64,000 nucleotides of DNA, taken from Eubacteriales bacterium. Lineage in GTDB: Bacteria > Bacillota > Clostridia > Oscillospirales > CAG-382. A program made the position numbers and the translations under genes. Under the pieces are notes generated by a model. It worked only from the letters and a program-made list of their open reading frames with translations, was not told where the DNA came from and searched no databases. Positions 1 to 64,000 of this stretch are shown here, in pieces. The first letter of the stretch is position 1, and every line of letters begins with the position of its first letter. Location of the stretch: assembly GCA_045540015.1 (NCBI GenBank), contig JAZQGP010000004.1, positions 30,880 to 94,879 on the forward strand. Reading direction: 5' to 3'.

Positions 1-1322
1 CCTGTTTTGTCAAGTCCTCTTGAGGAATCGCTCTTGTAGAACCTGTCAAACACATACGGAAGCTCTTCACTTTTTATTCCAATACCCGTGTTATAAACAC
101 TTACCTCGTACCTCTGTCCGAGGTCTTTTATATTTATCTTCAAGGTTCCTTCTTCGCCTGTGAACTTTATGGCATTGTCAATAAGATTGTAAAGAACCTG
201 GTGAATTGCATCTCTGTCCGCAAAAACCTCTGCCGGGTCTGCATCTGACTCAAATTCGATTTCCAGCTTCTTTTCATCTATCTTTTCTTCAAAAGAAATC
301 AGAATAAGGCGGGCAACCTCGCATATATCGAATTTAGTCTTATTGAATTTTACTTTACCCGATTCAAGCCTTGAAACCTCAAGCAAACTGCTGACAAGCC
401 TTGAAAGCCGTTTGACTTCGTCCGACACTATTTTGAGATAGTATTTTTGCTTTTCCGGTGGGATTGTACCGTCCAAGATGCCGTCAATAAACCCTTGAAT
501 GCTTGTCATAGGCGTTCTCAGGTCATGAGACACGTTTGACAAAAACGAGCTTCTTGTGCTTTCAAAGGTATCAAGTGATTCCGCCATCTGGTTGAAGGCT
601 TTTGCAAGGTCTGAAATCTCATCATTTCCCTTAACTGTAACACGTGGAGAAAAGTCTCCTCGTGAATAACTCTTTGCAGCACCGCTCATCGCTTTAAGCG
701 GAGCTATTACTCTGTCCGTAATGAAATACACTGCTATTATTGCCGCGAAGAACGTCCAGATGCAGGCAATAATTACAATTGTTATAATCTGACTGCGTAT
801 ATCCGCAAGACCGCTTCCGGAGGATGAAAGAATTATAAGACCGTCAATTATTTCGCCGTTTCCGGCGTTTACCGTATAAACATAGTTAAAACGTCTGCCG
901 GCAAAAAGTCCCGAGAGATTTCCGTATACAAAATCCGTGTCAGAATCCGTCAGAGCCGTTATGCTTTTGACATCGGCATATCTTTTCTTTATTTGTCGCT
1001 TTTCCTCTCCAACCTTAACAAGCAGATTTCCCTTACTGTTGGTTATCAGAATAACCGATTCGGAATACTCTGCCAAAGGCTCTATAGACTCCGAAAGAAA
1101 GGAAGCATTGTCCGCACACACGTCTCCAAAGCTCTTTTCTGTGCTTTCCATAATTCCGTATATAGCATTATAAACGGTTTTTGCAGTGTTTTCCATCAGA
1201 CTTTCCTTGCGGTCTGTTGAATACTCACTTATTACCGAGCTTAAAACCGCAGCTATTGTTATAAAGCCCAGTCCCAAAAGCAAAACAAATGAAAGCATAT
1301 ATTTTGAAAATATGGATTTCAC
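1..1322 (-). CDS. sensor histidine kinase; the C-terminal end runs off the window edge
   Basis: Own minus-strand translation; not in the ORF track because it is open at the edge. GTG start at 1322 follows AGGAGA. N-terminal TM segment, then H-box 'SHDLRTPMTSIQGF', N-box 'LIDNAIKFT' and 'DRFYKSDSSR'. Confidence 0.85.
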   Translation of the reverse strand, partial: MKSIFSKYMLSFVLLLGLGFITIAAVLSSVISEYSTDRKESLMENTAKTVYNAIYGIMESTEKSFGDVCADNASFLSESIEPLAEYSESVILITNSKGNLLVKVGEEKRQIKKRYADVKSITALTDSDTDFVYGNLSGLFAGRRFNYVYTVNAGNGEIIDGLIILSSSGSGLADIRSQIITIVIIACIWTFFAAIIAVYFITDRVIAPLKAMSGAAKSYSRGDFSPRVTVKGNDEISDLAKAFNQMAESLDTFESTRSSFLSNVSHDLRTPMTSIQGFIDGILDGTIPPEKQKYYLKIVSDEVKRLSRLVSSLLEVSRLESGKVKFNKTKFDICEVARLILISFEEKIDEKKLEIEFESDADPAEVFADRDAIHQVLYNLIDNAIKFTGEEGTLKINIKDLGQRYEVSVYNTGIGIKSEELPYVFDRFYKSDSSRGLDKT

Positions 1323-1365
1323 AGCTTTCTTCTCCTTTCTTACGGAAATAATTGAATTATATTAT

Positions 1366-2520
1366 TTACTGTTTTTTACAAAAAGCTTTAGCCATTATTC
1401 TCGCTTTTGCGTCAGCATCTATTACCTCTGAAAGCGTCAGCGTTTCATCTTTTCCGCCACGGACATTTTCAACGCAATTGTCCATAATTTCAAAAATATC
1501 CGTATATCCTATTTTATCCTCAAGGAACATATCAACACATGCTTCGTTTGAAGCATTGTAAACCGCCGTTGAAACTCCGCCATAGGAAACGGCTCGTCTT
1601 GCAAGCTTTACCGACGGGAAAACATCATTATCTACATCGTAAAACGACAGCTTTCCCATTTTTACAAGGTCAAGTCTTTCCGAAACGCCGGGTATTCTGT
1701 CGGGATATGTCAGAGCATACTGTATGCAATGGCGCATATCGGGAACTCCCATCTGTGCTATCACCGAACCGTCATTAAATTCAACCATTGAGTGAATTAT
1801 GCTCTCTCTGTGAATAACAACGTCAACTTTGTCCATCGGCACATTGAAAAGGCGCATTGCCTCTATCATTTCAAGCCCCTTATTCACAAGCGTTGAAGAA
1901 TACACGGTAATGCCTTTTCCCATGCTCCAGTTCGGATGACAAAGTGCCTGCTCTTTTGTAACTGTTTTAAGCTGTTCTTTTGTGTATCCGAAAAACGGAC
2001 CACCGGAACCTGTTACAATTATTCTCTTAATCTCGCCATGCTTTCCGCTTCGAAGACACTGATGAATCGCACAGTGCTCGCTGTCTATGGGAAGCACCGA
2101 AACGCCCTTTTCTCTTGCTCTTCTCATTACAATTTCGCCTGCAGACACAAGCGTTTCCTTGTTTGCAATAGCTATGTTTTTTCCTTCGTCAATAGCCGCG
2201 AGCGTCGGCTTTAGTCCCGAAAAACCGATTATTGCGTTTACAACCGTGTCGCAGTCACACTCATGACAAAGCTGTTCAGCAGCAGCGTTGCCCGAAAGAA
2301 TCTTTATTCCTTTTGCAGACACTTTTGCTCTAAACTGTTCTGCAGCTTTTTCATCGGTCACGGCACATATTTTTGCTCCTGTTTCCAAAAGCTGCTTTTC
2401 AAGAAGAGAAATGTTACTGTTAACGGACAGCGCCGTAACAGAAAGCCCGAGATGTTTTGCAACATCAAGCGTCTGAGTTCCTATTGAACCTGTTGAGCCA
2501 AGTAGACAGATTTTATTCAT
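1366..2520 (-). CDS. dxr: 1-deoxy-D-xylulose-5-phosphate reductoisomerase
   Basis: N-terminal 'ICLLGSTGSIGTQTLDV' NADPH-binding motif, and the full-length similarity pattern and size are typical of Dxr. The ATG at 2520 is preferred over the TTG at 2532 used by the ORF track. Confidence 0.93.
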   Translation of the reverse strand: MNKICLLGSTGSIGTQTLDVAKHLGLSVTALSVNSNISLLEKQLLETGAKICAVTDEKAAEQFRAKVSAKGIKILSGNAAAEQLCHECDCDTVVNAIIGFSGLKPTLAAIDEGKNIAIANKETLVSAGEIVMRRAREKGVSVLPIDSEHCAIHQCLRSGKHGEIKRIIVTGSGGPFFGYTKEQLKTVTKEQALCHPNWSMGKGITVYSSTLVNKGLEMIEAMRLFNVPMDKVDVVIHRESIIHSMVEFNDGSVIAQMGVPDMRHCIQYALTYPDRIPGVSERLDLVKMGKLSFYDVDNDVFPSVKLARRAVSYGGVSTAVYNASNEACVDMFLEDKIGYTDIFEIMDNCVENVRGGKDETLTLSEVIDADAKARIMAKAFCKKQ

Positions 2521-2539
2521 TTCAACTTTCAACTTTCAA

Positions 2540-3946
2540 TTATTTAATTGCTATCATGCTCTTGTCGGCAAATTTTCCCATTTCAATATTTGCATCTTCA
2601 AACTGGGTAATTTTTTCACCGTTGAGAGTATAATTTTCGATTACAACGTTGGAAATTTCTCCGACACCGTTATATCTTTCAATCCACCATCTCGGTTTAT
2701 AGCCGTTCTGTGTAACAACAGAAATGTTACGGAATGTAACACTGTCAATTTCTCCTGTGTGGTCGTCCTTTGAATACATTGTACGAACAGTTGTAATAGC
2801 AGCTATCGGAGGATAGTGGTTTTCATTGTCATCTTCATATTTCTGTTCTTTTTCAGTCTGAATCATGGATCTTTCATATCTTTCATCATATTCAAGTCTG
2901 ATATCCTCAAAAAGAACATTTGAAATTTTTGCTCTGTCACCGTGCTGAAGGTCAAGTCCCTGATGCATTACTCTTATGCAGTCGATATTCTTAATAGTAA
3001 TTCCGGTCATTTCGTCTGCACTTGTCTCTGCACCTATTTCAACGTTCTTACCCCAGTCACACCAGGTTACGCAATTTTCTACATAAATATTTCTTACATA
3101 CTTTTCCGAGTTCCATGCAAGACCTTTTATTACAATACAGTCGTCAAAGTTTCTGAGAAAACTGTTTCTGAGAACGCAGTTTGTGGAGTTTGTAAAGTCG
3201 CAGCCGTCGGAATTATATCTCCACATTCCTATAAGCTTTATGTTATCCGCAACGCAGTTGTCGCAGTCTGCAAAGTGAATTGTCCACTGCGGAGCATCTC
3301 TGACTATAACTCCTTCTACAAAAACGTTCTTACAGCTTTTGAACATAAGAGGAGTTCCGTTTCCTCTTTCGGTGTTTGAACTGTCAATAATTCCGTAGCC
3401 GACTATTTTTATATTCTCCGCACCTTCTGCTCCAAAAGAGCCATACACCACAGCACCTTCGTCCACATAAACGGTTGTATTGCTTTCCAGAACCAACTTT
3501 TCTTCAAGGTAAGTAACGCCTTCTCCAAAATAAATGACATTTTGATTTTCGGAATCAACATTAAATTCCTTTACGGGATTCACAAAAATATGAAGAACTT
3601 TATGTCTTGAACCGTATTCAAGAACATACTGTCCTGCACCGGGAAGAGTAAATTCTACTTTTCCGTCAATTACATTGGTCTTTATATTTTTTGAAAGCGG
3701 ACGTACAACAACATTTTCCGTAGGATATTCGCTCTTTACAGACATTTTTACTTCACTGTCTGCACCGAATGTAACAAAAGAAGTAAGCTCCGTCTGGTCA
3801 AGGGGTCTCTGATATCCCGGCCACACCTGATTTATAGGATGTGCAGAAACTCTTGCCTCGTGGCACTTTATGTTTTGTCCATCGGCGTATACTGAAAATT
3901 CCTTTGATTCTGTTTCACTTTCGGGAAAAATATAGTTTTTAATCAT
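2540..3946 (-). CDS. right-handed beta-helix glycoside hydrolase, GH28-like (polygalacturonase-type), no signal peptide
   Basis: 'NSDGCDF' and 'FDDCIVIKG' resemble the GH28 NTDG.D / DDC.A.K motifs. Repetitive beta-helix-like sequence. Confidence 0.6.
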   Translation of the reverse strand: MIKNYIFPESETESKEFSVYADGQNIKCHEARVSAHPINQVWPGYQRPLDQTELTSFVTFGADSEVKMSVKSEYPTENVVVRPLSKNIKTNVIDGKVEFTLPGAGQYVLEYGSRHKVLHIFVNPVKEFNVDSENQNVIYFGEGVTYLEEKLVLESNTTVYVDEGAVVYGSFGAEGAENIKIVGYGIIDSSNTERGNGTPLMFKSCKNVFVEGVIVRDAPQWTIHFADCDNCVADNIKLIGMWRYNSDGCDFTNSTNCVLRNSFLRNFDDCIVIKGLAWNSEKYVRNIYVENCVTWCDWGKNVEIGAETSADEMTGITIKNIDCIRVMHQGLDLQHGDRAKISNVLFEDIRLEYDERYERSMIQTEKEQKYEDDNENHYPPIAAITTVRTMYSKDDHTGEIDSVTFRNISVVTQNGYKPRWWIERYNGVGEISNVVIENYTLNGEKITQFEDANIEMGKFADKSMIAIK

Positions 3947-3963
3947 TGTTTATTCCTCTCTTT

Positions 3964-6201
3964 TTATAAAAAAGTAAGCTGTTTTAGATTTGTTACTGTT
4001 GTCCCTGTGCTGGGAAGCTTATTCTTTCTGTAACGTGAGAAATCCTTCATTTTTTCACTTCCGTCGTCAACGAACAATGATACTGTTTTTATCTTTTGTC
4101 CCTTTTTAAGAGTGAAAACAATTACTCCTGAAGATGTTCTTGTTACCTTTTGAGTAAGCTGAGAGGAGTTCATAATAATTGCTTTTCCGCTGTCTGAAAC
4201 AAGCAGATATTCACTTGCAAAGCCTCTGCCTTTGTGCTCGGGAACAAAGAATATTCCGACAGTTTTTGAATCCTCACTGAATGCATTTGTGAGCTTTTTG
4301 CGGTTTGTCTTTGTTTCGTAGCACTTTATTGGAATACTCACAGCCTTGCCGTTTTCAAAGAACAGGGCAACATTTCCGGAATAATCCTTTGTTGTACACA
4401 TGAAAATTACATTTTCGCCCTCATCAAACTCAAGCTTTGCGGGAATGTAATCACCAAGACTTGAGTTTTTAACCTCGTCAAAGTCATCAAGTCTTGCCTT
4501 ATAAACCTTGCACTTATCTGTAAATGCAAGTAAATCGCAGTCATTTGTAACAAGCTCATTTGAAATAATTGCGTCGTTTTCCTTGAGCTTGTGTTCCTCA
4601 ACTTTTGCTTTGTCACTCTTAGGAGGAAGCACTTTTTTGAAATATCCGTCCTTTGTTATTACCGCATATACCGGATAATCGAGAACAGGTGCTTCTTCTT
4701 CATACTGAACGGGTTTATCATATACAATTTCAGTTTTTCTCGGAATAGCATATTTTTTCTTTATTTCCGTTAGCTCTTTTGCAATAAGGTTTCTTACCTT
4801 TGTTCTGCTCTTTAATATATCCTCTGTTTCGGCGATCTTCTTTTCAAGCTCTTCCGTTTCGGAAATACGGTTGAGAATATATTCTCGGTTAAGATAACGG
4901 AGCTTTATTTCCGCAATGTATTCCGCCTGAATCTGGTCAATATTAAAGCCTTTCATCAAGTTAGGAATAACATCCTTTTCTTTCTCTGTTTTACGTATAA
5001 TCTTTATTGCTTTATCAATATCGGCAAGTATTTCCTTGAGACCGTAAAGCAAATGAAGCTTATCCTTCATCTTTCCGAGATTAAAGAATAGCTCTCGTTT
5101 TACGCATTCGCTTCTCCAGGCAAGCCATTCGTCAATTATTTCTCTTATTCCGAGAGTTCTTGGCGTTCCTGCTATAAGAACATTGAAATTGCAGGCGAAG
5201 CTATCCTCAAGAGTTGTGTTTTTCATAAGCTTTGCCATAAGCTTTTCAGGATCTGCTCCACGCTTCAAATCAATAGTGAGTCTCAAGCCTTCAAGACCTG
5301 TTTCGTCTCTTATATCGGAAATTTCCTTTACTTTTCCTTCCTTTGCCATGGCGGAAATTTTATCAATTATTGCCTCTACCTTTGTTGTGTATGGAATTTC
5401 CGTTATTTCTATACAATTATATTTTTTGTTATAGGTATATTTACTTCTTAGCTTAAAAGAACCTCGTCCTGTTTTATAAATTTCCGAAAGCTGTTCTCTG
5501 TCATAAATAAGATATCCGCCGGTTGAAAAATCGGGAGCTTTAATTATATCAAGAAAATCAACTTCTTCGTCCTTTATAAATGCACAAACCGCATCGCACA
5601 CTTCTCCAAGATTGAAAGAACAGAAATCCGATGCCATACCTACGGCAATTCCCTTATTTGCAGAAACAAGAATATTTGGAAAGGCTGTGGGAAGAAGCGC
5701 AGGCTCCTTCATTGTGCCGTCGTAATTATCTATCATTTCTACGGCATCTTTATCTATTCCGCGGAACACGGTTTCACAGAAATCGGAGAGCTTTACTTCT
5801 GTATAACGCGAAGCTGCGTATGCCATATCGGAAAAGACTTTACCAAACGAACCCTTTGAATCTACAAACGGGTGCAGAAGTGCCTCGTTTCCTCGTGTAA
5901 GACGCACCATTGTTTCATATATTGCCGCATCTCCGTGAGGATTAAGGCGCATTGTCTGTCCTACAACGTTTGCGGATTTTGTCCTTGTTCCTCCAAGCAG
6001 TCCCATTTTATACATTGTATAAAGAAGCTTTCTATGTGAGGGTTTAAATCCGTCTATTTCAGGGATGGCTCTTGAAATAATTACGCTCATTGCGTAAGGC
6101 ATATAGTTCTTTCGGAGAGTATCTGTAATTATTTCATCCGTAAGCACTGCTGTTATTTCCTGAACCTGTTCCGGCTCCGATGTTTTCTTTTTTCTTGCCA
6201 A
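3964..6201 (-). CDS. type IIA DNA topoisomerase subunit A (GyrA/ParC family, ParC-like length)
   Basis: 'DGFKPSHRKLLY', 'HPHGD'-like 'NPHGDAAIYETMVRL', catalytic-Tyr context 'AASRYTEVKL'. 745 aa. No B subunit in the window. Confidence 0.85.
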   Translation of the reverse strand: MARKKKTSEPEQVQEITAVLTDEIITDTLRKNYMPYAMSVIISRAIPEIDGFKPSHRKLLYTMYKMGLLGGTRTKSANVVGQTMRLNPHGDAAIYETMVRLTRGNEALLHPFVDSKGSFGKVFSDMAYAASRYTEVKLSDFCETVFRGIDKDAVEMIDNYDGTMKEPALLPTAFPNILVSANKGIAVGMASDFCSFNLGEVCDAVCAFIKDEEVDFLDIIKAPDFSTGGYLIYDREQLSEIYKTGRGSFKLRSKYTYNKKYNCIEITEIPYTTKVEAIIDKISAMAKEGKVKEISDIRDETGLEGLRLTIDLKRGADPEKLMAKLMKNTTLEDSFACNFNVLIAGTPRTLGIREIIDEWLAWRSECVKRELFFNLGKMKDKLHLLYGLKEILADIDKAIKIIRKTEKEKDVIPNLMKGFNIDQIQAEYIAEIKLRYLNREYILNRISETEELEKKIAETEDILKSRTKVRNLIAKELTEIKKKYAIPRKTEIVYDKPVQYEEEAPVLDYPVYAVITKDGYFKKVLPPKSDKAKVEEHKLKENDAIISNELVTNDCDLLAFTDKCKVYKARLDDFDEVKNSSLGDYIPAKLEFDEGENVIFMCTTKDYSGNVALFFENGKAVSIPIKCYETKTNRKKLTNAFSEDSKTVGIFFVPEHKGRGFASEYLLVSDSGKAIIMNSSQLTQKVTRTSSGVIVFTLKKGQKIKTVSLFVDDGSEKMKDFSRYRKNKLPSTGTTVTNLKQLTFL

Positions 6202-6261
6202 GGGGAAGTTCCTCCTCGCTGTTTTTGATATGTTATGTATTTATATGTTATTTTCTTTATG

Positions 6262-6697
6262 TTAGGTGGGGTTAAATGGAAATTTTATCTCTTATCGACC
6301 GAGATATATAAAAATGAAATTTTAGTTTCTTTTTTCGTACTTTCCACCGGAGGAAAGTACTACAAAGTCCGCCCATGGAAACTACGTTTCCCTCGGTCAC
6401 CCTTCCTTGTCGCCGACGCATTTCTATCTTACTTTTTTCAAAAAGTTTATCTCTCATCTTCAACCTATTTGTCGTACAATCCGGCTTCTATAGCTTACGG
6501 CGATTATTTGTAAGATTACAAAAATGCAACAATGGAGCAATCTCGTTTTCAGAATGCACTCAAATATGTACTTTCGTGAACTTGATGTTGTTTAAATTAT
6601 ATTTCAATTCAATAGGAAGTATCGTGAAATCGAAGTTGTTTAGACTTTGATTTCACCGTTCAAAAGTTTTTTGCTTACTTTTTTTCAAAAAAGTAAG
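6262..6697. repeat. mosaic intergenic repeat, copy A (modules m1, m3, half-H, H, S)
   Basis: Hand alignment to copies B, C and D. Fills the gap between dnaN and the topoisomerase gene. Confidence 0.8.
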
Positions 6698-6702
6698 TGA
6701 AA

Positions 6703-7815
6703 TTATCTAGATCTTACCGGCATTACAAGCTGCAAATAGAAGCTTTCTTCCTTTTCATCTTCTTCGCGAGCAATAATAACAAGACCTTTTCCGCCGGAAG
6801 CTATACGCATTACAACCTTTTCGTCATCACAGGCACGAAGCGCATCTATGAGATAATTCTGGTTGAAATTTACTTCTATGGGATTTCCTTCCATGTAAAT
6901 AGAAAGAAGGTCATTTATTTTACCCTTGTCGGTTTCACAGCTTATCTTAAGCTGGTCATTGATAAAGTTTAGCTTTGCTGATGCTTTAAGCTTGTCGTTT
7001 ATAAGAGCAACTCTTTCAAGGCTTGAAATAAGAGCATTTTTTTCCACTACTGCACTTACTTCGTATGTTGGGATGTATTTTTTGTACTGCGGAAATTCTC
7101 CTTCAAGAAGTCTTATAAGAATATAGAGATTGTCAACTTGGAAAACAATGTGTTTATTTGCAAGCTCGCATACAACATCATCATCGCTGTCATCAATGAT
7201 TCTTAGCAAATTCTGCTGTGCTTTTCCGGGAATTATAAAGCTTACATTAAGGTCAGACTTGTCCGCTGTACTCTTTTCCGTTCTCACAGAAATCCTGAAA
7301 CCGTCAATTGCACAAACCGTGAGATTTCCGCCGCTTATTTCAAACAGAGAACCTTTGAGAATCGGTTTTGAATCATCTGAGGATACTGCAAACATTGTCT
7401 TTGCAATAATTGCTCTGAGCTGTTTTCTCGATATTGTAAAGTTTGAAAAACCTTTTATGTCGGGAAGTTCAGGATAGCTTTCCGCACTTCTTCCGAGAAT
7501 TTGAAAATCTGCTTCTCCTGCTGTTATTTTTATGATGTAATTATCGTCTGTTTCTATGTTTATTTCGCCTTCGGGAAGACTGTGGATAATAGGAACTATC
7601 TGAAGGTCTGCAATAATTTTTCCTTCCCTTTCGATATTTGCAGGAACTGTAGTTTTAATTCCCTTTTCTATATCGTAGCAATAAAGGATAAGCTCGTTTC
7701 CTTTTGCTTCAATATATATTCCGCTTGCAGCTGATTCTGCAGCTTTGTTTTGTGCAACAACACTTACAGGAGTTATTGCTTTTTCAAATTGGGATTTGTC
7801 TACGGTGAAAATCAT
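6703..7815 (-). CDS. dnaN: DNA polymerase III beta sliding clamp
   Basis: 370 aa, three-domain clamp length. 'LLEGEFPQYKKYIP' and C-terminal 'LVMPVR' are typical of DnaN. A DnaA-box cluster lies directly upstream. Confidence 0.9.
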   Translation of the reverse strand: MIFTVDKSQFEKAITPVSVVAQNKAAESAASGIYIEAKGNELILYCYDIEKGIKTTVPANIEREGKIIADLQIVPIIHSLPEGEINIETDDNYIIKITAGEADFQILGRSAESYPELPDIKGFSNFTISRKQLRAIIAKTMFAVSSDDSKPILKGSLFEISGGNLTVCAIDGFRISVRTEKSTADKSDLNVSFIIPGKAQQNLLRIIDDSDDDVVCELANKHIVFQVDNLYILIRLLEGEFPQYKKYIPTYEVSAVVEKNALISSLERVALINDKLKASAKLNFINDQLKISCETDKGKINDLLSIYMEGNPIEVNFNQNYLIDALRACDDEKVVMRIASGGKGLVIIAREEDEKEESFYLQLVMPVRSR

Positions 7816-7835
7816 GGTTCTTCATCCTTTCTGTG

Positions 7836-7868
7836 TATATAAAAACATATATTTTAATTTATTTTAGG
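7836..7868. promoter_or_regulatory. AT-rich candidate DNA-unwinding element between the trio array and the dnaN start
   Basis: tatataaaaacatatattttaatttattttagg: 3 G/C in 33 nt. Confidence 0.5.
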
Positions 7869-7889
7869 TAGCAGTAGTAGTAGTAGTAT
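7869..7889. promoter_or_regulatory. DnaA-trio-like trinucleotide array
   Basis: TAG CAG TAG TAG TAG TAG TAT, lying 1 nt from the two abutting DnaA boxes at 7891-7908. 5'-TAG-3' equals the published 3'-GAT-5' trio motif. Confidence 0.65.
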
Positions 7890-7890
7890 A

Positions 7891-8062
7891 TGTGGAAAAT
7901 GTGGAAAAGCTTCGGAATGCTTATATAAGGCAGATTTGTGAGAATTTTTTATATGGATAACTACGTGGGAAACCATGTTGGAAATATGTGGATTTGTGTG
8001 GAAAACCCAGTGTGGAAAAAGTGGAAAACTATTTGTGTAAATGTGGAAAAAAATGTGGAATA
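7891..8062 (-). promoter_or_regulatory. DnaA-box cluster (11 boxes, all in one orientation)
   Basis: Five perfect TGTGGAAAA (= TTTTCCACA on the minus strand) at 7891, 7900, 7997, 8011 and 8042. Six near variants: TATGGATAA 7952, CGTGGGAAA 7964, TGTTGGAAA 7976, TGTGGATTT 7987, AGTGGAAAA 8020, TGTGGAATA 8054. Confidence 0.8.
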
Positions 8063-8072
8063 ATCAAGAGAC

Positions 8073-9476
8073 TTATTTATTCATTAAATTTATTATATTC
8101 ATAACTCTCGCCGGCGTACAGGCTGTCATTATATTATTCAAAAACAGAACATCCGTTATGTTGTTTTCCGTAATGTAAGAAACCGCATCAAACGGGAATG
8201 TTCTTATATCCGCAACAACAACCTTATCATAGTGAGCAAGAAGAAACGGAACAAATGCATTTCCGTAGGATTCCTTAAAAACAATAATGCTTCTGCCGGA
8301 ATTGTTGTCGGTTGTGGCAACTGCACATGGAATATCACCGCCGGTAAATACAAGATATCCTGAAGAAACGGAAGAAATATTTTCATATATCATAGTACCG
8401 GAATAGGTGGAAACACCGTCATCCTTGTAGTTTGTCATGTTATAATTTGTGAAAGGCTTGTAGTATTCTACATAATCGGGATTTTCTTCAAGAGTTTTGT
8501 CATAAGTACCGGAATAGAATGTTCCGAGAAATTTGTCTATTTTGCCTTTTTCGTATCTTTCGATATCCACAGGCTCAAAACCTGCAGAAATGGCAAATTG
8601 TTTATAAGCATAATAAGCACCAAGACCTGTCCAGTGATGGTCAGAACGGAAATACAAATATTCACCCTTGTTGTAATGCTTTTGAATTTCGCTGTAAGCA
8701 TCAACCGCAGAAATGCCATGGTCAAGATTTTCGTATATCTCATTGATAAACGGTTTCTGGCGTCTTCCGACAGATTCATGATATTTTGAAGGAAGCCCGA
8801 ATTCAAAATGTGTGGGAATAACAGCATCAAAAATTCTTATACTTTGTGGAAGCGACTGTCTGAAAGCATTTATGGTATTTGTGTAATCACGTGCAACATT
8901 TGAATTTCCATAGAAAATTTCAAGAGCTGTGTCTCCTATCATAAATAATGGACCGCGCTGTTCGCCGGTTAAATCTTCTTTTGTAAGGTCTGCATATTCC
9001 GAAGGATTTGTTATTTCGGCATAAACCCTTGATGGAATCTGTTCTTCACCAACTTTGAGAGAAATATTGTCGGCTCTTGAAGGTTTTAAAGATTCAAAGG
9101 GGATATCTTTGAATAAAATTTTAGAAGAAGCCGATACAGAATCCTTGGAACTTTGAGTACCCGAATTATAGATTTTTATATTGTCAAGACGAAGACCTCT
9201 ATTTTCTTCGAGTGAAAAACCGAGCTTTACAAAATCTTCTCTGAAAACAAAATTGTCAGAGTAATAAACAGAATAGTTGTCTGTATATTCACCCGAAAAA
9301 AGATTTTTCGCGGAAAATTCGGGTTTTTGAGTAAGTTTTCTTCTTTCTATTTCCGATTTCTCCTGTTTTGGAAGAATAAAAAACAAAATTCCCAGAACAG
9401 AAATAAAACATAAAAAGATTAAAACTGTTATTGCAGAGAAAATATTGTTTAAAATTTTTAATTTTTTTGTTTTCAT
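8073..9476 (-). CDS. DHHW-family membrane-anchored protein (AlgX/AlgJ-like SGNH fold, putative O-acyltransferase accessory)
   Basis: N-terminal TM helix and the diagnostic 'YFRSDHHWTGLGAYYAY' motif. Confidence 0.8.
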   Translation of the reverse strand: MKTKKLKILNNIFSAITVLIFLCFISVLGILFFILPKQEKSEIERRKLTQKPEFSAKNLFSGEYTDNYSVYYSDNFVFREDFVKLGFSLEENRGLRLDNIKIYNSGTQSSKDSVSASSKILFKDIPFESLKPSRADNISLKVGEEQIPSRVYAEITNPSEYADLTKEDLTGEQRGPLFMIGDTALEIFYGNSNVARDYTNTINAFRQSLPQSIRIFDAVIPTHFEFGLPSKYHESVGRRQKPFINEIYENLDHGISAVDAYSEIQKHYNKGEYLYFRSDHHWTGLGAYYAYKQFAISAGFEPVDIERYEKGKIDKFLGTFYSGTYDKTLEENPDYVEYYKPFTNYNMTNYKDDGVSTYSGTMIYENISSVSSGYLVFTGGDIPCAVATTDNNSGRSIIVFKESYGNAFVPFLLAHYDKVVVADIRTFPFDAVSYITENNITDVLFLNNIMTACTPARVMNIINLMNK

Positions 9477-9910
9477 AATTCTTTACTTTCTGTATTTTTG
9501 CAGGTTTTGCATATACCGTAGAAAACTGTCCGTGTATTGTCGACTTCAAAGCCGTGATGAGAAAGAATGTGTTCTCCGATGCTGTCAAGAACAGGACAGG
9601 AGGCATGAAAAAGCTTTCCGCATTTTGTGCATTTGAGGTGAAAATGATTTTTACAGCCGTGAGAAGAAATAAACTGAAAGCAAGCACCTTTTGTACTGTC
9701 GGTACTGTATTTTCTCACTAATCCATCAGAAACGAGCTTTTCAACATTTCTGTAAATTGTAGCAGTTCCGACGGGATTGTTATCGGCTTTGAGCTGGTCG
9801 GAAATTTCTTCAATTGTAAGATGTCTGTCGGAATTTTTTTTCAGACATGACAGAATAAGCTCACTTTGTTTTGTTCTGTAAATCATACTTTTCTGAAGCA
9901 TATTATCCAT
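9473..9910 (-). CDS. Fur-family metalloregulator (Fur/PerR/Zur)
   Basis: 145 aa winged-helix N-terminus. Two CxxC pairs ('CTKCGK', 'CKTCK') and 'HHGF'. Its stop overlaps the start of the DHHW gene (ATGA). Confidence 0.85.
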   Translation of the reverse strand: MDNMLQKSMIYRTKQSELILSCLKKNSDRHLTIEEISDQLKADNNPVGTATIYRNVEKLVSDGLVRKYSTDSTKGACFQFISSHGCKNHFHLKCTKCGKLFHASCPVLDSIGEHILSHHGFEVDNTRTVFYGICKTCKNTESKEL

Positions 9911-9916
9911 CCGTTG

Positions 9917-10846
9917 TTAATTATTGTTTTCGGGAAGAACAAGCTGTCCGTTTCCTCTGTTTAAGATAAGAGTTATTGCACTTTTATTATTTTTAACAAC
10001 AATCTTGTGTCTGCCTTTTTCAAATTCGCCGTCAAGAGTCCAGTCAATATTTTCTTCTGTTTCGACGGTAATTTTTGGAGAAGAAAAAAATTCCAGCATT
10101 TTTCCGTTCAAATTAAAGCTTTGCAAATCCGACAAAAGCTCTACCATTTCTGCAGGATTTGAGGGATTTTTCATGAGAACAACTTCAAAAAGTCCGTCAT
10201 TTATATCAACAAGATTTTTAGGGATTCTTATAGCACCGCCGCCTACTCTTGTTGTATTGCATATAGCGCCGAAAAGGTACTTTCCTTCAAGGCTTTTTTC
10301 TTCCGTTGTAATTTTCACGTTAAATGATTTTATTTCTGTAATTTCCTTCATGCTTTCGAGAATATAAGCAAGATGTCCGAAGGTGTTTTTCAGATCTCTC
10401 GGTGTTGAATAAGAGGATTTTGTGAAAACACCGAAGGAAGCAACATATGTGAAAACTCTTCCGCCAAAGGAACCGGCATCAACTTTTACTTTTTCGCCGC
10501 AAATTATATCCTTTGCTGCCTTTAAGGGATTTGAAGAAAGCCCGAGACTTGAGGCAAAATCATTTGTGCTTCCTGCCGGAATATATCCGATAGGAACATC
10601 AATTTTATCTTCAACAACAGCAGAAACAACCTCGTTAAAAGTTCCGTCGCCGCCTATACATACGATCAAATCTTTACCGGGGGCATATTTTTGAGTTATT
10701 TCCTTGCCGCGGATGTGTTCGGTTGTCATTTGAACCGTACATTCGTAGCCTTCTGCAGAAAAAACAGAAAGAATATCAGCAAGATATTTATTGCATTTTT
10801 TCGTTCCTGCCTTGGGATTCATAACCAAAAGCAGTTTACCGGACAT
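9917..10846 (-). CDS. diacylglycerol/lipid kinase family protein (YegS/DagK-like)
   Basis: 'GGDGTFNEV' catalytic-domain motif, 309 aa, strong RBS AAAGGGGGA. Confidence 0.85.
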   Translation of the reverse strand: MSGKLLLVMNPKAGTKKCNKYLADILSVFSAEGYECTVQMTTEHIRGKEITQKYAPGKDLIVCIGGDGTFNEVVSAVVEDKIDVPIGYIPAGSTNDFASSLGLSSNPLKAAKDIICGEKVKVDAGSFGGRVFTYVASFGVFTKSSYSTPRDLKNTFGHLAYILESMKEITEIKSFNVKITTEEKSLEGKYLFGAICNTTRVGGGAIRIPKNLVDINDGLFEVVLMKNPSNPAEMVELLSDLQSFNLNGKMLEFFSSPKITVETEENIDWTLDGEFEKGRHKIVVKNNKSAITLILNRGNGQLVLPENNN

Positions 10847-10878
10847 AAAAAATCCCCCTTTTATACTATTACATACTA

Positions 10879-10907
10879 TTTTATCATTTTTAGTATATAT
10901 AAGTCAA
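10879..10907 (-). promoter_or_regulatory. sigma-A-type promoter for the lipid kinase operon
   Basis: Minus strand reads TTGACT-N17-TAAAAT. Confidence 0.55.
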
Positions 10908-11011
10908 CAGATTTTTATAAATTTAATAATAATGTAAGATATTAATTTTTATTGCCGGTTTTTTGGGAAAAAGAAAAGGAGTTGTAGTAAAATACAGCTC
11001 CGTTTGAGTTT

Positions 11012-11646
11012 TATATTTGGAAAGGTTGAAAGGGAGATTTTGTTGCCTTATCGACCGGAAAATACAAGTTTGAAACTGTAGTTTCATTTTTTCGTACTTT
11101 CCACCGGAGGAAAGTACTACAAAGTCCGCCACTCAAAAAGAAGGGATGGCTCGATTTGGAGTTATACTATCTTCTAAACTTGAAAAACTTCACGTTGTTT
11201 CCCACTTCACACTTCCAAATCTCCGCTTACTTCCTTTCTTTCGCCGTGGTGGCTTAACTACCCTCATGGTAAACATCACAACCTATTTGAACAAAAAACT
11301 GAATATTCTTGTGTTAGATAGATAGTTGATTGTTTATTCTCTAATCAACAAAACGGCACTCGAGAAAGAGCTCGCGTCGCGAAGCCCGTAAAAGCTTCAT
11401 TGATGCACGCAAGGCTCCTAAGGTTAAAGTTTTCAAGGAAGCGAAAGTCCGCGAGCTTAGGAAGAGATAACTAAGAGAACCGTAGGTGCTCTTAGTCGTG
11501 CTCTTTTGTTTCATTTTCTACACGAGTAGAAAATGAAAGCCTCCACGGCAGTGGAAAGCTACAAATTTGGTTTAAGCTCACCTCGGCGTTAGCCAAAAAT
11601 ATATAAACGAAAAAGTGAAATTGAAGTTGTTTAGACTTCAATTTCA
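11012..11646. repeat. mosaic intergenic repeat, copy B (m1, m2, m4, H)
   Basis: m1 and its 24-nt hairpin are identical to copy A. m2 is about 85% identical to copy C (inverted). m4 aligns to copy D. Confidence 0.8.
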
Positions 11647-11666
11647 CAAAGGGAAAGTTTTTCTAA

Positions 11667-12320
11667 TCAGTTCTGACGGTAAACTCGGAAATTTGTAAAG
11701 ATCCATCTGCCGTCAACTTTTTCGTACCTGAAGGCTTCAGTATAGTCCTTCAACTTGTTGCCGTCTTCGTCTACTGTGTGATAGGACACATTATAAGTGC
11801 AGCTGTCTTCGCTGTTTCTTACAAGCTCAAAGGTTTCTTCTTCGGAAAAACCCTGCGGTTCATAGTAAAATTTCATGCAGTAAAGCCCGCCGTCGGGTGA
11901 TTCAACAATACGGCCTATTTCCTCGTTTATGTCCATGAGTTCTTCGGTGGTTGCTTCATCGAACATGGTAAGATAGTAAAGCTTTAAATCTTCAAGGCTG
12001 TTGAGAAAATCGCTCTTGACACGGTAATAAGCAAGACCGTCTTTAACATATTCGTCCTTCATATCAACAGGCGGTGCTGCCGTTATGGTTATCCAGCCGA
12101 AAGCATCACATGCTGCTTTATACACGTTTGCCATATCTTCTTCTGTAGGATATCCTTCGGGATACACGGGAATTTCTGCCCAGGACTTATCGGAATAGTC
12201 AATTTTCTGTTCGTTTTTTGTATCAGTACCCTCGTTGCTTTTATCTGGGTCTTTTTCAGCACAGCCGAAGAAACACAAAACGGTTAAAAGAACAGAAAGT
12301 ATTGTTAGAAGTTTTTTCAT
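11667..12320 (-). CDS. lipoprotein of unknown function
   Basis: Signal peptide with lipobox 'LCFFGC'. No recognisable catalytic motif. Confidence 0.6.
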   Translation of the reverse strand: MKKLLTILSVLLTVLCFFGCAEKDPDKSNEGTDTKNEQKIDYSDKSWAEIPVYPEGYPTEEDMANVYKAACDAFGWITITAAPPVDMKDEYVKDGLAYYRVKSDFLNSLEDLKLYYLTMFDEATTEELMDINEEIGRIVESPDGGLYCMKFYYEPQGFSEEETFELVRNSEDSCTYNVSYHTVDEDGNKLKDYTEAFRYEKVDGRWIFTNFRVYRQN

Positions 12321-12341
12321 AAAATCCTCCGATTTATATTA

Positions 12342-13496
12342 TTAGTGAATGAAAAGGCTTGATTTTGCCTTTACCGCTTCACGCGGACAAAATTCCTGAC
12401 AGCAATAGCATTTTATACATTTTGTCTTATCAATAAAAGCTTTTTTATTCCTAATCTCAATAGCGTCAACGGGACAGTTTTTTGCGCATATTGCGCAGCC
12501 GACACAAAGACTTTTTTTAACAGTCGGTCTCGGCTCAAGAGCAACTCTTAGTCTTCCGCCGAAAATTGTCGGTATCTGCTTTACTATACCGCCTGCACGC
12601 GAATCGGGGCGGATAAATTTTGCCTTGTATTTTTCTTTATCCTCACCGATTATTTCAAGTTCGTCTGCATTTTTCGCACAAAGACCTCGTTTTACGGCAC
12701 ACTGAACTGTTCCAACCTCATCGGGTTCGTAACCCATAAGATAAGAGCCGAGAACATCTGCTGCAAACGGGTCACAGCTCGCGATAACAGAGCCCGTTTT
12801 TCTGAGTGTTCCGCCGGAAGGACCGTTGCCCTCCATGCAGATAACAGCATCAATTATGTTTATCTGTGGTGCCGTCAATTCGCACAAATCGCACAGCATA
12901 TCCGCAAATGAAAGTCTTTCGGGAAAACGTGCGTGCTGTTCGGCTTTCTGAAGTCCCGGAATTGAGCCGAACATGTTTTTAACCGCTGCTGACATTTCAC
13001 ACAAGGCATGAGTTTTAAGTCTTGCAAGATTTACAACAACATCTGCGTTTGCAATTGGATTTATTATATTGAAGCTGAATTTTGAAATGTTATGGTCAGA
13101 CTTCATTTCATGACCGAAATCTTCGTTTACAGACGCACCTGTTTCTTTTACCGCTTCATACATTCCGGTCTGTGAGCAGATGCCGTGAAAGGCAGTTTTG
13201 TTATAAACTCCTCCGGGACTGTCTGCTACGGTAACAACAGCACCCAAAGAGCAGAAGAATTCACACGCCGCTTTAACAAAGGACGGATGGCTTGTAACAC
13301 ATTTTTCAACCTCTATTTTTGCAAGCAGGTTCGGTTTTACGGTAACCCGTTTGCCCTCAAAATATACCTTTTCAAATCCGTTATCGCTTATAACGTTTTC
13401 AAAAAGAGGAAAAAGAGTCTCTTTTACCTTGTCGTAATCGTAAGAATCAAGAGCAGAAAGATAAACCTTGTTTGTGTGTGTAATGTGTCTGTTCAT
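12342..13496 (-). CDS. DUF362 domain protein with C-terminal 2x[4Fe-4S] ferredoxin domain
   Basis: DUF362-like N-terminal two thirds. 'CVGCAICAKNCP' and 'CIKCYCCQEFCP' cluster motifs. Confidence 0.75.
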   Translation of the reverse strand: MNRHITHTNKVYLSALDSYDYDKVKETLFPLFENVISDNGFEKVYFEGKRVTVKPNLLAKIEVEKCVTSHPSFVKAACEFFCSLGAVVTVADSPGGVYNKTAFHGICSQTGMYEAVKETGASVNEDFGHEMKSDHNISKFSFNIINPIANADVVVNLARLKTHALCEMSAAVKNMFGSIPGLQKAEQHARFPERLSFADMLCDLCELTAPQINIIDAVICMEGNGPSGGTLRKTGSVIASCDPFAADVLGSYLMGYEPDEVGTVQCAVKRGLCAKNADELEIIGEDKEKYKAKFIRPDSRAGGIVKQIPTIFGGRLRVALEPRPTVKKSLCVGCAICAKNCPVDAIEIRNKKAFIDKTKCIKCYCCQEFCPREAVKAKSSLFIH

Positions 13497-13507
13497 AAAA
13501 AACTCTC

Positions 13508-14677
13508 TTACTTAATTTTCTGAAGGAATTTGTCAATTCTTTCAATGGCACGGCTTATATGCTCAATCGAATATGCATAAGAAATTCTTGCAAAGCCCTC
13601 ACCCGAATCTCCGAATGCAGTACCCGGAACAATTGCACACTTCTGGTCATAGAGAAGCTTTTCGCAGAACTGCTCGGATGTCAGTCCGTATTTTCCTATG
13701 TTCGGGAACACATAGAACGCGCCCTCAGGCTCAAAGCATTCAAGCCCTATCTCGTTAAGTCCCGAAAGAAGCATTCTTCTTCTCTGATTATAGCAGTCAC
13801 GCATATATTCAATATCCTCGTCGCCGTCCATGACCGCTTTCATGCCTGCATACTGGCTCATTGTGGGCGCACACATGATTGCATACTGGTGGATTTTGAG
13901 CATCTGCTGCATAATTTCTTTCGGTGCGCAAACGTAGCCGAGTCGCCAGCCTGTCATAGCATAGCACTTTGAAAAGCCGCCGACATATATTGTTCTGTCC
14001 CACATATCAGGAATCGAAGCAAACGAAAAATGCTTTCTGCCGTAGGTAAGCTCGCCGTAAATTTCATCGGTGAGGACAACTATGTTTGTGTCCTTTAAGA
14101 CATCCGCGATTTTTCTCAAATCCTCCTCTGTCATAATACCGCCTGTGGGGTTATTCGGATAAGGAAGAACAAGCATTTTGGTTTTTGGGGTAATGTGAGC
14201 CTTTAAAAGCTCGGGAGTGAGCTTGAATTTATCCTCAACTCTTGTTTTGAGCATAACGGGAATACCGCCGGTGAGCGATGTTATCGGTGTGTAGCACACA
14301 TACGACGGCTCAACTATTAAAACCTCGTCTCCGGGTTCAACAATCGCGCGTATTGCAAGATCAATCGCCTCGCTTCCGCCAACGGTTACTGAAATTTCCT
14401 TAGATGGGTCATAAGACACATTAAAGCGTCTTTCAAGATATGCAGCTATCTGCTTTCTGAATTCCAAAAGACCGCTGTTTGATGTGTAATAGGTTTTACC
14501 CTTTTCAAGCGACTCGATTGCCGCTTCTCTTATGTGCCAGGGTGTAACAAAGTCGGGCTGACCGACCGTCAGAGAAATAACTCCCTGCATTTCGTCAAGT
14601 ATATCAAAAAATTTTCTTATGCCGGAGGGTTTTAAATCAACGGCACGCTGTGAAAGCACTTTGCTGTAATCTATCAT
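13508..14677 (-). CDS. PLP-dependent aminotransferase class I/II (aspartate/aromatic-type)
   Basis: 'PNNPTG', and 'SKCYAMTGWRLGY' containing the PLP lysine. 389 aa. Confidence 0.88.
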   Translation of the reverse strand: MIDYSKVLSQRAVDLKPSGIRKFFDILDEMQGVISLTVGQPDFVTPWHIREAAIESLEKGKTYYTSNSGLLEFRKQIAAYLERRFNVSYDPSKEISVTVGGSEAIDLAIRAIVEPGDEVLIVEPSYVCYTPITSLTGGIPVMLKTRVEDKFKLTPELLKAHITPKTKMLVLPYPNNPTGGIMTEEDLRKIADVLKDTNIVVLTDEIYGELTYGRKHFSFASIPDMWDRTIYVGGFSKCYAMTGWRLGYVCAPKEIMQQMLKIHQYAIMCAPTMSQYAGMKAVMDGDEDIEYMRDCYNQRRRMLLSGLNEIGLECFEPEGAFYVFPNIGKYGLTSEQFCEKLLYDQKCAIVPGTAFGDSGEGFARISYAYSIEHISRAIERIDKFLQKIK

Positions 14678-15195
14678 CAGAGCATATTTCCTCTCTCGTC
14701 CTCAGACGTTTCGTTTCCGTGGCCGAAAACAACGCCCTTGTCCTTATATTTGCGAAGTACGAAATGTGTACTTGTGGAGATGACTCCCTCAATGGGAGCA
14801 AGCTTTTCCGCAACGAAAAGCGCCACCTGCTTTATAGTTTTTCCCTCAATCATAACACAAAGGTCATATGCTCCGGACATTAGGAACATATTTTTAACTT
14901 CGGGAAAATTATATATTTTCTGAGCAACTCTTTCAAAGCCTCTGTCGCGCTGTGGTGCAACCTTAAGCTCAATAAGCGCGTCTACATATTCTCTGTCTGT
15001 TTTATCCCAGTCAACGAGCGCCTTGTAGCCGAGAATTGTTCCGTCGGCTTCGAGCTGCTCGATTATGGCTCGAACTTCGTTTTCATCTTCTCCCAGCATA
15101 ACGGCAATACGCGAAGAAGTGAGTCTCGCGTCGTTTTCAAGGAGTTTTAAGATTTTTCTTGTCAATTCTTCTTTCATGTTTATTCCTTCTTTCAT
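14677..15195 (-). CDS. Lrp/AsnC-family transcriptional regulator
   Basis: N-terminal HTH 'ILKLLENDARLTSSRIAVMLG' plus a RAM-type C-terminal domain. Overlaps the aminotransferase start. An alternative start lies at 15177. Confidence 0.85.
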   Translation of the reverse strand: MKEGINMKEELTRKILKLLENDARLTSSRIAVMLGEDENEVRAIIEQLEADGTILGYKALVDWDKTDREYVDALIELKVAPQRDRGFERVAQKIYNFPEVKNMFLMSGAYDLCVMIEGKTIKQVALFVAEKLAPIEGVISTSTHFVLRKYKDKGVVFGHGNETSEDERGNML

Positions 15196-15315
15196 GAAAA
15201 ATAGATATATTCAGTATATTTTAATTGATAATAATGATTATTTTCTTACAGAACTTTTGTGAAAGTATGAAATATTTTGCCTGCATCAGTTTTTTAACTG
15301 CAAAACAGCTTTTTG

Positions 15316-15344
15316 TTGACAATAGGGCGTTTGGGTGTTAAAAT
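15316..15344 (+). promoter_or_regulatory. sigma-A-type promoter for the SGNH hydrolase gene
   Basis: TTGACA-N17-TAAAAT. Confidence 0.6.
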
Positions 15345-15381
15345 AGCCTTGACAAAGAAAATGGCGAAAGGAAAGACGAAA

Positions 15382-16287
15382 ATGAAAAGATTTCCCGACA
15401 ATTCAAGAGTGTGTTTTCTTGGAGACAGTATAACACAGGCAAATGGATTTATTTCTCATATCGCAGAGTATTATCATGACAATTTCAAAGAATCAAATAT
15501 AAACTTCTACAACTGCGGTATAGGCGGTACTTCAAGTGCCTCACTTTTTCAGTTTTTTGAAAGCGATGTAAAGATACACAAGCCCACCCACATTGTTCTT
15601 ATGGAAGGAATTAATGCTTCACATCGTGACATTCTCTCAAATCCTCAGAGCAGCGAGAGATACGCGGTTCTTGAAAACGCATTTGAAGCCTTCAAAAAGA
15701 ATTATGCCATTATGTGCGATAAATGTACATCCATTGGAGCAAAGCTCATAATATGTACTCTTCCGCCTTACGCCGAATATCAGAAAGAAGGAGGAGACAT
15801 TCTTCCCGGTGCATATGCGCTTCTCTCATCATATGCAGATTTTCAAAGACAGTTTGCGCATCAGAACGGCTATGAGCTTATTGACATACACGCATACATG
15901 ACAAAAGAAATGCAGACACAGGTCCTATACGGCGGTGACAGAGTTCACCCTAATGCACTTGGTCATTTTGTCATGGCAAAATGTATTCTGGAGTATCAGG
16001 GCTTTGATATCGGCGACTACAAGCCGTGTGCAGAGTACCTTTCCGACTGGATAGAAAACGTAAAAAATTACAGAAATATCATGCATGCAGAATTTCGCTT
16101 TATCCGCGATGTGTCGATATCCGAGGAAGAAAAGAAAACCATTGTTACAGATTATCTGGAAAATGAAATGTATGGAAAAAACACATGGCTTAAAGGTGTT
16201 GCGGAATTATACCTTCGCTTATGGCCGCATAAAAAAGAATATTTTGAAAACGCAAAACGAATAATGGAAGTTGAATTGAAGAAATAA
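15382..16287 (+). CDS. SGNH/GDSL-family hydrolase (esterase)
   Basis: Block I 'FLGDSITQ' and block V 'DRVHPN'. Start moved to 15382 because a TTGACA-N17-TAAAAT promoter lies inside the longer ORF-track version, and AAAGGA precedes this ATG. Confidence 0.8.
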   Translation: MKRFPDNSRVCFLGDSITQANGFISHIAEYYHDNFKESNINFYNCGIGGTSSASLFQFFESDVKIHKPTHIVLMEGINASHRDILSNPQSSERYAVLENAFEAFKKNYAIMCDKCTSIGAKLIICTLPPYAEYQKEGGDILPGAYALLSSYADFQRQFAHQNGYELIDIHAYMTKEMQTQVLYGGDRVHPNALGHFVMAKCILEYQGFDIGDYKPCAEYLSDWIENVKNYRNIMHAEFRFIRDVSISEEEKKTIVTDYLENEMYGKNTWLKGVAELYLRLWPHKKEYFENAKRIMEVELKK

Positions 16288-16294
16288 ACAATAT

Positions 16295-16327
16295 AAGGTG
16301 CCTTGGAAAAAACCAAAGCGCCTTTTT
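16295..16327. terminator. bidirectional intrinsic terminator between the convergent SGNH and AraC genes
   Basis: aaggtgccttgg-aaaaaa-ccaaagcgcctt followed by a T-run. Confidence 0.65.
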
Positions 16328-16328
16328 G

Positions 16329-17150
16329 TTATGATTTACTCTGCGCTTGTCTGTACTGACTCGGAGTAAGCCCGAAATGTCTTTTGAACACATGGAGAAA
16401 ATACTGAACCGAATTATGTCCCGAATTAAGAGCAATTTCGCTTACGGAAAGCGAGCTTGATTCAAGAAGGTTGCATGCATATTTCAAGCGAACGTCACCA
16501 AGGTATTCGTTAAAGGATTTTCCAAGGCTGCTCTTTATAAGTTTTCCTAGATATCCCGATGATACAGACAGAGTATCCGCAAGGAGGCTGAGTGAAATAT
16601 CCTGTCGGAAATTCTCGTGTATATAGGCAGTTGCCTGCTGGACAAATTCGGGAAGAGATCCCTCGTCCTTGTCATTTGACAGGCGAAGTGCATGAGAGGC
16701 AATTTCTGCAAGTATTGACCTTAATACAAGGTCCTCCGGGCTTGTTGCAATACCGTTTTCACTTTCAAGCACCCTTACTCTGTCGTCTATATACTTTATT
16801 TTTTCCTCATCAAAACTGCACATAACCGTTTTTCCCGAATGCTGAAGACGTTCTGCAAGCTTTCCGTCAAGTATTTCGGGACTGAAGCCCATATTGATGA
16901 TTTCTATATCCTCCGACGCCTCAAGAGAATGATAGTCGTAAAACGACATTATATACATGCTTCCTCTTGAAACCTCATATTTCTGGCCGTTAAGAATATG
17001 AGTTCCTTTTCCCGACACTATTATTTCTATTTCAAAGTAGTTGTGCCAGTGAACCCTTGCTTCGTAGCCTTTTTTCAATACCTTTCTGACAATGCTCAGA
17101 CCCGTAACTCCAAGAGGTCTGTCAAGGTTCATAAGAGGCTTTGATTTCAC
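16329..17150 (-). CDS. AraC-family transcriptional regulator (cupin N-domain + HTH), paralogue 1 of 3
   Basis: 'HWHNYFEIEIIVSGK' cupin sensor and C-terminal AraC HTH 'SVSEIALNSGHNSVQYFLHVFKRHFGLTP'. Confidence 0.88.
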   Translation of the reverse strand: MKSKPLMNLDRPLGVTGLSIVRKVLKKGYEARVHWHNYFEIEIIVSGKGTHILNGQKYEVSRGSMYIMSFYDYHSLEASEDIEIINMGFSPEILDGKLAERLQHSGKTVMCSFDEEKIKYIDDRVRVLESENGIATSPEDLVLRSILAEIASHALRLSNDKDEGSLPEFVQQATAYIHENFRQDISLSLLADTLSVSSGYLGKLIKSSLGKSFNEYLGDVRLKYACNLLESSSLSVSEIALNSGHNSVQYFLHVFKRHFGLTPSQYRQAQSKS

Positions 17151-17156
17151 GACACA

Positions 17157-18026
17157 TCACCTGCCTTTATTCAAAATACGTGTTTTTAAATCCTTGCTGC
17201 AGCTGTCTTTAAGCTGCTTGTATTCACCCGGTGTAATTCCGAATTTCTTTTTGAAAACATACAGAAAATACGGTACTGAATTATAACCCGCGGCGAAAGC
17301 GATATCTCCGACGGACATTTCCGAGGACTCCAGGAGATTACAGGCATACTTGAGTCTGACAGAGCCGAGATAGTCGTTAAAAGATTTGTTAAGGCTCTTT
17401 TTGAGCAGCTTTCCGAGGTATCCGGAGGATACACAAAGAGCTTCTGCAAGAATATCCAGCGAAATATCCCGTCTGAAATTTGTGTGTATGTATGCGGTTG
17501 CCTGCTGAACAAGCGGAGGAAGCGCAGCTTTGCCTGCCTCATTTGTTTTTCGTATTGCTCGTGCAAGTATTTCGGAAAGAAGTGAGCTTATGACAACGTC
17601 TCCCATGTAAATTTCGGGAGAGTTTTCGTTTTCAAGCGCCGTTACTCTGCCATCAATATATTCAAGCTCTTCTTCGCTCAGCGAACAAACAATTGCTTTT
17701 CCGGAGTTTTCGAGATAATCGGAAATTCTTGCGTCAAGAAGGTCGCGGGAAAAATTGAGATTTATCATTTCCGTTTCTTCAAGAGCGGTAAATGCATGAT
17801 AATCGTAAAACGACAGCATATACATGCTTCCGCGGGAAAGCTCGTATTCAGTTCCGTTCATGACGTGAATTGCTTTTCCCGAAAGAATTATTTCAAGCTC
17901 ACAGTAGTCGTGCCAGTGAACCGGAATTGTCCTGCCGGCATAAAGCTTTCTGCGAATTATTTCAAGATTTGTTTTGCCCAAAGGAGCTTCAAGGTTCATG
18001 AGCAGTTTTTTATCCACGCAAAACAC
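17157..18026 (-). CDS. AraC-family transcriptional regulator, paralogue 2 of 3
   Basis: Same architecture; co-linear similarity to the neighbours along the whole length. Confidence 0.88.
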   Translation of the reverse strand: MFCVDKKLLMNLEAPLGKTNLEIIRRKLYAGRTIPVHWHDYCELEIILSGKAIHVMNGTEYELSRGSMYMLSFYDYHAFTALEETEMINLNFSRDLLDARISDYLENSGKAIVCSLSEEELEYIDGRVTALENENSPEIYMGDVVISSLLSEILARAIRKTNEAGKAALPPLVQQATAYIHTNFRRDISLDILAEALCVSSGYLGKLLKKSLNKSFNDYLGSVRLKYACNLLESSEMSVGDIAFAAGYNSVPYFLYVFKKKFGITPGEYKQLKDSCSKDLKTRILNKGR

Positions 18027-18044
18027 CTCCCGAGGCTGTGGAGT

Positions 18045-18884
18045 TTAATCCGAATATAACTGTTCGGTACAGTCGCGGAGCTTTTTGTATTCTCCGGGCG
18101 TCATTCCGAATCTCTTTTTGAAAACATACAGAAAATATGTTGTTGAATTATATCCTGCAGCGGATGCAATATCGGAAATCGGCATTTGAGATGAGTCAAG
18201 AAGATTGCAGGCATATTTCATACGGATATCTCCAAGATACTCGTTGAAGGACTTGTTAAGATTCTTTTTAAGCGCTTTTCCGAGATAGCCCGATGAGACC
18301 GAAAGGGTTTGAGCAAGACTGTTAAGCGAAATATCCTGTCTGAAATTTGCATGGATATAGCCGGTTGCCTTCTGGATGAGAAGTGGAACCACGGGCTCTG
18401 ACCCGTCGCTTGTTTTTCTGAAAACAAAGGTAAGTATTTCGGACAACAGCGTGCTTAGCATAATTTCAGACAAATACCCGTTTTCCTTCAGCTCTTTTTC
18501 AAGGCTGCAGATTCGGTTCAAAACGTGCTGCATATCCTCTTGGTCAAAGCAGCAAACCAACGCTTTGCCGTTTTTTTCAAGTATGTAACTGATACGCTTG
18601 TCGGGCACATCCGGCATAAAGGAAATGTTGATAAGCTCGCAGGGTTCAAGAGAGATGTAAGAATGATAATCATAAAACGACAAAAGATACATGTTACCGC
18701 CGGTCATTTCGTATTCACGTCCGTTTATACACTGGCGCATTTTTCCCGATACAAGTATCTCAAGCTCGTAGTAATTGTGCCAGTGTATACGTGATATGCT
18801 TTTCGAAGGAATGCTTCTTCGTATAACATTGATATTTTCTGCGCCGTCGATTTTTTCAAAATTTATAAGAAGCCTCGTATCCAA
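18045..18884 (-). CDS. AraC-family transcriptional regulator, paralogue 3 of 3
   Basis: Same architecture ('HWHNYYELEILVSGK' ... 'GYNSTTYFLYVFKKRFGMTP'). Confidence 0.88.
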   Translation of the reverse strand: MDTRLLINFEKIDGAENINVIRRSIPSKSISRIHWHNYYELEILVSGKMRQCINGREYEMTGGNMYLLSFYDYHSYISLEPCELINISFMPDVPDKRISYILEKNGKALVCCFDQEDMQHVLNRICSLEKELKENGYLSEIMLSTLLSEILTFVFRKTSDGSEPVVPLLIQKATGYIHANFRQDISLNSLAQTLSVSSGYLGKALKKNLNKSFNEYLGDIRMKYACNLLDSSQMPISDIASAAGYNSTTYFLYVFKKRFGMTPGEYKKLRDCTEQLYSD

Positions 18885-19125
18885 GAAAAATCCACTCCTC
18901 TTATTCTTAATCGATCTTTGAAAATGTTTTGTCGTGTATTAAAGCTTTGCCGGTTATTTTGGAACTGTATGTCTGTCTGCTGTCCGGTAAGACAGCTTGT
19001 GGAATAAATAAATCCGATTTTCTTAATTATATCATGGATTTTTACACTTTACAAGACCGAATTTTGTGATATAATGTATATGTGAAAAAAATACTGGAGA
19101 GGTATAAAAAGAAAGGAAAATCAAA

Positions 19126-19767
19126 ATGAAGCTTTTTATTGATACTGCAAATCTTGACGAAATTCGTGCGGCAAGTGATCTTGGCGTTATCTGCGGTGTA
19201 ACAACAAACCCCACTCTTATTGCCCGTGAAGGAAGAGACCTTGCAGAGGTTATAAAGGAGATCGTTAAAATAGTTGACGGTCCCATCTCTGCAGAGGTTA
19301 TGAGTGAGGATGCAACAGGAATGGTTGAGGAGGCAAAGGTTCTCAGCGCAATCCACAAGAACATTGTTATCAAAATACCCATGACGCTTGAAGGACTTAA
19401 GGCTGTAAAGCAGCTTACTGCAACGGGTATCCGCACAAATGTAACTCTTATATTCAGCGCAGCACAGGCTCTTCTTGCAGCTCGTGCAGGTGCAAGCTTT
19501 GTAAGCCCGTTCCTCGGAAGACTTGACGATATCGGTATGCCCGGTATGGAGCTTGTTGAGGAAATCGTTGAAATTTTTGATATTCACGGTATTAAAACTG
19601 AAATTATCGCGGCAAGCGTCAGAAGCCAGATGCATGTTATAGATGCAGCTCGTGCAGGCGCTCACATTGCTACAATTCCTTACAAGGTAATTCTTCAGAT
19701 GGCAAAGCATCCTCTTACAGATGCAGGAATTGAAAAATTCTTAAAGGATGCCGGCGTTAATGCATAA
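19126..19767 (+). CDS. transaldolase-family protein (short TalC / fructose-6-phosphate aldolase type)
   Basis: '[14 protein letters not shown]', 'GVTTNPTL', and Schiff-base Lys context 'VIKIPMT'. 213 aa. Confidence 0.9.
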
Positions 19768-19800
19768 ATAATCTGTTTTTATTGCAAAGGAGTTTTCGTT

Positions 19801-22068
19801 ATGCAAAAACTTTCTCTCAACGGCACATGGAAGCTGTCATATTTCAAGCAGAATTCACTTGACATAAAAACTCCGGAGCAGCTTCATGCAAGCAGCGCGG
19901 TTCCTACAATAGAAGCAGTAGTTCCGGGAAATGCAGAGCTTGATCTTTCGCGCGCAGGAGTTCTTCCCGAAAACCTGTTCAAAGGCGAAAACATGCGCCT
20001 TGCCGAAGAGTTTGAGACATATGAATGGTGGTACGAAACGGAATTTGACATTCCTGCCGAATATGCAGGCAAAAAGCTGTCGCTTCTTTTTGAGGGAACA
20101 GACTGTATTGCCGAATACTTCCTTAACGGAGCAAAAATCGGCGAATCGGATAACATGTTCATTCCGTTTGAGTTTTCCATAGACGAAAACGCAAAAATCG
20201 GCGAGATAAACAGTCTTTGCGTACATATAAAGTCCGCTGTGCTTGAAGCCTACAACAAGGATATTTCCATGTTCACTCTTGCAAACGGCTGGTACAACAG
20301 AAACTACGAAAGCGTACAAATAAGAAAAGCTCCTCACAGCTACAGCTGGGATATTATGCCAAGAGCCGTATCAGCAGGTCTCTGGAGAGATGTTTCTCTT
20401 GTTGCAAAGACAGACTGCGAAATCAAGCAGTTCTTCTGCTACACCGAGACAATGTTCCCGGGCGGTGCTTTTCTCCGTTTTTGCTATGAGCTTGAAACAG
20501 AGTGTGTTCCGAAGAACACGACAATAGAAATAAGCGGTGTGTGCGGCGACAGCAGCTTTTCCTTTACAAAACCCGTCACCTTCAAGGCGGGAGCCTTTGA
20601 GCACGGAATAAACAATCCCAAGCTCTGGTGGCCATACGGTTATGGCGAGCCGAACCTTTATGTAGTTAATGTTCGCTTTATTTGTGACGAAAAGGTTCTT
20701 TGCGAAAAGACCGTCAACGTCGGCATACGTCAGGTAAAGCTGTTAAGAACAGACACGACCGACGGAAAGCACGGCAAGTTTGAATTTCAAATCAATGGTG
20801 AAACAGTTGTCTGCAAGGGTTCAAACTGGGTTCCCATGGACGCATATCACAGCCGCGACAAGAGCAGATATGCAAAGGCGTTTGAGCTTGTAACAGATAT
20901 TGGCTGCAACATTCTCAGATGCTGGGGCGGAAATGTTTACGAAAGTGATGAGTTTTTCGATTTGTGTGACAAAAACGGCGTTATGGTATGGCAGGATTTT
21001 TCAATGGCCTGTCATCCTTATCCGCAGGACGAAGCCTTCCTTGAAACAATCCGCAAGGAAGCAACTGCAATTATCCGTCTTTACCGTCAGCATCCGTGTA
21101 TCATTCTCTGGTCGGGCGACAACGAAAACGATGCACTCATGCAGAACAGCCACACGGCACCGAGCAAAAACCGCATAACACGCGAAATTTTGCCGCAGGT
21201 GGTTGCGACCGAAGACGCCGGCAGACCGTTCCTTGCAAGCTCGCCCTATGTATGTAATGAGATTTACGAGAGTAAGGAGTTTGAAAAGCTTCCCGAGGAC
21301 CATCTCTGGGGTGCAAGAGATTACTTCAAGAGTAAATTTTACGTAAACTCCAATGCTCATTTTGTCAGTGAAACAGGTTACCATGGCTGTCCGAGCGTTG
21401 AATCTATAAAGAAATTTATCGACGAAGACTGTTTGTGGCCGGTTTACAACGAGCAGTGGACGCTCCATTCTACAGACTGGGCACATAACGACAGCAGAGT
21501 TGCTCTCATGGACAAACAGATTTATCAGTTCTTCGGCAAAAAAGCCGAAAGTCTTGAAGACTTCTCCTTCATGTCTCAGGTTTCTCAGGCTGAGGCGAAG
21601 AAGTATTTTATTGAAAGAGTTCGTATAAACCCAGACAAGAAGGGTGTTATATGGTGGAATCTGCTTGACGGCTGGCCGCAGATGTCGGATGCAGTTGTGG
21701 ACTACTACTATGACAAGAAGCTTGCTTACCATTATATAAAGCGTTCTCAGCAGCCGTTTGCAATCATGTGCGACGAGATATCAGACTGGGGCTCGCGTGT
21801 TGTTGCAGCAAACGACACACGTGAAAATGTTTCGGGTCAAGTAAAAATCACGGACATAGAAAGCGGAAATGTTGTTCTTCAGGGCGGATTTACCGCCGCT
21901 GCAGGTCAAAGAACCACAATCGGAAAGATAGAACTCATGTATTCTGACAAGGGTATGCTTCTGATTGAGTGGTTTATTGACGGAAAGCGCTATTTCAACC
22001 ACTACCTGTACGGATATCCTGCGTTTGACGTGGATAAGTATAAGGAATGGCTTGAAAAGCTGAAATAA
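19801..22068 (+). CDS. glycoside hydrolase family 2 (beta-mannosidase-like), cytoplasmic
   Basis: 755 aa. GH2 sugar-binding / Ig-like / TIM layout with 'WSGDNEN' acid-base region. No signal peptide. Confidence 0.8.
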   Translation: MQKLSLNGTWKLSYFKQNSLDIKTPEQLHASSAVPTIEAVVPGNAELDLSRAGVLPENLFKGENMRLAEEFETYEWWYETEFDIPAEYAGKKLSLLFEGTDCIAEYFLNGAKIGESDNMFIPFEFSIDENAKIGEINSLCVHIKSAVLEAYNKDISMFTLANGWYNRNYESVQIRKAPHSYSWDIMPRAVSAGLWRDVSLVAKTDCEIKQFFCYTETMFPGGAFLRFCYELETECVPKNTTIEISGVCGDSSFSFTKPVTFKAGAFEHGINNPKLWWPYGYGEPNLYVVNVRFICDEKVLCEKTVNVGIRQVKLLRTDTTDGKHGKFEFQINGETVVCKGSNWVPMDAYHSRDKSRYAKAFELVTDIGCNILRCWGGNVYESDEFFDLCDKNGVMVWQDFSMACHPYPQDEAFLETIRKEATAIIRLYRQHPCIILWSGDNENDALMQNSHTAPSKNRITREILPQVVATEDAGRPFLASSPYVCNEIYESKEFEKLPEDHLWGARDYFKSKFYVNSNAHFVSETGYHGCPSVESIKKFIDEDCLWPVYNEQWTLHSTDWAHNDSRVALMDKQIYQFFGKKAESLEDFSFMSQVSQAEAKKYFIERVRINPDKKGVIWWNLLDGWPQMSDAVVDYYYDKKLAYHYIKRSQQPFAIMCDEISDWGSRVVAANDTRENVSGQVKITDIESGNVVLQGGFTAAAGQRTTIGKIELMYSDKGMLLIEWFIDGKRYFNHYLYGYPAFDVDKYKEWLEKLK

Positions 22069-22086
22069 GAAACAATTGATATAAGT

Positions 22087-22126
22087 AGGGGTTGCATCAA
22101 AATAATTTGATACAGCCCCTTTTTTC
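22087..22126. terminator. bidirectional intrinsic terminator between the convergent GH2 and GH172 genes
   Basis: ggggttgcatcaaa-ataa-tttgatacagcccc + tttttt. Confidence 0.75.
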
Positions 22127-22142
22127 AATAATGTATTTTAAA

Positions 22143-23195
22143 TTATATTATTTCCAATTCATCTGCCGAAGGAAACTTCGGGAAATTTTTACATATGCTG
22201 TCCTGATACCAGAATGCAACCGAAGAAATATCGTCTTGCAGAGGTAAATAGCGGCCGCCGCTTCTCCATCCTAGTGCTTGAATTGTTACTTTTATGTCTT
22301 TCTTAAAATAGATTGGGTCGGTTATGTGCCATCTGTATAGAGAAAATCTCTGTTGAGAATTATATGTGCCGTCAGGTCTTATTATTTTTGAAAGACCCGA
22401 GTAAGGCGTACAAAATTCCTGATACTTACCGCAGACATCGAAATTCCATGAACCGCAGAAATAATCCTCAGTACCTGTTCCGCATATTGTAGGATACTCT
22501 TTGTCACCGTCAAGGTAGAACTTTATCTCGCCTTCACCCCACCATCCGTTATTATTAACACCCCAGAACATATATGTTCCTACATAATGGCCGTTTCCTT
22601 CAACATTATTCAGAATTGTATAATTCTCTTTATACGGAAGCGGGTTTACTCTCCTGAACTGTGCATGAAAGTATCCGTGTCCTTCGGGTATTTTACCAAT
22701 AATATAGTCAACCTGATAATAGAGAGTAACACTTTCCGAATGGAGATTTTCTATTGTTATTCTACACTTTTTATAAAAAGGCATATCCCAATAACAGTTA
22801 AATCCTCTTTTTGGATTTACACAAACCGGCAAAGATGAGAGCTGTGCATAGTTTTGGTAATCTGCAGAAGCAAAAAAGTCGCCAAGAGGAACTTCCACCG
22901 ATGCTTTGTCGCTTCCGTCCCAGTACATTCTGATTACAAGCATTCTGTTTTTAGGGCAGTTATCCGTTATCCATATATGCTTTATAATACCCGCGCCTTC
23001 AATACAGGCAATTTCAAATGTTTCTCCTGCACCAATTCTTACAGCCGGAGATACCTTCCATCCTTTTCCCAATTCTCTTGCGCACTCTTTATTGACCCCG
23101 GTTTCAGCCATTGCACCTTTGCCTTTTTCGCCTGTGAAGTTTTCAGCAGAAATTGACCTCGATTCAAACTCCTGTATTTTTGACAAATTCATCAT
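22143..23195 (-). CDS. DUF2961 / GH172-family protein
   Basis: 'SISAENFTGEKGKGAMA' N-terminal signature typical of DUF2961. Start set at the ATG preceded by AGGGAGA. Confidence 0.75.
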   Translation of the reverse strand: MMNLSKIQEFESRSISAENFTGEKGKGAMAETGVNKECARELGKGWKVSPAVRIGAGETFEIACIEGAGIIKHIWITDNCPKNRMLVIRMYWDGSDKASVEVPLGDFFASADYQNYAQLSSLPVCVNPKRGFNCYWDMPFYKKCRITIENLHSESVTLYYQVDYIIGKIPEGHGYFHAQFRRVNPLPYKENYTILNNVEGNGHYVGTYMFWGVNNNGWWGEGEIKFYLDGDKEYPTICGTGTEDYFCGSWNFDVCGKYQEFCTPYSGLSKIIRPDGTYNSQQRFSLYRWHITDPIYFKKDIKVTIQALGWRSGGRYLPLQDDISSVAFWYQDSICKNFPKFPSADELEII

Positions 23196-23329
23196 TTTTC
23201 TATTCTCCCTTGCTATTACTTTAAAATTGTGGTATAATTTTAACATAATTCAAAATAAAAGAGAATAGCAGTTTTAGTTAACAGATTTATCATTTATTGA
23301 CACAAGGTCAAGAGAAAGGTATTTGGGAT

Positions 23330-24217
23330 ATGAACAAAAACGAGTTTTCTCCATATATAAGAGTTGCTATGTTTTCTACGCTTATCGCTCCGTTCAGGAT
23401 TAACAACAGGGTGATATTTGATTACGAATTGATACTGGTTACAAGCGGAAAATGCAAAATCACTGTAGAAAATATCGAATACCTGTGCAAGAAAAACGAT
23501 GTTGTGTTTTTAAGACCGGGAATCCATCACAAATTCGAATGTGTTGAAAACATTGATTTTGTACAGCCACATATCCATTTTGATATGACATACAGCAACG
23601 CAAGCGAAAAAAGATATATATCCTTTAAACCTCAAAAAAAGATGTCAGATTATGAATTGTCACTTATTCAGGAGGACATTTTGGCTGATATAGGCATTCC
23701 ATGTGTTTTTACTCCGTCTGATACTGCCTTGTTTCAGAGGATCTTTTTTGAAATCATTGAGTTGTTTAAAAGTAAGGCTTATAACTATGAACTGTTATGC
23801 AAGGCAAAAATGCTTGAGCTTTTAAACTGCATTTTAACACAATTTGATCATGACAGAACAGGCAGCCCCGATATGATGAGCAATCCGGTCGTTGCTGTCA
23901 AAAATTATATAGACAACAATTTCATATCCGCAATAACTTTAGATTCTCTTTCAAAACAGTTTTATATCAACAAATACACATTGCTCAGAAAATTCAAGTA
24001 TATGTATGGAATAAACATTATTACATATTATCGGCACAAGCGGATTGAGTATATCAAAGACATTTTAAAGACAACCAATATCCCGGTATCTGCTTTATCC
24101 GAAAAAATGAGTTTTTCCGACATTTATTCATTTAGCAGGTTCTTCAAAAACTGTGTCGGGGTTTCTCCGTCGGTTTACCGTAAAAATCATTTATCAATTA
24201 GTGTTAATTGCCCATAA
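23330..24217 (+). CDS. AraC-family transcriptional regulator
   Basis: Cupin-like N-terminus and C-terminal HTH 'SDIYSFSRFFKNCVGVSPSVYR'. Divergent from the GH172 gene. Confidence 0.85.
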   Translation: MNKNEFSPYIRVAMFSTLIAPFRINNRVIFDYELILVTSGKCKITVENIEYLCKKNDVVFLRPGIHHKFECVENIDFVQPHIHFDMTYSNASEKRYISFKPQKKMSDYELSLIQEDILADIGIPCVFTPSDTALFQRIFFEIIELFKSKAYNYELLCKAKMLELLNCILTQFDHDRTGSPDMMSNPVVAVKNYIDNNFISAITLDSLSKQFYINKYTLLRKFKYMYGINIITYYRHKRIEYIKDILKTTNIPVSALSEKMSFSDIYSFSRFFKNCVGVSPSVYRKNHLSISVNCP

Positions 24218-24220
24218 AAG

Positions 24221-24252
24221 AAGGCAGAAACGAAATCACACGTTTCTGCCTT
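24221..24252. terminator. bidirectional intrinsic terminator between the convergent AraC and ABC exporter genes
   Basis: aaggcagaaacg-aaatcaca-cgtttctgcctt, flanked by A/T runs. Confidence 0.75.
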
Positions 24253-24258
24253 TAAATA

Positions 24259-26106
24259 TTATTGTTCTACTGTCTGTGGTTTTTGCATTTCGTAGAAAAT
24301 GCCTTTCTTTGCTACAAGCTCGTTGTAAGTTCCTATCTCACAGCATACACCGTCCTTGATAACGGCAATTCTGTCGGCGTTTTTGATAGTAGAAAGCCTG
24401 TGTGCAACAATAAATGTTGTCTTATCTCTTGACAGATTGTTTATTGCGGTTTGTATTTCCTTTTCGGAAATTGTATCGAGAGCACTTGTCGCTTCATCAA
24501 AGATAATAACATCCGGGTTTCTGATTAGTGCACGAGCGATTGAAAGTCTCTGTCTTTGTCCTCCGGACAGGTTTGCACCGTGCTCTTCAAGCGGAGTGTC
24601 GATGCCTTTGGGAAGCGTGCCTATAAAGTTCGAAAGCAGTGAGGCATCAAGCACCTCTTTAAGCTTTTTATCACTTACTGTATCAAGACCGTATGTGATG
24701 TTTTCACGTATTGTTCCGGTAAATAACACGCTGTTTTGCGGAACAACCGCAAGGTGCTTTCTGTAGGAATGAAGGTTTATTTCGGTGATGTCGTGTCCGT
24801 CAATGGAAACCTTACCCGAATTCGGGAAAATAAATCCGAGCACAAGGTTCATGAGCGTTGATTTTCCCGAGCCCGATTCACCGACTATTGCAATGGTTTC
24901 TCCTTGCTTTACGTGAAGATTAAGACCGCGAAGCAGCGGTTGGTCGTCCTCATAGGAAAAATGTACGTTTTCAAAATCGAAGTCGCCCCTTAGCGTTACA
25001 AGCTCTTTTTTGCCCTTGTTGTCCTCAATGTCAGAGGCACCGAGTATTTCTCCGATAGAGGAAATCGACTCAAAGCCCTTGGTCATAATGGGAAGAAGTC
25101 CGATTATTGTTGAAACCTGTGCGGTGAGTGTTGTGAAATATGACTGATAGAGAGAAATGTCACCGATTTTAATTTGTCCGTTGATTGCCATAAACGCAGT
25201 GAACACCAGGCAAAGAAGCTGGAAAACCTGGAATACAACCCATGAGCTTGCTCCGAACATGGACTGAATCATATCAAGCTTTATGCCGGTATTTGCAAGC
25301 CTGCTCAGCAGAGACGTCATCTTGTGAACCTCTCTGTTTTCAAGAGCATGTGCTCTTGTAATCTCAGTCATTTCAACCATGTCCATAAGGTTTGCACTTG
25401 TGTTCTCCATGTCCTTTCTGTAGGTGCGGTTGTTTTTTCTGATGGGAGAACGGAACGCTCTTACAAGCAGTGCCGAGGACGGTATACACAAAATGAAGAA
25501 TGCGAACAGTCTCCAGTCGTTGACAAGCACAATAACAAAGGCTGTTACCATATTTACTATAATTTGCGGCAACGACGAGAAAATCTGTTGTGCAAGTCCA
25601 TGAACTGTTTCAACATCCCGCATGAGCTTTGACTGAATACGTCCCGACTGCATTTCCTTGTGGAAAGAAATGGACAACTGCTGAAGCTTTCTTACAAGAG
25701 CACCGCGAAGCCCCGCTTCAACGCGTCTTAAAACAAGGCTCTGATATTTTACCCTGAGTACGTTTGTCGGAATATTGAGCAAAAGCAGAAACGCTATTAC
25801 TGCAAGGTTAACAGCAATATCTCTGTATAAATGCTCTGTCGGATAGGCAACAAGATTTATAATATTTGCAGTGATTATCGGAAGTGTTATATGCGGAAGG
25901 GTTGCAATTATGTAGAAAAATATTGACAGAAAGAGTTGTCTTGGAAAACGCATGTATAGAATCAAGAGTATTTTGAAGGTGCTTTTTGAAGTTCCGCTAT
26001 AGGCGTTTATAAATTCAAACTCAAGATTTCTTAACTGCTCGTCCGTAAACTCCTTTTTATGAGATGCCGGTCTTAATTTGTGTCTTCGTTTATGCAAATG
26101 CGGCAT
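24259..26106 (-). CDS. ABC exporter, fused permease-ATPase (type I exporter fold)
   Basis: Six-TM N-terminal half. Walker A 'GESGSGKST', signature 'LSGGQRQR', Walker B 'IIIFDEATS'. Start placed at the ATG (26106) preceded by AAAGGAG; His/Lys-rich N-terminus. Confidence 0.88.
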   Translation of the reverse strand: MPHLHKRRHKLRPASHKKEFTDEQLRNLEFEFINAYSGTSKSTFKILLILYMRFPRQLFLSIFFYIIATLPHITLPIITANIINLVAYPTEHLYRDIAVNLAVIAFLLLLNIPTNVLRVKYQSLVLRRVEAGLRGALVRKLQQLSISFHKEMQSGRIQSKLMRDVETVHGLAQQIFSSLPQIIVNMVTAFVIVLVNDWRLFAFFILCIPSSALLVRAFRSPIRKNNRTYRKDMENTSANLMDMVEMTEITRAHALENREVHKMTSLLSRLANTGIKLDMIQSMFGASSWVVFQVFQLLCLVFTAFMAINGQIKIGDISLYQSYFTTLTAQVSTIIGLLPIMTKGFESISSIGEILGASDIEDNKGKKELVTLRGDFDFENVHFSYEDDQPLLRGLNLHVKQGETIAIVGESGSGKSTLMNLVLGFIFPNSGKVSIDGHDITEINLHSYRKHLAVVPQNSVLFTGTIRENITYGLDTVSDKKLKEVLDASLLSNFIGTLPKGIDTPLEEHGANLSGGQRQRLSIARALIRNPDVIIFDEATSALDTISEKEIQTAINNLSRDKTTFIVAHRLSTIKNADRIAVIKDGVCCEIGTYNELVAKKGIFYEMQKPQTVEQ

Positions 26107-26341
26107 ATGATGCTCACTCCTTTTTCCGTGTTGAAAACACGGACTTTGGCTGTTGGTTTGTTTGGATACGTACAATTTTCCCGAAGCAATAAAAACGGGA
26201 TTACGTCAATATATTCCGCTTGACGAATCCCGAACTGTATGCCTATAGTGTTTTATCCTCCTCACCTTACGTATTCGGCGCGTCTCTCGGACGCCTCCGC
26301 CTCTTCTCGTTCGGGAGTTTTTACACATTTATATTCTGTTC
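26107..26341 (-). promoter_or_regulatory. about 235-nt 5' leader with mutually exclusive P1/antiterminator and intrinsic terminator (candidate riboswitch or attenuator, class unassigned)
   Basis: Minus-strand CUCCCGAAC (26309-26317) pairs with GUUCGGGAU (26227-26235). That segment overlaps the 5' arm of the terminator hairpin GGGAUUCGUCAA...UUGACGUAAUCCC + GUUUUUAUU (26186-26231). Confidence 0.6.
26186..26231 (-). terminator. intrinsic terminator inside the ABC exporter leader
   Basis: 12-bp stem with one mismatch, followed by a U-run, about 80 nt upstream of the start codon. Confidence 0.7.
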
Positions 26342-26347
26342 ATGGGT

Positions 26348-26376
26348 ATATTAACATACCGTATCCCGTTTGTCAA
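26348..26376 (-). promoter_or_regulatory. sigma-A-type promoter of the ABC exporter leader
   Basis: Minus strand reads TTGACA-N17-TAATAT. Confidence 0.6.
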
Positions 26377-26391
26377 TACAAACTGAGAATT

Positions 26392-27273
26392 TTATTTAAC
26401 TTTCTTTTTTAAGTTAAGTACAACGATCGCTGCAATAATTCCTGCCATGCCGAGGCACACGGAAACTGTCAGCTTCTCACCTCTGAAAACGCCGCAAACT
26501 GCAGCCATAAGCGGTTCAACAGATGCCATAATTGCTGCTTTTCCGGGTTCTGTTCCCGAAAGACCTTTTGTGTAAAGCGTAAACGGAAGTACAGCCGTTA
26601 CAAGCCCTGTTGAGAAAATCGCAAGTGCAAGAAGTGCAGATGCATTTGCTGCTGTATTTGACAGGAGCGACGGCATATCGCACACGCACCACGAGCCTAT
26701 TGCTGCAAAAAGGAAAGACCAGAAGGTAACGGTATACGCGTGATACCCCTTTTTCATTGCTACTGTGCTGAAAATACTGTAAAGAGCATAGGCAAGCCCC
26801 GACAGAAGTCCAAGTACTATCCCTTTTGTTGTTGCGTGTACAGAACCCGACATTGACACAAGCACGCATCCCAAAAACGCAAATACCAGTGCAAGCGCCT
26901 TGACTCTTGTAAATTTCTCCTTGAAAATAATACATGAAAGCAGCATTACGATAATAGGAGCGGTGTAGAGCAGAATTGCCGAGACGGACATGCTTGTATC
27001 GCTGCTGATGGAGCCGAAGTAAAACACCGTCATGCACAAAACGCTTATAAATCCGTTACACAAAAAAACCCATATATCATGCAGCTTTATTTTGAATTTC
27101 TTTCTGTCAGTCAGAAGCAGAAAGAGAAACACCATAACTGCACAGCCCGTAATGCGAAGAGCAGCCGCCTGAATTGAAGTATATCCGAAAATGTCTGTCA
27201 GCGTGTGCACAAAAAGTCCCATTGTTCCCCAGAGAACGCCGGCAATAATTATAAGAAGTGAGCTTGTTGTCAT
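26392..27273 (-). CDS. EamA/DMT-family transporter
   Basis: Ten predicted TM helices as two EamA repeats. Start at 'MTTSSLLIIIAG' to avoid overlap with the upstream gene. Confidence 0.8.
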   Translation of the reverse strand: MTTSSLLIIIAGVLWGTMGLFVHTLTDIFGYTSIQAAALRITGCAVMVFLFLLLTDRKKFKIKLHDIWVFLCNGFISVLCMTVFYFGSISSDTSMSVSAILLYTAPIIVMLLSCIIFKEKFTRVKALALVFAFLGCVLVSMSGSVHATTKGIVLGLLSGLAYALYSIFSTVAMKKGYHAYTVTFWSFLFAAIGSWCVCDMPSLLSNTAANASALLALAIFSTGLVTAVLPFTLYTKGLSGTEPGKAAIMASVEPLMAAVCGVFRGEKLTVSVCLGMAGIIAAIVVLNLKKKVK

Positions 27274-27310
27274 AGTTCTGTCTCTTTTCTGTTTTGTTTT
27301 TATTGTTTTT

Positions 27311-28165
27311 TTACATTCTTTTGCGGATAAAGCCGCATTTTTTGCAGGTATCGAAAACAGCCTTTTTGCTGTCAAAGCCTTCTCTAAGCTTTGTTGCAAG
27401 AACACCCGAGAGCATATCCGAAAGCGCGTCTGTTTCTATGTTTCCCATGCAAAGCGAACCCTCACTGTCGATACAGCAAGGAATAACCGTGCCGTCGCAT
27501 AAAACGCCGAACTGGTCTTTAAGCGCATAACAGCGTACATTTCCCTTTGCCTCATTCTGTTCATGCCACTCAAACCTGTTTGCATATTCCAAAAACAGCT
27601 TTTCACGTAAGCGATAGCCTTTTGTATTTTCCTTCCACTCACCGCAAAACTTCTCGTGAAGCCTATTTTCGATTTCTCCGTTAAGAGTGTTTTCCGCTCC
27701 ACTGTTCCAAAGCCTGAACACCGACACAATGCCCTTTTCCGCAGCTTTTTCGCAAAAATCAAAGCACGCGTCAAGATATGCGTTTTTATCTAAAGCAGGG
27801 TTTGCTTCCAGTGCATGAAGCGACACGTTCACCTTATGAAGCGCTTCTTTTGAGAGCAGAATGTCTGCACATTCGCAAAGTTTTGTGCCGTTTGTTACAA
27901 GCACCACTTTTAAATCGTGTTTTTGGGCTTCATCAAACATTTCCGATATTTCGGGATGCAAAAGCGGTTCTCCGAGGACGTGAAGATAGATGAAGTCTGT
28001 ATATGCCTGTACCTTGTCAAGCACTTTTTTAAAACGCTCAAGGCTCATAAATTCCTTTTTGCGATTAGTTCCCGCACAAAACGAGCATGAAAGGTTGCAG
28101 ACATTTGTTATTTCTATGTAAACCTTGCGAAAAGGTTTTTCACGGTTTATATTCACACTTCCCAT
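27311..28165 (-). CDS. radical SAM protein with SPASM/twitch-like C-terminal Cys cluster
   Basis: 'CNLSCSFC' CX3CX2C motif. C-terminal 'CDGTVIPCC...C...CKKCG'. Start at 28165 is 4 nt after the pgeF stop; a longer version to 28264 would overlap pgeF by 95 nt. Confidence 0.75.
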   Translation of the reverse strand: MGSVNINREKPFRKVYIEITNVCNLSCSFCAGTNRKKEFMSLERFKKVLDKVQAYTDFIYLHVLGEPLLHPEISEMFDEAQKHDLKVVLVTNGTKLCECADILLSKEALHKVNVSLHALEANPALDKNAYLDACFDFCEKAAEKGIVSVFRLWNSGAENTLNGEIENRLHEKFCGEWKENTKGYRLREKLFLEYANRFEWHEQNEAKGNVRCYALKDQFGVLCDGTVIPCCIDSEGSLCMGNIETDALSDMLSGVLATKLREGFDSKKAVFDTCKKCGFIRKRM

Positions 28166-28169
28166 TGCT

Positions 28170-29042
28170 TCAAGAGTCTTTTCCGGTTTTGACTGCCGAC
28201 AGAAACGTTCCCGAATGACCGCCGCTTGCTCTGTGCGAGAAAAACGGTTTTTCTCCGTTTTCAATTGTGCAGCAGGTGCATATGCCCGATGCTTCTATGT
28301 TCTGTGAGGGTACGCCTGCATTTTCAAGAAGCGTTCTGTTAATAAGTGCGAGATTTGCATGTTTCTTCTGTGAAAGCGAACATATTGACAGGCTTACAAA
28401 CATATTGTCCGTCATTTTTGAAATGCCCCTGATATCAAAAAGCAGCTTTACTGCATCGTAAACCTCGTCGCCTACCTCATAGCAGCAAGCACCTATACAA
28501 GGGCCAATTGCGCAGATAATGTCTGACATATTATTGCAACACAGCATTTGTGCCGCTTTTGCTGCAATGTCGTTGACTGTTCCTCTCCAGCCTGCGTGAA
28601 CGGCACACACGTCGCCGGTTTTTTTGTTGCCCAGTAAAATCGGAGTACAGTCTGCAGTTTTCACGCATGCGGTATTTACGGCGGAATTTTCTGCTTTCAC
28701 AAGCACTCCGTCATACCCGATACTACTCTCGCGCAAGATTTCAAGTCCTGCGTCCTTGTCGGTTGCAACTCTGACGGTGTTTTCATGAACCTGCTTTGCC
28801 CCGACCGCGCTTTCGGGAGAGCTTTCTATTGCAGAAAGTGCAATACGGTAGTTTTCACGCACGTTTTCGGTGCTGTCGCACATACCGTTTTTATCTTTTC
28901 TGGTAAAGCTCATGTTAAGGCTGTCAAAGCAAGACGAGCTTACTCCACCGTATCTTGTGAAAAAAGCATTTTCAAAGCCGTTCTGCAAAAGAAGAGTGCT
29001 TCTGTAGTAAATGACGCTGTTTTTCTGACACTTTTCAAACAC
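28170..29042 (-). CDS. pgeF: peptidoglycan editing factor PgeF / YfiH (DUF152) family
   Basis: 'AVHAGWRGT' motif and family-typical length. Confidence 0.82.
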   Translation of the reverse strand: MFEKCQKNSVIYYRSTLLLQNGFENAFFTRYGGVSSSCFDSLNMSFTRKDKNGMCDSTENVRENYRIALSAIESSPESAVGAKQVHENTVRVATDKDAGLEILRESSIGYDGVLVKAENSAVNTACVKTADCTPILLGNKKTGDVCAVHAGWRGTVNDIAAKAAQMLCCNNMSDIICAIGPCIGACCYEVGDEVYDAVKLLFDIRGISKMTDNMFVSLSICSLSQKKHANLALINRTLLENAGVPSQNIEASGICTCCTIENGEKPFFSHRASGGHSGTFLSAVKTGKDS

Positions 29043-29153
29043 AGCTTTTCCTCCCGTTAAAACAAATTATAATTTATGACACAATACATGGGCGACCGGT
29101 TCTGGCCGCCCGACTCTTTTATAAAAAATATGCCGAAAAAACAAACAAATCAC

Positions 29154-29780
29154 TTATGAAAGTGAGGTTCTTCCCTCTATTGCTCTGTAAAGCGTAAGCT
29201 CATCTGCATATTCAAGGTCGCCGCCGACGGGGATACCGTATGCAAGACGCGAAATCTTTACTCCAAAAGGCTCAAGCAGCTTTGAAATGTACATTGCCGT
29301 TGCATCGCCCTCAACACTCGGATTCGTTGCAAGGATTACTTCGATTTCGCAAGCAGGGTGTTTATCTGTCAAGTCCTTTACACGCGAAACGAGAGGGGTA
29401 ATTGTCAGCATTTCGGGAGTTTTTCCGTCAAGCGGAGATATAACCCCGTAAAGCACATGGAAAACACCTCTGTACTCGCTTATTCTCTCAACAGCTCCGA
29501 CATCTCTGGGATTTTCGACAACGCAGATTGTTTTTTGGTCGCGTTTTTCATCTGCACATACAGGGCAAACCTCGCCTTCCGAAACGTTCTGACAAATACT
29601 GCAGCGTGTAACGCTCTTTTTTGCCGAGAGTATTGCTTCCGCAAAATCGTTTGCCTGCTCCTCCGACAAGTCAAGCACGTGGAATGCAAGCCTGTATGCA
29701 CTTTTCTTTCCTATACCCGGAAGACTGCGAAAATGCTTTGCAAGTCTTTCCAGCGGCGTAATGTATGATATCTCCGACAT
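29154..29780 (-). CDS. recR: recombination protein RecR
   Basis: HhH N-terminus 'LPGIGKKSA', C4 zinc finger 'CSICQN..CPVC', Toprim domain. Confidence 0.93.
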   Translation of the reverse strand: MSEISYITPLERLAKHFRSLPGIGKKSAYRLAFHVLDLSEEQANDFAEAILSAKKSVTRCSICQNVSEGEVCPVCADEKRDQKTICVVENPRDVGAVERISEYRGVFHVLYGVISPLDGKTPEMLTITPLVSRVKDLTDKHPACEIEVILATNPSVEGDATAMYISKLLEPFGVKISRLAYGIPVGGDLEYADELTLYRAIEGRTSLS

Positions 29781-29819
29781 AGCTCTCCGTATAGCGCTTT
29801 TGTGCGCTGTTTCTAAAAT

Positions 29820-30923
29820 TTATTTTTTCTCTGTAAGACAAGTGTAAATATCAAAAATCTCATTGTATACTTTTTCGGGACTGAACTTTTCCCGTATTGT
29901 TTTTGCGCAGTTTTTTCGGCATTCGTCGTATAGCTCTGAGTTTTCGGCAAGCATTTGTATTGACTCTGCCATGGCGTCTGTGTCACCGTATTCGACAAGC
30001 TTTCCGCAGCCCGTTTCTTCATTTACGATATCGCTGTTTCCGCCTACATTCGTTGCAACGACGGGAAGTGAGGCATTAAGCGCTTCGAGGATTGCAAGGC
30101 TGAGGGATTCGTGACTTACTGATGAGTTGACATACAAATCCGAACCGAAAAGAATGTTGTACGCATCCTTTCTGAAGCCGAGAAGCTTTATTTTATCCGA
30201 AAGTCCCTTTTCTTCAACCTTTGTTTTTATATCCTCAAAAAGCTCTCCTTCTCCTGCGATAAGAAGCACAAAATCGCGCTTTATACTTTTGCAAAGCTTT
30301 TCAATGCTGTCAACGAGAAACTCAAGACCTTTTGAAGCATGGAATCTTGCAAGTGTGGATATGACAAAGGTGTCATCGGCGATTCCGAGCTCCTCTCGTA
30401 TTTCCGACTTGTACCTTCCTTCTTCATTAGGCACAACTCCGTAAGGAATAACGGAGATTTTTTTCCTCGGATATCCGTTTGCACAAAGCTGCTCTTTTCC
30501 GCTTGTGCAGATTGAGATAATCCTGTTTGCATGTGAAGCGACAAGCCTGTTTGAAATTCTCCTTGAAAGACTGTCCTCATACGTCAGATGACTTGTAAAA
30601 ACTATTTTTATTTTTCTTTTGCAGAACAGGCGTGAGAAAAGCGCAATATACAATTCCTTCGGATACTGTACATGTATAATATCTATTTTATTCTCACGGC
30701 AAATCCGCGCAAGTGTTTTAGCCGCCTTTAAATCAAACAGCCCTTGCAGATCAAACTGAAATGTGCTTATTTTTCTTTCCGCCATTTTTTCGGAAAGATA
30801 ACCCGGGATATTGTATGCAAAATAACATTTTGCCCTTTTGTCGCTGTACTGCTCGACAAGATTAAGTACATACTTTTCGGCACCGGCTTTTGCTGCACGG
30901 TTCACAAGATACAGAATTTTCAT
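29820..30923 (-). CDS. glycosyltransferase family 4
   Basis: GT-B fold with C-terminal 'SHESLSLAILEALNASLPVVATNVGG'. The ORF-track TTG start is actually the GGAGG RBS of the ATG at 30923. Confidence 0.82.
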   Translation of the reverse strand: MKILYLVNRAAKAGAEKYVLNLVEQYSDKRAKCYFAYNIPGYLSEKMAERKISTFQFDLQGLFDLKAAKTLARICRENKIDIIHVQYPKELYIALFSRLFCKRKIKIVFTSHLTYEDSLSRRISNRLVASHANRIISICTSGKEQLCANGYPRKKISVIPYGVVPNEEGRYKSEIREELGIADDTFVISTLARFHASKGLEFLVDSIEKLCKSIKRDFVLLIAGEGELFEDIKTKVEEKGLSDKIKLLGFRKDAYNILFGSDLYVNSSVSHESLSLAILEALNASLPVVATNVGGNSDIVNEETGCGKLVEYGDTDAMAESIQMLAENSELYDECRKNCAKTIREKFSPEKVYNEIFDIYTCLTEKK

Positions 30924-30968
30924 AAACTCCTCCAAAGGCTTTTAGTTATCTGTATGTTTATTGTACTG

Positions 30969-32972
30969 CTATTGTTGCAAATAGTCGTCGATGGCGTTCT
31001 TTAGTTTTTCAACAGCTTGGGCGAGAGTGACGTTTTTAAGCTGCGCTCCTGCCGCGTCAAAGTGACCGCCGCCGCCGAGCTTTTCAAGCACCAGCTGAAC
31101 GTTTATATTTCCGTCCGAGCGAGCTGAAACAGTAACCTCGTCTTGTATCATACAAAGTACAAACGATGTTGAAACACCTTCAACAGACAACAGCCTGTCT
31201 GCCGCTTTTGCCGCAACGATTCTGTCTTTTCCGTCGGCGTCGCCCTCATATACCGAAATTGCAATACAGTCACGGTAAATCTGTATGTTGTTTTCAAAAA
31301 CAGATTCACGCATGAAGGTCTGGATATTGGTTCTGAACAGCTTTTGTGCTTCAAATGGGCTTGCTCCTTCGGAACGAAGGTAAAGTGCGGCTCCAAAGGT
31401 TCCGACTCCAGTGTTTTTGGTGAACTGCTTTGTATCAAGAATAATTCCGGAAAACAGAAGATTTGCTTCGGCCTGTGTCAATGTACCCGGCAAAAGCACC
31501 TGCTCAAGAATTTCACACATAAGCTCTGAAACCGAAGAAGAAGCAGGCTCAATATACTGTCTTACCGGCTCTCTTACAAGCTCTCCTGTTTTTCTGTGAT
31601 GGTCAATTATAATGAAGTTTGCCGCGGATTCATAAAGCTCGGGAACTTCAAAAAGAGCAGGGTTATTGACATCACACACAATAAGCAGGGTTTCAGAACG
31701 GAGAAGCTCCTGCGCGGATTCACGGTCTACAAACAAATCCGCGTATTCCTTGTATTCTTTTTTGCCGCGCATACTGTTGAATATGGGCTTTAAATTATAG
31801 TCATGAATGTTTACTACGACATTTACGGGCTTTCCGAGATACTTTGCAAGTCTGGAAACCGCAACACAAGATGCAACCGAGTCATGGTCGGCATATTTAT
31901 GTCCCATTACAATTACGTTTGAGCTCTTATTGATAAGCGCGCAAAGCTCATTTGCAAACACTCTTGAGCGAACCTTGGTCTTTTTCTGAACACCCTTGGA
32001 ACGTCCGCCGTAGTATTCGGTTGCTTTTCTTGTCTTTACAACTGCCTGATCGCCGCCTCGCTGCAGCGCGTGGTCAAGTGCAACACGGGAGGCTGCTTCC
32101 TTTTCTGACAGTGTGCCGTCTGAGCAGGCAATTCCGACAGAAGCCGTAAATTGCATTACAACATCGTCAACCGTTATGCTTCTGATTTTATCCAGGATTT
32201 CAAATTTGTTCTCACAAAGTTCTGCGAGATACTTTTCCTCAAAAATAATAATATATTTTTCCCTGTCGTACTCCTTGACTATTCCGTTTATTGAAGCACT
32301 CCACTTATCAATTTCGCTTCCGATAACCGCAAGCGCCGTTCTTGTTTTATCCTGAACAAACTGCATTGCTTCCGAGAAATTGTCAATTACGAGAAAAGCT
32401 ACAAGTGCATTCTTTTCGGAAAGCTCATGTTTTGCCTTTAAAAGGTCTGTTTTGTCCTGCCACACTGTTATGCAGTACTGCTTTCCCGAGGATGCGGCAA
32501 GAGTGGTTGAAACTTCATACTGTACGCCTGAAAGAGCAACAAACACCGGAAGTGCGTCTTCCCTGAAAAGTCTTGAGGGAGTAAGCGTGTGATTTATCTT
32601 TTCGGCAAGGCTTTTTCCGTATAGTGTTCCTTTTATATCGGCTGCGGCGGCAAACGCCCTGTTATACCATGCGATATCGCCGGACTTGTTAATAATTACA
32701 ACAGGCAGAGTGCTCTGCATTACATAATCAAGAGCAAGTCCCGAGAGCATCGGGCTTTCGCTTGACAGCTTGGTTTTCTTTCTGTCGTATCCGAGATAGA
32801 CCGTCACTGCCGCAACATACAGTACCCCAAGGCACACAGATGCTGCAAAGAGCAGGTTTCCCTTAACTATGCCGGTGACTGCAAACGGCAACAGCATACA
32901 CAGTGCAAATATTACCGATTTCTTTGTAAGCGCCTTAATTAAAAGTTCTTTTGCTTGTTTCAAATACATCAC
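30969..32972 (-). CDS. gdpP: GdpP-type DHH/DHHA1 phosphodiesterase (c-di-AMP phosphodiesterase architecture)
   Basis: Two N-terminal TM helices, PAS-like and degenerate GGDEF region, 'HKYADHDS' DHH motif and 'GGGGH' DHHA1 motif. Confidence 0.82.
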   Translation of the reverse strand: MMYLKQAKELLIKALTKKSVIFALCMLLPFAVTGIVKGNLLFAASVCLGVLYVAAVTVYLGYDRKKTKLSSESPMLSGLALDYVMQSTLPVVIINKSGDIAWYNRAFAAAADIKGTLYGKSLAEKINHTLTPSRLFREDALPVFVALSGVQYEVSTTLAASSGKQYCITVWQDKTDLLKAKHELSEKNALVAFLVIDNFSEAMQFVQDKTRTALAVIGSEIDKWSASINGIVKEYDREKYIIIFEEKYLAELCENKFEILDKIRSITVDDVVMQFTASVGIACSDGTLSEKEAASRVALDHALQRGGDQAVVKTRKATEYYGGRSKGVQKKTKVRSRVFANELCALINKSSNVIVMGHKYADHDSVASCVAVSRLAKYLGKPVNVVVNIHDYNLKPIFNSMRGKKEYKEYADLFVDRESAQELLRSETLLIVCDVNNPALFEVPELYESAANFIIIDHHRKTGELVREPVRQYIEPASSSVSELMCEILEQVLLPGTLTQAEANLLFSGIILDTKQFTKNTGVGTFGAALYLRSEGASPFEAQKLFRTNIQTFMRESVFENNIQIYRDCIAISVYEGDADGKDRIVAAKAADRLLSVEGVSTSFVLCMIQDEVTVSARSDGNINVQLVLEKLGGGGHFDAAGAQLKNVTLAQAVEKLKNAIDDYLQQ

Positions 32973-33039
32973 TTCCGTCTGAATTTCCGAATACGTTCGG
33001 ATTTTCCTGATATGTCAATAAAATAAATATTTACAAAAG

Positions 33040-34191
33040 CTATTTATCCTTTTTTTCAAACAGTTTTATTCTTTCCCTGAAGTTTACTATATACACGCCC
33101 ACGAAAGCAAGCATTACGAAAGAATAAACCTGTACGATACCCGATATTATCACAAAACCCACTATCATAAGCAATACGCTTGCAAATGGGTGTATACCGC
33201 GCTTTTTCATAAAGCGGTATATGCTTTTCAGTGCGATTATGTCAAGAAGCGGTGTGAGCATAATAACAAGGTTTACGCTTGTTATTATAGCCGCAGCGGG
33301 AAATCTTATTATACTGCCGAGAATTGCTATAAAAACAGCCGCATTGAAAACGCGCGCAGTAACACCGCTGACTGTGTATTCCCACGGCTCGTTTTCTCTT
33401 GAAAGAGCAATGCCGCCGCTTTTTGCAAACACTCCCAAGAACGCAATTATTACAAATGCACCCATCATTGACACAAGTGCAATGATTGCCGGAAGACACG
33501 AACGTAAAACAGACAAAAGAGCATCAACACCTGTTTCAAGAATGGGCATCAGCGTTTCTTTTGTTATTTCCTCCTGAGATACAACGCCCGAAAGTGCAGT
33601 CTTGAACATATTGAGAAACTCTTCGTTACTAAGCGCAGTTCCGTAAACGGATAAAACAGTTTCACGGATTGTTCTGAAAACGGAATTTATCTCTTCAATG
33701 ACAAGAGCGGGTGAAAAATATCCGTTTTTCGTTACAGCCATAACACAGAGTGAAACAAGCACCATAATTGTAAACACAACGCATATGCCTATAAGCATAA
33801 CTGTTTTGGAATGCTTTTTTATACAGCAGTAAAACATAAATGCAGCAACAGCAACCATGCCGGATGCGCAAATCAGAGTATCGGCAACACATGCGCTTCC
33901 CGCACTTTTAACTGCACCCGAAAACAGCGCAATTAAAAATGCTGCAATTGCTCCAAGGAGAGGGATTGCTCTTGCCGTATTTGACCTTGCCGTAATAAGC
34001 GATGTGCAATATGCTGCCGGAAAAATAAGCATTATAATAAGAGAAAAAAGCGTGCTTCTTCCGGAAATTGTGCTACTGAGAATAACATACAGCGACAAAA
34101 GGGAAATAATGGGCATTACAAATGCTGCAAAGGAGTTTCTCTTTGCCGGAGATGTTACGTTGTTTTCCTGCGGTGTCTGATTGTTTTCCAT
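33040..34191 (-). CDS. polytopic membrane protein, YybS/DUF2232-like
   Basis: Multi-TM protein immediately upstream of gdpP, the same synteny as Bacillus yybS-yybT. The family call rests mainly on context. Confidence 0.55.
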   Translation of the reverse strand: MENNQTPQENNVTSPAKRNSFAAFVMPIISLLSLYVILSSTISGRSTLFSLIIMLIFPAAYCTSLITARSNTARAIPLLGAIAAFLIALFSGAVKSAGSACVADTLICASGMVAVAAFMFYCCIKKHSKTVMLIGICVVFTIMVLVSLCVMAVTKNGYFSPALVIEEINSVFRTIRETVLSVYGTALSNEEFLNMFKTALSGVVSQEEITKETLMPILETGVDALLSVLRSCLPAIIALVSMMGAFVIIAFLGVFAKSGGIALSRENEPWEYTVSGVTARVFNAAVFIAILGSIIRFPAAAIITSVNLVIMLTPLLDIIALKSIYRFMKKRGIHPFASVLLMIVGFVIISGIVQVYSFVMLAFVGVYIVNFRERIKLFEKKDK

Positions 34192-34230
34192 TTATGTCTC
34201 CTTAACCCTACCGAAATTGCAAGTGTCTTA

Positions 34231-36792
34231 TCAATGACAGCTTTCCCAGTTATATCCTGTTCCTGTTGCTACTTCAAGCGGAACGGAAAGTGTTGCCGCG
34301 CCTGTCATTTCTTCGCGTAAAATTTCAAGAGCTCTCTGAGCATGTTTTTCCTCACATTCAACTATAAGCTCGTCGTGTACTTGAAGAATAAGCTTTGCGG
34401 AAAGCTTTTCTTCTTTCAGTCTGTCATATACGCGCACCATTGCTATTTTTATAATATCTGCCGCGGTTCCTTGAATGGGTGCGTTCATTGCAACTCTCTC
34501 GCCAAAAGTTCTGGTTTTAAAAATTCTCGACTTGATTTCGGGAACGTATCTTCGTCTTGCAAAGAGTGTTGAAACAAAGCCGTCTTCAAGAGCCTGTTTC
34601 TTTACGTTATCAAGATAAGCCTTAACGCCGGGATAATTTTCAAAATATCTCTCAATATAGCTTGCCGCCTCTTTTTTGGTAACCTTTATATCGCCTGCAA
34701 GCGAGAAATCGGAAATGCCGTAGATTATACCGAAGTTTACCGCCTTTGCTTTCTTTCTCATGTCGGAAGTAACATCGTTTTCCGATACTCCGAACACTTG
34801 AGAAGCTGTCATTGTATGGATATCCCTGCCGTCAAGGTAAGTCTTAATCATATTTTTGTCACCCGACATTGCCGCCATAAGACGAAGCTCTATCTGGGAA
34901 TAGTCTGCATCAATAAGCACTTTTCCGTTTTCGGGGATAAACACTTTTCTTATTTCGCGTCCTTCAGCGGTGCGTATCGGTATATTTTGCAGATTCGGTT
35001 CTGCAGAGGAAAGGCGTCCCGTCAGAGTAAATGCCTGTTTGAAATTTGTGTGAAGCCGTCCGTCATCACCTATTGCCTTTAATAGTCCGTCGGCATATGT
35101 GCTTTTAAGCTTTGCGACGGTTCTGTATTCGAGAATTGCATCTATTATCGGATGATGCTCGCGCAATTTTTCAAGCGTTTCGGCATCTGTTGAATAGCCT
35201 GTTTTGGTTTTCTTTGGTGCAGGAAGTCCGAGACGTTCAAACAGAACCTCGCCGAGCTGTTTTGGGGAATTTATATTAAATTCGCCTTCTGAATATCCGT
35301 AAATCTCCTGCATACGAAGCTGAATCTTTTCATCAAGTTCTTTTCCGTAATTTTCAAGAGCCTTTTTATCAACGAGAAAGCCCTCATGCTCCATATCTGC
35401 AAGCACAATCGACAGCGGAAATTCAACGTTATAAAGCAGGTTTTCCTGTCCGTTTTCCTTTATGCGTGTACTAAGCTCATCTTTCAGCTCACACATAAAG
35501 TCAAGCACCGATGCAAAAATCTTTTCGTCGTTGTCTTTTTCACCGGAAAGAGCTTTTCCTGCAAAAAGACGGTCGCTTGTAACAACGCTCGACGGGTCAG
35601 CAACATAAGAAGCGAGCATAATGTCAAAGAATTTTGCTTTTATTTCGTATCTGCCGAGAGAATACAGATATACCTGAAGCGATTTTGCATCATGAAGCGT
35701 TATATCCTTATTCTCATCGCACAAAAGCGCGGTTATATTTTCTGCGTTTGCAGGCAGAGAAAAATATTTTCCGTCTGCTTTTATATAAATTCTGCCGCTG
35801 TCAAAATCAAAGTAAGCACAAAGACAGGCTTCTGTTATATCAGCTGCTGTTTCGACACGGCTTATTTTAACGGTTGAAAGTGTATCTGTCTGAAAATCGT
35901 CGTCAAAAAGACTGCCCTGCGTATTTTTTTCGAGTCCGAGACGTTTTATTACCGAGAACAGCTCCAGATCTTCGCAAAGCGACATGAGAGAAGCCCTGTC
36001 CATTCCCGTATATTCAAGGTCGCAAAGCTCTGCACCAATTGGCGCATCCAGCTTTATTTCGGCAAGAAATCTGCTTGCAAATGCCATTTCCCTGCCTTCA
36101 TCGAGCTTTGCTCGTACGCTCTTTGTAAGTCCGTCTGCTTCGGGAAGCTCTTTATACAGATTTTCAACCGTTCCGAACTGCTTTATAAGTCCGAGTGCGG
36201 TTTTTTCGCCTATGCCGCGAACGCCGGGGATATTGTCCGAAGAGTCGCCCATAAGCGCTTTTAATTCTATAAGGTCATGAGGTTTTAAGCCATCATATTT
36301 TTCTGCAATTACGGATTCATCCGTAACAACTGTTTCCTTTGTGGAAACATACAGCACAGAAACATTATCACGGACAAGCTGATACGAGTCACGGTCACCC
36401 GTCATAACATATACGTGTGTATTCTCATCACCGAAAGACGAAAGCGTTCCGAGAATATCGTCTGCCTCAAAGCCTTCACAGGTAAGAATATGAAAGCCGA
36501 GATATTTTCCTGCGTTTTTTGCAGAGTCAAGCTGTTCATGAAGTTCCTCGGGCATGCCTTTTCTGGTTGCCTTATAAAAGTCATACGCTTCATGTCGGAA
36601 GGTCGGCTTTTTAAGGTCAAAGCAAAGTGCGGCATAATCGGGTTTTATGTCATCAAGTGCTTTTGTGAGCATGTTTATAAAGCCGAAAACGGCGTTTGTA
36701 TTTCTTCCGTCACGTGTTGTAAGTGGTTTTACGCCGTAAAACGCACGGTTTATAAGGCTATTGCCGTCAACGGCAAGCAGTTTTTTTGGCAT
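34231..36792 (-). CDS. polA: DNA polymerase I
   Basis: 5' nuclease 'LLAVDGNSLINRAFYG'. Pol motifs A 'DYSQIELRLMA', B 'RKKAKAVNFGIIYG' and C 'QVHDELIVE'. True start is the ATG at 36792 after GAGAGGA; the ORF-track extension to 36909 reads into a repeat hairpin. Confidence 0.93.
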   Translation of the reverse strand: MPKKLLAVDGNSLINRAFYGVKPLTTRDGRNTNAVFGFINMLTKALDDIKPDYAALCFDLKKPTFRHEAYDFYKATRKGMPEELHEQLDSAKNAGKYLGFHILTCEGFEADDILGTLSSFGDENTHVYVMTGDRDSYQLVRDNVSVLYVSTKETVVTDESVIAEKYDGLKPHDLIELKALMGDSSDNIPGVRGIGEKTALGLIKQFGTVENLYKELPEADGLTKSVRAKLDEGREMAFASRFLAEIKLDAPIGAELCDLEYTGMDRASLMSLCEDLELFSVIKRLGLEKNTQGSLFDDDFQTDTLSTVKISRVETAADITEACLCAYFDFDSGRIYIKADGKYFSLPANAENITALLCDENKDITLHDAKSLQVYLYSLGRYEIKAKFFDIMLASYVADPSSVVTSDRLFAGKALSGEKDNDEKIFASVLDFMCELKDELSTRIKENGQENLLYNVEFPLSIVLADMEHEGFLVDKKALENYGKELDEKIQLRMQEIYGYSEGEFNINSPKQLGEVLFERLGLPAPKKTKTGYSTDAETLEKLREHHPIIDAILEYRTVAKLKSTYADGLLKAIGDDGRLHTNFKQAFTLTGRLSSAEPNLQNIPIRTAEGREIRKVFIPENGKVLIDADYSQIELRLMAAMSGDKNMIKTYLDGRDIHTMTASQVFGVSENDVTSDMRKKAKAVNFGIIYGISDFSLAGDIKVTKKEAASYIERYFENYPGVKAYLDNVKKQALEDGFVSTLFARRRYVPEIKSRIFKTRTFGERVAMNAPIQGTAADIIKIAMVRVYDRLKEEKLSAKLILQVHDELIVECEEKHAQRALEILREEMTGAATLSVPLEVATGTGYNWESCH

Positions 36793-36813
36793 AGGATCCT
36801 CTCGCTTTCTCAC

Positions 36814-37228
36814 GCTTCTTGAAAGAAGCTTAGCACTTACTTTCTTGAAAGAAAGTAAGCAAAGAACTTTTGAACGGTGAAATTGATGTTTAAACAACAT
36901 CAATTTCACAACTCACCTTATTGTTATTTCAATTGAAACTTAAACAACAACAAATTAACTTTTTATATTCTTGTTAGTATTACCGATGAGGGTAGTTAAG
37001 CCACCACGGCGAAAGAAGGGAAGTCAGCGGAGATTTGGAAGGGTGAAATTGGAGATAATGTGAAGCTTTTCAGGTTTAGAAAATAGCATAACTCCAAATC
37101 GAGCCATCCCTTCTTTTTGAGTGGCGCCTTTGGGTACTTTTCAGCGTTGAAAAGTACAAAGAAACAAGCAACAGCTTCAAATTTATCAATCTCGGTCGGT
37201 AAGGTAATAAAATTTGCTTTTAATCCAC
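36814..37228. repeat. mosaic intergenic repeat, copy C (S, H, degenerate half-H, m2 inverted, m1 inverted)
   Basis: Fills the whole rbgA-polA gap. Confidence 0.8.
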
Positions 37229-37238
37229 CAAACACAAA

Positions 37239-38273
37239 CTAATCTAAAGTAATCCTTCCAATCCTGCCGTCGCGGAACTCATCAATAATGCACCGTGCCG
37301 TTCTCGGATAGTCGACTTCGCCGCCGGATACAAGAAGTCCGCGTTTTTTGCCGATAGCTTCAAAAATCTCGTGCGGTAGCTTTCCGTCTACATCCTCGCG
37401 TGAGAGCTTGTATCGGCTGTACATAAGAGAGGGATAGTCCTGCATGAGTTTTGAAACAAGCAGAACGGCGATACTTTCTATATCAAGAATTTCGTCGCGT
37501 ATAGCACCTGTAAAGGCAAGGTTAAGCCCAACTGCCTCATCATCAAACTTCGGCCACAAAACGCCGGGTGTATCAAGAAGCTCGATAAGACCGTCAACCG
37601 TTACCCACTGCTGAATACGAGTAACACCTGGTCTGTTTTCGCTCTTTGCTTTACGTTTTCCGTAAAGACGGTTAATAAGCGTTGACTTTCCGCAGTTTGT
37701 AACTCCCATTATCATGGCACGAGGAAGCTTATTCATTCCTTTTTCCTCGTATTTGTCGAGCTTTTCTTTAAGTATGCTTCTTATGGCCGGAATAATCTCA
37801 TCAATTCCCGCACCTGTCATACAGTCTGTAAAAATTACTCTGTGACCGTCCTTTGACAACTGCTCCTTATAGTAAGCATTTTTTGCAGGGTCGGAAAGAG
37901 AGCACTTGTTCATAACGGTAATAAACGGCTTTGAGCCGACAATTTCCGCAATTTTCGGGTTTCGGCTTGACACGGGGATGCGTGCATCACACAGCTCAAT
38001 TACTATGTCAATTTGCTTTAAGCTCGCTTCGATTTCACGCAAAGCCTTTGTCATGTGTCCCGGAAACCACTGAATTATTTTTGCAACTTCTCTTGCATTT
38101 GCCGCACCGGGTGAGGTCTCTTTTTTTGTTTTCGGTGCTTTTTTGGGCTTTGCCGAGTCGGTAGAGACTTTCTTGGGTGCGTGATAGAATTTTTTGTCGG
38201 ATTTTTGTTTTGCGGCGTTCTTTTTCTTTGCCGCCGCTTTGTATCCGGGTTTTATCTTCTTGTTTTCTGCCAC
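37239..38273 (-). CDS. rbgA: ribosome biogenesis GTPase A (YlqF/RbgA) with about 65-aa Lys-rich N-terminal extension
   Basis: 'QWFPGHMTKA', circularly permuted G motifs ('NKCSL' before 'GVTNCGKSTLIN'). Confidence 0.85.
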   Translation of the reverse strand: MAENKKIKPGYKAAAKKKNAAKQKSDKKFYHAPKKVSTDSAKPKKAPKTKKETSPGAANAREVAKIIQWFPGHMTKALREIEASLKQIDIVIELCDARIPVSSRNPKIAEIVGSKPFITVMNKCSLSDPAKNAYYKEQLSKDGHRVIFTDCMTGAGIDEIIPAIRSILKEKLDKYEEKGMNKLPRAMIMGVTNCGKSTLINRLYGKRKAKSENRPGVTRIQQWVTVDGLIELLDTPGVLWPKFDDEAVGLNLAFTGAIRDEILDIESIAVLLVSKLMQDYPSLMYSRYKLSREDVDGKLPHEIFEAIGKKRGLLVSGGEVDYPRTARCIIDEFRDGRIGRITLD

Positions 38274-38298
38274 GGTTGTTTCTCCGTATTTTAAAAAT

Positions 38299-39396
38299 TT
38301 ATTCTATTGTTTCCTGTCCTTCAACAACTTTTCCTCGTGATACTTCATTTTTTCTCTCGGGATACTCTTTTCCCAGATGCTCATATGCACGCTTTGTTGC
38401 CATTCTACCTCTTGGTGTGCGGTTTAGAAAACCAAGCTGCATAAGATACGGCTCGTATACGTCCTCTAAGGTTATTGCTTCTTCGCCGATAGTTGCTGCA
38501 AGCGTTTCGAGTCCCACGGGTCCGCCGTCAAAAAAGTCGATAATTGCACCAATCATTCTGCGGTCGGTCATGTCAAGGCCGAGTGAGTCTATTTCGAGCA
38601 TATTCAGTGCCGCATCTGCGGTTTTCTTATCAATGACTCCGTTTGCTCTTACCTGTGCATAGTCGCGAACACGCTTTAGAAGCCTGTTTGCAATTCTCGG
38701 TGTACCTCTTGAACGGCGTGCTATCTCAAACGCACCGTCGGGCTTTGCGTTAATACCAAGAATTTCTGCACTTCTTACAACTATGTCCGAAAGCTCTTCA
38801 TCTGTATACATTTCAAGCCTGTACAGATTTCCGAAACGGTCACGAAGCGGAGATGTCAGCTGTCCTGCACGCGTTGTTGCGCCGATAAGCGTAAACGGTG
38901 GTAAGGGCAAGCGTATGCTTCGTGCAGACGGCCCTTTGCCCATGATTATATCAAGATTATAGTCCTCCATTGCAGGATACAGAATTTCTTCCACCTGACG
39001 GGAGAGACGGTGAATTTCATCTATGAAAAGTATATCTCCGCTTTTGAGGTTGGTGAGAAGCGCCGCCAAATCTCCCTGCTTTTCTATTGCAGGTCCGCTA
39101 GTTATGCGTATGTCAACGCCCATTTCTGCGGCTATAATTGTTGCAAGTGTTGTTTTGCCAAGACCTGGAGGTCCGTGAAGCAGTATGTGGTCGAGTGTGT
39201 CGCCGCGCATTTTTGCAGCTTCCATGGAAATTGCAAGCTTCTCTTTTACTTTTTCCTGTCCTACATACTCATTTAGGGTTTTTGGGCGAAGCGAGACTTC
39301 GGCGTCTCTGTCTTCCTCTGCTTCCTCTGCGCTTATAACTCTGCTCTCGAAGTCGAAATCCTCCTCGGGCATCTGGTTTCTGCTGCTTTTAATCAT
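38299..39396 (-). CDS. ruvB: Holliday junction branch migration ATPase RuvB
   Basis: Walker A '[11 protein letters not shown]', 'IDEIHRL', 'RTPRG'. Confidence 0.95.
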
Positions 39397-39434
39397 GTCT
39401 GCACCTTATCGAACAAACGTTCCTTTGCTTAAAT

Positions 39435-40085
39435 TTATCTGTCTATTACCTGAAGTGCTTTTCTTATAATTTCTTCTGCAGTCTTGCCTGTAACCTTTGA
39501 CACGGCTTTCTGCGCCTCGTGCTTGGTATAGCCGAGGTTTGTAAGAGCCTCTGCAGCGAGCTTTTGCTCTTCCGACAGCGCCTTTTCGTCCTTAGCTGAC
39601 GAAATCTCAGCCGAAGCACTGCCGTAACCTACGCTGTTCTCAAGCATGAATTTTTCAAGCTTTCCTGCAAGGTCAATACAAATTTTCTGTGCAGCCTTCT
39701 GACCGACTCCCTGAGCTCTTGTTATTGCCTTTGTGTCGTCAGACGCTATCGCCGTACACAAGTCTTCAACCGACAGTACCGACAACACCGCAAGTGCTGC
39801 TCTTGTTCCTATGCCCGATACTGTCTGCAGAAGCTTAAACATTGCAAGCTCGCTTTCACTTGCAAAGCCAAACAGCTCAAACAAACTCTGGTCGACCATT
39901 CTCTGCATTGTATACATTTTCACGGGCATTTGGGATATTTCTCCGGTTGACTGAAAAGCACCTTGCGATACAAGCGTTTCGTAGGTTGTTGCAGTAATCA
40001 TCAAGTTATATCCTATGCCGCCCGCTTCAACAACGGCTCTGTCGCGGAAAAGCTCCTCAAGCGTTCCTTTAATGTAGTACATCAA
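39435..40085 (-). CDS. ruvA: Holliday junction DNA helicase RuvA
   Basis: OB N-domain 'YIKGTL', HhH 'VSGIGTRAALAVL' and 'GVGQKAAQKI', immediately upstream of ruvB. Confidence 0.92.
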   Translation of the reverse strand: MMYYIKGTLEELFRDRAVVEAGGIGYNLMITATTYETLVSQGAFQSTGEISQMPVKMYTMQRMVDQSLFELFGFASESELAMFKLLQTVSGIGTRAALAVLSVLSVEDLCTAIASDDTKAITRAQGVGQKAAQKICIDLAGKLEKFMLENSVGYGSASAEISSAKDEKALSEEQKLAAEALTNLGYTKHEAQKAVSKVTGKTAEEIIRKALQVIDR

Positions 40086-40105
40086 TTGATAAAACCACCT
40101 TTTTA

Positions 40106-40936
40106 TCAGTCAAGATATGCCAGTGCGCTTTCGGGAAGCTCTTCACGAGTAAGCTCAATTTCGAGCTTTCCCGCCGCATGGGGCGCAATTTCTTGCTCAT
40201 TATACCATATCTTCATTCCGTTTTCTGTAAACACCCATGTATCAACTGCGATGTTGATAAGGTTTGTCTGTATAAAGCTGTCCTGCACTGTGTCGGGGTA
40301 CTTTGCATCTAGCTTTTCTCTTAGCATAGCGTCATACAGCGGGGTTTTTTCGTCATCGTCGATTGGGAAAAAATCCTCAAGAAAAAGCTGCTTTCCTGTT
40401 ACGGCATCAAAGTTGTACGAAAAGTCCATATATGTGGGATATGCTCCGCCTGCATTATAATATACATGTTCAACAAAGCACACATACTTTCCGCCGCTGC
40501 TTTCAACATCGTATTTTGCTTCGAGTGCCCACGGAAGACCTGTCATGTTTTCGCCTGTAAACGACTCGAGCAAGCCGTTTTTGAGAGATTCTGCCTGAAG
40601 CTCATTGCGTTCATAGGATGCTTTCATAACAGATGAGATGTTTTTTGCCGCATCGTGGTACCCTGAGTGCTGTGCTGTTACTCTGATTCTTTCTACGGTC
40701 TTTGTGAATATCAAATTTCCTGTGTCTTTTAGCGTAATTGTATCTGTTGTAGGCTCGATTTTCATAGAGTATTCGGGCGTTGGAAGTTCTTCGTCATTCC
40801 GATTTCCCTCATCAATTATATCTTGTCCTTGTTGTACATTGTTGTTGTCGAGCGGCTGTGTATCTGTGTTTCGGCAGGAAGTAAACGCAACAAGCATGCC
40901 TGCACATATAATGGCCGCAACAATTTTCTTTTTCAT
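40106..40936 (-). CDS. DUF3298/DUF4163-like lipoprotein (RsiV-type fold)
   Basis: Lipobox 'VAFTSC' and 'YNAGGAYPTYMDFSYNFD...GKQL.LEDFF' typical of DUF3298. ATG at 40936 preferred over the upstream GTG. Confidence 0.6.
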   Translation of the reverse strand: MKKKIVAAIICAGMLVAFTSCRNTDTQPLDNNNVQQGQDIIDEGNRNDEELPTPEYSMKIEPTTDTITLKDTGNLIFTKTVERIRVTAQHSGYHDAAKNISSVMKASYERNELQAESLKNGLLESFTGENMTGLPWALEAKYDVESSGGKYVCFVEHVYYNAGGAYPTYMDFSYNFDAVTGKQLFLEDFFPIDDDEKTPLYDAMLREKLDAKYPDTVQDSFIQTNLINIAVDTWVFTENGMKIWYNEQEIAPHAAGKLEIELTREELPESALAYLD

Positions 40937-40964
40937 AAATTTCGCTATCCTTTCTTTTTTCACA

Positions 40965-40982
40965 ATGTTTCACGTGAAACAT
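40965..40982. repeat. perfect 18-bp palindrome ATGTTTCACGTGAAACAT (copy 1)
   Basis: Lies between the M23 peptidase stop and the DUF3298 lipoprotein start. Confidence 0.9.
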
Positions 40983-40990
40983 ATAAAAGT

Positions 40991-42883
40991 CTATTCGCTT
41001 ATATAATCGCCGGGGTCACGTGTTCTTCCGTCAACCAACACTTCAAAATGCAGGTGCACTCCTGTGACATATCCTGTGCTTCCCATAGCTGCAATAACAT
41101 CTCCTTGTGCCACTCTCTGGCCTTCCTCTACATAAACCTCGTTGCAATGAGCGTATCTTGTTACCGTTCCGTCGTCGTGGAGAATCTGTATGCTCAGACC
41201 GTAGCCTGAATCGTCGTGGCGTGCGTGTATTATTTCTCCTCCGTCGGAAGCCAGAATATCTGTGCCGAGCTGTGAAGCGATATCATATCCCTTGTGGAAT
41301 TCGTTGCTGTTTCCCATGATGCGCCATCCGTAACCGCTTGTATTAATACCTTCTGCCGGCATAATATACGTACCGGTTGACTTTGTTCTCTTTTCATCTT
41401 CGGTCATAGGACGCGTTCCGACCAGAAGAACTTCTGAAACGGGTGGTGTCACGATTTCTTCGGCAAGCAGTTTTCTTGATACTTCTTCTCCGTCAAGGTA
41501 TCCGACTGTGTACGTAACGTTTTTAACACCGTTTACGCCGTGAACTCCCATTCTTGTTCTGCCTTCCACAAGGTTTGGCTCTTCTGCTCGCACTGTATCG
41601 TATGGTATGGGCTCTTGAACGACAACGGTTCTTTCGATAACAACGCTGAGGGTGGTTGTTGAGTTCTGAGGTTCTGTTGAACCGATATTTTCGGATACAA
41701 TGTCTGTGACGGAACTTTCGTCTGCTGCGTTTCTGTCGGGCAGTGCGTTTGTTACACTTATATCTCCCGTTGTTGGTTGTTCTCCTGATATTGGCGTGAG
41801 CGAAAACATTTCTCTTATTTCGTTTTCTGTCATGAACAGTGTGTCGGGATACAGCCCCGATGCAACTGTCATATTATTGTAATAGGTAACACTGTCGAGA
41901 TCTATTCCGCTGTCAAGAAGGCTTGCCTTTTTAGCTTCGAGACTGTCGTTGACGGCTTTGTCCAGCCATGCTTTATATGGAGATGCGCACACCAGCATGT
42001 CGTCAACATAAAGACCGTAGCCCTCGGACATTGAGGATAATGACGCATCTCTGAATATTTTGTTGATTTCGGCGGGCTGCATTACGCTTGAAAGGTCTGC
42101 AGTGACAGGCTTGTAGGTTATGGAGCAATCAAGAGTATATGATCTTCCGAGCAGCAGCGACTCTGTTTCTTCAAACGTGCGTCGGGCACGTTCTATTATT
42201 TCAACGCTTTCTACACGCCCCGCGTGCTCTCCATCTATATACACGTCGAGTAAGGGAGCTTTTTCTACACTTGCATGTATGGTGTATGAAACACCGACCA
42301 GCGTACCGACACAAAGCGCATACGTAAGAGCTTTGCAAAGAAATGTGCCAACACCCTTTATTCCGATATGACTATATTCCATGTGTCTCCAGAATGATTT
42401 CGCCTTGCCTTTAACCGGGGTTGCGGCAATTGCCGTAATATCCGCAGTCCTTTTTGCGGCGGGAATTAGTTCAAGAAGCTTTATTGCGGCAGACCACTTA
42501 TTATGCCGCCACATTACGCTTCCGTGTCTGAACCAATTATCCGGATGCCGGTATATATTACGGTAGCGCTCCTTAAGCTGTGCACCGGAGGTATAGTATT
42601 TGTCGTTGCAGTACAGGTAAGCGGCGTTATATGCGCTTTCAAATCTCGAAAGCTTGTTGCTTCTGAAGCTTTTGTACAGCTCCTTGAAGTTTGGTTGCGC
42701 TGAAAATGTTTCACGTGAAACATTTTGCCCGCCAAGAACATTTGTTCTCGGCGTCTTTTCTTCTGTACTGTTGTTTTGGGTTGCAGTACCTCTTTTCAAA
42801 TAACGGCTCCTTTCGGCTGCAGACGGCGTTTTTATCAATTGGGTATATGCCTCTACAATAATACAGTATACATTATATACCAA
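40991..42883 (-). CDS. membrane-anchored G5-domain M23 (LytM-type) peptidase
   Basis: One TM helix, a G5 domain ('GVKNVTYTVGYLDGEEVSRK...VLLVGT'), and M23 motifs 'HKGYDIA' and 'GVHLHFEV'. The start is uncertain because the first about 60 codons contain a 24-bp palindrome. Confidence 0.8.
   Translation of the reverse strand: MVYNVYCIIVEAYTQLIKTPSAAERSRYLKRGTATQNNSTEEKTPRTNVLGGQNVSRETFSAQPNFKELYKSFRSNKLSRFESAYNAAYLYCNDKYYTSGAQLKERYRNIYRHPDNWFRHGSVMWRHNKWSAAIKLLELIPAAKRTADITAIAATPVKGKAKSFWRHMEYSHIGIKGVGTFLCKALTYALCVGTLVGVSYTIHASVEKAPLLDVYIDGEHAGRVESVEIIERARRTFEETESLLLGRSYTLDCSITYKPVTADLSSVMQPAEINKIFRDASLSSMSEGYGLYVDDMLVCASPYKAWLDKAVNDSLEAKKASLLDSGIDLDSVTYYNNMTVASGLYPDTLFMTENEIREMFSLTPISGEQPTTGDISVTNALPDRNAADESSVTDIVSENIGSTEPQNSTTTLSVVIERTVVVQEPIPYDTVRAEEPNLVEGRTRMGVHGVNGVKNVTYTVGYLDGEEVSRKLLAEEIVTPPVSEVLLVGTRPMTEDEKRTKSTGTYIMPAEGINTSGYGWRIMGNSNEFHKGYDIASQLGTDILASDGGEIIHARHDDSGYGLSIQILHDDGTVTRYAHCNEVYVEEGQRVAQGDVIAAMGSTGYVTGVHLHFEVLVDGRTRDPGDYISE
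42703..42726. repeat. perfect 24-bp palindrome AAAATGTTTCACGTGAAACATTTT (copy 2; contains the same 18-mer)
   Basis: Lies about 160 nt inside the 5' end of the longest M23 peptidase ORF. Confidence 0.9.
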
Positions 42884-43084
42884 ATAAACAAAAAAATCAA
42901 GTCAATATCTGCACAACGACAGCAAAATGGGATAATATAGTTAAAGGAAACACAAAGTTACGGGGTTTTTGCAGTAAAATTTACTATACATTAAAATTTT
43001 AACCAAAATTTGTGATAAAATGTTCTCATAAACATAATTTGTCCGTTTTGATGAAGGGCAATTACAGAAAGGAACAGGTATATT

Positions 43085-43906
43085 ATGAAAACATTACCCG
43101 TTGGATTGCAGTTATACACTGTAAGAACAGAAATGCAGAAGGATGTTGCCGCAACACTCAAGGCTGTAAAAAGCGCAGGCTATGACTACGTTGAGCCCGC
43201 AGGCTTATTCGGTCTTTCCGGAAAAGAATTCCGTGCACTACTTGATGAAATCGGACTTTGTGCTGTATGCGCTCACGTTCCCTTTGTTGAAATGCTTGCA
43301 AACCCTGAAAGCGTAATTGACACATACATCGAAATCGGCTGCAAGTATTTAGCGGTTCCGTATCTTGGCGAAGGACAGCGTCCCGGAGATGACGGCTTTG
43401 ACAAGGTTCTTGCGGACATTGACAAGTTCGGTGCTCTCTGCCACAGCAAGGGACTTACACTTCTTTACCACAACCACGATTTTGAATTTGTAAAAATGCC
43501 AGACGGCACATATGGTCTTGATTATATGTATGCAAGCGTCAGCTCAGATAATCTCCAGACAGAGCTTGACACCTGCTGGGTAAACGTAGGCGGTGAAAAT
43601 CCCGCTGATTACATAAGAAAGTATGCAGGCAGATGTCCTGTTGTTCACCTCAAGGATTTTGTCGGAAGCAAGTCCGAAAACATGTATGAGCTTATTGGAA
43701 TAAAGTCCGAAAAGAAGGAAGAAGCTCAGAACACCTTTAAGTTTGCGCCTGTCGGTGCGGGAAAGCAGGATTTCCCGGCAATTCTCGAAGCTGCTGTTGA
43801 AAGCGGTGCAGAATATGTTATCGTTGAACAGGACCAGACATACGAGCTGCCCTGTCTTGATGCTGCAAAGCAAAGCCGCGACTATTTAAAAACCCTCGGC
43901 TGGTAA
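43085..43906 (+). CDS. sugar phosphate isomerase/epimerase (xylose isomerase-like TIM barrel)
   Basis: 273 aa, 'LQLYTVR...' start and 'HNHDFEF' metal motif typical of the family. Confidence 0.8.
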   Translation: MKTLPVGLQLYTVRTEMQKDVAATLKAVKSAGYDYVEPAGLFGLSGKEFRALLDEIGLCAVCAHVPFVEMLANPESVIDTYIEIGCKYLAVPYLGEGQRPGDDGFDKVLADIDKFGALCHSKGLTLLYHNHDFEFVKMPDGTYGLDYMYASVSSDNLQTELDTCWVNVGGENPADYIRKYAGRCPVVHLKDFVGSKSENMYELIGIKSEKKEEAQNTFKFAPVGAGKQDFPAILEAAVESGAEYVIVEQDQTYELPCLDAAKQSRDYLKTLGW

Positions 43907-43907
43907 G

Positions 43908-43992
43908 CAGCGTGACGCTCGACGCTTTTTGAAAAAAGCTTGGCAAAAACATTTCCACGGTGAAATTGATGTTTAAACAACATCAATTTCAC
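43908..43992. repeat. mosaic repeat, short copy E (S-variant + H)
   Basis: H hairpin at 43960-43992 is identical to the one at 36877-36909. S-variant gctttttgaaaaaagc at 43924-43939. Confidence 0.75.
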
Positions 43993-44141
43993 AAAAGTGC
44001 ATATTTAAGCAAATCTAAAAACGGGAATGTTTAAATCTTGTTTTCAGTAAGAAACACACGCAGTCCGCAATTTCACATTTCGCCTTAGCATTATTTAATT
44101 TCAAATATCAACATAATCATTTCCCGAAAGGACAGAAAATA

Positions 44142-45008
44142 ATGAAAAAACTCCCTTTTAACCTTGACCTTGGCGGCAAGGTAGTAGTAATCACGGGCGC
44201 AGGCGGAGTACTTTGCTCCGGCTTTGCAAAAACAGCAGCAGCATGCAACGCGAAGGTTGCAGTTCTCGACCTCAATCTTGATGCAGCACAGGCAGTTGCA
44301 GACGAAATCATAAAGGACGGCGGCACTGCAATCGCAGTAAAGGCAAACGTTCTTGAAACTGCAAGCATGGAAGAAGCAAAGAAGACCGTTGACAAAAAGC
44401 TCGGCTCCTGCGACATTCTTATAAACGGCGCAGGCGGAAATAACCCCAAAGGCACAACAACTAAGGAATACCTCTTTGAAGAAGACCTTGAAAACAACGC
44501 TGAAATAAGCGGAATCAAAACCTTCTTCGACCTTGATCCCGACGGAATTTCCTTCGTGTTCAACCTCAACTTCCTCGGAACTCTTATTCCTACTCAGGTT
44601 TTTGCAAAGGACATGGCAAAGAAAACCGGAACAAGCATCATTAATGTTTCCTCCATGAATGCCTTCTGTCCTCTTACAAAGATTCCGGCATACAGCGGTG
44701 CAAAGGCTGCAGTATCAAACTTTACCCAGTGGCTTGCAGTTCACTTCTCTAAGGTTGGCATACGCGTAAACGCAATTGCTCCCGGCTTTTTTGCAACCAA
44801 TCAGAACAAAGCTCTTCTCTACAACGAGGACGGAACTCTTACGCCCAGAAGCGACAAAATTCTTTCACACACACCTATGGGACGCTTCGGCACACCTGAG
44901 GACCTTGACGGTGCTCTTCAGTTCCTTCTCAATGAGGATGCATCTGCTTTCGTAAACGGCGTTGTTCTTCCTGTTGACGGAGGCTTTGCGGCTTATTCCG
45001 GCGTTTAA
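44142..45008 (+). CDS. SDR-family oxidoreductase (UxuB-like long-loop subtype)
   Basis: 'TGAGGVLC' Rossmann motif, 'YSGAK' catalytic Tyr-Lys, 288 aa. Confidence 0.85.
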   Translation: MKKLPFNLDLGGKVVVITGAGGVLCSGFAKTAAACNAKVAVLDLNLDAAQAVADEIIKDGGTAIAVKANVLETASMEEAKKTVDKKLGSCDILINGAGGNNPKGTTTKEYLFEEDLENNAEISGIKTFFDLDPDGISFVFNLNFLGTLIPTQVFAKDMAKKTGTSIINVSSMNAFCPLTKIPAYSGAKAAVSNFTQWLAVHFSKVGIRVNAIAPGFFATNQNKALLYNEDGTLTPRSDKILSHTPMGRFGTPEDLDGALQFLLNEDASAFVNGVVLPVDGGFAAYSGV

Positions 45009-45039
45009 CAGGCAAGAGATAAAGCCGATTTCAGAACAT

Positions 45040-45085
45040 AACAGATGTACATGTCTGTTTTTGCCGGAGAATATGCATCTCCGGC
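45040..45085 (+). terminator. terminator region after the SDR gene (two hairpins)
   Basis: aacagatgtacatgtctgtt + ttttt, then gccggaga-atatgca-tctccggc. Confidence 0.6.
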
Positions 45086-45130
45086 ATCTTATTTATAATA
45101 TTAAATTTTAACAATCATGAGGTGTGTAGA

Positions 45131-46141
45131 ATGCCGTTAAAGCAAGATGACGTATTTCTCTCTCATTTCAGAAACAGCCCGGCACTGCAAGAAGCAGCAA
45201 AGCACCTTGACGTAAAGCTTCCGGGGATTATATGCAGTAAAACAGGCAACATTCTTTTTATAAACGAAAGAGCAAAGTATATGTCGGTGAAAACCAATAT
45301 ATCAAACGTTCTTGACATGTTTTCTTCTGCGGAACGCAACAAAATAGAATTTGCTTTGTCCGAGAAAGCCGGATACGTACAAGAGCTTTCACAAATAGGG
45401 GAATATCTGCTCATTTTACCGTCGGCAAACGAGCTGCGCTGCGTTATGTGGCTCAATTTGAATGCCAGAAATTATCAAGACCTTCTCTCTCTTTTGAGAG
45501 ATTCCATACATGTTATGGAATTGCTCGGCAGGGTTTTTTCGGAAAACAACAAATCCGCAGAAAAACCGCGAAGCCTGGTAAGTGAGAGAATGACAAAGCT
45601 TATTCAGCTCATTGAGCTTACAGAGCTTCCCGTAAAGCCGTATTCGGAAATACTCTGTGACCTTACTTCTCTTACCAAAATGCTGTGCGAATATGCCTCT
45701 CTTACCGTTTCGGATATTGGCGGCTCGTTTCTGTTTGATTCGCCTGCCGCGGTTTTGTCAAGAATCAACCCCGAGCTTTACGCCCTTTTGTTTTGCTCCT
45801 GCTCGAGCCTTGTCATGTGTAAGAGCGAATGCAGTAATATGCGAGTAAGCATTGAATACGAGAGCGGAGTCTCAAACCAATGTAAAGTACGCTTCTTTTG
45901 CAACGCTTTTTCTGAAGGAGCAGGAATGTTTTTATCTTTTCTGGAGTATGCCTGCTACAAGATAGGTATTGAATGCTCGTTGATGTCCGATAAAGAGATG
46001 GACCTTACCGAGTTTACTCTGGTTATAAAAACAGAAACCGATCTTGGCAATCTTCTCAAGTCCGATAAAGCTCCTTCTGACCTGTACAGCATTTCCCGAT
46101 ACATAAAACTGCTTTCGGGAAGAATATATACCGAAATATAA
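45131..46141 (+). CDS. hypothetical protein (no recognisable motif)
   Basis: Long ORF with a GAGGTG RBS 6 nt before the ATG. Codon usage resembles its neighbours. Cys-rich C-terminal half. Confidence 0.55.
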   Translation: MPLKQDDVFLSHFRNSPALQEAAKHLDVKLPGIICSKTGNILFINERAKYMSVKTNISNVLDMFSSAERNKIEFALSEKAGYVQELSQIGEYLLILPSANELRCVMWLNLNARNYQDLLSLLRDSIHVMELLGRVFSENNKSAEKPRSLVSERMTKLIQLIELTELPVKPYSEILCDLTSLTKMLCEYASLTVSDIGGSFLFDSPAAVLSRINPELYALLFCSCSSLVMCKSECSNMRVSIEYESGVSNQCKVRFFCNAFSEGAGMFLSFLEYACYKIGIECSLMSDKEMDLTEFTLVIKTETDLGNLLKSDKAPSDLYSISRYIKLLSGRIYTEI

Positions 46142-46179
46142 ATTTTGTGCATATACTGTCATAAAGGGGGTGACTCCGA

Positions 46180-46485
46180 GTGACAGTATTTCAGAGCATA
46201 ACGGAGATAATCATTTGTTTTTTTGCGGTGCTTGGGCTTCATTTTGCCGTGTCATGCATTTTTGACAGCATATCCTTCCGCAATGCTCCGTCAAAAACAT
46301 ATCTTTTCATTGAGCAATGCGACATAAAGAATCTTGAATATCTCATAAGACTTTATGAAAGCAGAATAAGTTCCGGCGAGTTTGATGATATGATTTGCGG
46401 TATAATGCTGCCGCAAAATATCGGACTTGACGATGAAACCTCGTCAAAGCTCTGCCGTGAGTTTGGAAACATATATTTCGTGTAA
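46180..46485 (+). CDS. small membrane-anchored hypothetical protein (101 aa)
   Basis: GTG start after AAAGGGGG. One N-terminal TM helix 'IIICFFAVLGLHFAV'. Lies 38 nt after the preceding unknown ORF. Confidence 0.5.
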   Translation: MTVFQSITEIIICFFAVLGLHFAVSCIFDSISFRNAPSKTYLFIEQCDIKNLEYLIRLYESRISSGEFDDMICGIMLPQNIGLDDETSSKLCREFGNIYFV

Positions 46486-46497
46486 AGTAGTAAGGAC

Positions 46498-46526
46498 TTG
46501 AAAAACACATAAAAATGTGGTACAAT
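46498..46526 (+). promoter_or_regulatory. sigma-A-type promoter for trkAH
   Basis: TTGAAA-N17-TACAAT with a TGn extended -10. Confidence 0.6.
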
Positions 46527-46576
46527 ATAGCTAAATAAAAGCAAAACATAATTTACCGTATCAAAGGATGATATAA

Positions 46577-47935
46577 ATGAGAATAATTGTATCAGGCATA
46601 GGAAAGATAGGAAAAACCATAATTTCAAGCCTCGTTTCTGAAGGACACGAGGTTATCGGCATTGACAACAACCCGGATGTTGTTCAGGAAATTACAAATC
46701 TGTACGATGCGATGTGCGTTTGCGGAAACGGTGCAGACTGCGAAACACTCACGGAAGCGGAGGTTGAAAAAGCAGAGCTTTTTGTTGCGGCGGCAGGCTC
46801 GGACGAGCTTAATATGCTAAGCTGCTTTCTTGCGCGAAAAATGGGAGCAAAGCATACAATCGCGCGTATAAGAAACCCCGAATACAACGACAACAGCCTC
46901 GGTTTCATGCGCGAACAGCTGCATCTTTCATTTTCCATAAATCCCGAGTTTTTGGCAGCACACGAGCTTTACAAAATTCTTAGATTCCCGAGTGCGGCAA
47001 ATGTTGAAACCTTTTCGGGCAGAACCTTTGAGATGATTGAGGTTGTTTTAAAGCCCGAGTCTGCACTTTGCGGACTGTCGCTAATGGAGCTGAGAAAAAA
47101 ATACGATGCAAAATTCCTTGTAGGAGCTGTACGACGCGGCGAACAGGTTTTTATTCCCGGCGGTAATTTTATACTTGAAAGCGGCGACAGAGTCGGTATT
47201 ATGTCTTCGCACTCAGAGTTGCTAAAGCTCTTCAAGATGCTGGGCATGCTGCAGAAACAGGCAAAGAATGTTATGATTCTCGGTGCCAGCAGAACAGCGT
47301 TTTATCTTGCAAAGCGTCTGCTTGCCGCAGGGAACAGCGTTAAAATCATAGAACGCAGCAGGGAAAAATGCATAGAATTCAGCAATGCACTTCCGAGTGT
47401 AAAAATGATTTGTGGTGACGGTGCTTCTCCCGAGCTTCTTCAGGAGGAAGGAATTTCACAGACAGACGCATTTGTTGCACTTACCGGCATGGACGAGCTG
47501 AATATACTTATTTCGTTCTATGCGTCAAGTCATAATGTCCCAAAGGTAATTTCAAAGGTCAACCGAAGCGAAATTGCGGCAATGGCGGAAAAGCTCGGAC
47601 TTGACTGCATTGTTTCTCCGAGAAAAATGGTGTCGGACGTTCTGACAAGATACGCAAGAGCACTTGAAAATTCACTCGGCTCAAGCGTGGAAACGCTTTA
47701 CCGAATCATGGATGACAAGGCTGAGGTGCTTGAATTCAACGTGGGCGGGGATTTTGAATATGTCAACACGCCCCTGAAGAGTATGGCACTCAAGGAAAAC
47801 GTACTTGTTGCGGGAATTGTACGCGGTAAAAATGCTATAGTTCCCTCGGGCGATGACGTTATTCTCGGCGGTGACAAGGTTATTGTTCTTGCCGAAGGAA
47901 TGAAGCTTTCCGACCTTGCGGATATAATGGAGTAA
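46577..47935 (+). CDS. trkA: Trk potassium uptake system, NAD-binding subunit TrkA
   Basis: Two RCK/TrkA-N plus TrkA-C repeats ('GIGKIGKT', 'ILGASRTAFYLA'), 452 aa. Confidence 0.9.
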   Translation: MRIIVSGIGKIGKTIISSLVSEGHEVIGIDNNPDVVQEITNLYDAMCVCGNGADCETLTEAEVEKAELFVAAAGSDELNMLSCFLARKMGAKHTIARIRNPEYNDNSLGFMREQLHLSFSINPEFLAAHELYKILRFPSAANVETFSGRTFEMIEVVLKPESALCGLSLMELRKKYDAKFLVGAVRRGEQVFIPGGNFILESGDRVGIMSSHSELLKLFKMLGMLQKQAKNVMILGASRTAFYLAKRLLAAGNSVKIIERSREKCIEFSNALPSVKMICGDGASPELLQEEGISQTDAFVALTGMDELNILISFYASSHNVPKVISKVNRSEIAAMAEKLGLDCIVSPRKMVSDVLTRYARALENSLGSSVETLYRIMDDKAEVLEFNVGGDFEYVNTPLKSMALKENVLVAGIVRGKNAIVPSGDDVILGGDKVIVLAEGMKLSDLADIME

Positions 47936-47941
47936 GCGGCT

Positions 47942-49390
47942 ATGAATTTGAAAATGGTATTTCGCGTCATAGGACGCATACTTGCACTTGAGGCGGCAAT
48001 TCTTCTTCTGCCGCTTGTTGTATCGCTTGGTTACGGTGAAAAAACGTCGGCGGTATCCTTTGCGATAACAGCGGCGCTGTCACTTGTTATAGGCACTGTT
48101 TTACTTGTAGGCTTCCGTACAAAAAATCAGGTAATATACGCAAAAGAAGGCTTTGCAATTGTTGCTCTTGTGTGGCTGTGTATGTCGGCAATCGGTGCGC
48201 TTCCGTTTGTTATAAGCAAGGAAATTCCAAGCTATATTGATGCTTTTTTTGAAACTGTAAGCGGCTTTACTACAACGGGAGCATCAATTCTCGACGATGT
48301 TGAGGCTTTAAGCCGCGGAATGCTTTTCTGGCGAAGCTTTACACATTGGCTCGGCGGAATGGGAGTGCTGGTCTTTATTATGGCAATAATTCCCAACATT
48401 TCCGACAGGTCAATCCATATAATGCGTGCAGAGGTTCCGGGACCGGTTGTCGGAAAGCTTGTTCCGAGACTTAAGGACACGGCAAAAATTCTTTACTGCA
48501 TCTATATCGGAATTACCCTGTTTGAGGTAGTGTTTCTGCTCTTTGGCGGAATGAGCGTATACGAAAGCTTTGTTTATGCTTTCGGTACGGCAGGAACGGG
48601 AGGCTTTGGCATAAAGGCTGACAGTATTGGCTCTTACAGCCCCTATATTCAGTGGGTGATTGCAATTTTCATGCTGATTTTCGGTGTGAACTTCAACCTG
48701 TATTATCTGATATTGATAAGAAAATTTAAATCAGTGTTCAGAAGTACGGAAATGTGGACGTATCTCGGAATTGTCGCTTTCAGCACAATTATGATAATAA
48801 CAAACACAAGACATCTGTTTGAAAACCTGTCGGAAACAGCAAGACACTCTGTTTTCCAAGTTGCTTCAATTATTACAACCACAGGATATTCAACAACAGA
48901 CTTTGATTTGTGGCCTACACTTTCAAAAACAATACTTCTTATACTCATGTTCTGCGGAGGCTGTGCAGGCTCAACTGCAGGCGGTCTTAAGGTCTCAAGA
49001 GTTGTAATTCTTTTCAGGATGATGGGTAGAGAGCTTAAAAGAATGCTTCATCCGCGTTCGGTAAAAACCATAAAGCTCGAGGGCAAGAGTGTTGACGAAG
49101 GAACGCTTTCAGCGTGCGGAACATATTTTGCCGTTTACATGGCGTGTATTCTCGGGATTTTCTTTCTTCTGGGATTTGACAGCTTTGGAAACATTGAAAC
49201 AAATTTCACTGCGGCTGTGTCGTGCTTTAACAATATTGGCCCCGGCTTTAACAAGGTAGGACCGATGTTCAGCTATTCGGGATATTCAGGCATTTCAACC
49301 TTCATTCTTTCGCTTGCAATGCTTCTCGGACGACTTGAAATTTTTCCTCTTATGCTGCTTTTTAGCCCGTCCATGTGGAAAAGAGATTAA
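47942..49390 (+). CDS. trkH: TrkH-family potassium transporter
   Basis: Polytopic; 'SGFTTTGAS' and 'TTTGYST' selectivity-filter-like repeats. Adjacent to trkA. Confidence 0.9.
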   Translation: MNLKMVFRVIGRILALEAAILLLPLVVSLGYGEKTSAVSFAITAALSLVIGTVLLVGFRTKNQVIYAKEGFAIVALVWLCMSAIGALPFVISKEIPSYIDAFFETVSGFTTTGASILDDVEALSRGMLFWRSFTHWLGGMGVLVFIMAIIPNISDRSIHIMRAEVPGPVVGKLVPRLKDTAKILYCIYIGITLFEVVFLLFGGMSVYESFVYAFGTAGTGGFGIKADSIGSYSPYIQWVIAIFMLIFGVNFNLYYLILIRKFKSVFRSTEMWTYLGIVAFSTIMIITNTRHLFENLSETARHSVFQVASIITTTGYSTTDFDLWPTLSKTILLILMFCGGCAGSTAGGLKVSRVVILFRMMGRELKRMLHPRSVKTIKLEGKSVDEGTLSACGTYFAVYMACILGIFFLLGFDSFGNIETNFTAAVSCFNNIGPGFNKVGPMFSYSGYSGISTFILSLAMLLGRLEIFPLMLLFSPSMWKRD

Positions 49391-49411
49391 AACGTGAAAG
49401 GATGTGAAAGA

Positions 49412-50119
49412 GTGTTCAAGGCAATATTTTTTGATGTTGACAACACCTTGCTTGATTTTAATAAGGGTGCAGACAAGGCAATGGAAAAGGTTTTTGGCGA
49501 CCTTGGAATTCCCTTTTATCCCGATATGACGAACACCTTTCATGAGGTTAACGACGGACTCTGGAAACGTCTTGAAAAGAAAGAAATCACTCTCGAATAT
49601 CTTCACGAAATACGGTGGGAGCTTGTGCTTGAAAGATTGGGAATTTCAGGCTTTGACGGAAAAGCTGTTGAGCAGGAATTTCTTGCTGCACTGCGGGTTT
49701 GCGCCGTCAAAATTGATGGCGCCGAAGAGCTTCTCTCGTCTCTTTACGGAAAATACAAGCTGTACGTTACAAGCAATGCACCTCATTATCAGCAGGTTGC
49801 AAGACTTACAAACACAGGTCTTTTAAAATATCTTGACGACATTTTCACTTCCGAGCTTATCGGTATTGCAAAGCCCGAAAAAGGCTTCTTTGACGGCTGC
49901 TTTGAGAGGGTGCCTGAGCTTAAAAAAGAGGATGTTCTGCTTGTAGGAGATTCTATCAGTGCAGACATAAAGGGCGGTGCAGCGTACGGACTCAAAACCT
50001 GCTGGTACTGTCCCGACAAGGAAAAGGCAAAAACAAACACCCTTGCCGATTATGTAATAAACAACCTATGCGAACTTACTTTCTTGAAAGAAAGTAAGCA
50101 AAGAACTTTTCCTTTGTGA
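49412..50119 (+). CDS. HAD-superfamily hydrolase (YjjG-like subfamily IA)
   Basis: Motif I 'FFDVDNTL', motif III/IV 'VGDSISADIKGG'. GTG at 49412 is my preferred start (the ORF track uses 49394). The last about 16 codons and the stop lie inside a repeat element. Confidence 0.8.
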   Translation: MFKAIFFDVDNTLLDFNKGADKAMEKVFGDLGIPFYPDMTNTFHEVNDGLWKRLEKKEITLEYLHEIRWELVLERLGISGFDGKAVEQEFLAALRVCAVKIDGAEELLSSLYGKYKLYVTSNAPHYQQVARLTNTGLLKYLDDIFTSELIGIAKPEKGFFDGCFERVPELKKEDVLLVGDSISADIKGGAAYGLKTCWYCPDKEKAKTNTLADYVINNLCELTFLKESKQRTFPL

Positions 50120-50545
50120 AATTGAAGTTTAAACAACTTCAATTTCACGTAATTTTCCCAACAAATTTAAACCAAATTTGCAACAACTTCAATTTCACAA
50201 CTTGACATACTACAATTAAATTGTAAATTTGGAACAACATCAATTTCACAAAACTCTCTAACCAATCGAGCCTTGATTTATACCTTTAAATTAAGAATAG
50301 CTCCAATGAAGCGGCTTTGCAATCTTACAAGTTATCGCCGTAAGCTATAAAAGCCGAGAGAACAAGACAAAACAAGGTAGAAGTAATTCATATTCTTTAG
50401 AATACCATAAAAAAGATAGGCGTCGGCGATAAGGGAGAGATACTTAAGAGAACCGTAGGTTCTTTTAAGCGTGCTCTTTCGGTTACCTTTCTGCACGAGC
50501 AGAAAGAGTAACGCCTCCACGGCGAGTGGGAAGCTGCAAATTCTA
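50075..50545. repeat. mosaic intergenic repeat, copy D (S, H, two half-H units, m3 inverted, m4)
   Basis: Begins inside the 3' end of the HAD gene and ends about 70 nt before the activase gene. Confidence 0.8.
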
Positions 50546-50613
50546 TCTATAATTACCTGCCGCCAGGCACGATATGAAAGCAACCATCAAAAAATAATCA
50601 AAGGAATCTTTAC

Positions 50614-51402
50614 ATGACAAACAAACGGCTCGTTAAGGGCAAAATTTTCGACATACAAAAATTCTCAACCCATGACGGGCCGGGAATCAGAACGATTGTG
50701 TTCCTTAAGGGCTGTGTTCTTCGCTGCCGCTGGTGCTGCAATCCCGAATCGCAGAGTTTTGAAACTGAAACGCTGATTCGTGGCGGCAAGGAAGTTGTAA
50801 TGGGACAGGAAATCACGGCAGGAGAGGTTATCGACACTGTAATGCGCGACCTTCCTTACTACCGCAGAAGCGGAGGCGGTCTTACCCTTTCAGGCGGAGA
50901 AGCTATGTGCCAGCCTGACTTTGCGGAGGCTTTGCTTGTCGAGGCGCATAATCACGGAATAAACACAGCAATTGAGACAACCGCGTGCGTTCCGTATGAA
51001 ATTGTACAAAGACTTGTACCGCATATAGATTATGTGCTTATGGACATAAAGCATATGAACAGCGCAAAGCACGAGCAGTTTACAACTAAGAAGAACGAGC
51101 TTATTCTGGATAACGCAAAGAAGATTGCAAAGATGGCAAACAGCCTTACAATACGCGTTCCGGTAATACCGACATTCAACGACACCGAGCAGGAAATAAG
51201 TGATATTGCAAATTTTGCAGCATCGCTTGGAACCGTAAAGCAAATACATCTTTTGCCTTACCATAGACTCGGCTATGATAAATACATAGGGCTTGGACGA
51301 AATTACGGAATGGGAGATATTCCCGTACCTACACCGGAGCATATGCACTCGCTTGTGGAAGCGGCACAAAAAAGCGGTCTTACCGTTGTGATAGGAGGCT
51401 AG
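50614..51402 (+). CDS. glycyl-radical enzyme activating protein (PflA-type radical SAM activase)
   Basis: 'FSTHDGPGIRTIVFLKGCVLRCRWCCNPES' (CX3CX2C), 262 aa. No glycyl radical enzyme is present anywhere in the window. Confidence 0.88.
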   Translation: MTNKRLVKGKIFDIQKFSTHDGPGIRTIVFLKGCVLRCRWCCNPESQSFETETLIRGGKEVVMGQEITAGEVIDTVMRDLPYYRRSGGGLTLSGGEAMCQPDFAEALLVEAHNHGINTAIETTACVPYEIVQRLVPHIDYVLMDIKHMNSAKHEQFTTKKNELILDNAKKIAKMANSLTIRVPVIPTFNDTEQEISDIANFAASLGTVKQIHLLPYHRLGYDKYIGLGRNYGMGDIPVPTPEHMHSLVEAAQKSGLTVVIGG

Positions 51403-51408
51403 AGCAAT

Positions 51409-51780
51409 ATGGATAATATATATGAAGGAAAACAGAGAATAATCCAGGAGCTTGTTCCCGGTAAACAGATTACCCTTGCTCATATAATAGCAAATCCCGA
51501 TGAAATACTTTATAAAAAGCTCGGTCTCGACCCGTCGATTGACTATTCACAAAACAAATGTGCAATAGGTCTTGTTACTATGTCACCTGCTGAATACGCA
51601 ATAATCGGTGCTGACCTTGCAATAAAAAAATCGGCAGCAAAGCTCGGCTTTGTAGACAGATTTTCCGGAACGCTTATTGTGACGGGGACTGTTTCCGAGG
51701 TTGAAGCATCGCTTAATGCTGTGACAGAATACGCAGAGAAAAAGCTTTCATTTAAAGTTTGCCCTGTTACGAGAACGTAA
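51409..51780 (+). CDS. BMC shell protein, circularly permuted PduU/EutS type
   Basis: 'RIIQELVPGKQITLAHIIANP' and 'GFVDRFSGTLIVTG' align with E. coli EutS as I remember it. Confidence 0.88.
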   Translation: MDNIYEGKQRIIQELVPGKQITLAHIIANPDEILYKKLGLDPSIDYSQNKCAIGLVTMSPAEYAIIGADLAIKKSAAKLGFVDRFSGTLIVTGTVSEVEASLNAVTEYAEKKLSFKVCPVTRT

Positions 51781-51783
51781 AAT

Positions 51784-52224
51784 ATGCGCAAGTTAATACT
51801 GATCGGTCGCAGCGAAAGCGGAAAAAGTACGCTCATCCAAGCGCTTCGCCACGAGGAAATACATTATCACAAAACACAGTATATTGACTACAGCGAAAGC
51901 ATAATCGATACTCCCGGCGAATATGTCGAGGACAGACAGTTCGGCGGTGCGCTTGCAGTGTATTCTTGCGAAGCGGATGTAATAGGGCTTCTGCTTTCGG
52001 CAACCGAGCCGTATTCCCTGTTTCCGCCTTGTCTTGTGGGTATGGCAACAAGACCGGTTATCGGTATAGTTACAAAATGCGACCACAAGGATGCGGTTCC
52101 GACACGTGCCGAAGGTTGGCTCAGACTTGCGGGATGCAAACGCATTTTCTTTACTTCGAGCTATAATAACGAAGGTATACAGGAAATTCTTGATTATCTT
52201 AGTTTGGATGAAGAGCCTGATTAA
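51784..52224 (+). CDS. EutP/PduV-family small GTPase
   Basis: P-loop 'GRSESGKSTL', 'IDTPGEY', 'TKCD'. 146 aa. Confidence 0.85.
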   Translation: MRKLILIGRSESGKSTLIQALRHEEIHYHKTQYIDYSESIIDTPGEYVEDRQFGGALAVYSCEADVIGLLLSATEPYSLFPPCLVGMATRPVIGIVTKCDHKDAVPTRAEGWLRLAGCKRIFFTSSYNNEGIQEILDYLSLDEEPD

Positions 52225-52322
52225 ATGTGACCAAAATATGACCAAAAACACGTTTGGTGAAAATAAAACCACATAAAACAACAAAATCCACACAAAAAAC
52301 CACATTTTTTGTCCAAAAAAGG

Positions 52323-52351
52323 TTGACATGTATTTGACAAAGTGGTATAAT
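52323..52351 (+). promoter_or_regulatory. consensus sigma-A promoter of the BMC cargo/shell operon
   Basis: TTGACA-N17-TATAAT with a TGn extended -10, about 80 nt upstream of the aldolase ATG. Confidence 0.7.
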
Positions 52352-52430
52352 TTGTGTTGTAGAGGGTTAAAAGCTCTTTAATAAACAAAGAAAACAAAAA
52401 ACAAATCATAAAACCGAAGGAGACTTTAAA

Positions 52431-53240
52431 ATGGCTACAGAGTACGAAATTAAAAAACAAATCTGTGACATCGGCAAGCGTATTTACGACAGAGGCATGG
52501 TAGCTTCAAACGACGGAAACATCTCCGTAAAGCTCAATGACAATGAGTTCCTTTGCACACCTACAGGCGTAAGCAAGGGTTTCATGACTCCCGAGTACAT
52601 ATGCAAGGTTGATGCAAACGGAAATGTTATTCAGGCAAACGACGGCTTCAAGCCTTCCTCCGAAATAAAGATGCATATGCGTGTTTATAAGGAAAGACCT
52701 GACGTAAACAGTGTTGTTCATGCTCACCCCATGTACGCAACAAGCTTTGCTATCGCAGGCATTCCGCTTACAGAGCCAATCATGCCCGAAGCAATCATCG
52801 CTCTCGGATGTGTTCCGATTGCAGAATACGGCACACCTTCAACAGAAGAAATCCCGGATGCAGTAAGCAAGTATCTTCCTTACTTTGATGCTGTTCTTCT
52901 TGAGAACCACGGTGCACTTGCATTCTCCGATTCTCTTCTTAACGCATATCACAAGATGGAATCCGTTGAGTTCTATGCTCAGCTTCTCTATCAGGCAAAG
53001 ATGCTCGGCGGTGCAAAGCCTCTCTCCGAAAGCCAGGTTCAGAGACTTTACGAAATTCGCCGTCAGTTCGGTCTTAAAGGTAAGCACCCTGCAGACCTCT
53101 GCCCCAACAATAAGGCAGGCAAGCCCAGCTGTCACTCTTGCGGCGGCAACTGCACATGCGGCGGACACGGCCATTCTGCAGAAGACGAAATCATTGCGCA
53201 GATTACAAGAGACGTTCTTGCTCAGCTTCAGCAAAAGTAA
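52431..53240 (+). CDS. class II aldolase/adducin-family protein (FucA/RhaD-like) with C-terminal Cys/His linker and encapsulation-peptide-like helix
   Basis: 'NDGNISVK', 'SSEIKMH' and 'VVHAHP' metal-binding His motifs. The C-terminal 45 aa are an extra tail. Confidence 0.85.
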   Translation: MATEYEIKKQICDIGKRIYDRGMVASNDGNISVKLNDNEFLCTPTGVSKGFMTPEYICKVDANGNVIQANDGFKPSSEIKMHMRVYKERPDVNSVVHAHPMYATSFAIAGIPLTEPIMPEAIIALGCVPIAEYGTPSTEEIPDAVSKYLPYFDAVLLENHGALAFSDSLLNAYHKMESVEFYAQLLYQAKMLGGAKPLSESQVQRLYEIRRQFGLKGKHPADLCPNNKAGKPSCHSCGGNCTCGGHGHSAEDEIIAQITRDVLAQLQQK

Positions 53241-53275
53241 TTCGTTCTTATATTAAAGAAAGGAGCTGACACGCT

Positions 53276-53785
53276 TTGAGTCTTGAACTTACAAAAATCG
53301 TTGACGGCGTTGTCAGAGCCGTTCTCGAGCAAAATGAAAATAAAACCGAAACAGTTTCAAACAATCTTTCCAAAATGACACTTTCGGCTGCCAGAGATTT
53401 GATAAGAGCGGTTGAGACAAAGGCAAGAGATATGGGTGTAAAAGCCGTTGTTGCCGTGTCTGACGCATCGGGAAATCCGATAGCAGTTGAATGTATGGAC
53501 AATGCTTTCCTTGCAAGCTACGATATAGCCGTAAACAAAGCGTATACCGTAACGGCGCTTAAGATGCCGACCTCAGCTCTTGCAGAACTTGCAAAGCCGG
53601 GCGGTAGTCTTTACGGAATACAGCATACAAACGGTGGAAAAATCGTGATTTTCGGCGGAGGCGAGCCTCTTGTGAATAACAAGGGAGAGATAGTCGGAGG
53701 TCTTGGAGTAAGCGGCGGAACTGCCGAACAGGACACGAACCTCGGTCAGTTCGGAAAGATATATTTTGAAACCGGAAAACAGTGA
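53276..53785 (+). CDS. GlcG/DUF336 (PduO C-terminal domain-like) haem-binding-fold protein with N-terminal amphipathic extension
   Basis: 'AVSDASGNPIA...DIAVNKAYTV...GGLGVSGGTAEQD'. TTG start after AAAGGAG. Confidence 0.8.
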   Translation: MSLELTKIVDGVVRAVLEQNENKTETVSNNLSKMTLSAARDLIRAVETKARDMGVKAVVAVSDASGNPIAVECMDNAFLASYDIAVNKAYTVTALKMPTSALAELAKPGGSLYGIQHTNGGKIVIFGGGEPLVNNKGEIVGGLGVSGGTAEQDTNLGQFGKIYFETGKQ

Positions 53786-53809
53786 CATAAGCAGAAACGG
53801 AGAGATATC

Positions 53810-55030
53810 ATGGATATAAAAGCAAATGATATTGAAGCTATTGTAAGACAGGTGCTTGCAAATATGGCAGACGGCAAAACAAATACCGCGCCTGCCGCGA
53901 AGAGCAGTGCTCCTGCAGGTGGCGTTCCAAAGAGCGCACGCGTTGCAATGCTTACAAAGCTTGAGCATTTTGATTTGAATGAGTATCCCATTCCCGCGCT
54001 TGCAGACGACGATATCCTTGTTAAGGTAGAAGGCTGCGGTGTTTGCGGAACAGATGCTCATGAGTTTAAGCGTGACCCCTTCGGACTTATCCCCGTTGCT
54101 CTCGGACATGAGGGAACAGGTGAAATTGTTGCGATGGGTAAAAACGTTAAGAAGGACAGTGCGGGAAAAGATCTTCACATCGGTGACAAGGTTGTTACAT
54201 GTATGATTTTTTCAGACAATCCCGACATTACAATGTTCGACCTTAACAAGCAGAACGTAGGCGGTGCAGACGTTTACGGACTTCTCCCCGATAAGGAGGA
54301 TAACCATTTTAACGGATGGTTTGCTGATTACATAGTTGTTAAAGGCGGCTCTACCATATTTAACGTAAGCGACCTTGACCTTGATTCAAGAATACTTATT
54401 GAGCCTTGTGCGGTTCTTATCCATGCGGTTGAACGTGCAAAGACAACAGGCATTTTAAGATTCAATTCGAGAGTTGTTGTTCAGGGCTGCGGACCTATCG
54501 GTCTTATCTGTATTGCAGTTCTTCGCACAATGGGTATTGAAAACATTGTAGCGGTTGACGGAAATGATATGCGTCTTGACTTTGCAAAGCAGATGGGTGC
54601 TACAAACACCGTAAACTTCACACAGCACAAGGGCGTTGAAGCTCTTGCAGATGCGGTTAAGGCAGCGTTTGGCGGTCATCTTGCAGACTTTGGCTTCCAG
54701 TGCACAGGCTCACCTGTAGCACATGCAAACATCTACAAGTTCATCCGTAGCGGCGGCGGACTTTGCGAGCTCGGCTTCTTCATTAACGGAGGCGATGCAA
54801 GCATAAATCCCCACTTTGATATCTGTGCAAAGGAAATTACAACCGTGGGCTCTTGGGTATATACACTCAGAGATTACGCTACAACGTTTGATTTCTTAAA
54901 GAGAGCAAAGGCTATAGGACTTCCGCTGGAAAAGCTGATTACTCACAAGTATCCGCTTGAGCAGATAAACGAAGCACTTGAAATGAACCTGTCCATGCAG
55001 GGGCTTAAGATTGCTATCGTCAACAAATAA
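53810..55030 (+). CDS. zinc-dependent MDR-family dehydrogenase with N-terminal encapsulation-peptide-like helix plus Ala/Pro linker
   Basis: 'GCGVCGTDAHE', 'GHEGTGEIV' and Rossmann 'VQGCGPIGL'. About 40 extra N-terminal residues. Confidence 0.85.
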   Translation: MDIKANDIEAIVRQVLANMADGKTNTAPAAKSSAPAGGVPKSARVAMLTKLEHFDLNEYPIPALADDDILVKVEGCGVCGTDAHEFKRDPFGLIPVALGHEGTGEIVAMGKNVKKDSAGKDLHIGDKVVTCMIFSDNPDITMFDLNKQNVGGADVYGLLPDKEDNHFNGWFADYIVVKGGSTIFNVSDLDLDSRILIEPCAVLIHAVERAKTTGILRFNSRVVVQGCGPIGLICIAVLRTMGIENIVAVDGNDMRLDFAKQMGATNTVNFTQHKGVEALADAVKAAFGGHLADFGFQCTGSPVAHANIYKFIRSGGGLCELGFFINGGDASINPHFDICAKEITTVGSWVYTLRDYATTFDFLKRAKAIGLPLEKLITHKYPLEQINEALEMNLSMQGLKIAIVNK

Positions 55031-55087
55031 GTTATCCCTAAGCAAAAAATAAAAAATATATAAATTTTTCTAAGGAGGAAAAGAAAA

Positions 55088-55366
55088 ATGGCACTTGAAG
55101 CACTTGGAATGATTGAAACCAGAGGACTCACAGCAGCAGTTGAAGCTGCAGATGCAATGGTAAAGGCAGCAGAGGTTACTCTCATCGGAACTGAAAAGAT
55201 CGGTAGCGGACTCGTATCCGTTATGGTTCGCGGCGACGTTGGAGCAGTAAAGGCAGCAGTTGAGGCAGGTACCGCAGCAGCTTCCAGACTCGGCGAAATT
55301 ATCGCAACGCACGTTATCCCCAGACCTCACAACGACGTTGAAAAAATTCTTCCTTCTCTTAACTGA
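55088..55366 (+). CDS. BMC-H hexamer shell protein (PduA/EutM type)
   Basis: '[24 protein letters not shown]', 92 aa, strong AAGGAGG RBS. Confidence 0.93.
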
Positions 55367-55386
55367 TTTAAAGGGAGGAAAACATC

Positions 55387-55845
55387 ATGGCTGAAAAGAA
55401 GCCTACACCCCGCAAAAGAGCAACTGCTCCCAAAGCGGAAAACATAGCCGCATCGAATGTAATTGCTTCCCCTGCTACGGAGGTTGTCGAAAAGGTAATC
55501 ACCAAGGCTCCGGCGGCAAAGAAAGAAACAGCGGTAAAGAAAACAACAGAACAGGAGAAAAAAGTTATGGTACAGCAGGCATTAGGTATGGTTGAAACCA
55601 GAGGCTTGGTTGCAGCTATTGAAGCAGCAGATGCTATGCTCAAGGCAGCAAACGTTGAACTCGTTGGAACCGAAAAGATCGGTAGCGGACTCGTATCCGT
55701 TATGGTTCGCGGCGACGTAGGAGCAGTAAAGGCTGCAGTTGAAGCAGGTCTTGCAGCAGCTCAGAAGCTCGGCGAAATCATCGCAACTCACGTTATCCCC
55801 AGACCTCACACCGACGTTGAGAAGATTCTTCCTTCTCTTAAGTAA
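55387..55845 (+). CDS. BMC-H shell protein with 60-aa basic Ala/Lys/Pro-rich N-terminal extension (alternative internal start at 55567)
   Basis: Canonical BMC domain from residue about 63. Both the ATG at 55387 (AGGGAGG) and the in-frame ATG at 55567 (GGAGA) have good RBSs. Confidence 0.85.
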
Positions 55846-55859
55846 TAAGGTGAACTTTT

Positions 55860-55892
55860 ACAGCGGCATCTGCAAAAAACGGATGCCGCTGT
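55860..55892 (+). other. stable GC-rich hairpin after the BMC-H pair (no U-tail)
   Basis: acagcggcatc-tgcaaaaaac-ggatgccgctgt, in a 170-nt gap before the BMC-P gene. Confidence 0.5.
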
Positions 55893-56015
55893 GGAGCAGA
55901 ATAGTGTACTTTTGAGCACTGTTTGCGCCGTCCTTTATTTGAGTATGAATATGTCAAATTGTATTTATACTCAAGTGAAAGACACCACTAAAAATGTAAG
56001 GCAGGTGTACAGAAA

Positions 56016-56288
56016 ATGATTATAGGAAAAGTAACAGGCAGCATCGTATCCACACGCAAGAACGAAAACCTTGTTGGACACAAGCTTATGATAGTAGAGC
56101 CGATTTCGTCTATGTGCGGCGAAAATGGCGCGAAGAGCTTTGTTGCCATTGACAATGTAGGCGCAGGTATAGGAGAAATTGTACTTGTTGCTACGGGAAG
56201 TGCCGCAAGAATCGGTTGCGGTTTTGAAAATTCGCCCATAGATGCGGCAATTGTAGGTATCGTTGACGAAGGAAGCGGATTGGAGTGA
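56016..56288 (+). CDS. BMC-P pentamer vertex protein (EutN/PduN/CcmL family)
   Basis: 'MIIGKVTGSIVSTRKNENLVGHKLMIVEP...DNVGAG.GE.VLV', 90 aa. Confidence 0.9.
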   Translation: MIIGKVTGSIVSTRKNENLVGHKLMIVEPISSMCGENGAKSFVAIDNVGAGIGEIVLVATGSAARIGCGFENSPIDAAIVGIVDEGSGLE

Positions 56289-56301
56289 TGGGATTTTGGA
56301 A

Positions 56302-57624
56302 ATGAATAAACTTTCTCAGTTTCTTCGTGACGGCGGTGTCGTCGGAGCAGGCGGTGCAGGATTTCCCTCCTATGCAAAGCTTAACAAGGATGCTGACACT
56401 ATTATACTCAACTGCGCTGAATGTGAACCTCTTTTGAAGCTTCACAGACAGGTTATGGAGTTTCATGCAGAGGAAATAACCTTTGCTCTTGATGAAATTG
56501 CAAAGGCAGTCGAAGCACAGCGCGTTATTATTGCAATAAAACCACATTATGAAAAAGCCATTGCGGCAATTAATAAATGTTTGCCCAAATATAAAAATAT
56601 GACAATCGGTCTTTTGCCGGAGATTTATCCTGCGGGAGACGAGGTTATAACAATATATGAAACTACAGGCAGAGTAGTTCCTCCGGGAAGTCTGCCGATT
56701 TCTGTCGGAGTTACGGTTTTCAACGTTGAAACTGCGCTTAATGCGGCAAGAATGATAAATGAAAACAAGCCGGTTACATATAAATACGTCACTGTTGCGG
56801 GTGAAGTCAAAAAGCCGTGCACGTTAAAAGTTCCGCTTGGTATGACTTACGGAGAGCTTGTAGAGCTTGCAGGCGGAGAAACGTGCGAAGATGCAGTGCT
56901 TATCGCAGGCGGACCTATGACGGGTATGATTGCATATAAGTCGGATGTTGTTACTAAGACTTCAAATGCAATTCTCGTAATGCCGCCTCATCAATATATT
57001 GTTGAAAAGAGAAAAACTCCCGTAGGCATTGACCTTAAGCGTGCAATGAGTGTGTGCTGTCAGTGTATGATGTGTACCGATTTGTGTTCGAGAAATCTTC
57101 TCGGTCATCCCATTGAGCCTCACGCCTTTATGCGTGCCGCTTCTTATGCAAAGACAGAAGACACGCAGACCTTCCTTAATACAATGTTCTGTTCTTCCTG
57201 CGGACTTTGCGAGCTGTATTCCTGCGGACAGGATTTGAATCCCAGAACGCTTATAGGTATCACAAAAGGCGCTCTCAGAAAGAACGGCATTGCAATCCCG
57301 AAAGACATCGAGCAAAGCGGTGTTCACAAGCAGAGAGCTTACAGAACAGTACCCATGTCACGCCTTATTTCAAGACTCGGTCTTCGCAAATATGACGTGG
57401 AGGCTCCTTTGGATGAAAAGCTTGTCGATGCAAGGTTTGTAAAAATCAACCTTTCTCAGAGCATAGGCGCACCGAGTGTAGCGTGTGTCAGTGTTGGAGA
57501 TAAGGTTAATGTAGGCGACGTTGTGGGAAATGCTCCCGAAAAGCTCGGGGTTCCGGTTCATGCGTCGATAAACGGAGTTGTAACCGAGGTTACTGACAAG
57601 TACGTTGCCATAATGGCACAGTGA
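56302..57624 (+). CDS. PduS-like Fe-S flavoprotein (RnfC/NuoF-type SLBB + 2x[4Fe-4S])
   Basis: 'GVVGAGGAGFPSYAKL', with cluster motifs 'CCQCMMCTDLC' and 'CSSCGLCELYSC'. ATG at 56302 preferred over the TTG at 56263, which overlaps the BMC-P gene. Confidence 0.82.
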   Translation: MNKLSQFLRDGGVVGAGGAGFPSYAKLNKDADTIILNCAECEPLLKLHRQVMEFHAEEITFALDEIAKAVEAQRVIIAIKPHYEKAIAAINKCLPKYKNMTIGLLPEIYPAGDEVITIYETTGRVVPPGSLPISVGVTVFNVETALNAARMINENKPVTYKYVTVAGEVKKPCTLKVPLGMTYGELVELAGGETCEDAVLIAGGPMTGMIAYKSDVVTKTSNAILVMPPHQYIVEKRKTPVGIDLKRAMSVCCQCMMCTDLCSRNLLGHPIEPHAFMRAASYAKTEDTQTFLNTMFCSSCGLCELYSCGQDLNPRTLIGITKGALRKNGIAIPKDIEQSGVHKQRAYRTVPMSRLISRLGLRKYDVEAPLDEKLVDARFVKINLSQSIGAPSVACVSVGDKVNVGDVVGNAPEKLGVPVHASINGVVTEVTDKYVAIMAQ

Positions 57625-57635
57625 GGTGTACATAA

Positions 57636-58184
57636 ATGAGTAAAGCAATAGGAATGGTAGAATACAGAACCGTATCCTCCGGCATTACGGCGGCGGACAC
57701 TATGGTTAAGACAAGTGCCGTTGAGGTGCTTGAAGCACATGTAGTTTGTCCCGGCAAATATATTGTACTTGTTGCGGGAGAACTCAGTGCGGTTAGAGCA
57801 TCGGTTGATGCGGCGACAAGAAAAAACCCCGATATGCTTACAGACTCCTTTGTTCTGGGTAACCCCCATGAGGACATTTTCAGAGCAATCTACGGAGGCT
57901 CGCCGCTTGAAAACGCAAAGGCTCTCGGAATACTTGAAACTTTTTCCGTGCCGTCGATAATCGTTGCTGCCGACAGTGCTGCAAAAGCGGCTGAGGTTGA
58001 GCTTATCGAAATAAGATGTGCAAGAGGTATGAGCGGAAAATCATATATGCTTATTACCGGTACGGTAGCTTCCGTAACTGCGGCAATTGAGCATGCAAAG
58101 CAGAAAATTTCCGAGGAAGGAACTTTCCTTGATTCTTCGGTTATTCCCAATCCCGACCCGTCTATCTGGGACAGCATTCTTTAA
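57636..58184 (+). CDS. BMC-T tandem-domain shell protein (PduT type)
   Basis: Two BMC repeats in 182 aa. Cys at residue 38 ('HVVCPGKY'), the position I recall for the PduT pore [4Fe-4S] ligand. Confidence 0.85.
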   Translation: MSKAIGMVEYRTVSSGITAADTMVKTSAVEVLEAHVVCPGKYIVLVAGELSAVRASVDAATRKNPDMLTDSFVLGNPHEDIFRAIYGGSPLENAKALGILETFSVPSIIVAADSAAKAAEVELIEIRCARGMSGKSYMLITGTVASVTAAIEHAKQKISEEGTFLDSSVIPNPDPSIWDSIL

Positions 58185-58228
58185 AATAAGCAAATCCCCC
58201 GACAAAATACAACTTCGGTAGGTGAATT

Positions 58229-58987
58229 ATGCTTCCTATAGAAAGAAAAAACGAAATACTTGCAAAGCTTGTGGCAAGCGGCAAGGTAATTGTGAGCGAT
58301 CTGGCCGCGGAATACGAGGTAACTGAAGAAACCATACGCCGCGACCTTGACAAGCTTGAAAAGGAAGGTCTTGCAAAAAAGACCTACGGCGGTGCCGTTA
58401 AAAACGAAAATCTCAACGCAGAGCTTCCTTATAACGTAAGAAAGCAGACTAATGTTGAGGGAAAAATGTATATTGCCGAAAAGATAGGTACTCTTATCAA
58501 GGACGGTGACTACCTGCTTCTTGATGCGAGCACAACCGCGCTTTTTACGGTTAAAAACATTTCTTCGCTTCACAACATAACGCTTATAACAAATTCCATT
58601 GAGGTGCTTCTTGAAGTGCCTCACAATAACGACTGGCGTGTTATATGTACAGGCGGTGAGTTCGTGCAGAATGGGCTTGCTTTTGCAGGACGCCAGGTTG
58701 AAACTATTATTGATGAATATAATGTAGACCTCGCGGTCATCTCCTGCAAGGGACTTGATATGGCAAAGGGAATCACCGACACCCGTGACTACAACGGGCA
58801 GACCAAGAAAGCGTTTATGCGTTCGGCAAAAAAGGTTCTGCTTGCGGTTGACCACACGAAATTTGATAAGACGAGTTTTGTGCGTTTTGCGGAAATCTCC
58901 GACATTGACACGGTGGTTACGGATAAGGAGCCGAGTGAAGAGTGGAAGAACCTCTTTATAAGCAATAATGTAGACCTTTATTTTTAG
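58229..58987 (+). CDS. DeoR/GlpR-family transcriptional regulator (FucR-like class)
   Basis: N-terminal HTH 'VSDLAAEYEVTEETIRRDLDKLE' plus a sugar-phosphate-binding DeoR C-domain. Confidence 0.88.
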   Translation: MLPIERKNEILAKLVASGKVIVSDLAAEYEVTEETIRRDLDKLEKEGLAKKTYGGAVKNENLNAELPYNVRKQTNVEGKMYIAEKIGTLIKDGDYLLLDASTTALFTVKNISSLHNITLITNSIEVLLEVPHNNDWRVICTGGEFVQNGLAFAGRQVETIIDEYNVDLAVISCKGLDMAKGITDTRDYNGQTKKAFMRSAKKVLLAVDHTKFDKTSFVRFAEISDIDTVVTDKEPSEEWKNLFISNNVDLYF

Positions 58988-59007
58988 AGTTTTTTTCGGA
59001 GAATAAA

Positions 59008-60147
59008 ATGCAAAGATTTAAGCTTAAAACTGATATATATTTCGGCGATAACGCCCTTGATGTTTTAAAGACCGTCAAGGCAAAGACCGCGGTCGTTTTT
59101 ACGGATGCGTTTCTCGTCGATAACGGAACGGCAGACCGCATAAAGGGACTTCTTTCTCAGTGTGAGAAGGTTCTTATTTATTCCAAGGTAAAGCCTGACC
59201 CGCCTGTAGAGCTTGTTGCAGACGCACTTGCGTTCCTTATGGAATGCGATGCCGATGTTATAGTTGCTGTGGGAGGCGGTTCGCCTATAGATGCCGCAAA
59301 GAGTACGATTCATGTGGCTCGCAGTACAATGAATAAGAAAATACGCCTTATTGCAATTCCCACTACGAGCGGAACGGGTTCTGAGGTTACTCAGTTTGCG
59401 GTTATTACAGACACCCAGAAGGATGTGAAAATTCCGCTTGTAGATGAAGAGCTTCTTCCTGAAATGGCGATTCTTTCAAGTGAGCTTACAGCAAGCGTTC
59501 CGCCGTCTGTTACCGCAGACACAGGTTTTGACGTGCTGACACACGCTCTTGAAGCTTATATTTCAACAAATGCAAATGAGTTTTCGGATGCTCTTGCAGA
59601 AAAGTCGGTTGAGCTTTTTGCTGAGTATATGGTTCCGGCGTACAAGGACGGACACGACCTTGTTGCACGAGAGAAAATGCATACAGCTTCGTGTCTTGCA
59701 GGCATTGCCTTCAATGAAGCGGGACTCGGAGTAAACCACAGTATTGCACATGCACTGGGTGCGAATTTCCATATACCTCACGGCAGAGCAAATGCACTTT
59801 TACTACCTCATGTAATACGCTTTAACACCGAGCTTGACATTAAATTCTGTGTTAAAAATGCTTGCCCCACAGCAGATAAGCTTGAAGGGCTTGCAAGACG
59901 CCTCGGTTATCCTGCGAACAGCCCCGATATCGGTGTAAGAAACATGATACACAAGATAAAGGAATTTCAGAACTGGCTGAGCATTCCTACAACTCTCGGC
60001 GAAACGGGTGTAAAGCGAGCTGATTACGAAGCGGTAAAAGAACATATAATTGAAAGCGCTCTTTCCGATAAGTGTACAGCAACAAACCCCAGAAAAATAG
60101 ACAGAGCTGCGGTAGAAGAAATTCTGTCTAAGATAGCCAAATTCTAA
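59008..60147 (+). CDS. iron-containing (group III) alcohol dehydrogenase (FucO/PduQ/EutG-like)
   Basis: 'GGGSPIDAAK' and 'HALEAY...HSIAHALG...HG' metal ligands. 379 aa, no terminal extension. Confidence 0.88.
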   Translation: MQRFKLKTDIYFGDNALDVLKTVKAKTAVVFTDAFLVDNGTADRIKGLLSQCEKVLIYSKVKPDPPVELVADALAFLMECDADVIVAVGGGSPIDAAKSTIHVARSTMNKKIRLIAIPTTSGTGSEVTQFAVITDTQKDVKIPLVDEELLPEMAILSSELTASVPPSVTADTGFDVLTHALEAYISTNANEFSDALAEKSVELFAEYMVPAYKDGHDLVAREKMHTASCLAGIAFNEAGLGVNHSIAHALGANFHIPHGRANALLLPHVIRFNTELDIKFCVKNACPTADKLEGLARRLGYPANSPDIGVRNMIHKIKEFQNWLSIPTTLGETGVKRADYEAVKEHIIESALSDKCTATNPRKIDRAAVEEILSKIAKF

Positions 60148-60161
60148 TATTAATACTCAAA

Positions 60162-60192
60162 AACAGGCGGCGTAAAAACCGTCTGTTTTTTT
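60162..60192 (+). terminator. intrinsic terminator closing the BMC locus
   Basis: acaggcgg-cgtaaaaa-ccgtctgt followed by ttttttt. Confidence 0.75.
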
Positions 60193-60219
60193 GTTGAAAT
60201 CCTCGTCAAATGTTTTTGT

Positions 60220-60299
60220 GTCACTTTTTACAAAAAGTGACCAAGCTTCCAAAGGCGAGAAGCCTTTGGTCGCTGTCCGCAGACAGCGAAGCTTCTTGG
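60220..60299. repeat. hairpin-rich element, possible distant member F of the same family
   Basis: gtcacttttt-ac-aaaaagtgac, then a three-helix arrangement: ccaagcttc[caaaggc..gcctttg][gctgtc..gacagc]gaagcttcttgg. Confidence 0.45.
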
Positions 60300-60414
60300 C
60301 GTTAGGAAAACTCGATTATTGCAACAAATATAGCGAAAATGCACAAAAACAATGGTGCTAAATGCATGAACTTGTGCAAAAACGGGAAAAATATCCGCAA
60401 AATAATTATTTTAC

Positions 60415-60443
60415 TTGACAAAATGGGACTTGTGTTGTAAAAT
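60415..60443 (+). promoter_or_regulatory. sigma-A-type promoter of the str operon (rpsL)
   Basis: TTGACA-N17-TAAAAT. Confidence 0.65.
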
Positions 60444-60515
60444 TTAAGAGTCGCTTTATGTGTATAGGTGTGTCCTTGCGCATTTTTCGATAATATTTTT
60501 GAAAGGAGTAGCGGT

Positions 60516-60935
60516 ATGCCAACATTTAACCAGTTAGTCAGAAAAGGACGTGAACAGGCAACTTACAAGTCTAAGTCTCCTGCTCTTCAGAAGGGTCTCA
60601 ACACTCTTACAAAGAGAGCAACTGATGCAAGCTCACCTCAGAAGAGAGGCGTTTGCACAAAGGTTTCAACAAAGACTCCTAAGAAGCCTAACTCTGCTCT
60701 TCGTAAAATCGCAAGAGTTCGTCTTACAAACGGTATTGAGGTAACCTCCTATATCCCCGGAATAGGTCATAACCTCCAGGAACACTCCGTTGTTCTTATC
60801 CGTGGCGGAAGAGTTAAGGACCTGCCTGGTGTTCGTTACCACATTATTCGTGGTACTCTTGATACACAGGGTGTAGCAAAGAGAAACCAGTCCCGTTCCA
60901 AGTACGGCGCTAAGAGAGAAAAGGCTGCTAAGTAA
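60516..60935 (+). CDS. rpsL: 30S ribosomal protein S12
   Basis: '[12 protein letters not shown]...[10 protein letters not shown]'. ATG at 60516 follows GAAAGGAG. Confidence 0.97.
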
Positions 60936-61101
60936 TTTGTGCCTTTTATCTTGCCGGAGCGTATCCGGAAAAATTGGTTGGTATTTAAAGAGGTTGCCGC
61001 ACTTATCATACAGTGTGCTTTGCCTCTTGTTAAGTGCTGACGGAATATGGTAATCATTTCGAGTACCTGTGAATTCATTATTTGTGAAGGAGGGAATACA
61101 A

Positions 61102-61569
61102 GTGCCGAGAAGAGGTAACGTACCCAAGAGAGACGTACTGCCCGATCCTATGTACAATTCAAAGCTCGTAACAAAGCTTATCAACAACATCATGTACGAC
61201 GGTAAAAAGGGCGTAGCTCAGAAAATTGTCTATGATGCATTTGCAATCATAAATGAAAAAATGGGAGATCCGCTGGAGGCTTTCCAGAAGGCTCTCGAAA
61301 ACATTATGCCGGTTCTTGAGGTTAAGGCTCGCCGTGTAGGCGGTTCTACCTATCAGGTTCCGATTGAAGTAAGACCCGAAAGAAGACAGACACTCGGTCT
61401 TCGCTGGCTTACCGTTTACTCCCGCGCAAGAGGAGAAAAGAAGATGGCTGAGCGTCTTGCAGGCGAAATTATGGATGCTTGCAATGGACTCGGATCCGCT
61501 GTTAAGAAGCGTGAAGATACTCATAAGATGGCAGACGCAAACAAGGCGTTCGCACATTACAGATATTAA
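61102..61569 (+). CDS. rpsG: 30S ribosomal protein S7
   Basis: '[19 protein letters not shown]'. GTG start after GAAGGAGGG. Confidence 0.95.
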
Positions 61570-61651
61570 TCTGACACGCTTAAAACCTGTCCGCGCCTTT
61601 TGTTTAAGAGGGCTTTGCGGACAAGCTAATTAATATAAGGAGAAAAAATCC

Positions 61652-63769
61652 ATGCCGAGAAGTTGTTCACTCGAAAATACCAGAAATATTGGTATCATGG
61701 CTCATATCGACGCCGGAAAAACAACTACCACAGAGCGTATACTTTTCTACACCGGTAAGAACCACAAGATCGGTGAGACTCATGATGGTTCTGCAACTAT
61801 GGACTGGATGGAGCAGGAACAGGAAAGAGGTATTACAATTACCTCTGCTGCTACAACTTGCTTCTGGTCCGGTGAAGACAAGCAGTATGTTCCTCACAGA
61901 ATCAACATCATTGATACTCCCGGTCACGTTGACTTTACTGTTGAAGTTCAGCGTTCACTTAAGGTACTTGACGGTTCTGTAACTGTACTTTGTGCAAAGG
62001 GCGGCGTTGACCCTCAGTCTGAAACCGTATGGCGTCAGGCTGACGAATATAAAGTCCCCCGTATGGCATACGTTAACAAGATGGATATCATGGGCGCTAA
62101 CTTCTACAGAGTTGTAGATATGATGCGCGATAGACTCAAGGCTAACGCAGTGCCGATTCAGCTTCCTATCGGAGCTGAAGAAACATTTACAGGTATCATT
62201 GACCTTGTTCTTATGAAAGCGTTTATCTTTACAAACGACCTCGGAACAGATATCAAGGTTGAAGAAATACCAGCAGATATGAAGGATAAGGCTGAAGAAT
62301 ACAGAGCAGCTCTTATTGAGCATGTCGCCGAGACTGACGAAGCACTCCTTGAAAAGTACATGGAGGGTGAAGAATTCACCATCGATGAAATAAAGGCTGC
62401 TATCAGAAAGTCTACAATCGCTAACACCATGGTTCCCGTTGTTTGCGGAACCTCCTACAAGAACAAGGGCGTTCAGAAGCTCCTCGATGCTATCGTTGAC
62501 TATATGCCGTCTCCTCTTGATGTTCCTGCTGTAAAGGGTGTTGACCCCAGAAAGCCCGATGATGCAGAGGATAACGAAATTGTACGTCATTCGACAGACG
62601 ATGAGCCTTTCGCAGCTCTTGCATTCAAGATTGCAACAGACCCCTTCATCGGCCGTCTCTGCTTTATCCGTGTATATTCGGGTACCCTTACAAGCGGTAC
62701 AACCGTTTATAACGCTAATAAGAACGGACGTGAAAGACTCGGTCGTATCGTGCTTATGCACGCTAACCACCGTGAAGACGTAGATCAGATTTACGCAGGT
62801 GATATCGCAGCTGTTATCGGTGTTAAGAATACTACCACAGGTGACACTCTCTGCGACGAAAACAACCCCGTAGTTCTCGAATCTATGGTATTCCCGGAAC
62901 CCGTTATCCGTGTTGCTATTGAGCCCAAAACCAAGGCAGGTCAGGAAAAGATGGGCCTTGCACTTGCAAAGCTTGCTGAAGAAGACCCGACTTTCAAGAC
63001 CTATACTGATGAGGAAACAGGTCAGACAATTATTGCAGGTATGGGTGAGCTTCACCTCGAAATCATCGTAGACAGACTTCTCCGTGAGTTCAAGGTTGAA
63101 GCAAATGTAGGTCAGCCTCAGGTTGCTTATAAGGAAGCAATTACAAGAAGTGCTGATGTTGATAAGAAGTACGCACGTCAGTCCGGTGGTAAAGGTCAGT
63201 ACGGTCATGTTAAGATTACCGTTGAGCCTAACGAACCCGGTGCAGGATATACCTTTGTAAACAAGGTTGTCGGCGGTGCTATTCCCAAGGAATACATTCC
63301 TGCTGTTGATGCAGGTATCCAGGGTGCTCTGAACTCCGGTGTACTTGCAGGCTATCCTGTTGTTGACGTTAAGGTTACACTTTACGACGGTTCGTATCAC
63401 GAAGTCGACTCTTCCGAAATGGCGTTCAAGATTGCAGGTTCTATGGCAATCAAGGAAGCTCTCGAAAAGGCTGGCTCTGTTCTTACCGAGCCGATTATGA
63501 AGGTTACGGTTATTGTTCCCGATGATTACATGGGCGATGTAATCGGTGACCTCAACTCCCGTCGTGGTCAGATTCAGGGTATGGATCCTGTTTCGGGCGC
63601 ACAGCAGATCAACTCTTTTGTTCCGCTCGCTAACATGTTTGGTTACGCTACAGACCTTCGTTCCAAGACCCAGGGTCGTGGACAGTATGTAATGGAACCC
63701 AGCCACTACGAGCAGGTGCCTAAGAACATTTCTGATACCATTATCGCTCAGAAGGGCAAGCGCCAGTAA
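61652..63769 (+). CDS. fusA: translation elongation factor G
   Basis: '[20 protein letters not shown]', 'DTPGHVDF', 705 aa. Confidence 0.97.
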
Positions 63770-63818
63770 AAAAAGCGCGTCAATATTGAATAATGTGTAA
63801 ATTATTACCCATTTTATA

Positions 63819-63846
63819 TTGACACTAACTGTAGATTTGGTATAAT
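63819..63846 (+). promoter_or_regulatory. internal promoter upstream of tuf
   Basis: TTGACA-N16-TATAAT with a TGn extended -10. Confidence 0.6.
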
Positions 63847-63857
63847 CTTATTTGTAA

Positions 63858-64000
<143 letters not shown>

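Follow-up and report, generated by a model that had tools for sequence, protein, structure and literature searches.

Mosaic hairpin repeats in the intergenic gaps of a gut Clostridia genome: a probable clade-restricted family

Why do several unconnected intergenic gaps in one 64-kb stretch (hereafter the window) of a bacterial genome carry the same hairpin-rich sequences? The initial annotation had reported a family of modular repeats in at least six gaps, occupying about 2.2 kb. The family itself is upheld, its extent being five gaps (at 6.2, 11, 37, 44 and 50 kb) that have the modules S, H, m1 to m4 and x11 in common and a lone S hairpin at 60.2 kb, in total about 2.1 kb. All of the module coordinates first proposed were recovered, exactly or to within a few bases, by blastn self-search and repeat search, and x11 (11273-11446), present again in relatives, adds one more to the set. 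The region 10847-11008 is not repeat but the conserved DAGK promoter region. The replication origin is close to the window, which contains a DnaA-box cluster and two parS sites.

6255-6697, minus strand: composite g6, between dnaN and a topoIV/GyrA-like gene, from blastn and nhmmer matches; S 6697-6674, linker, H 6656-6624, half-site 6592-6576, m3 6541-6378, m1 6373-6255.
11009-11663, minus strand: composite g11, between a 217-aa gene and the DAGK gene; S-H linker and H 11663-11614, m4 (inverted) 11570-11447, x11 11446-11273, m2 11272-11127, m1 11130-11009.
11447-11570, plus strand: m4 copy 1, three hairpins, fold z-score -4.6, better-folding strand antisense to the flanking genes.
36814-37239, plus strand: composite g37, between a GTPase gene and polA and inverted relative to both; S-like hairpin 36814-36829, S 36836-36859, H 36877-36909, spacer, m2 36980-37128, m1 37126-37239.
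36980-37128, plus strand: m2, an imperfect hairpin about 146 nt long, the most conserved module.
43920-44029, plus strand: composite g44, short; S variant 43924-43939, linker, H 43960-43992, tail.
50075-50545, plus strand: composite g50, between a HAD hydrolase gene and a glycyl-radical activase gene; S 50075-50098, H 50116-50148, half-sites 50182-50198 and 50233-50249, m3 50297-50462, m4 50422-50545.
60218-60241, minus strand: lone S-type hairpin with a CAAAAAC linker (GTCACTTTTTGTAAAAAGTGAC), upstream of rpsL, from a pattern scan.

Every composite starts with S-linker-H, followed by larger modules in varying sets; g11 is without S itself, and the tail of g44 is common to g6. Both orientations are seen, for entire composites and for individual modules. 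In the blastn self-search, m1 and m2 together match over 245 nt at 83% identity (11029-11272 against 37221-36980, inverted), m1 alone at 82% (6256-6373 against 11010-11130), m3 at 71% (6378-6541 against 50462-50297, inverted), m4 at 80% (11447-11567 against 50422-50542, direct), and the S-H unit at 91% (36835-36909 against 50074-50148). The description of m2 as a long imperfect hairpin in two copies, one of them inverted, was borne out; the accompanying figure of about 85% needs qualification, the m2 arms alone being 91% complementary. H, correctly recognized at the outset as a 33-nt hairpin, is present in the 64 kb as five full copies and three additional half-sites (6576-6592, 50182-50198 and 50233-50249), occurring singly in a composite or accompanied by direct half-sites at a spacing of 48-51 nt; no H pairs of alternating orientation were found in the composites. 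The H half-site AACAACWTCAATTTCAC occurs eight times at up to two mismatches, against 0.09 expected, and profile HMMs of the modules gave no significant match in 860 kb of unrelated control loci.

Whole intergenic gaps are taken up by the composites, often within operons, and stop codons are abutted or overlapped. S begins 9 nt past the dnaN stop codon in g6, m1 in g37 runs up to the GTPase stop codon, and in g50 S lies inside the HAD reading frame, with the HAD stop codon within H. The composites do lie between co-directional genes, as had been claimed, but this says nothing in itself, since co-directional genes flank 15 of the window's 17 gaps that measure 100 nt or more. No reading frame is open through the copies of any module, in agreement with the earlier statement that none is conserved.

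S is a pyrimidine-arm/purine-arm hairpin, located on stop codons and followed by a purine linker. The two arms and the linker show three-way covariation in all six variant classes (6/6), in each of which the position of the G and the length of the A-run in the linker follow those of the arm. Mirror and direct relations of linker to arm are indistinguishable here, and alternative Watson-Crick pairing or partial duplication fits equally. Intrastrand-triplex repeats are represented by the BoxC/PIT family of E. coli, which S resembles in its order of pyrimidine arm, loop, purine arm and purine linker; S differs in overlapping stop codons, and a triplex in S is a candidate structure only. S is also found in one more distant species, in which the other repeats are unrelated. 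In H, a palindrome, the TAAAC loop is fixed and paired changes keep the stem (A:T to T:A, and T:A to C:G with a G-T wobble); its copies are as frequent at gene 3' ends as in the vicinity of promoters. Rho-independent terminators and SPRITE-like elements have a stable stem that runs into a U-rich tract on the transcribed strand; S and H do not generally show this: a clear T run follows H only in the g11 copy, that of g50 being marginal, and S is followed by CAAAGAAC, with no T's.

The hairpins are under selection, as compensatory changes and strand-specific G-U pairs demonstrate. In the m4 copies, which have drifted to 52-86% identity with the hairpins kept, 88.8% of cells are paired and 12 pairs have changed on both sides; none of 500 shuffles reaches this, and slid controls are at most 53% paired. 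The m2 fold has -47.7 kcal/mol and a z-score of -4.2, and in a diverged copy in lineage L133 the stem changes are compensated. The preferred folding strand is constant in 7/7 copies of m4, 5/5 of m2 and 7/7 of S-H. For m4 this strand is antisense to the flanking genes in five of the seven folded copies, and in seven of nine when the L133 copy and the one at 14056-14233 in L117 are included, these two oriented by profile matches. Taking four-fold degenerate sites as the neutral reference (62% identity between the window and L117), m2, S-H and some copies of m1 are conserved well above neutral: every window-L117 pair of m2 copies has 88-91% identity (about 0.2 times the neutral rate), and identity reaches 94% for S-H and 91% for m1. 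The m3 and orthologous m4 copies drift near the neutral rate.

Many composites lie between genes that are operon neighbours in relatives, and so are probably transcribed together with those genes. One metatranscriptome contig matches 37036-37263 at 90% identity, and such contigs hold m2-m1 with the end of the GTPase gene, S with its linker, and m4; the data are unstranded and of low depth, and may derive from DNA. Preferred strands disagree within a composite, and simple co-transcribed RNA punctuation cannot cover every module.

Comparison with four related lineages shows a family that is modular, dispersed and present or absent by lineage. Assemblies made independently (JGI, ENA, NCBI and Logan) have the modules at both syntenic and non-syntenic positions, which speaks against the purely local duplication that the initial annotation had considered, and their shuffled order and orientation is seen in these lineages as in the window. 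Modules border unrelated genes (dnaN, polA, topoIV, activase, DHHW), both sense and antisense. A comparison of strains for presence and absence had been suggested, and filled and empty versions of orthologous gaps were indeed found: sister lineages, at 55-70% identity at four-fold sites, have differing module sets in the same gaps. The dnaN-topoIV gap is 501 nt in the window, 464 in L117 and 783 in L152, against 38 in L153 and 35 in L127. The DHHW-dnaN gap is module-free in the window and L152, and holds m4'-m3'-H'-S' in L117, L123 and L153; the topoIV-GH28 gap is 17 nt in the window and 15 in L153, versus 294 nt with S-H-m3 in L152. In the orthologous g50 gaps of L133 and L135, m4 and m3 are present in other arrangements. 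Inversion relative to the genes or to the orthologous composite is seen for g37, the L117 DHHW-dnaN composite and in L133. The orthologous g11 gap in L117 keeps the module order and has in addition about 140 nt of inserted sequence headed by S, around which 27 nt of the m2 5' end are duplicated; this pattern favours recombination or template switching over cut-and-paste movement with a short duplication. Contigs of relatives (L123, L133-L135 and L152) begin inside the repeats, and metagenome word depth is 9-13 on S-H and m4 bins versus 1-3 on the flanks, hinting that the repeats are multi-copy.

The earlier view of the repeats as a mosaic of BOX, BIME or Correia type, or a set of structured RNAs, assignable to no known family, holds in all its parts. 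Rfam gave no match at the gathering score, nor at E<=1, over the whole window on both strands, and no IS/MITE-type inverted repeat, phage match or plasmid match to the repeats was found. Nor is a transposase, integrase or tRNA evident in the window (Pfam and Rfam scans), extending the earlier remark on transposases and tRNAs; Pfam covered 48 of about 55 gene-sized ORFs, all but seven small ones. There is no IS in the window, no RAYT gene there or among the called genes of the relatives' loci, and no mobilizing enzyme in the window or in about 150 kb of those loci. At filled/empty junctions the flanking sequences have diverged too far for a target-site duplication or conserved target motif to be defined.

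The BIME/REP-PU elements of Enterobacteria and Pseudomonas/Stenotrophomonas (Nunvar et al., 2010, PMC2817692) are similar in being non-coding intergenic mosaics of palindromes with conserved extra motifs, species-specific and dynamic among relatives, and in lying between co-directional genes and being co-transcribed, as is probable here. BIMEs differ in their regular alternating orientation, H being single or with direct half-sites, and in their G+C-rich stems, which are A/T-rich here; the non-palindromic modules here are much larger (100-165 nt) and each is structured, and the cognate RAYT expected for BIMEs is absent from the window. The pneumococcal BOX, RUP and SPRITE repeats (Croucher et al., 2011, PMC3049150) share a Firmicute host, much predicted RNA structure, co-transcription with neighbours, altered gene ends, restriction to close relatives and slow turnover, and BOX is likewise modular (boxA-boxB(n)-boxC, with variable module number, 67-637 bp). 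By eye, no resemblance to them in motifs or module architecture is apparent, and the modules here flip independently, several of them changing between species at only about a fifth of the neutral rate; BOX and RUP also have terminal inverted repeats and target-site duplications, neither of which is seen here. The palindrome-associated elements derived from IS200/IS605 likewise do without these features and have subterminal hairpins at both ends with a preferred strand, comparable to S-H and the S-like GTACTTT...AAAGTAC hairpin of m1. In the present family, unlike these, no conserved tetra- or pentanucleotide target adjoins the left end, where the bases preceding S (GCGAA, TAGCA, TTTCA and CTCGA) have just a final A in common, TnpA/TnpB were not found in the window or the relatives' loci, and the internal shuffling of modules is contrary to the peel-and-paste prediction.

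On balance, these sequences are probably clade-restricted, non-coding and non-autonomous mosaic repeats of an uncultured Clostridia lineage from the herbivore and human gut. The lack of a mobilizing enzyme in the loci searched and of any definable insertion signature counts against this, and the identity of about 90% between m2 copies in all pairs, orthologous or not, fits a host-level function equally well. That they are instead structured RNAs of benefit to the host, whether cis-acting (leader or intercistronic elements) or encoded as small-RNA genes, kept in several copies for their function and turning over by duplication and loss, is possible but doubtful. The slow change of m2, with copies alike across species even in their loops, the three m4 hairpins kept by compensated pairs, the consistent strand given by the G-U pairs of m4, m2 and S-H, and the presence of modules in metatranscriptome contigs all agree with such RNAs. 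Against them, modules lie sense and antisense beside unrelated genes, which argues against a gene-specific regulator, gaps are module-free in sister lineages with no visible consequence, the Rfam search was empty, single modules have no consistent promoter or terminator around them, and m3 and orthologous m4 drift almost neutrally. We regard it as unlikely that the family consists of domesticated nucleic-acid devices placed between genes rather than selfish DNA, with S as a three-part switch that could form a triplex or alternative pairing over the stop codon, and m2 and m4 as strand-specific structured RNAs or single-stranded DNA structures that could be under purifying selection.

A role of H, the half-sites and possibly S as double-stranded DNA sites for a repressor, nucleoid protein or origin organizer, with the rest as passengers, is improbable. 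H is a 33-bp palindrome, the three g50 half-sites are 50-51 bp apart on the same helix face, two of them bracket a promoter-like TTGACA-16-TAAATT site, and the location close to the origin, with its DnaA boxes and parS sites, would suit such a role; but the paired changes and fixed asymmetric TAAAC loop of H fit a hairpin and not a dimer operator, the actual parS sites differ in sequence, and H shows no preference for promoters over gene 3' ends. Still less probable are decayed classical MITEs, deletion derivatives of an IS mobilized by a DDE transposase: size (235-820 nt), intergenic position and presence or absence among relatives would suit them, but matches of the left end to the reverse complement of the right end are within the shuffled range for all five composites, no short target-site duplication was seen, and modules rearrange independently of the composite ends. 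The window is probably a metagenome-derived assembly, in which repeats are prone to mis-joining, but an assembly artefact, or local duplication with no wider family, can be practically dismissed given the recurrence in assemblies of four lineages from separate sources and faecal metagenome pieces that are 99-100% identical across the locus.

If the mosaic repeat explanation is correct, hairpin modules (S, H, m3, m4 with its three hairpins, x11, the 146-nt m2, and m1) would serve as independent building blocks. A composite would consist of S-linker-H and variable larger modules, each able to flip, drop out or duplicate, and composites would be gained, lost, inverted and re-assorted among sister species. 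New arrangements would arise at the DNA level, either by recombination or template switching between copies, or through a trans-acting enzyme, encoded elsewhere, that recognizes single-stranded hairpins (RAYT or IS200/IS605-like). Copies would persist only where their hairpins do not disturb, or else assist, expression of the genes on either side; they might protect RNA 3' ends, provide processing sites or bring about partial termination.

The family appears to be an undescribed, clade-restricted mosaic of BIME/BOX type in an uncultured lineage of gut Clostridia. Should the domesticated devices prove to be the true account, S, m2 and m4 would jointly control operon mRNAs in their 3'-end stability, processing or read-through, and would give this Clostridia clade an intergenic punctuation system without a described counterpart.

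All of the modules listed in the initial annotation are present in the window (G+C 42 %), based on self-BLAST of the gaps and repeat finding. Common modules are found in five gaps, and the site at 60.2 kb has a lone S-type hairpin. Read from S, every composite, or module string, consists of S-linker-H, optional H half-sites (h), and a variable middle and end. S is a pyrimidine-arm/purine-arm hairpin with a purine linker, H is a 33-nt palindrome with a TAAAC loop, m2 is a 146-nt hairpin, m1, m3, m4, and x11 are further modules, and a prime marks inversion.

Gaps of the window with their repeat composites, and the lone hairpin: window positions, modules, and sense relative to the flanking genes.
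6202-6702: g6, S-H-h-m3-m1, same sense
10847-11666: g11, (linker)-H-m4'-x11-m2-m1, same sense
36796-37238: g37, S-H-spacer-m2-m1, inverted
43907-44141: g44, S-H-tail, same sense
50120-50613: g50, S-H-h-h-m3-m4, same sense
60218-60241: lone S-type hairpin

The repeat parts total ~2.1 kb and fill all four of the four largest gaps. It was previously noted that the repeats lie between co-directional genes. This holds, but of the 17 gaps with a length of 100 nt or more, 15 are co-directional anyway. The H half-site has eight matches in the window against 0.09 expected. Profile HMMs of the modules gave no significant match across 860 kb of unrelated control loci; this negative control came from a scan of genome contigs with the 17-nt H half-site, in which the matches listed were single chance matches in unrelated phyla. 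The remaining claims are supported: no frame is open throughout the copies of any module, no transposase was identified by Pfam among 48 of the ~55 gene-sized ORFs of the window, and Rfam returned no matches with either the gathering score or E<=1 as the threshold. Neither was an HUH enzyme or integrase found in the same Pfam search, and small proteins encoded by the modules can be rejected in the absence of a conserved frame. Literature searches turned up no account of repeats of this type in Ruminococcus-like or other gut Clostridia.

The m4 module of g11 is inverted compared to that of g50, therefore single modules flip, as do whole composites. Comparison of the left and right ends of the composites revealed no inverted repeats beyond chance. 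Within g50, three H half-sites are spaced by 50-51 nt, an iteron-like phasing, and a promoter-like TTGACA-16-TAAATT (50202-50229) is flanked on both sides by H half-sites (50182-50249).

The window is an origin-proximal region from a Firmicute of the Clostridia type, carrying dnaN, a topoIV/GyrA-like gene, polA, ruvAB, recR, rpsL-fusA, a microcompartment locus, G5-M23, and DHHW proteins. Directly upstream of dnaN is a dense same-orientation DnaA-box cluster (7836-8062) with five perfect TTTTCCACA boxes and variants; there is no adjacent dnaA, a DHHW-family gene being there instead, and the cluster is conserved in the related loci L117, L123, and L153. Two perfect parS sites, TGTTTCACGTGAAACA, at 40966-40981 and 42707-42722, lie either side of the G5-M23 peptidase gene and are consistent with the origin-proximal location. 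At ~42884-43084, ~35 kb from the DnaA-box cluster, cumulative GC skew reaches its minimum and the coding strand switches sharply, from minus-strand genes on the left to plus-strand genes on the right. The gene for a GyrA/ParC-type A subunit (3964-6201, here topoIV) comes right after dnaN; the window has neither a B-subunit gene nor recF or dnaA. There are also three tandem paralogous genes (16329-18884; 867-nt period, DNA identity 67-74 %), the first of which is an AraC-family regulator by Pfam, and a 290-nt direct repeat (55078-55367 and 55557-55846, 82 % identical) in the microcompartment shell-gene region, which is probably a duplicated BMC-domain gene.

Loci of relatives were obtained through DnaN homologues and exact look-ups, with the g50 locus obtained through activase homologues. 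Overall, the comparisons cover approximately 12 loci of five or six lineages.

Relatives compared with the window: DnaN relationship, identity to the window at fourfold sites, and presence of window modules.
L152: NCBI MAG of the closest lineage; ~70 %; yes
L117: DnaN 96 %; 62 %; yes
L153: same 90 % DnaN cluster; ~55 %; yes
L155: DnaN 80 %; 41 %; no, marginal match to the m1 hairpin only
L127 and L128: DnaN 76 % and 72 %; no, gaps tiny
L129-L132: DnaN 71 %; no

In profile searches, window modules are seen only in the lineages of L152, L117, and L153 and in the activase loci L133-L135. The single species represented by L129-L132 has its own modular repeat family in the equivalent gaps, with modules of up to ~390 nt that are 70-100 % identical (in L129 at 5650-6783, 9519-10000, 11132-11629, 13868-14492, and 15903-16663). 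Its sequence is unrelated to that of the window family; only the S-type hairpin with its linker is common to both. The full 33-nt H had no match in metagenome or viral contig collections, and a scan of collections with the m2 core pattern gave chance matches only. These collections evidently lack the clade of the window, since a JGI contig that belongs to another collection, L117, has an H matching the pattern. BLAST of three composites against phage and plasmid collections also gave no match.

Comparisons between these loci show gain, loss, and rearrangement of composites, beginning with the gap between dnaN and topoIV.

The dnaN-topoIV gap in five loci.
Window: 501 nt, S-H-h-m3-m1
L117: 464 nt, S-H-m3-m1
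L152: 783 nt, m4'-m3'-X-h-m3-m1
L153: 38 nt, empty
L127: 35 nt, empty

As L127 and L153 have 35-38 nt between these genes, the composite is inside what is an operon junction in other lineages. In the DHHW-dnaN gap, the window has ~15 nt from the stop codon to the first DnaA box and no module, and L152 is likewise without one; L117, L123, and L153 carry m4'-m3'-H'-S'. TopoIV and GH28 are separated by 17 nt (window) and 15 nt (L153), compared to 294 nt in L152, where the gap contains a split S, an H, and the 5' portion of m3. From topoIV to DXR in L117 (13799-14767), GH28 is absent and S-H-m4'-x11-m2-m1 is in its place. A fur gene is also absent in L117 and kept in L123, the DnaN proteins of the two being identical. 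Upstream of the activase gene, L133 has inverted m3-m4 and then m2-m1, where the window has S-H-m3-m4. In L117 (5926-6092), an S-led insert of ~140 nt lies within a composite, between 27-nt duplications of the m2 5' end that are identical at 25 of 27 positions, with the break falling at the foot of the m2 hairpin. Such a junction suggests recombination or template switching rather than a cut-and-paste event that leaves a short duplication. In filled and empty pairs, the flanks have diverged too far for a target motif or a target-site duplication to be recognized. The family is proposed to rearrange through recombination-like events.

Between the window and L117, identity is 62 % at 927 fourfold sites, a Jukes-Cantor distance of ~0.53. 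Against this baseline, the m2 distance of ~0.11 is ~0.2 of neutral; m2 is 88-91 % identical across lineages in all four copies of the window and L117, whether orthologous or not. The corresponding cross-lineage identities are 74-94 % for S-H, 57-91 % for m1, 76-88 % for x11, 52-86 % for m4, and 54-74 % for m3. The m4 module is near-neutral in sequence, with its hairpins kept. When the structure of one copy was projected on the seven copies, which are few and related by descent, 88.8 % of cells were paired and 12 of 39 pairs had changed on both sides. This was reached by none of 500 shuffles, and slid partners were 42-53 % paired with 0-5 double-changed pairs. Among the four variants of H, an A:T pair is exchanged for T:A and a T:A pair for C:G, with a G-T wobble, and the TAAAC loop is the same in all. 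A diverged m2 in L133 has compensated stem changes (GAAGGG/CCCTTC against GGAGAG/CTCTCC); overall, covariation in m2 is weak, owing to the near-identity of four of its five copies. Retention of the hairpin modules by selection best fits these data.

Folding energy favours the same family strand in every copy of m4 (7/7), m2 (5/5), and S-H (7/7). For S-H, it is the opposite strand that is preferred, and preferred strands within a composite do not coincide. A composite is therefore not one RNA in which all modules fold in the same sense, and a single RNA across the whole composite is ruled out. The preferred strand of m4 is antisense to the neighbouring genes in five of seven folded copies, or seven of nine including two copies oriented by profile.

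In the window, L152, and L117, topoIV natively ends in QLTFL-stop, and the sequence coding for this C-terminus, CTTACTTTCTTG, is the left arm of S. In the window, no repeat follows this gene end (3964-4010); in L152 (7386-7450) and L117 (13761-13830), the topoIV stop codon is in the S loop. The same codons are in frame at the end of the HAD hydrolase gene before g50, ELTFLKESKQRTFPL-stop, where the ORF (49394-50119) crosses S and stops within H. Likewise, reading through S and H adds a spurious N-terminal stretch to the longest polA ORF (34231-36909), the real polA start, which has an RBS, being at 36795, and a 136-aa "gene" in L117 (14078-14488) is entirely within repeats. Six variant classes of S were identified in the window, L117, and the L129/L131 species, with the linkers CAAAGAAC, CAAAAAAC, CAAAAAC, and CAAAGAAAAC. 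In all six, the G position and A-run length of the linker track the purine arm and its pyrimidine partner, a three-way pattern that may be a mirror (triplex) relation, alternative Watson-Crick pairing, or partial duplication. Sites with a hairpin and linker have a density of 0.9-2.8 per 10 kb in these genomes, compared to 0.15 per 10 kb in controls. With its stop codon in the loop, three-way covariation, and presence beyond the family, S is a testable candidate for an unusual nucleic-acid structure.

No stranded RNA or isolate runs with the locus were found. Module-bearing contigs are present in three metatranscriptomes, although these are unstranded and DNA carry-over is possible. They include a 228-nt contig, 90 % identical, that extends over the 3' half of m2, m1, and the final 25 nt of the GTPase gene, several with S plus linker in other contexts, and a 497-nt contig containing m4. 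In a faecal metagenome with a 99-100 % identical strain at low depth, bins on S-H and m4 reach a summed word depth of 9-13, compared to 1-3 for the flanks, word depth not being equal to copy number. Contigs of relatives begin within repeats in L123, L133-L135, and L152, as multi-copy sequence does to assemblies.

Taken together, the repeats are best explained as a new family of mosaic repeats that is non-autonomous and restricted to one clade, and that belongs broadly with BIMEs, BOX, and similar elements. It differs from BIMEs in having none of their typical alternating REPs, and from BOX elements and MITEs in that neither terminal inverted repeats nor target-site duplications were found; nor does it have the features that define terminator-like repeats. 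H and S are rejected as ordinary terminators, H is rejected as parS since real parS sites differ in sequence, and integron attC, retron, DGR, and CRISPR are excluded by the lack of cassettes, reverse transcriptase, or arrays. A host function for the modules is considered unlikely; this explanation stays alive because m2 and S-H are strongly conserved and the m4 covariation is strand-specific. The bolder version, in which the modules are punctuation devices, is more doubtful still.

Dispersed mosaic repeats have been studied well in streptococci and a small number of Proteobacteria. To our knowledge, there is next to no description of them in the uncultured Clostridia that are dominant in the guts of herbivores and humans. 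The mosaic family described here occupies the largest gaps, within essential operons (dnaN-topoIV and GTPase-polA), rewrites gene ends (the HAD C-terminus), yields spurious ORF calls (the L117 136-aa gene and the polA extension), and breaks metagenome assemblies, and therefore has a direct effect on MAG quality and annotation. Fast gain, loss, and shuffling alongside conserved modules, as seen in the m2 rate and m4 covariation, make it well suited to asking if repeats of this kind act as parasites, as regulators, or in both ways.

Follow-up and report, generated by a model that had tools for sequence, protein, structure and literature searches.

A GRM5-family microcompartment locus of an uncultured gut Clostridia bacterium, probably a reductive variant split from its glycyl radical enzyme

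What does a bacterial microcompartment make when its locus encodes a shell, an aldolase and two alcohol dehydrogenases, and lacks the glycyl radical enzyme (GRE), the aldehyde dehydrogenase (AldDH) and the phosphotransacylase PduL of the pathway that it resembles? We addressed this question for such a locus within a 64,000-nucleotide stretch of DNA (the window). An initial annotation had left two readings: an AldDH-less organelle that makes and reduces lactaldehyde, or a split locus represented here by its satellite half. On balance, we take it to be a GRM5-family fucose/rhamnose locus of an uncultured gut Clostridia bacterium, probably a reductive (propanol-forming) variant, that is split from its GRE.

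Gene content, cargo candidates and promoter

All thirteen co-oriented open reading frames are intact, and their family matches exceed the Pfam curated cut-offs (Table 1), confirming the gene calls of the initial annotation. The PduS start was set by exact look-up of the 440-aa product, as the mechanically called TTG start at 56263 lies too early. PduU, the two BMC-H proteins, BMC-P and PduT would form the shell. The PduU gene keeps its position in relatives, the first BMC-H is 99–100% identical to its counterparts in the related loci L007 and L006, and the second carries an N-terminal extension of ~60 aa, rich in Lys, Ala and Pro, that relatives have too.

Table 1. Features of the locus and of its junction region (window coordinates)
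Feature	Coordinates	Strand	Basis or remark
Junction region	50073-50613	+	Dispersed two-hairpin repeat (core 50074-50148), then GRE-activase spacer of relatives
Glycyl-radical activase, short type without ferredoxin insert	50614-51402	+	Pfam Radical_SAM, Fer4_12
PduU/EutS-type permuted BMC-H shell protein	51409-51780	+	Pfam BMC, residues 52-119
PduV/EutP small GTPase	51784-52224	+	PF10662, E = 7e-50
Four direct repeats AAA(A/T)C(C/A)ACA, candidate operator	52265-52304	+	Sequence positions
Extended sigma-70 promoter TTGACA-17-TATAAT	52323-52351	+	Promoter scan, 12/12 matches
Class II aldolase, FucA type	52431-53240	+	PF00596, E = 6e-51
Aldolase C-terminal Cys-rich linker	53100-53165	+	Tail conserved
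Aldolase C-terminal encapsulation helix	53181-53237	+	Tail conserved
HbpS-like/DUF336 protein	53276-53785	+	PF03928, match begins at residue 34
DUF336/HbpS-like N-terminal encapsulation helix	53276-53341	+	Conserved in relatives
Zn-MDR alcohol dehydrogenase	53810-55030	+	Pfam ADH_N, ADH_zinc_N
Zn-MDR N-terminal encapsulation helix, then Ala/Pro linker	53810-53869	+	Extension conserved
BMC-H hexamer (PduA/EutM type)	55088-55366	+	PF00936, E = 3e-30
BMC-H with N-terminal extension	55387-55845	+	PF00936, residues 65-140
BMC-P pentamer (EutN/PduN)	56016-56288	+	PF03319, E = 3e-31
PduS-type Fe-S flavoprotein	56302-57624	+	Complex1_51K, SLBB, Fer4_17, RnfC_N
PduT-type BMC-T, pore Cys38	57636-58184	+	Two BMC domains; Cys38 codon TGT
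DeoR-family regulator	58229-58987	+	HTH_DeoR, DeoRC domains
Fe-dependent alcohol dehydrogenase (Fe-ADH)	59008-60147	+	Fe-ADH, ADH_Fe_C; no terminal extension

The aldolase, the DUF336 protein and the Zn-MDR carry conserved amphipathic terminal helices, through which they would be packed into the lumen. The aldolase tail is kept in 72 related loci, and the closest solved structures, L-fuculose-phosphate aldolases, cover residues 5–216 only. Most solved homologues of the Zn-MDR start aligning at residues 36–68; among the HMMs of a published catalogue is one for the encapsulation peptide of the GRM5 Zn-ADH, and at least 582 species genomes encode a Zn-MDR with an encapsulation peptide. Judged from sequence, the Zn-MDR is a probable lumenal lactaldehyde reductase and the Fe-ADH a candidate propionaldehyde (or lactaldehyde) reductase. 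The Fe-ADH scores best against the AdhE alcohol dehydrogenase domain (368 bits) and reaches 273 bits against the lactaldehyde reductase model, whose cut-off is 523; the aldolase falls below every NCBIfam equivalog cut-off, with 3-oxo-tetronate-4-phosphate decarboxylase as its top match. The earlier comparison of aldolase, regulator and Fe-ADH with FucA, FucR and FucO thus holds loosely, at the level of shared families, but not of equivalogs, the Fe-ADH being closer to the AdhE domain than to FucO.

Both promoter hexamers are invariant across seven species, and the upstream repeat block largely so. The genes from the aldolase to the Fe-ADH may thus form an autonomous unit driven by their own conserved promoter, probably under DeoR control.

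AldDH and PduL in the window and in related loci

Using four GREs of relatives as tblastn queries, we found no GRE in the window (best E = 1.6), and references from related loci (five AldDH, two acetate kinase and four PduL) likewise returned nothing credible there. Upstream of 44 kb, Pfam scans of 20 of the larger reading frames (309–892 aa) revealed only housekeeping and glycoside-hydrolase genes. The reported absence of GRE, AldDH and PduL from the window is therefore upheld, but these absences, originally treated as one, are of two kinds: that of AldDH and PduL extends across the sub-lineage, whereas that of GRE is specific to this contig.

At least 14 related species have the same operon with AldDH and PduL both missing within ±10 kb, and tblastn of the window and 16 related loci with ±10-kb flanks found no AldDH, acetate kinase or PduL. 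Five directly looked-up relatives share a 14-gene order that includes GRE and excludes AldDH and PduL, and a collection scan yielded eight more species genomes with the identical order. The operon of this sub-lineage ends in Fe-ADH; those of other sub-lineages contain an AldDH-PduL module, in many cases with an acetate kinase gene ahead of it. Across 57 scorable species loci, the terminal Fe-ADH is present in 12/12 loci without AldDH and PduL, versus 7/45 with AldDH. The absence of AldDH and PduL beside the operon is a trait of the lineage. To call the layout non-standard for a metabolosome is thus true of the lineage, though not of this window alone.

Alternatively, a complete GRM5 metabolism could be spread over several loci, with tagged AldDH and PduL elsewhere in this genome and those of its relatives, beyond 10 kb from the operon or in a second microcompartment locus. 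Propionaldehyde would then undergo disproportionation, giving propionate and propanol, as it does in Clostridium phytofermentans. Satellite-locus AldDHs are documented for the ACI and HO microcompartment types (PMC8217296), and ~20% of microcompartment-bearing genomes have a second locus. In a neighbour-joining tree, one locus grouping with those that lack AldDH (L026) has genes for acetate kinase, AldDH and PduL after its Fe-ADH. We nevertheless consider this arrangement somewhat unlikely, given the 16 related loci empty of AldDH and PduL within ±10 kb and the strict pairing of their loss with Fe-ADH, which looks like functional replacement rather than relocation.

Separation of the GRE from the operon

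In the four closest relatives, a propanediol-dehydratase-type GRE of 842–853 aa is encoded immediately upstream of the activase. It most closely matches the diol dehydratase of Roseburia inulinivorans (PDB 5i2a, 1225 bits, full length). In the window, colinear homology with two of the related loci, L007 and L093, begins at 50073, which corresponds to the final nucleotide of the GRE stop codon in both, and this point falls within the junction repeat. Further copies of this repeat occur elsewhere in the window, on both sides of the GRE in L007, and around a GH38-GRE pair in L093. Upstream of the GRE, the two closest relatives carry genes for HisRS and a response regulator, and L093 also one for AspRS; none of these is in the window. 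The activase itself scores 292.8 bits against TIGR02494 (cut-off 174) in two matched stretches that skip the ferredoxin insert, and activases without this insert have been described as GRM5-specific (PMC6325248). It is 93–97% identical to its orthologues, with only six lineage-unique, conservative substitutions, and shows no excess of substitutions, no decay and no relaxed selection.

Among the matches listed (15 of 16 members for the activase cluster), the clade's NCBI-sourced operon proteins other than GRE come only from contigs of 95,851, 136,993 and 247,149 bp, and its NCBI-sourced GREs from contigs of 67,632, 136,993 and 247,149 bp. The 67.6-kb contig shares the public source of the window, and no other operon gene of the clade is recorded for a contig of this length. 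Its GRE is intact and shares 96.4%, 93.1% and 92.7% identity with those of three relatives, values close to the 96.6%, 93.5% and 93.1% between the window activase and the activases of the same three. This GRE also has no entry in the contig look-up, as is the case for the proteins of the window. These circumstantial data suggest that the intact GRE of this genome probably sits on the 67.6-kb contig, and that its lack is probably peculiar to the contig analysed here, the locus having been split by rearrangement or an assembly join rather than being GRE-less. The idea of a satellite half of a split locus is therefore borne out in spirit, by the break at the GRE stop codon and repeat and by the intact GRE on another contig, but does not extend to AldDH and PduL, whose lack is the lineage trait.

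The break could instead be an assembly artefact: if the contig was joined chimerically at the hairpin repeat, GRE would lie directly upstream of the activase in the true chromosome, as it does in every close relative. The NCBI assembly is probably metagenome-derived, like every relative found, the contig spans 95,851 bp, the break falls exactly at a repeat with a 73-nt core that does not differ between species (100% identity), and an intact GRE is present on a separate contig. However, copies of the repeat within the window have no more than 75 nt in common, at 91% identity, a short stretch to cause a mis-join at large k; the two flanks of the junction have diverged from L006 to much the same extent (83% and 85%), and the genomes of relatives are truly rearranged relative to each other, making a chimeric join unlikely. 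Less probable still is an organelle truly without GRE and AldDH, whose shell would hold the aldolase, DUF336 and Zn-MDR only, with 1,2-propanediol as end product and the activase as a recent relic. Such an organelle finds parallels in six species genomes that lack GRE and activase, albeit with AldDH and PduL, in L016, which lacks GRE, activase, PduU, AldDH and PduL, and in L091, whose activase has no GRE within 6.8 kb upstream, and would fit the separate conserved promoter of the aldolase-to-Fe-ADH unit. Yet the activase is free of relaxed selection, the four closest relatives retain GRE, and an intact GRE of matching divergence occurs in the same source set; because this GRE very probably lies on another contig, a GRE-less organelle that makes and reduces lactaldehyde is unlikely in this organism. 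Only the AldDH-less half of that original proposal may hold, and for the lineage. Finally, we regard a decaying remnant that has lost expression or assembly as highly improbable: three core pathway genes are missing from the window and the ~15 terminal codons of the neighbouring HAD frame run into the junction repeat, but no operon frame is broken, 12/13 proteins are 89–100% identical to their L007/L006 orthologues with few lineage-unique changes (the activase reaching 97% in L093), and promoter and encapsulation peptides are conserved.

A predicted reductive pathway and its relation to known systems

In the split-locus reading that we favor, the aldolase would cleave L-fuculose-1-phosphate or L-rhamnulose-1-phosphate to DHAP and L-lactaldehyde, which the Zn-MDR would reduce with NADH to 1,2-propanediol. 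The activase would switch on the GRE, of the type found in relatives and presumed present in this genome, to convert propanediol to propionaldehyde. With no AldDH, propionaldehyde would go to 1-propanol through the Fe-ADH or Zn-MDR. The C3 branch would then be a pure sink for two NADH, balancing DHAP oxidation to acetate. The predicted lumen thus holds two NADH-consuming steps and no NADH-producing one, and this question of cofactor supply counts against the reductive reading. Speculatively, PduS and PduT might give electrons for activase/GRE activation and perhaps for lumenal NADH; since both also occur in AldDH-bearing relatives, neither is an adaptation particular to the AldDH-less variant.

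The kinship with the Clostridium phytofermentans-type locus suggested in the initial annotation is supported by the shared gene set, the GRE of relatives and the insert-less activase. Like the GRM5 references, C. phytofermentans Cphy_1174-1186 and R. inulinivorans (Axen 2014, Zarzycki 2015, Ferlez 2019, Sutter 2021), the operon encodes a short activase, PduU, DUF336, BMC-H, BMC-P, a PduS/PduT pair, DeoR, a FucA-type aldolase tagged C-terminally and a Zn-ADH tagged N-terminally, and its close relatives have a diol-dehydratase-type GRE at the 5′ end. Unlike them, it lacks AldDH and PduL, has two BMC-H genes instead of four, includes PduV and a terminal Fe-ADH, and is not adjacent to a GRE. PVM-like loci of Firmicutes (Axen 2014, Sutter 2021), the 'Pvm' microcompartments of Ravcheev 2019, similarly have an aldolase as sole aldehyde-generating enzyme, DeoR, no GRE in the locus, and shell and core proteins related to GRM5. 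In contrast to the window locus, which retains a GRE activase, they possess both AldDH and PduL, and their presumed chemistry is lactaldehyde disproportionation. The Escherichia coli fucose regulon offers the same families for aldolase, lactaldehyde reductase and regulator and the same two predicted reactions from fuculose-1-phosphate to 1,2-propanediol, but its enzymes are cytosolic and shell-less, whereas the aldolase and one dehydrogenase here bear encapsulation peptides and the Fe-ADH is far under the equivalog cut-off for FucO. The ETU locus of Clostridium kluyveri and the 'BUF' loci also depart from the AldDH/ADH/PduL core and raise the question of lumenal cofactor recycling; ETU, however, has AldDH and no BMC-P, and the BUF enzymes are unrelated, whereas the pathway proposed here is inferable from GRM5. 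As a variant of the GRM5 family that dispenses with AldDH and PduL beside its operon, this lineage is of moderate interest.

Gene content and predicted cargo of the operon

The 13 co-oriented genes that the initial annotation had placed in a single microcompartment locus are all upheld, with every product scoring above its family's Pfam curated cut-off. All components of the shell set (BMC-H, permuted BMC-H, BMC-T and BMC-P) are encoded in this operon, and the Cys38 previously assigned to PduT is present in its sequence. For PduS, an exact look-up matched the 440-aa product that begins at 56302 rather than at the mechanical TTG at 56263. The second BMC-H has an N-terminal extension of ~60 aa, rich in Lys, Ala and Pro and probably disordered, whose length and composition are kept in relatives lacking aldehyde dehydrogenase (AldDH).

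Also confirmed was the reported absence of the glycyl radical enzyme (GRE), AldDH and the phosphotransacylase PduL from the whole window. Using tblastn with four GREs as queries, we found no GRE in the window (best E-value 1.6), and eleven references from related loci returned nothing credible there for AldDH, acetate kinase or PduL. Pfam scans of 20 of the larger ORFs upstream of 44 kb revealed only housekeeping and glycoside-hydrolase genes. A GRE pseudogene remnant at 50.1-50.6 kb was ruled out by the negative tblastn result.

Neither the aldolase nor the Fe-dependent alcohol dehydrogenase (Fe-ADH) reaches the NCBIfam equivalog cut-off of its E. coli counterpart, FucA or FucO: the aldolase scores 126 bits on the best FucA model (cut-off 264), and the Fe-ADH 273 bits on the lactaldehyde reductase model (cut-off 523). 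The aldolase in fact falls below all NCBIfam equivalog cut-offs. Among these models the Fe-ADH is closer to the ADH domain of AdhE than to FucO, and a candidate role as propanol dehydrogenase would therefore fit.

The Zn-MDR dehydrogenase, DUF336 protein and aldolase each carry a terminal extension absent from non-microcompartment homologues. Alignment of the Zn-MDR to most solved Zn-MDR structures starts only at residues 36-68, and its first ~45 residues run from an amphipathic helix, NDIEAIVRQVLANM, into an Ala/Pro linker. Similarly, the Pfam match of DUF336 begins at residue 34, with the helix KIVDGVVRAVLEQ before it, and FucA structures cover residues 5-216 of the aldolase (PF00596), beyond which a 53-residue tail contains a motif with 4-5 Cys and then the helix EIIAQITRDVLAQL. 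Relatives keep all three extensions, the aldolase tail being conserved in 72 loci. Given this conservation, and given that the published catalogue holds an encapsulation-peptide HMM for the Zn-ADH of the fucose/rhamnose glycyl-radical microcompartment type, GRM5 (HMM00107alcdh_1_grm5, built from 197 sequences), these three proteins are the likely cargo of the lumen. No terminal extension is present on the Fe-ADH. Intact genes and conserved encapsulation peptides are sequence-level indicators of a putatively functional microcompartment.

Two of these enzymes show further features. The Cys-rich stretch of the aldolase, CPNxKxGKxSCHxCGGxC, contains 4-5 cysteines between the fold and the encapsulation helix; it is present in 72 of 72 related aldolases examined and could bind a metal or an Fe-S cluster within the tether. 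At the MDR structural-zinc position, the closest Zn-MDR homologues without an encapsulation peptide (proteins P0128 and P0129) have a CGTCDAC...C stretch, and the microcompartment Zn-MDR reads CMIFSDNPDITMFDLNKQNVGG, with a single cysteine, so that its structural zinc site seems to have been lost. More distant Zn-MDR clusters (P0144 and P0132, 37-41% identical) showed no link to microcompartments.

Features of the locus, its flanks and related loci
Feature	Location	Detail
Microcompartment operon	window 50614-60147	activase to Fe-ADH
TrkA, TrkH, YjjG-type HAD nucleotidase	upstream flank of operon	housekeeping
rpsL, rpsG, fusA	downstream flank of operon	housekeeping
Junction region with the GRE-activase spacer of relatives	window 50073-50613	
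Last ~15 codons of HAD frame	window 50073-50119	
Hairpin element, junction copy	window 50074-50515	
Hairpin element, other window copies	window 6378-6698 (minus strand), 11447-11662, 36835-36909, 43922-44013	
Hairpin element in L007	2947-3381, 6315-6707	one each side of GRE
Hairpin element in L093	3993-4094, 9517-9644, 11247-11355	copies bracket GH38-GRE pair
DXP reductoisomerase-GH28-ParC block	window 1412-5458	
Same block in L006	17177-21218	
Direct repeats plus promoter	window 52265-52351	promoter at 52323-52351
Aldolase Cys-rich motif	window 53100-53165	residues 224-245
Zn-MDR single-cysteine stretch	window 54170-54270	residues ~121-152
Second BMC-H extension	window 55387-55572	
L006	JGI metagenome contig	Zn-MDR 97% identical to window
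L007	JGI metagenome contig	Zn-MDR 94% identical to window
L093	GCA_052842715.1	92.8% DNA identity to window operon, PduV to Fe-ADH
L005	GCA_054271695.1	Zn-MDR 88% identical to window
L001-L004	one species, dozens of contigs	Zn-MDR 84% identical to window
NCBI operon contigs (three)	95,851 bp (window's own), 136,993 bp (L093), 247,149 bp	

Related loci with and without AldDH and PduL

Close homologues of the Zn-MDR number in the thousands, and at least 582 species-representative genomes encode one; the best 80 of these all belong to uncultured gut Clostridia, their hosts being ruminants, horses, deer and humans. The nearest related loci (L001-L007 and L093; see table) share the order GRE, activase, PduU, PduV, aldolase, DUF336, Zn-MDR, BMC-H, BMC-H, BMC-P, PduS, PduT, DeoR, Fe-ADH. 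We annotated 80 species loci by BLAST against closest-relative references and by clustering unassigned ORFs. A CoA-acylating AldDH of ~480 aa with an N-terminal encapsulation peptide occurs in 46 of the 80, and acetate kinase in 13.

For scoring, we used the 57 species loci that keep the 3′ part. Both AldDH and PduL are found in 44 of these, in three different positions, one of which is the C. phytofermentans order; a single locus is cut after AldDH. The remaining 12 contain neither gene, and in nine of them the flanking sequence continues for 1.5 kb or more. Fe-ADH is encoded in every one of these 12 loci, compared with 7/45 of the AldDH-bearing ones. A tblastn search within ±10 kb of 16 AldDH-less related loci found no AldDH, acetate kinase or PduL. 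A Zn-MDR tree built by neighbour joining places the window in a group whose complete loci, with the single exception of L026, are all AldDH-less. On the strength of the Fe-ADH association, these negative searches and the tree grouping, absence of AldDH and PduL is a conserved trait of a sub-lineage, tied to gain or retention of Fe-ADH; it recurs among the loci as a genuine variant of a known microcompartment kind.

GRE is present in 44 of the 57 scorable loci and lies directly upstream of the activase in the five relatives that we looked up directly. These GREs are nearest to the propanediol dehydratase of Roseburia inulinivorans (5i2a; 1225 bits, full length). Two further loci (L039 and L042) have a second, divergently oriented GRE and activase pair adjoining the microcompartment operon.

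Probable separation of the GRE gene from the operon

In DNA alignments, the window becomes colinear with L007 and with L093 from position 50073 onwards, which corresponds to the last base of the GRE stop codon in both relatives. The spacer found between GRE and activase in relatives is retained up to 50613, and its first ~75 nt form a two-hairpin element, CTTTCTTGAAAGAAAG, then GTGAAATTGAAGTTTAAACAACTTCAATTTCAC. The element is intergenic and recurs at dispersed sites, and its two hairpins are conserved as CTTTCTTGAAAGAAAG, then GTGAAATTGA(A/T)GTTTAAACAAC(T/A)TCAATTTCAC, with changes in individual copies leaving the stems intact; over a 73-nt core, an L093 copy matches a different, unrelated site in the window at 100% identity. 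Rfam and tRNA scans of the window gave no match, and the hairpin repeat is therefore not a curated RNA family. Synteny break points coincide with this element. At the junction, the repeat encodes the last ~15 codons (LTFLKESKQRTFPL) of the YjjG-type HAD nucleotidase frame, in which the match to the family model stops near residue 228 of 241.

Upstream of GRE, L007 and L093 both encode HisRS and a response regulator, and L093 also AspRS and GH38. Because none of these four genes is found in the window, its left flank was exchanged, not merely trimmed. Gene order is heavily rearranged within the genus. The DXP reductoisomerase-GH28-ParC block, for instance, lies ~45 kb upstream of the operon in the window and immediately downstream of it in L006. 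Two exact anchors spanning the junction of HAD gene and activase spacer had no matches in JGI metagenome contigs.

The initial annotation had allowed for either an organelle operating without these enzymes or one half of a split locus. As regards GRE, the first reading is unlikely for this organism: the absence of GRE most likely reflects separation from the operon, whether by a real rearrangement or by an assembly join at the repeat. The activase that GRE would require shows no decay, being 93-97% identical to its orthologues with six lineage-unique substitutions, all conservative, against 11 in L007 and 8 in L006. Among NCBI sequences, the activase, aldolase, DUF336, BMC-P, PduS, PduT and DeoR copies of this genus-level clade occur only on three contigs (see table), and members of the GRE cluster on contigs of 136,993, 247,149 and 67,632 bp. 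The GRE on the last of these, P0407, is full length (842 aa) and is 96.4%, 93.1% and 92.7% identical to the GREs of L093, the 247-kb genome and L007; for the window activase against the corresponding activases, identities are 96.6%, 93.5% and 93.1%. P0407 has no contig-index record, as is true of the window's own Zn-MDR, activase and HAD protein, and NCBI proteins of other genomes do have one. This contig distribution, matched divergence and shared index absence make a circumstantial case that the window's genome quite probably has an intact GRE on another contig. A split thus most likely accounts for GRE, with the break at its stop codon within a repeat and P0407 as the candidate; it does not extend to AldDH and PduL, whose lack is the sub-lineage trait.

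The operon itself appears to be modular. Between pduV and the aldolase gene is a perfect extended sigma-70 promoter (TTGACA-17-TATAAT with a TG extension), and just 5′ of it are four direct repeats, AAA(A/T)C(C/A)ACA, which likely serve the DeoR regulator as its operator. In seven species the two hexamers show no variation, nor does much of the repeat block, in contrast to the spacer around them. This conserved promoter and its repeats argue that the genes from aldolase to Fe-ADH form a self-contained unit, with GRE, activase, PduU and PduV as a separate upstream one. Such a structure fits recurrent loss of the upstream unit: six species loci have AldDH and PduL and no GRE or activase, the published PVM-like pattern; L016 has no GRE, activase, PduU, AldDH or PduL; and L091 retains the activase with no GRE within 6.8 kb upstream.

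Classification and a possible reductive pathway

The locus is related to GRM5 (Axen 2014, Zarzycki 2015, Ferlez 2019, Sutter 2021). Its 262-aa activase has no ferredoxin-like insert, TIGR02494 matching two stretches that skip it, a form known only from GRM5 (PMC6325248). It further shares with GRM5 a class II aldolase with a C-terminal encapsulation peptide, a Zn-dependent ADH with an N-terminal one, and the ancillary PduS/PduT pair, DeoR regulator and DUF336 (PMC4207490). Unlike GRM5, the locus in the window includes no GRE of the 1,2-propanediol dehydratase type (PF02901 and PF01228), and CoA-acylating AldDH and PduL were found by tblastn neither in the window nor in the 16 related loci. As read in the window, it falls outside four published categories: GRM; metabolosome, including that with incomplete core (MIC), which requires at least the core AldDH, PF00171 (PMC4207490, PMC8217296); PVM-like, whose signature aldolase it has without the GRM5-related AldDH and PduL; and satellite, defined by insufficient shell genes, only PF00936 or only PF03319 (Axen 2014, PMC4207490), whereas this locus has a full shell set. 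There are earlier reports of aldolase microcompartments in which no diol dehydratase lies alongside (Ravcheev 2019). We found no account of a GRM5 form lacking AldDH and PduL in the literature, including those parts of the catalogue's GRM5 and GRM5like descriptions available to us, and the AldDH-less form may already be filed under either.

In canonical GRM5, as described by Ferlez 2019 and by our own reasoning, the aldolase yields lactaldehyde, which the Zn-ADH reduces using one NADH; GRE dehydrates the resulting propanediol, and AldDH oxidises propionaldehyde, returning one NADH. By our stoichiometry the lumen is then NADH-balanced. Without AldDH both aldehydes could only be reduced, so that two NADH would be consumed and propanol formed. 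The two NADH of this C3 branch would match the reducing equivalents from conversion of DHAP to acetate, which would be sensible for a fermenter. This scheme would not explain where lumenal NADH comes from. PduS and PduT, though encoded in the locus, are not specific to the AldDH-less form.

The observations of the initial annotation, genes and absences alike, therefore stand, and its interpretation does so only in part. In its fullest version, the locus would specify an AldDH-free, reductive glycyl-radical metabolosome taking fuculose or rhamnulose phosphate through lactaldehyde, propanediol and propionaldehyde to propanol, with cytosolic low-potential electrons entering through a PduT [4Fe-4S] pore and a reverse-running PduS making lumenal NADH with no oxidative partner enzyme. 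We consider this combination of carbon route and cofactor supply improbable.

Incomplete-looking loci in metagenome-assembled contigs can be split at repeats, and typing of microcompartments by locus would misfile them. For catabolic microcompartments, the accepted design couples an aldehyde-oxidising AldDH to an alcohol dehydrogenase, which keeps NAD(H) cycling within the shell, and PduL recycles CoA. In the widespread gut lineage described here, the radical enzyme, shell and encapsulated reductase are all retained, but neither AldDH nor PduL is encoded in the operon or close to it. Should this absence be genome-wide, either the design rule has natural exceptions, with cofactors or electrons crossing the shell, or the core enzymes can have their genes at a distance from those of the shell. 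If the reductive form is real, propanol or 1,2-propanediol, not propionate, would be produced from fucose and rhamnose, which would bear on predictions of cross-feeding in the gut.
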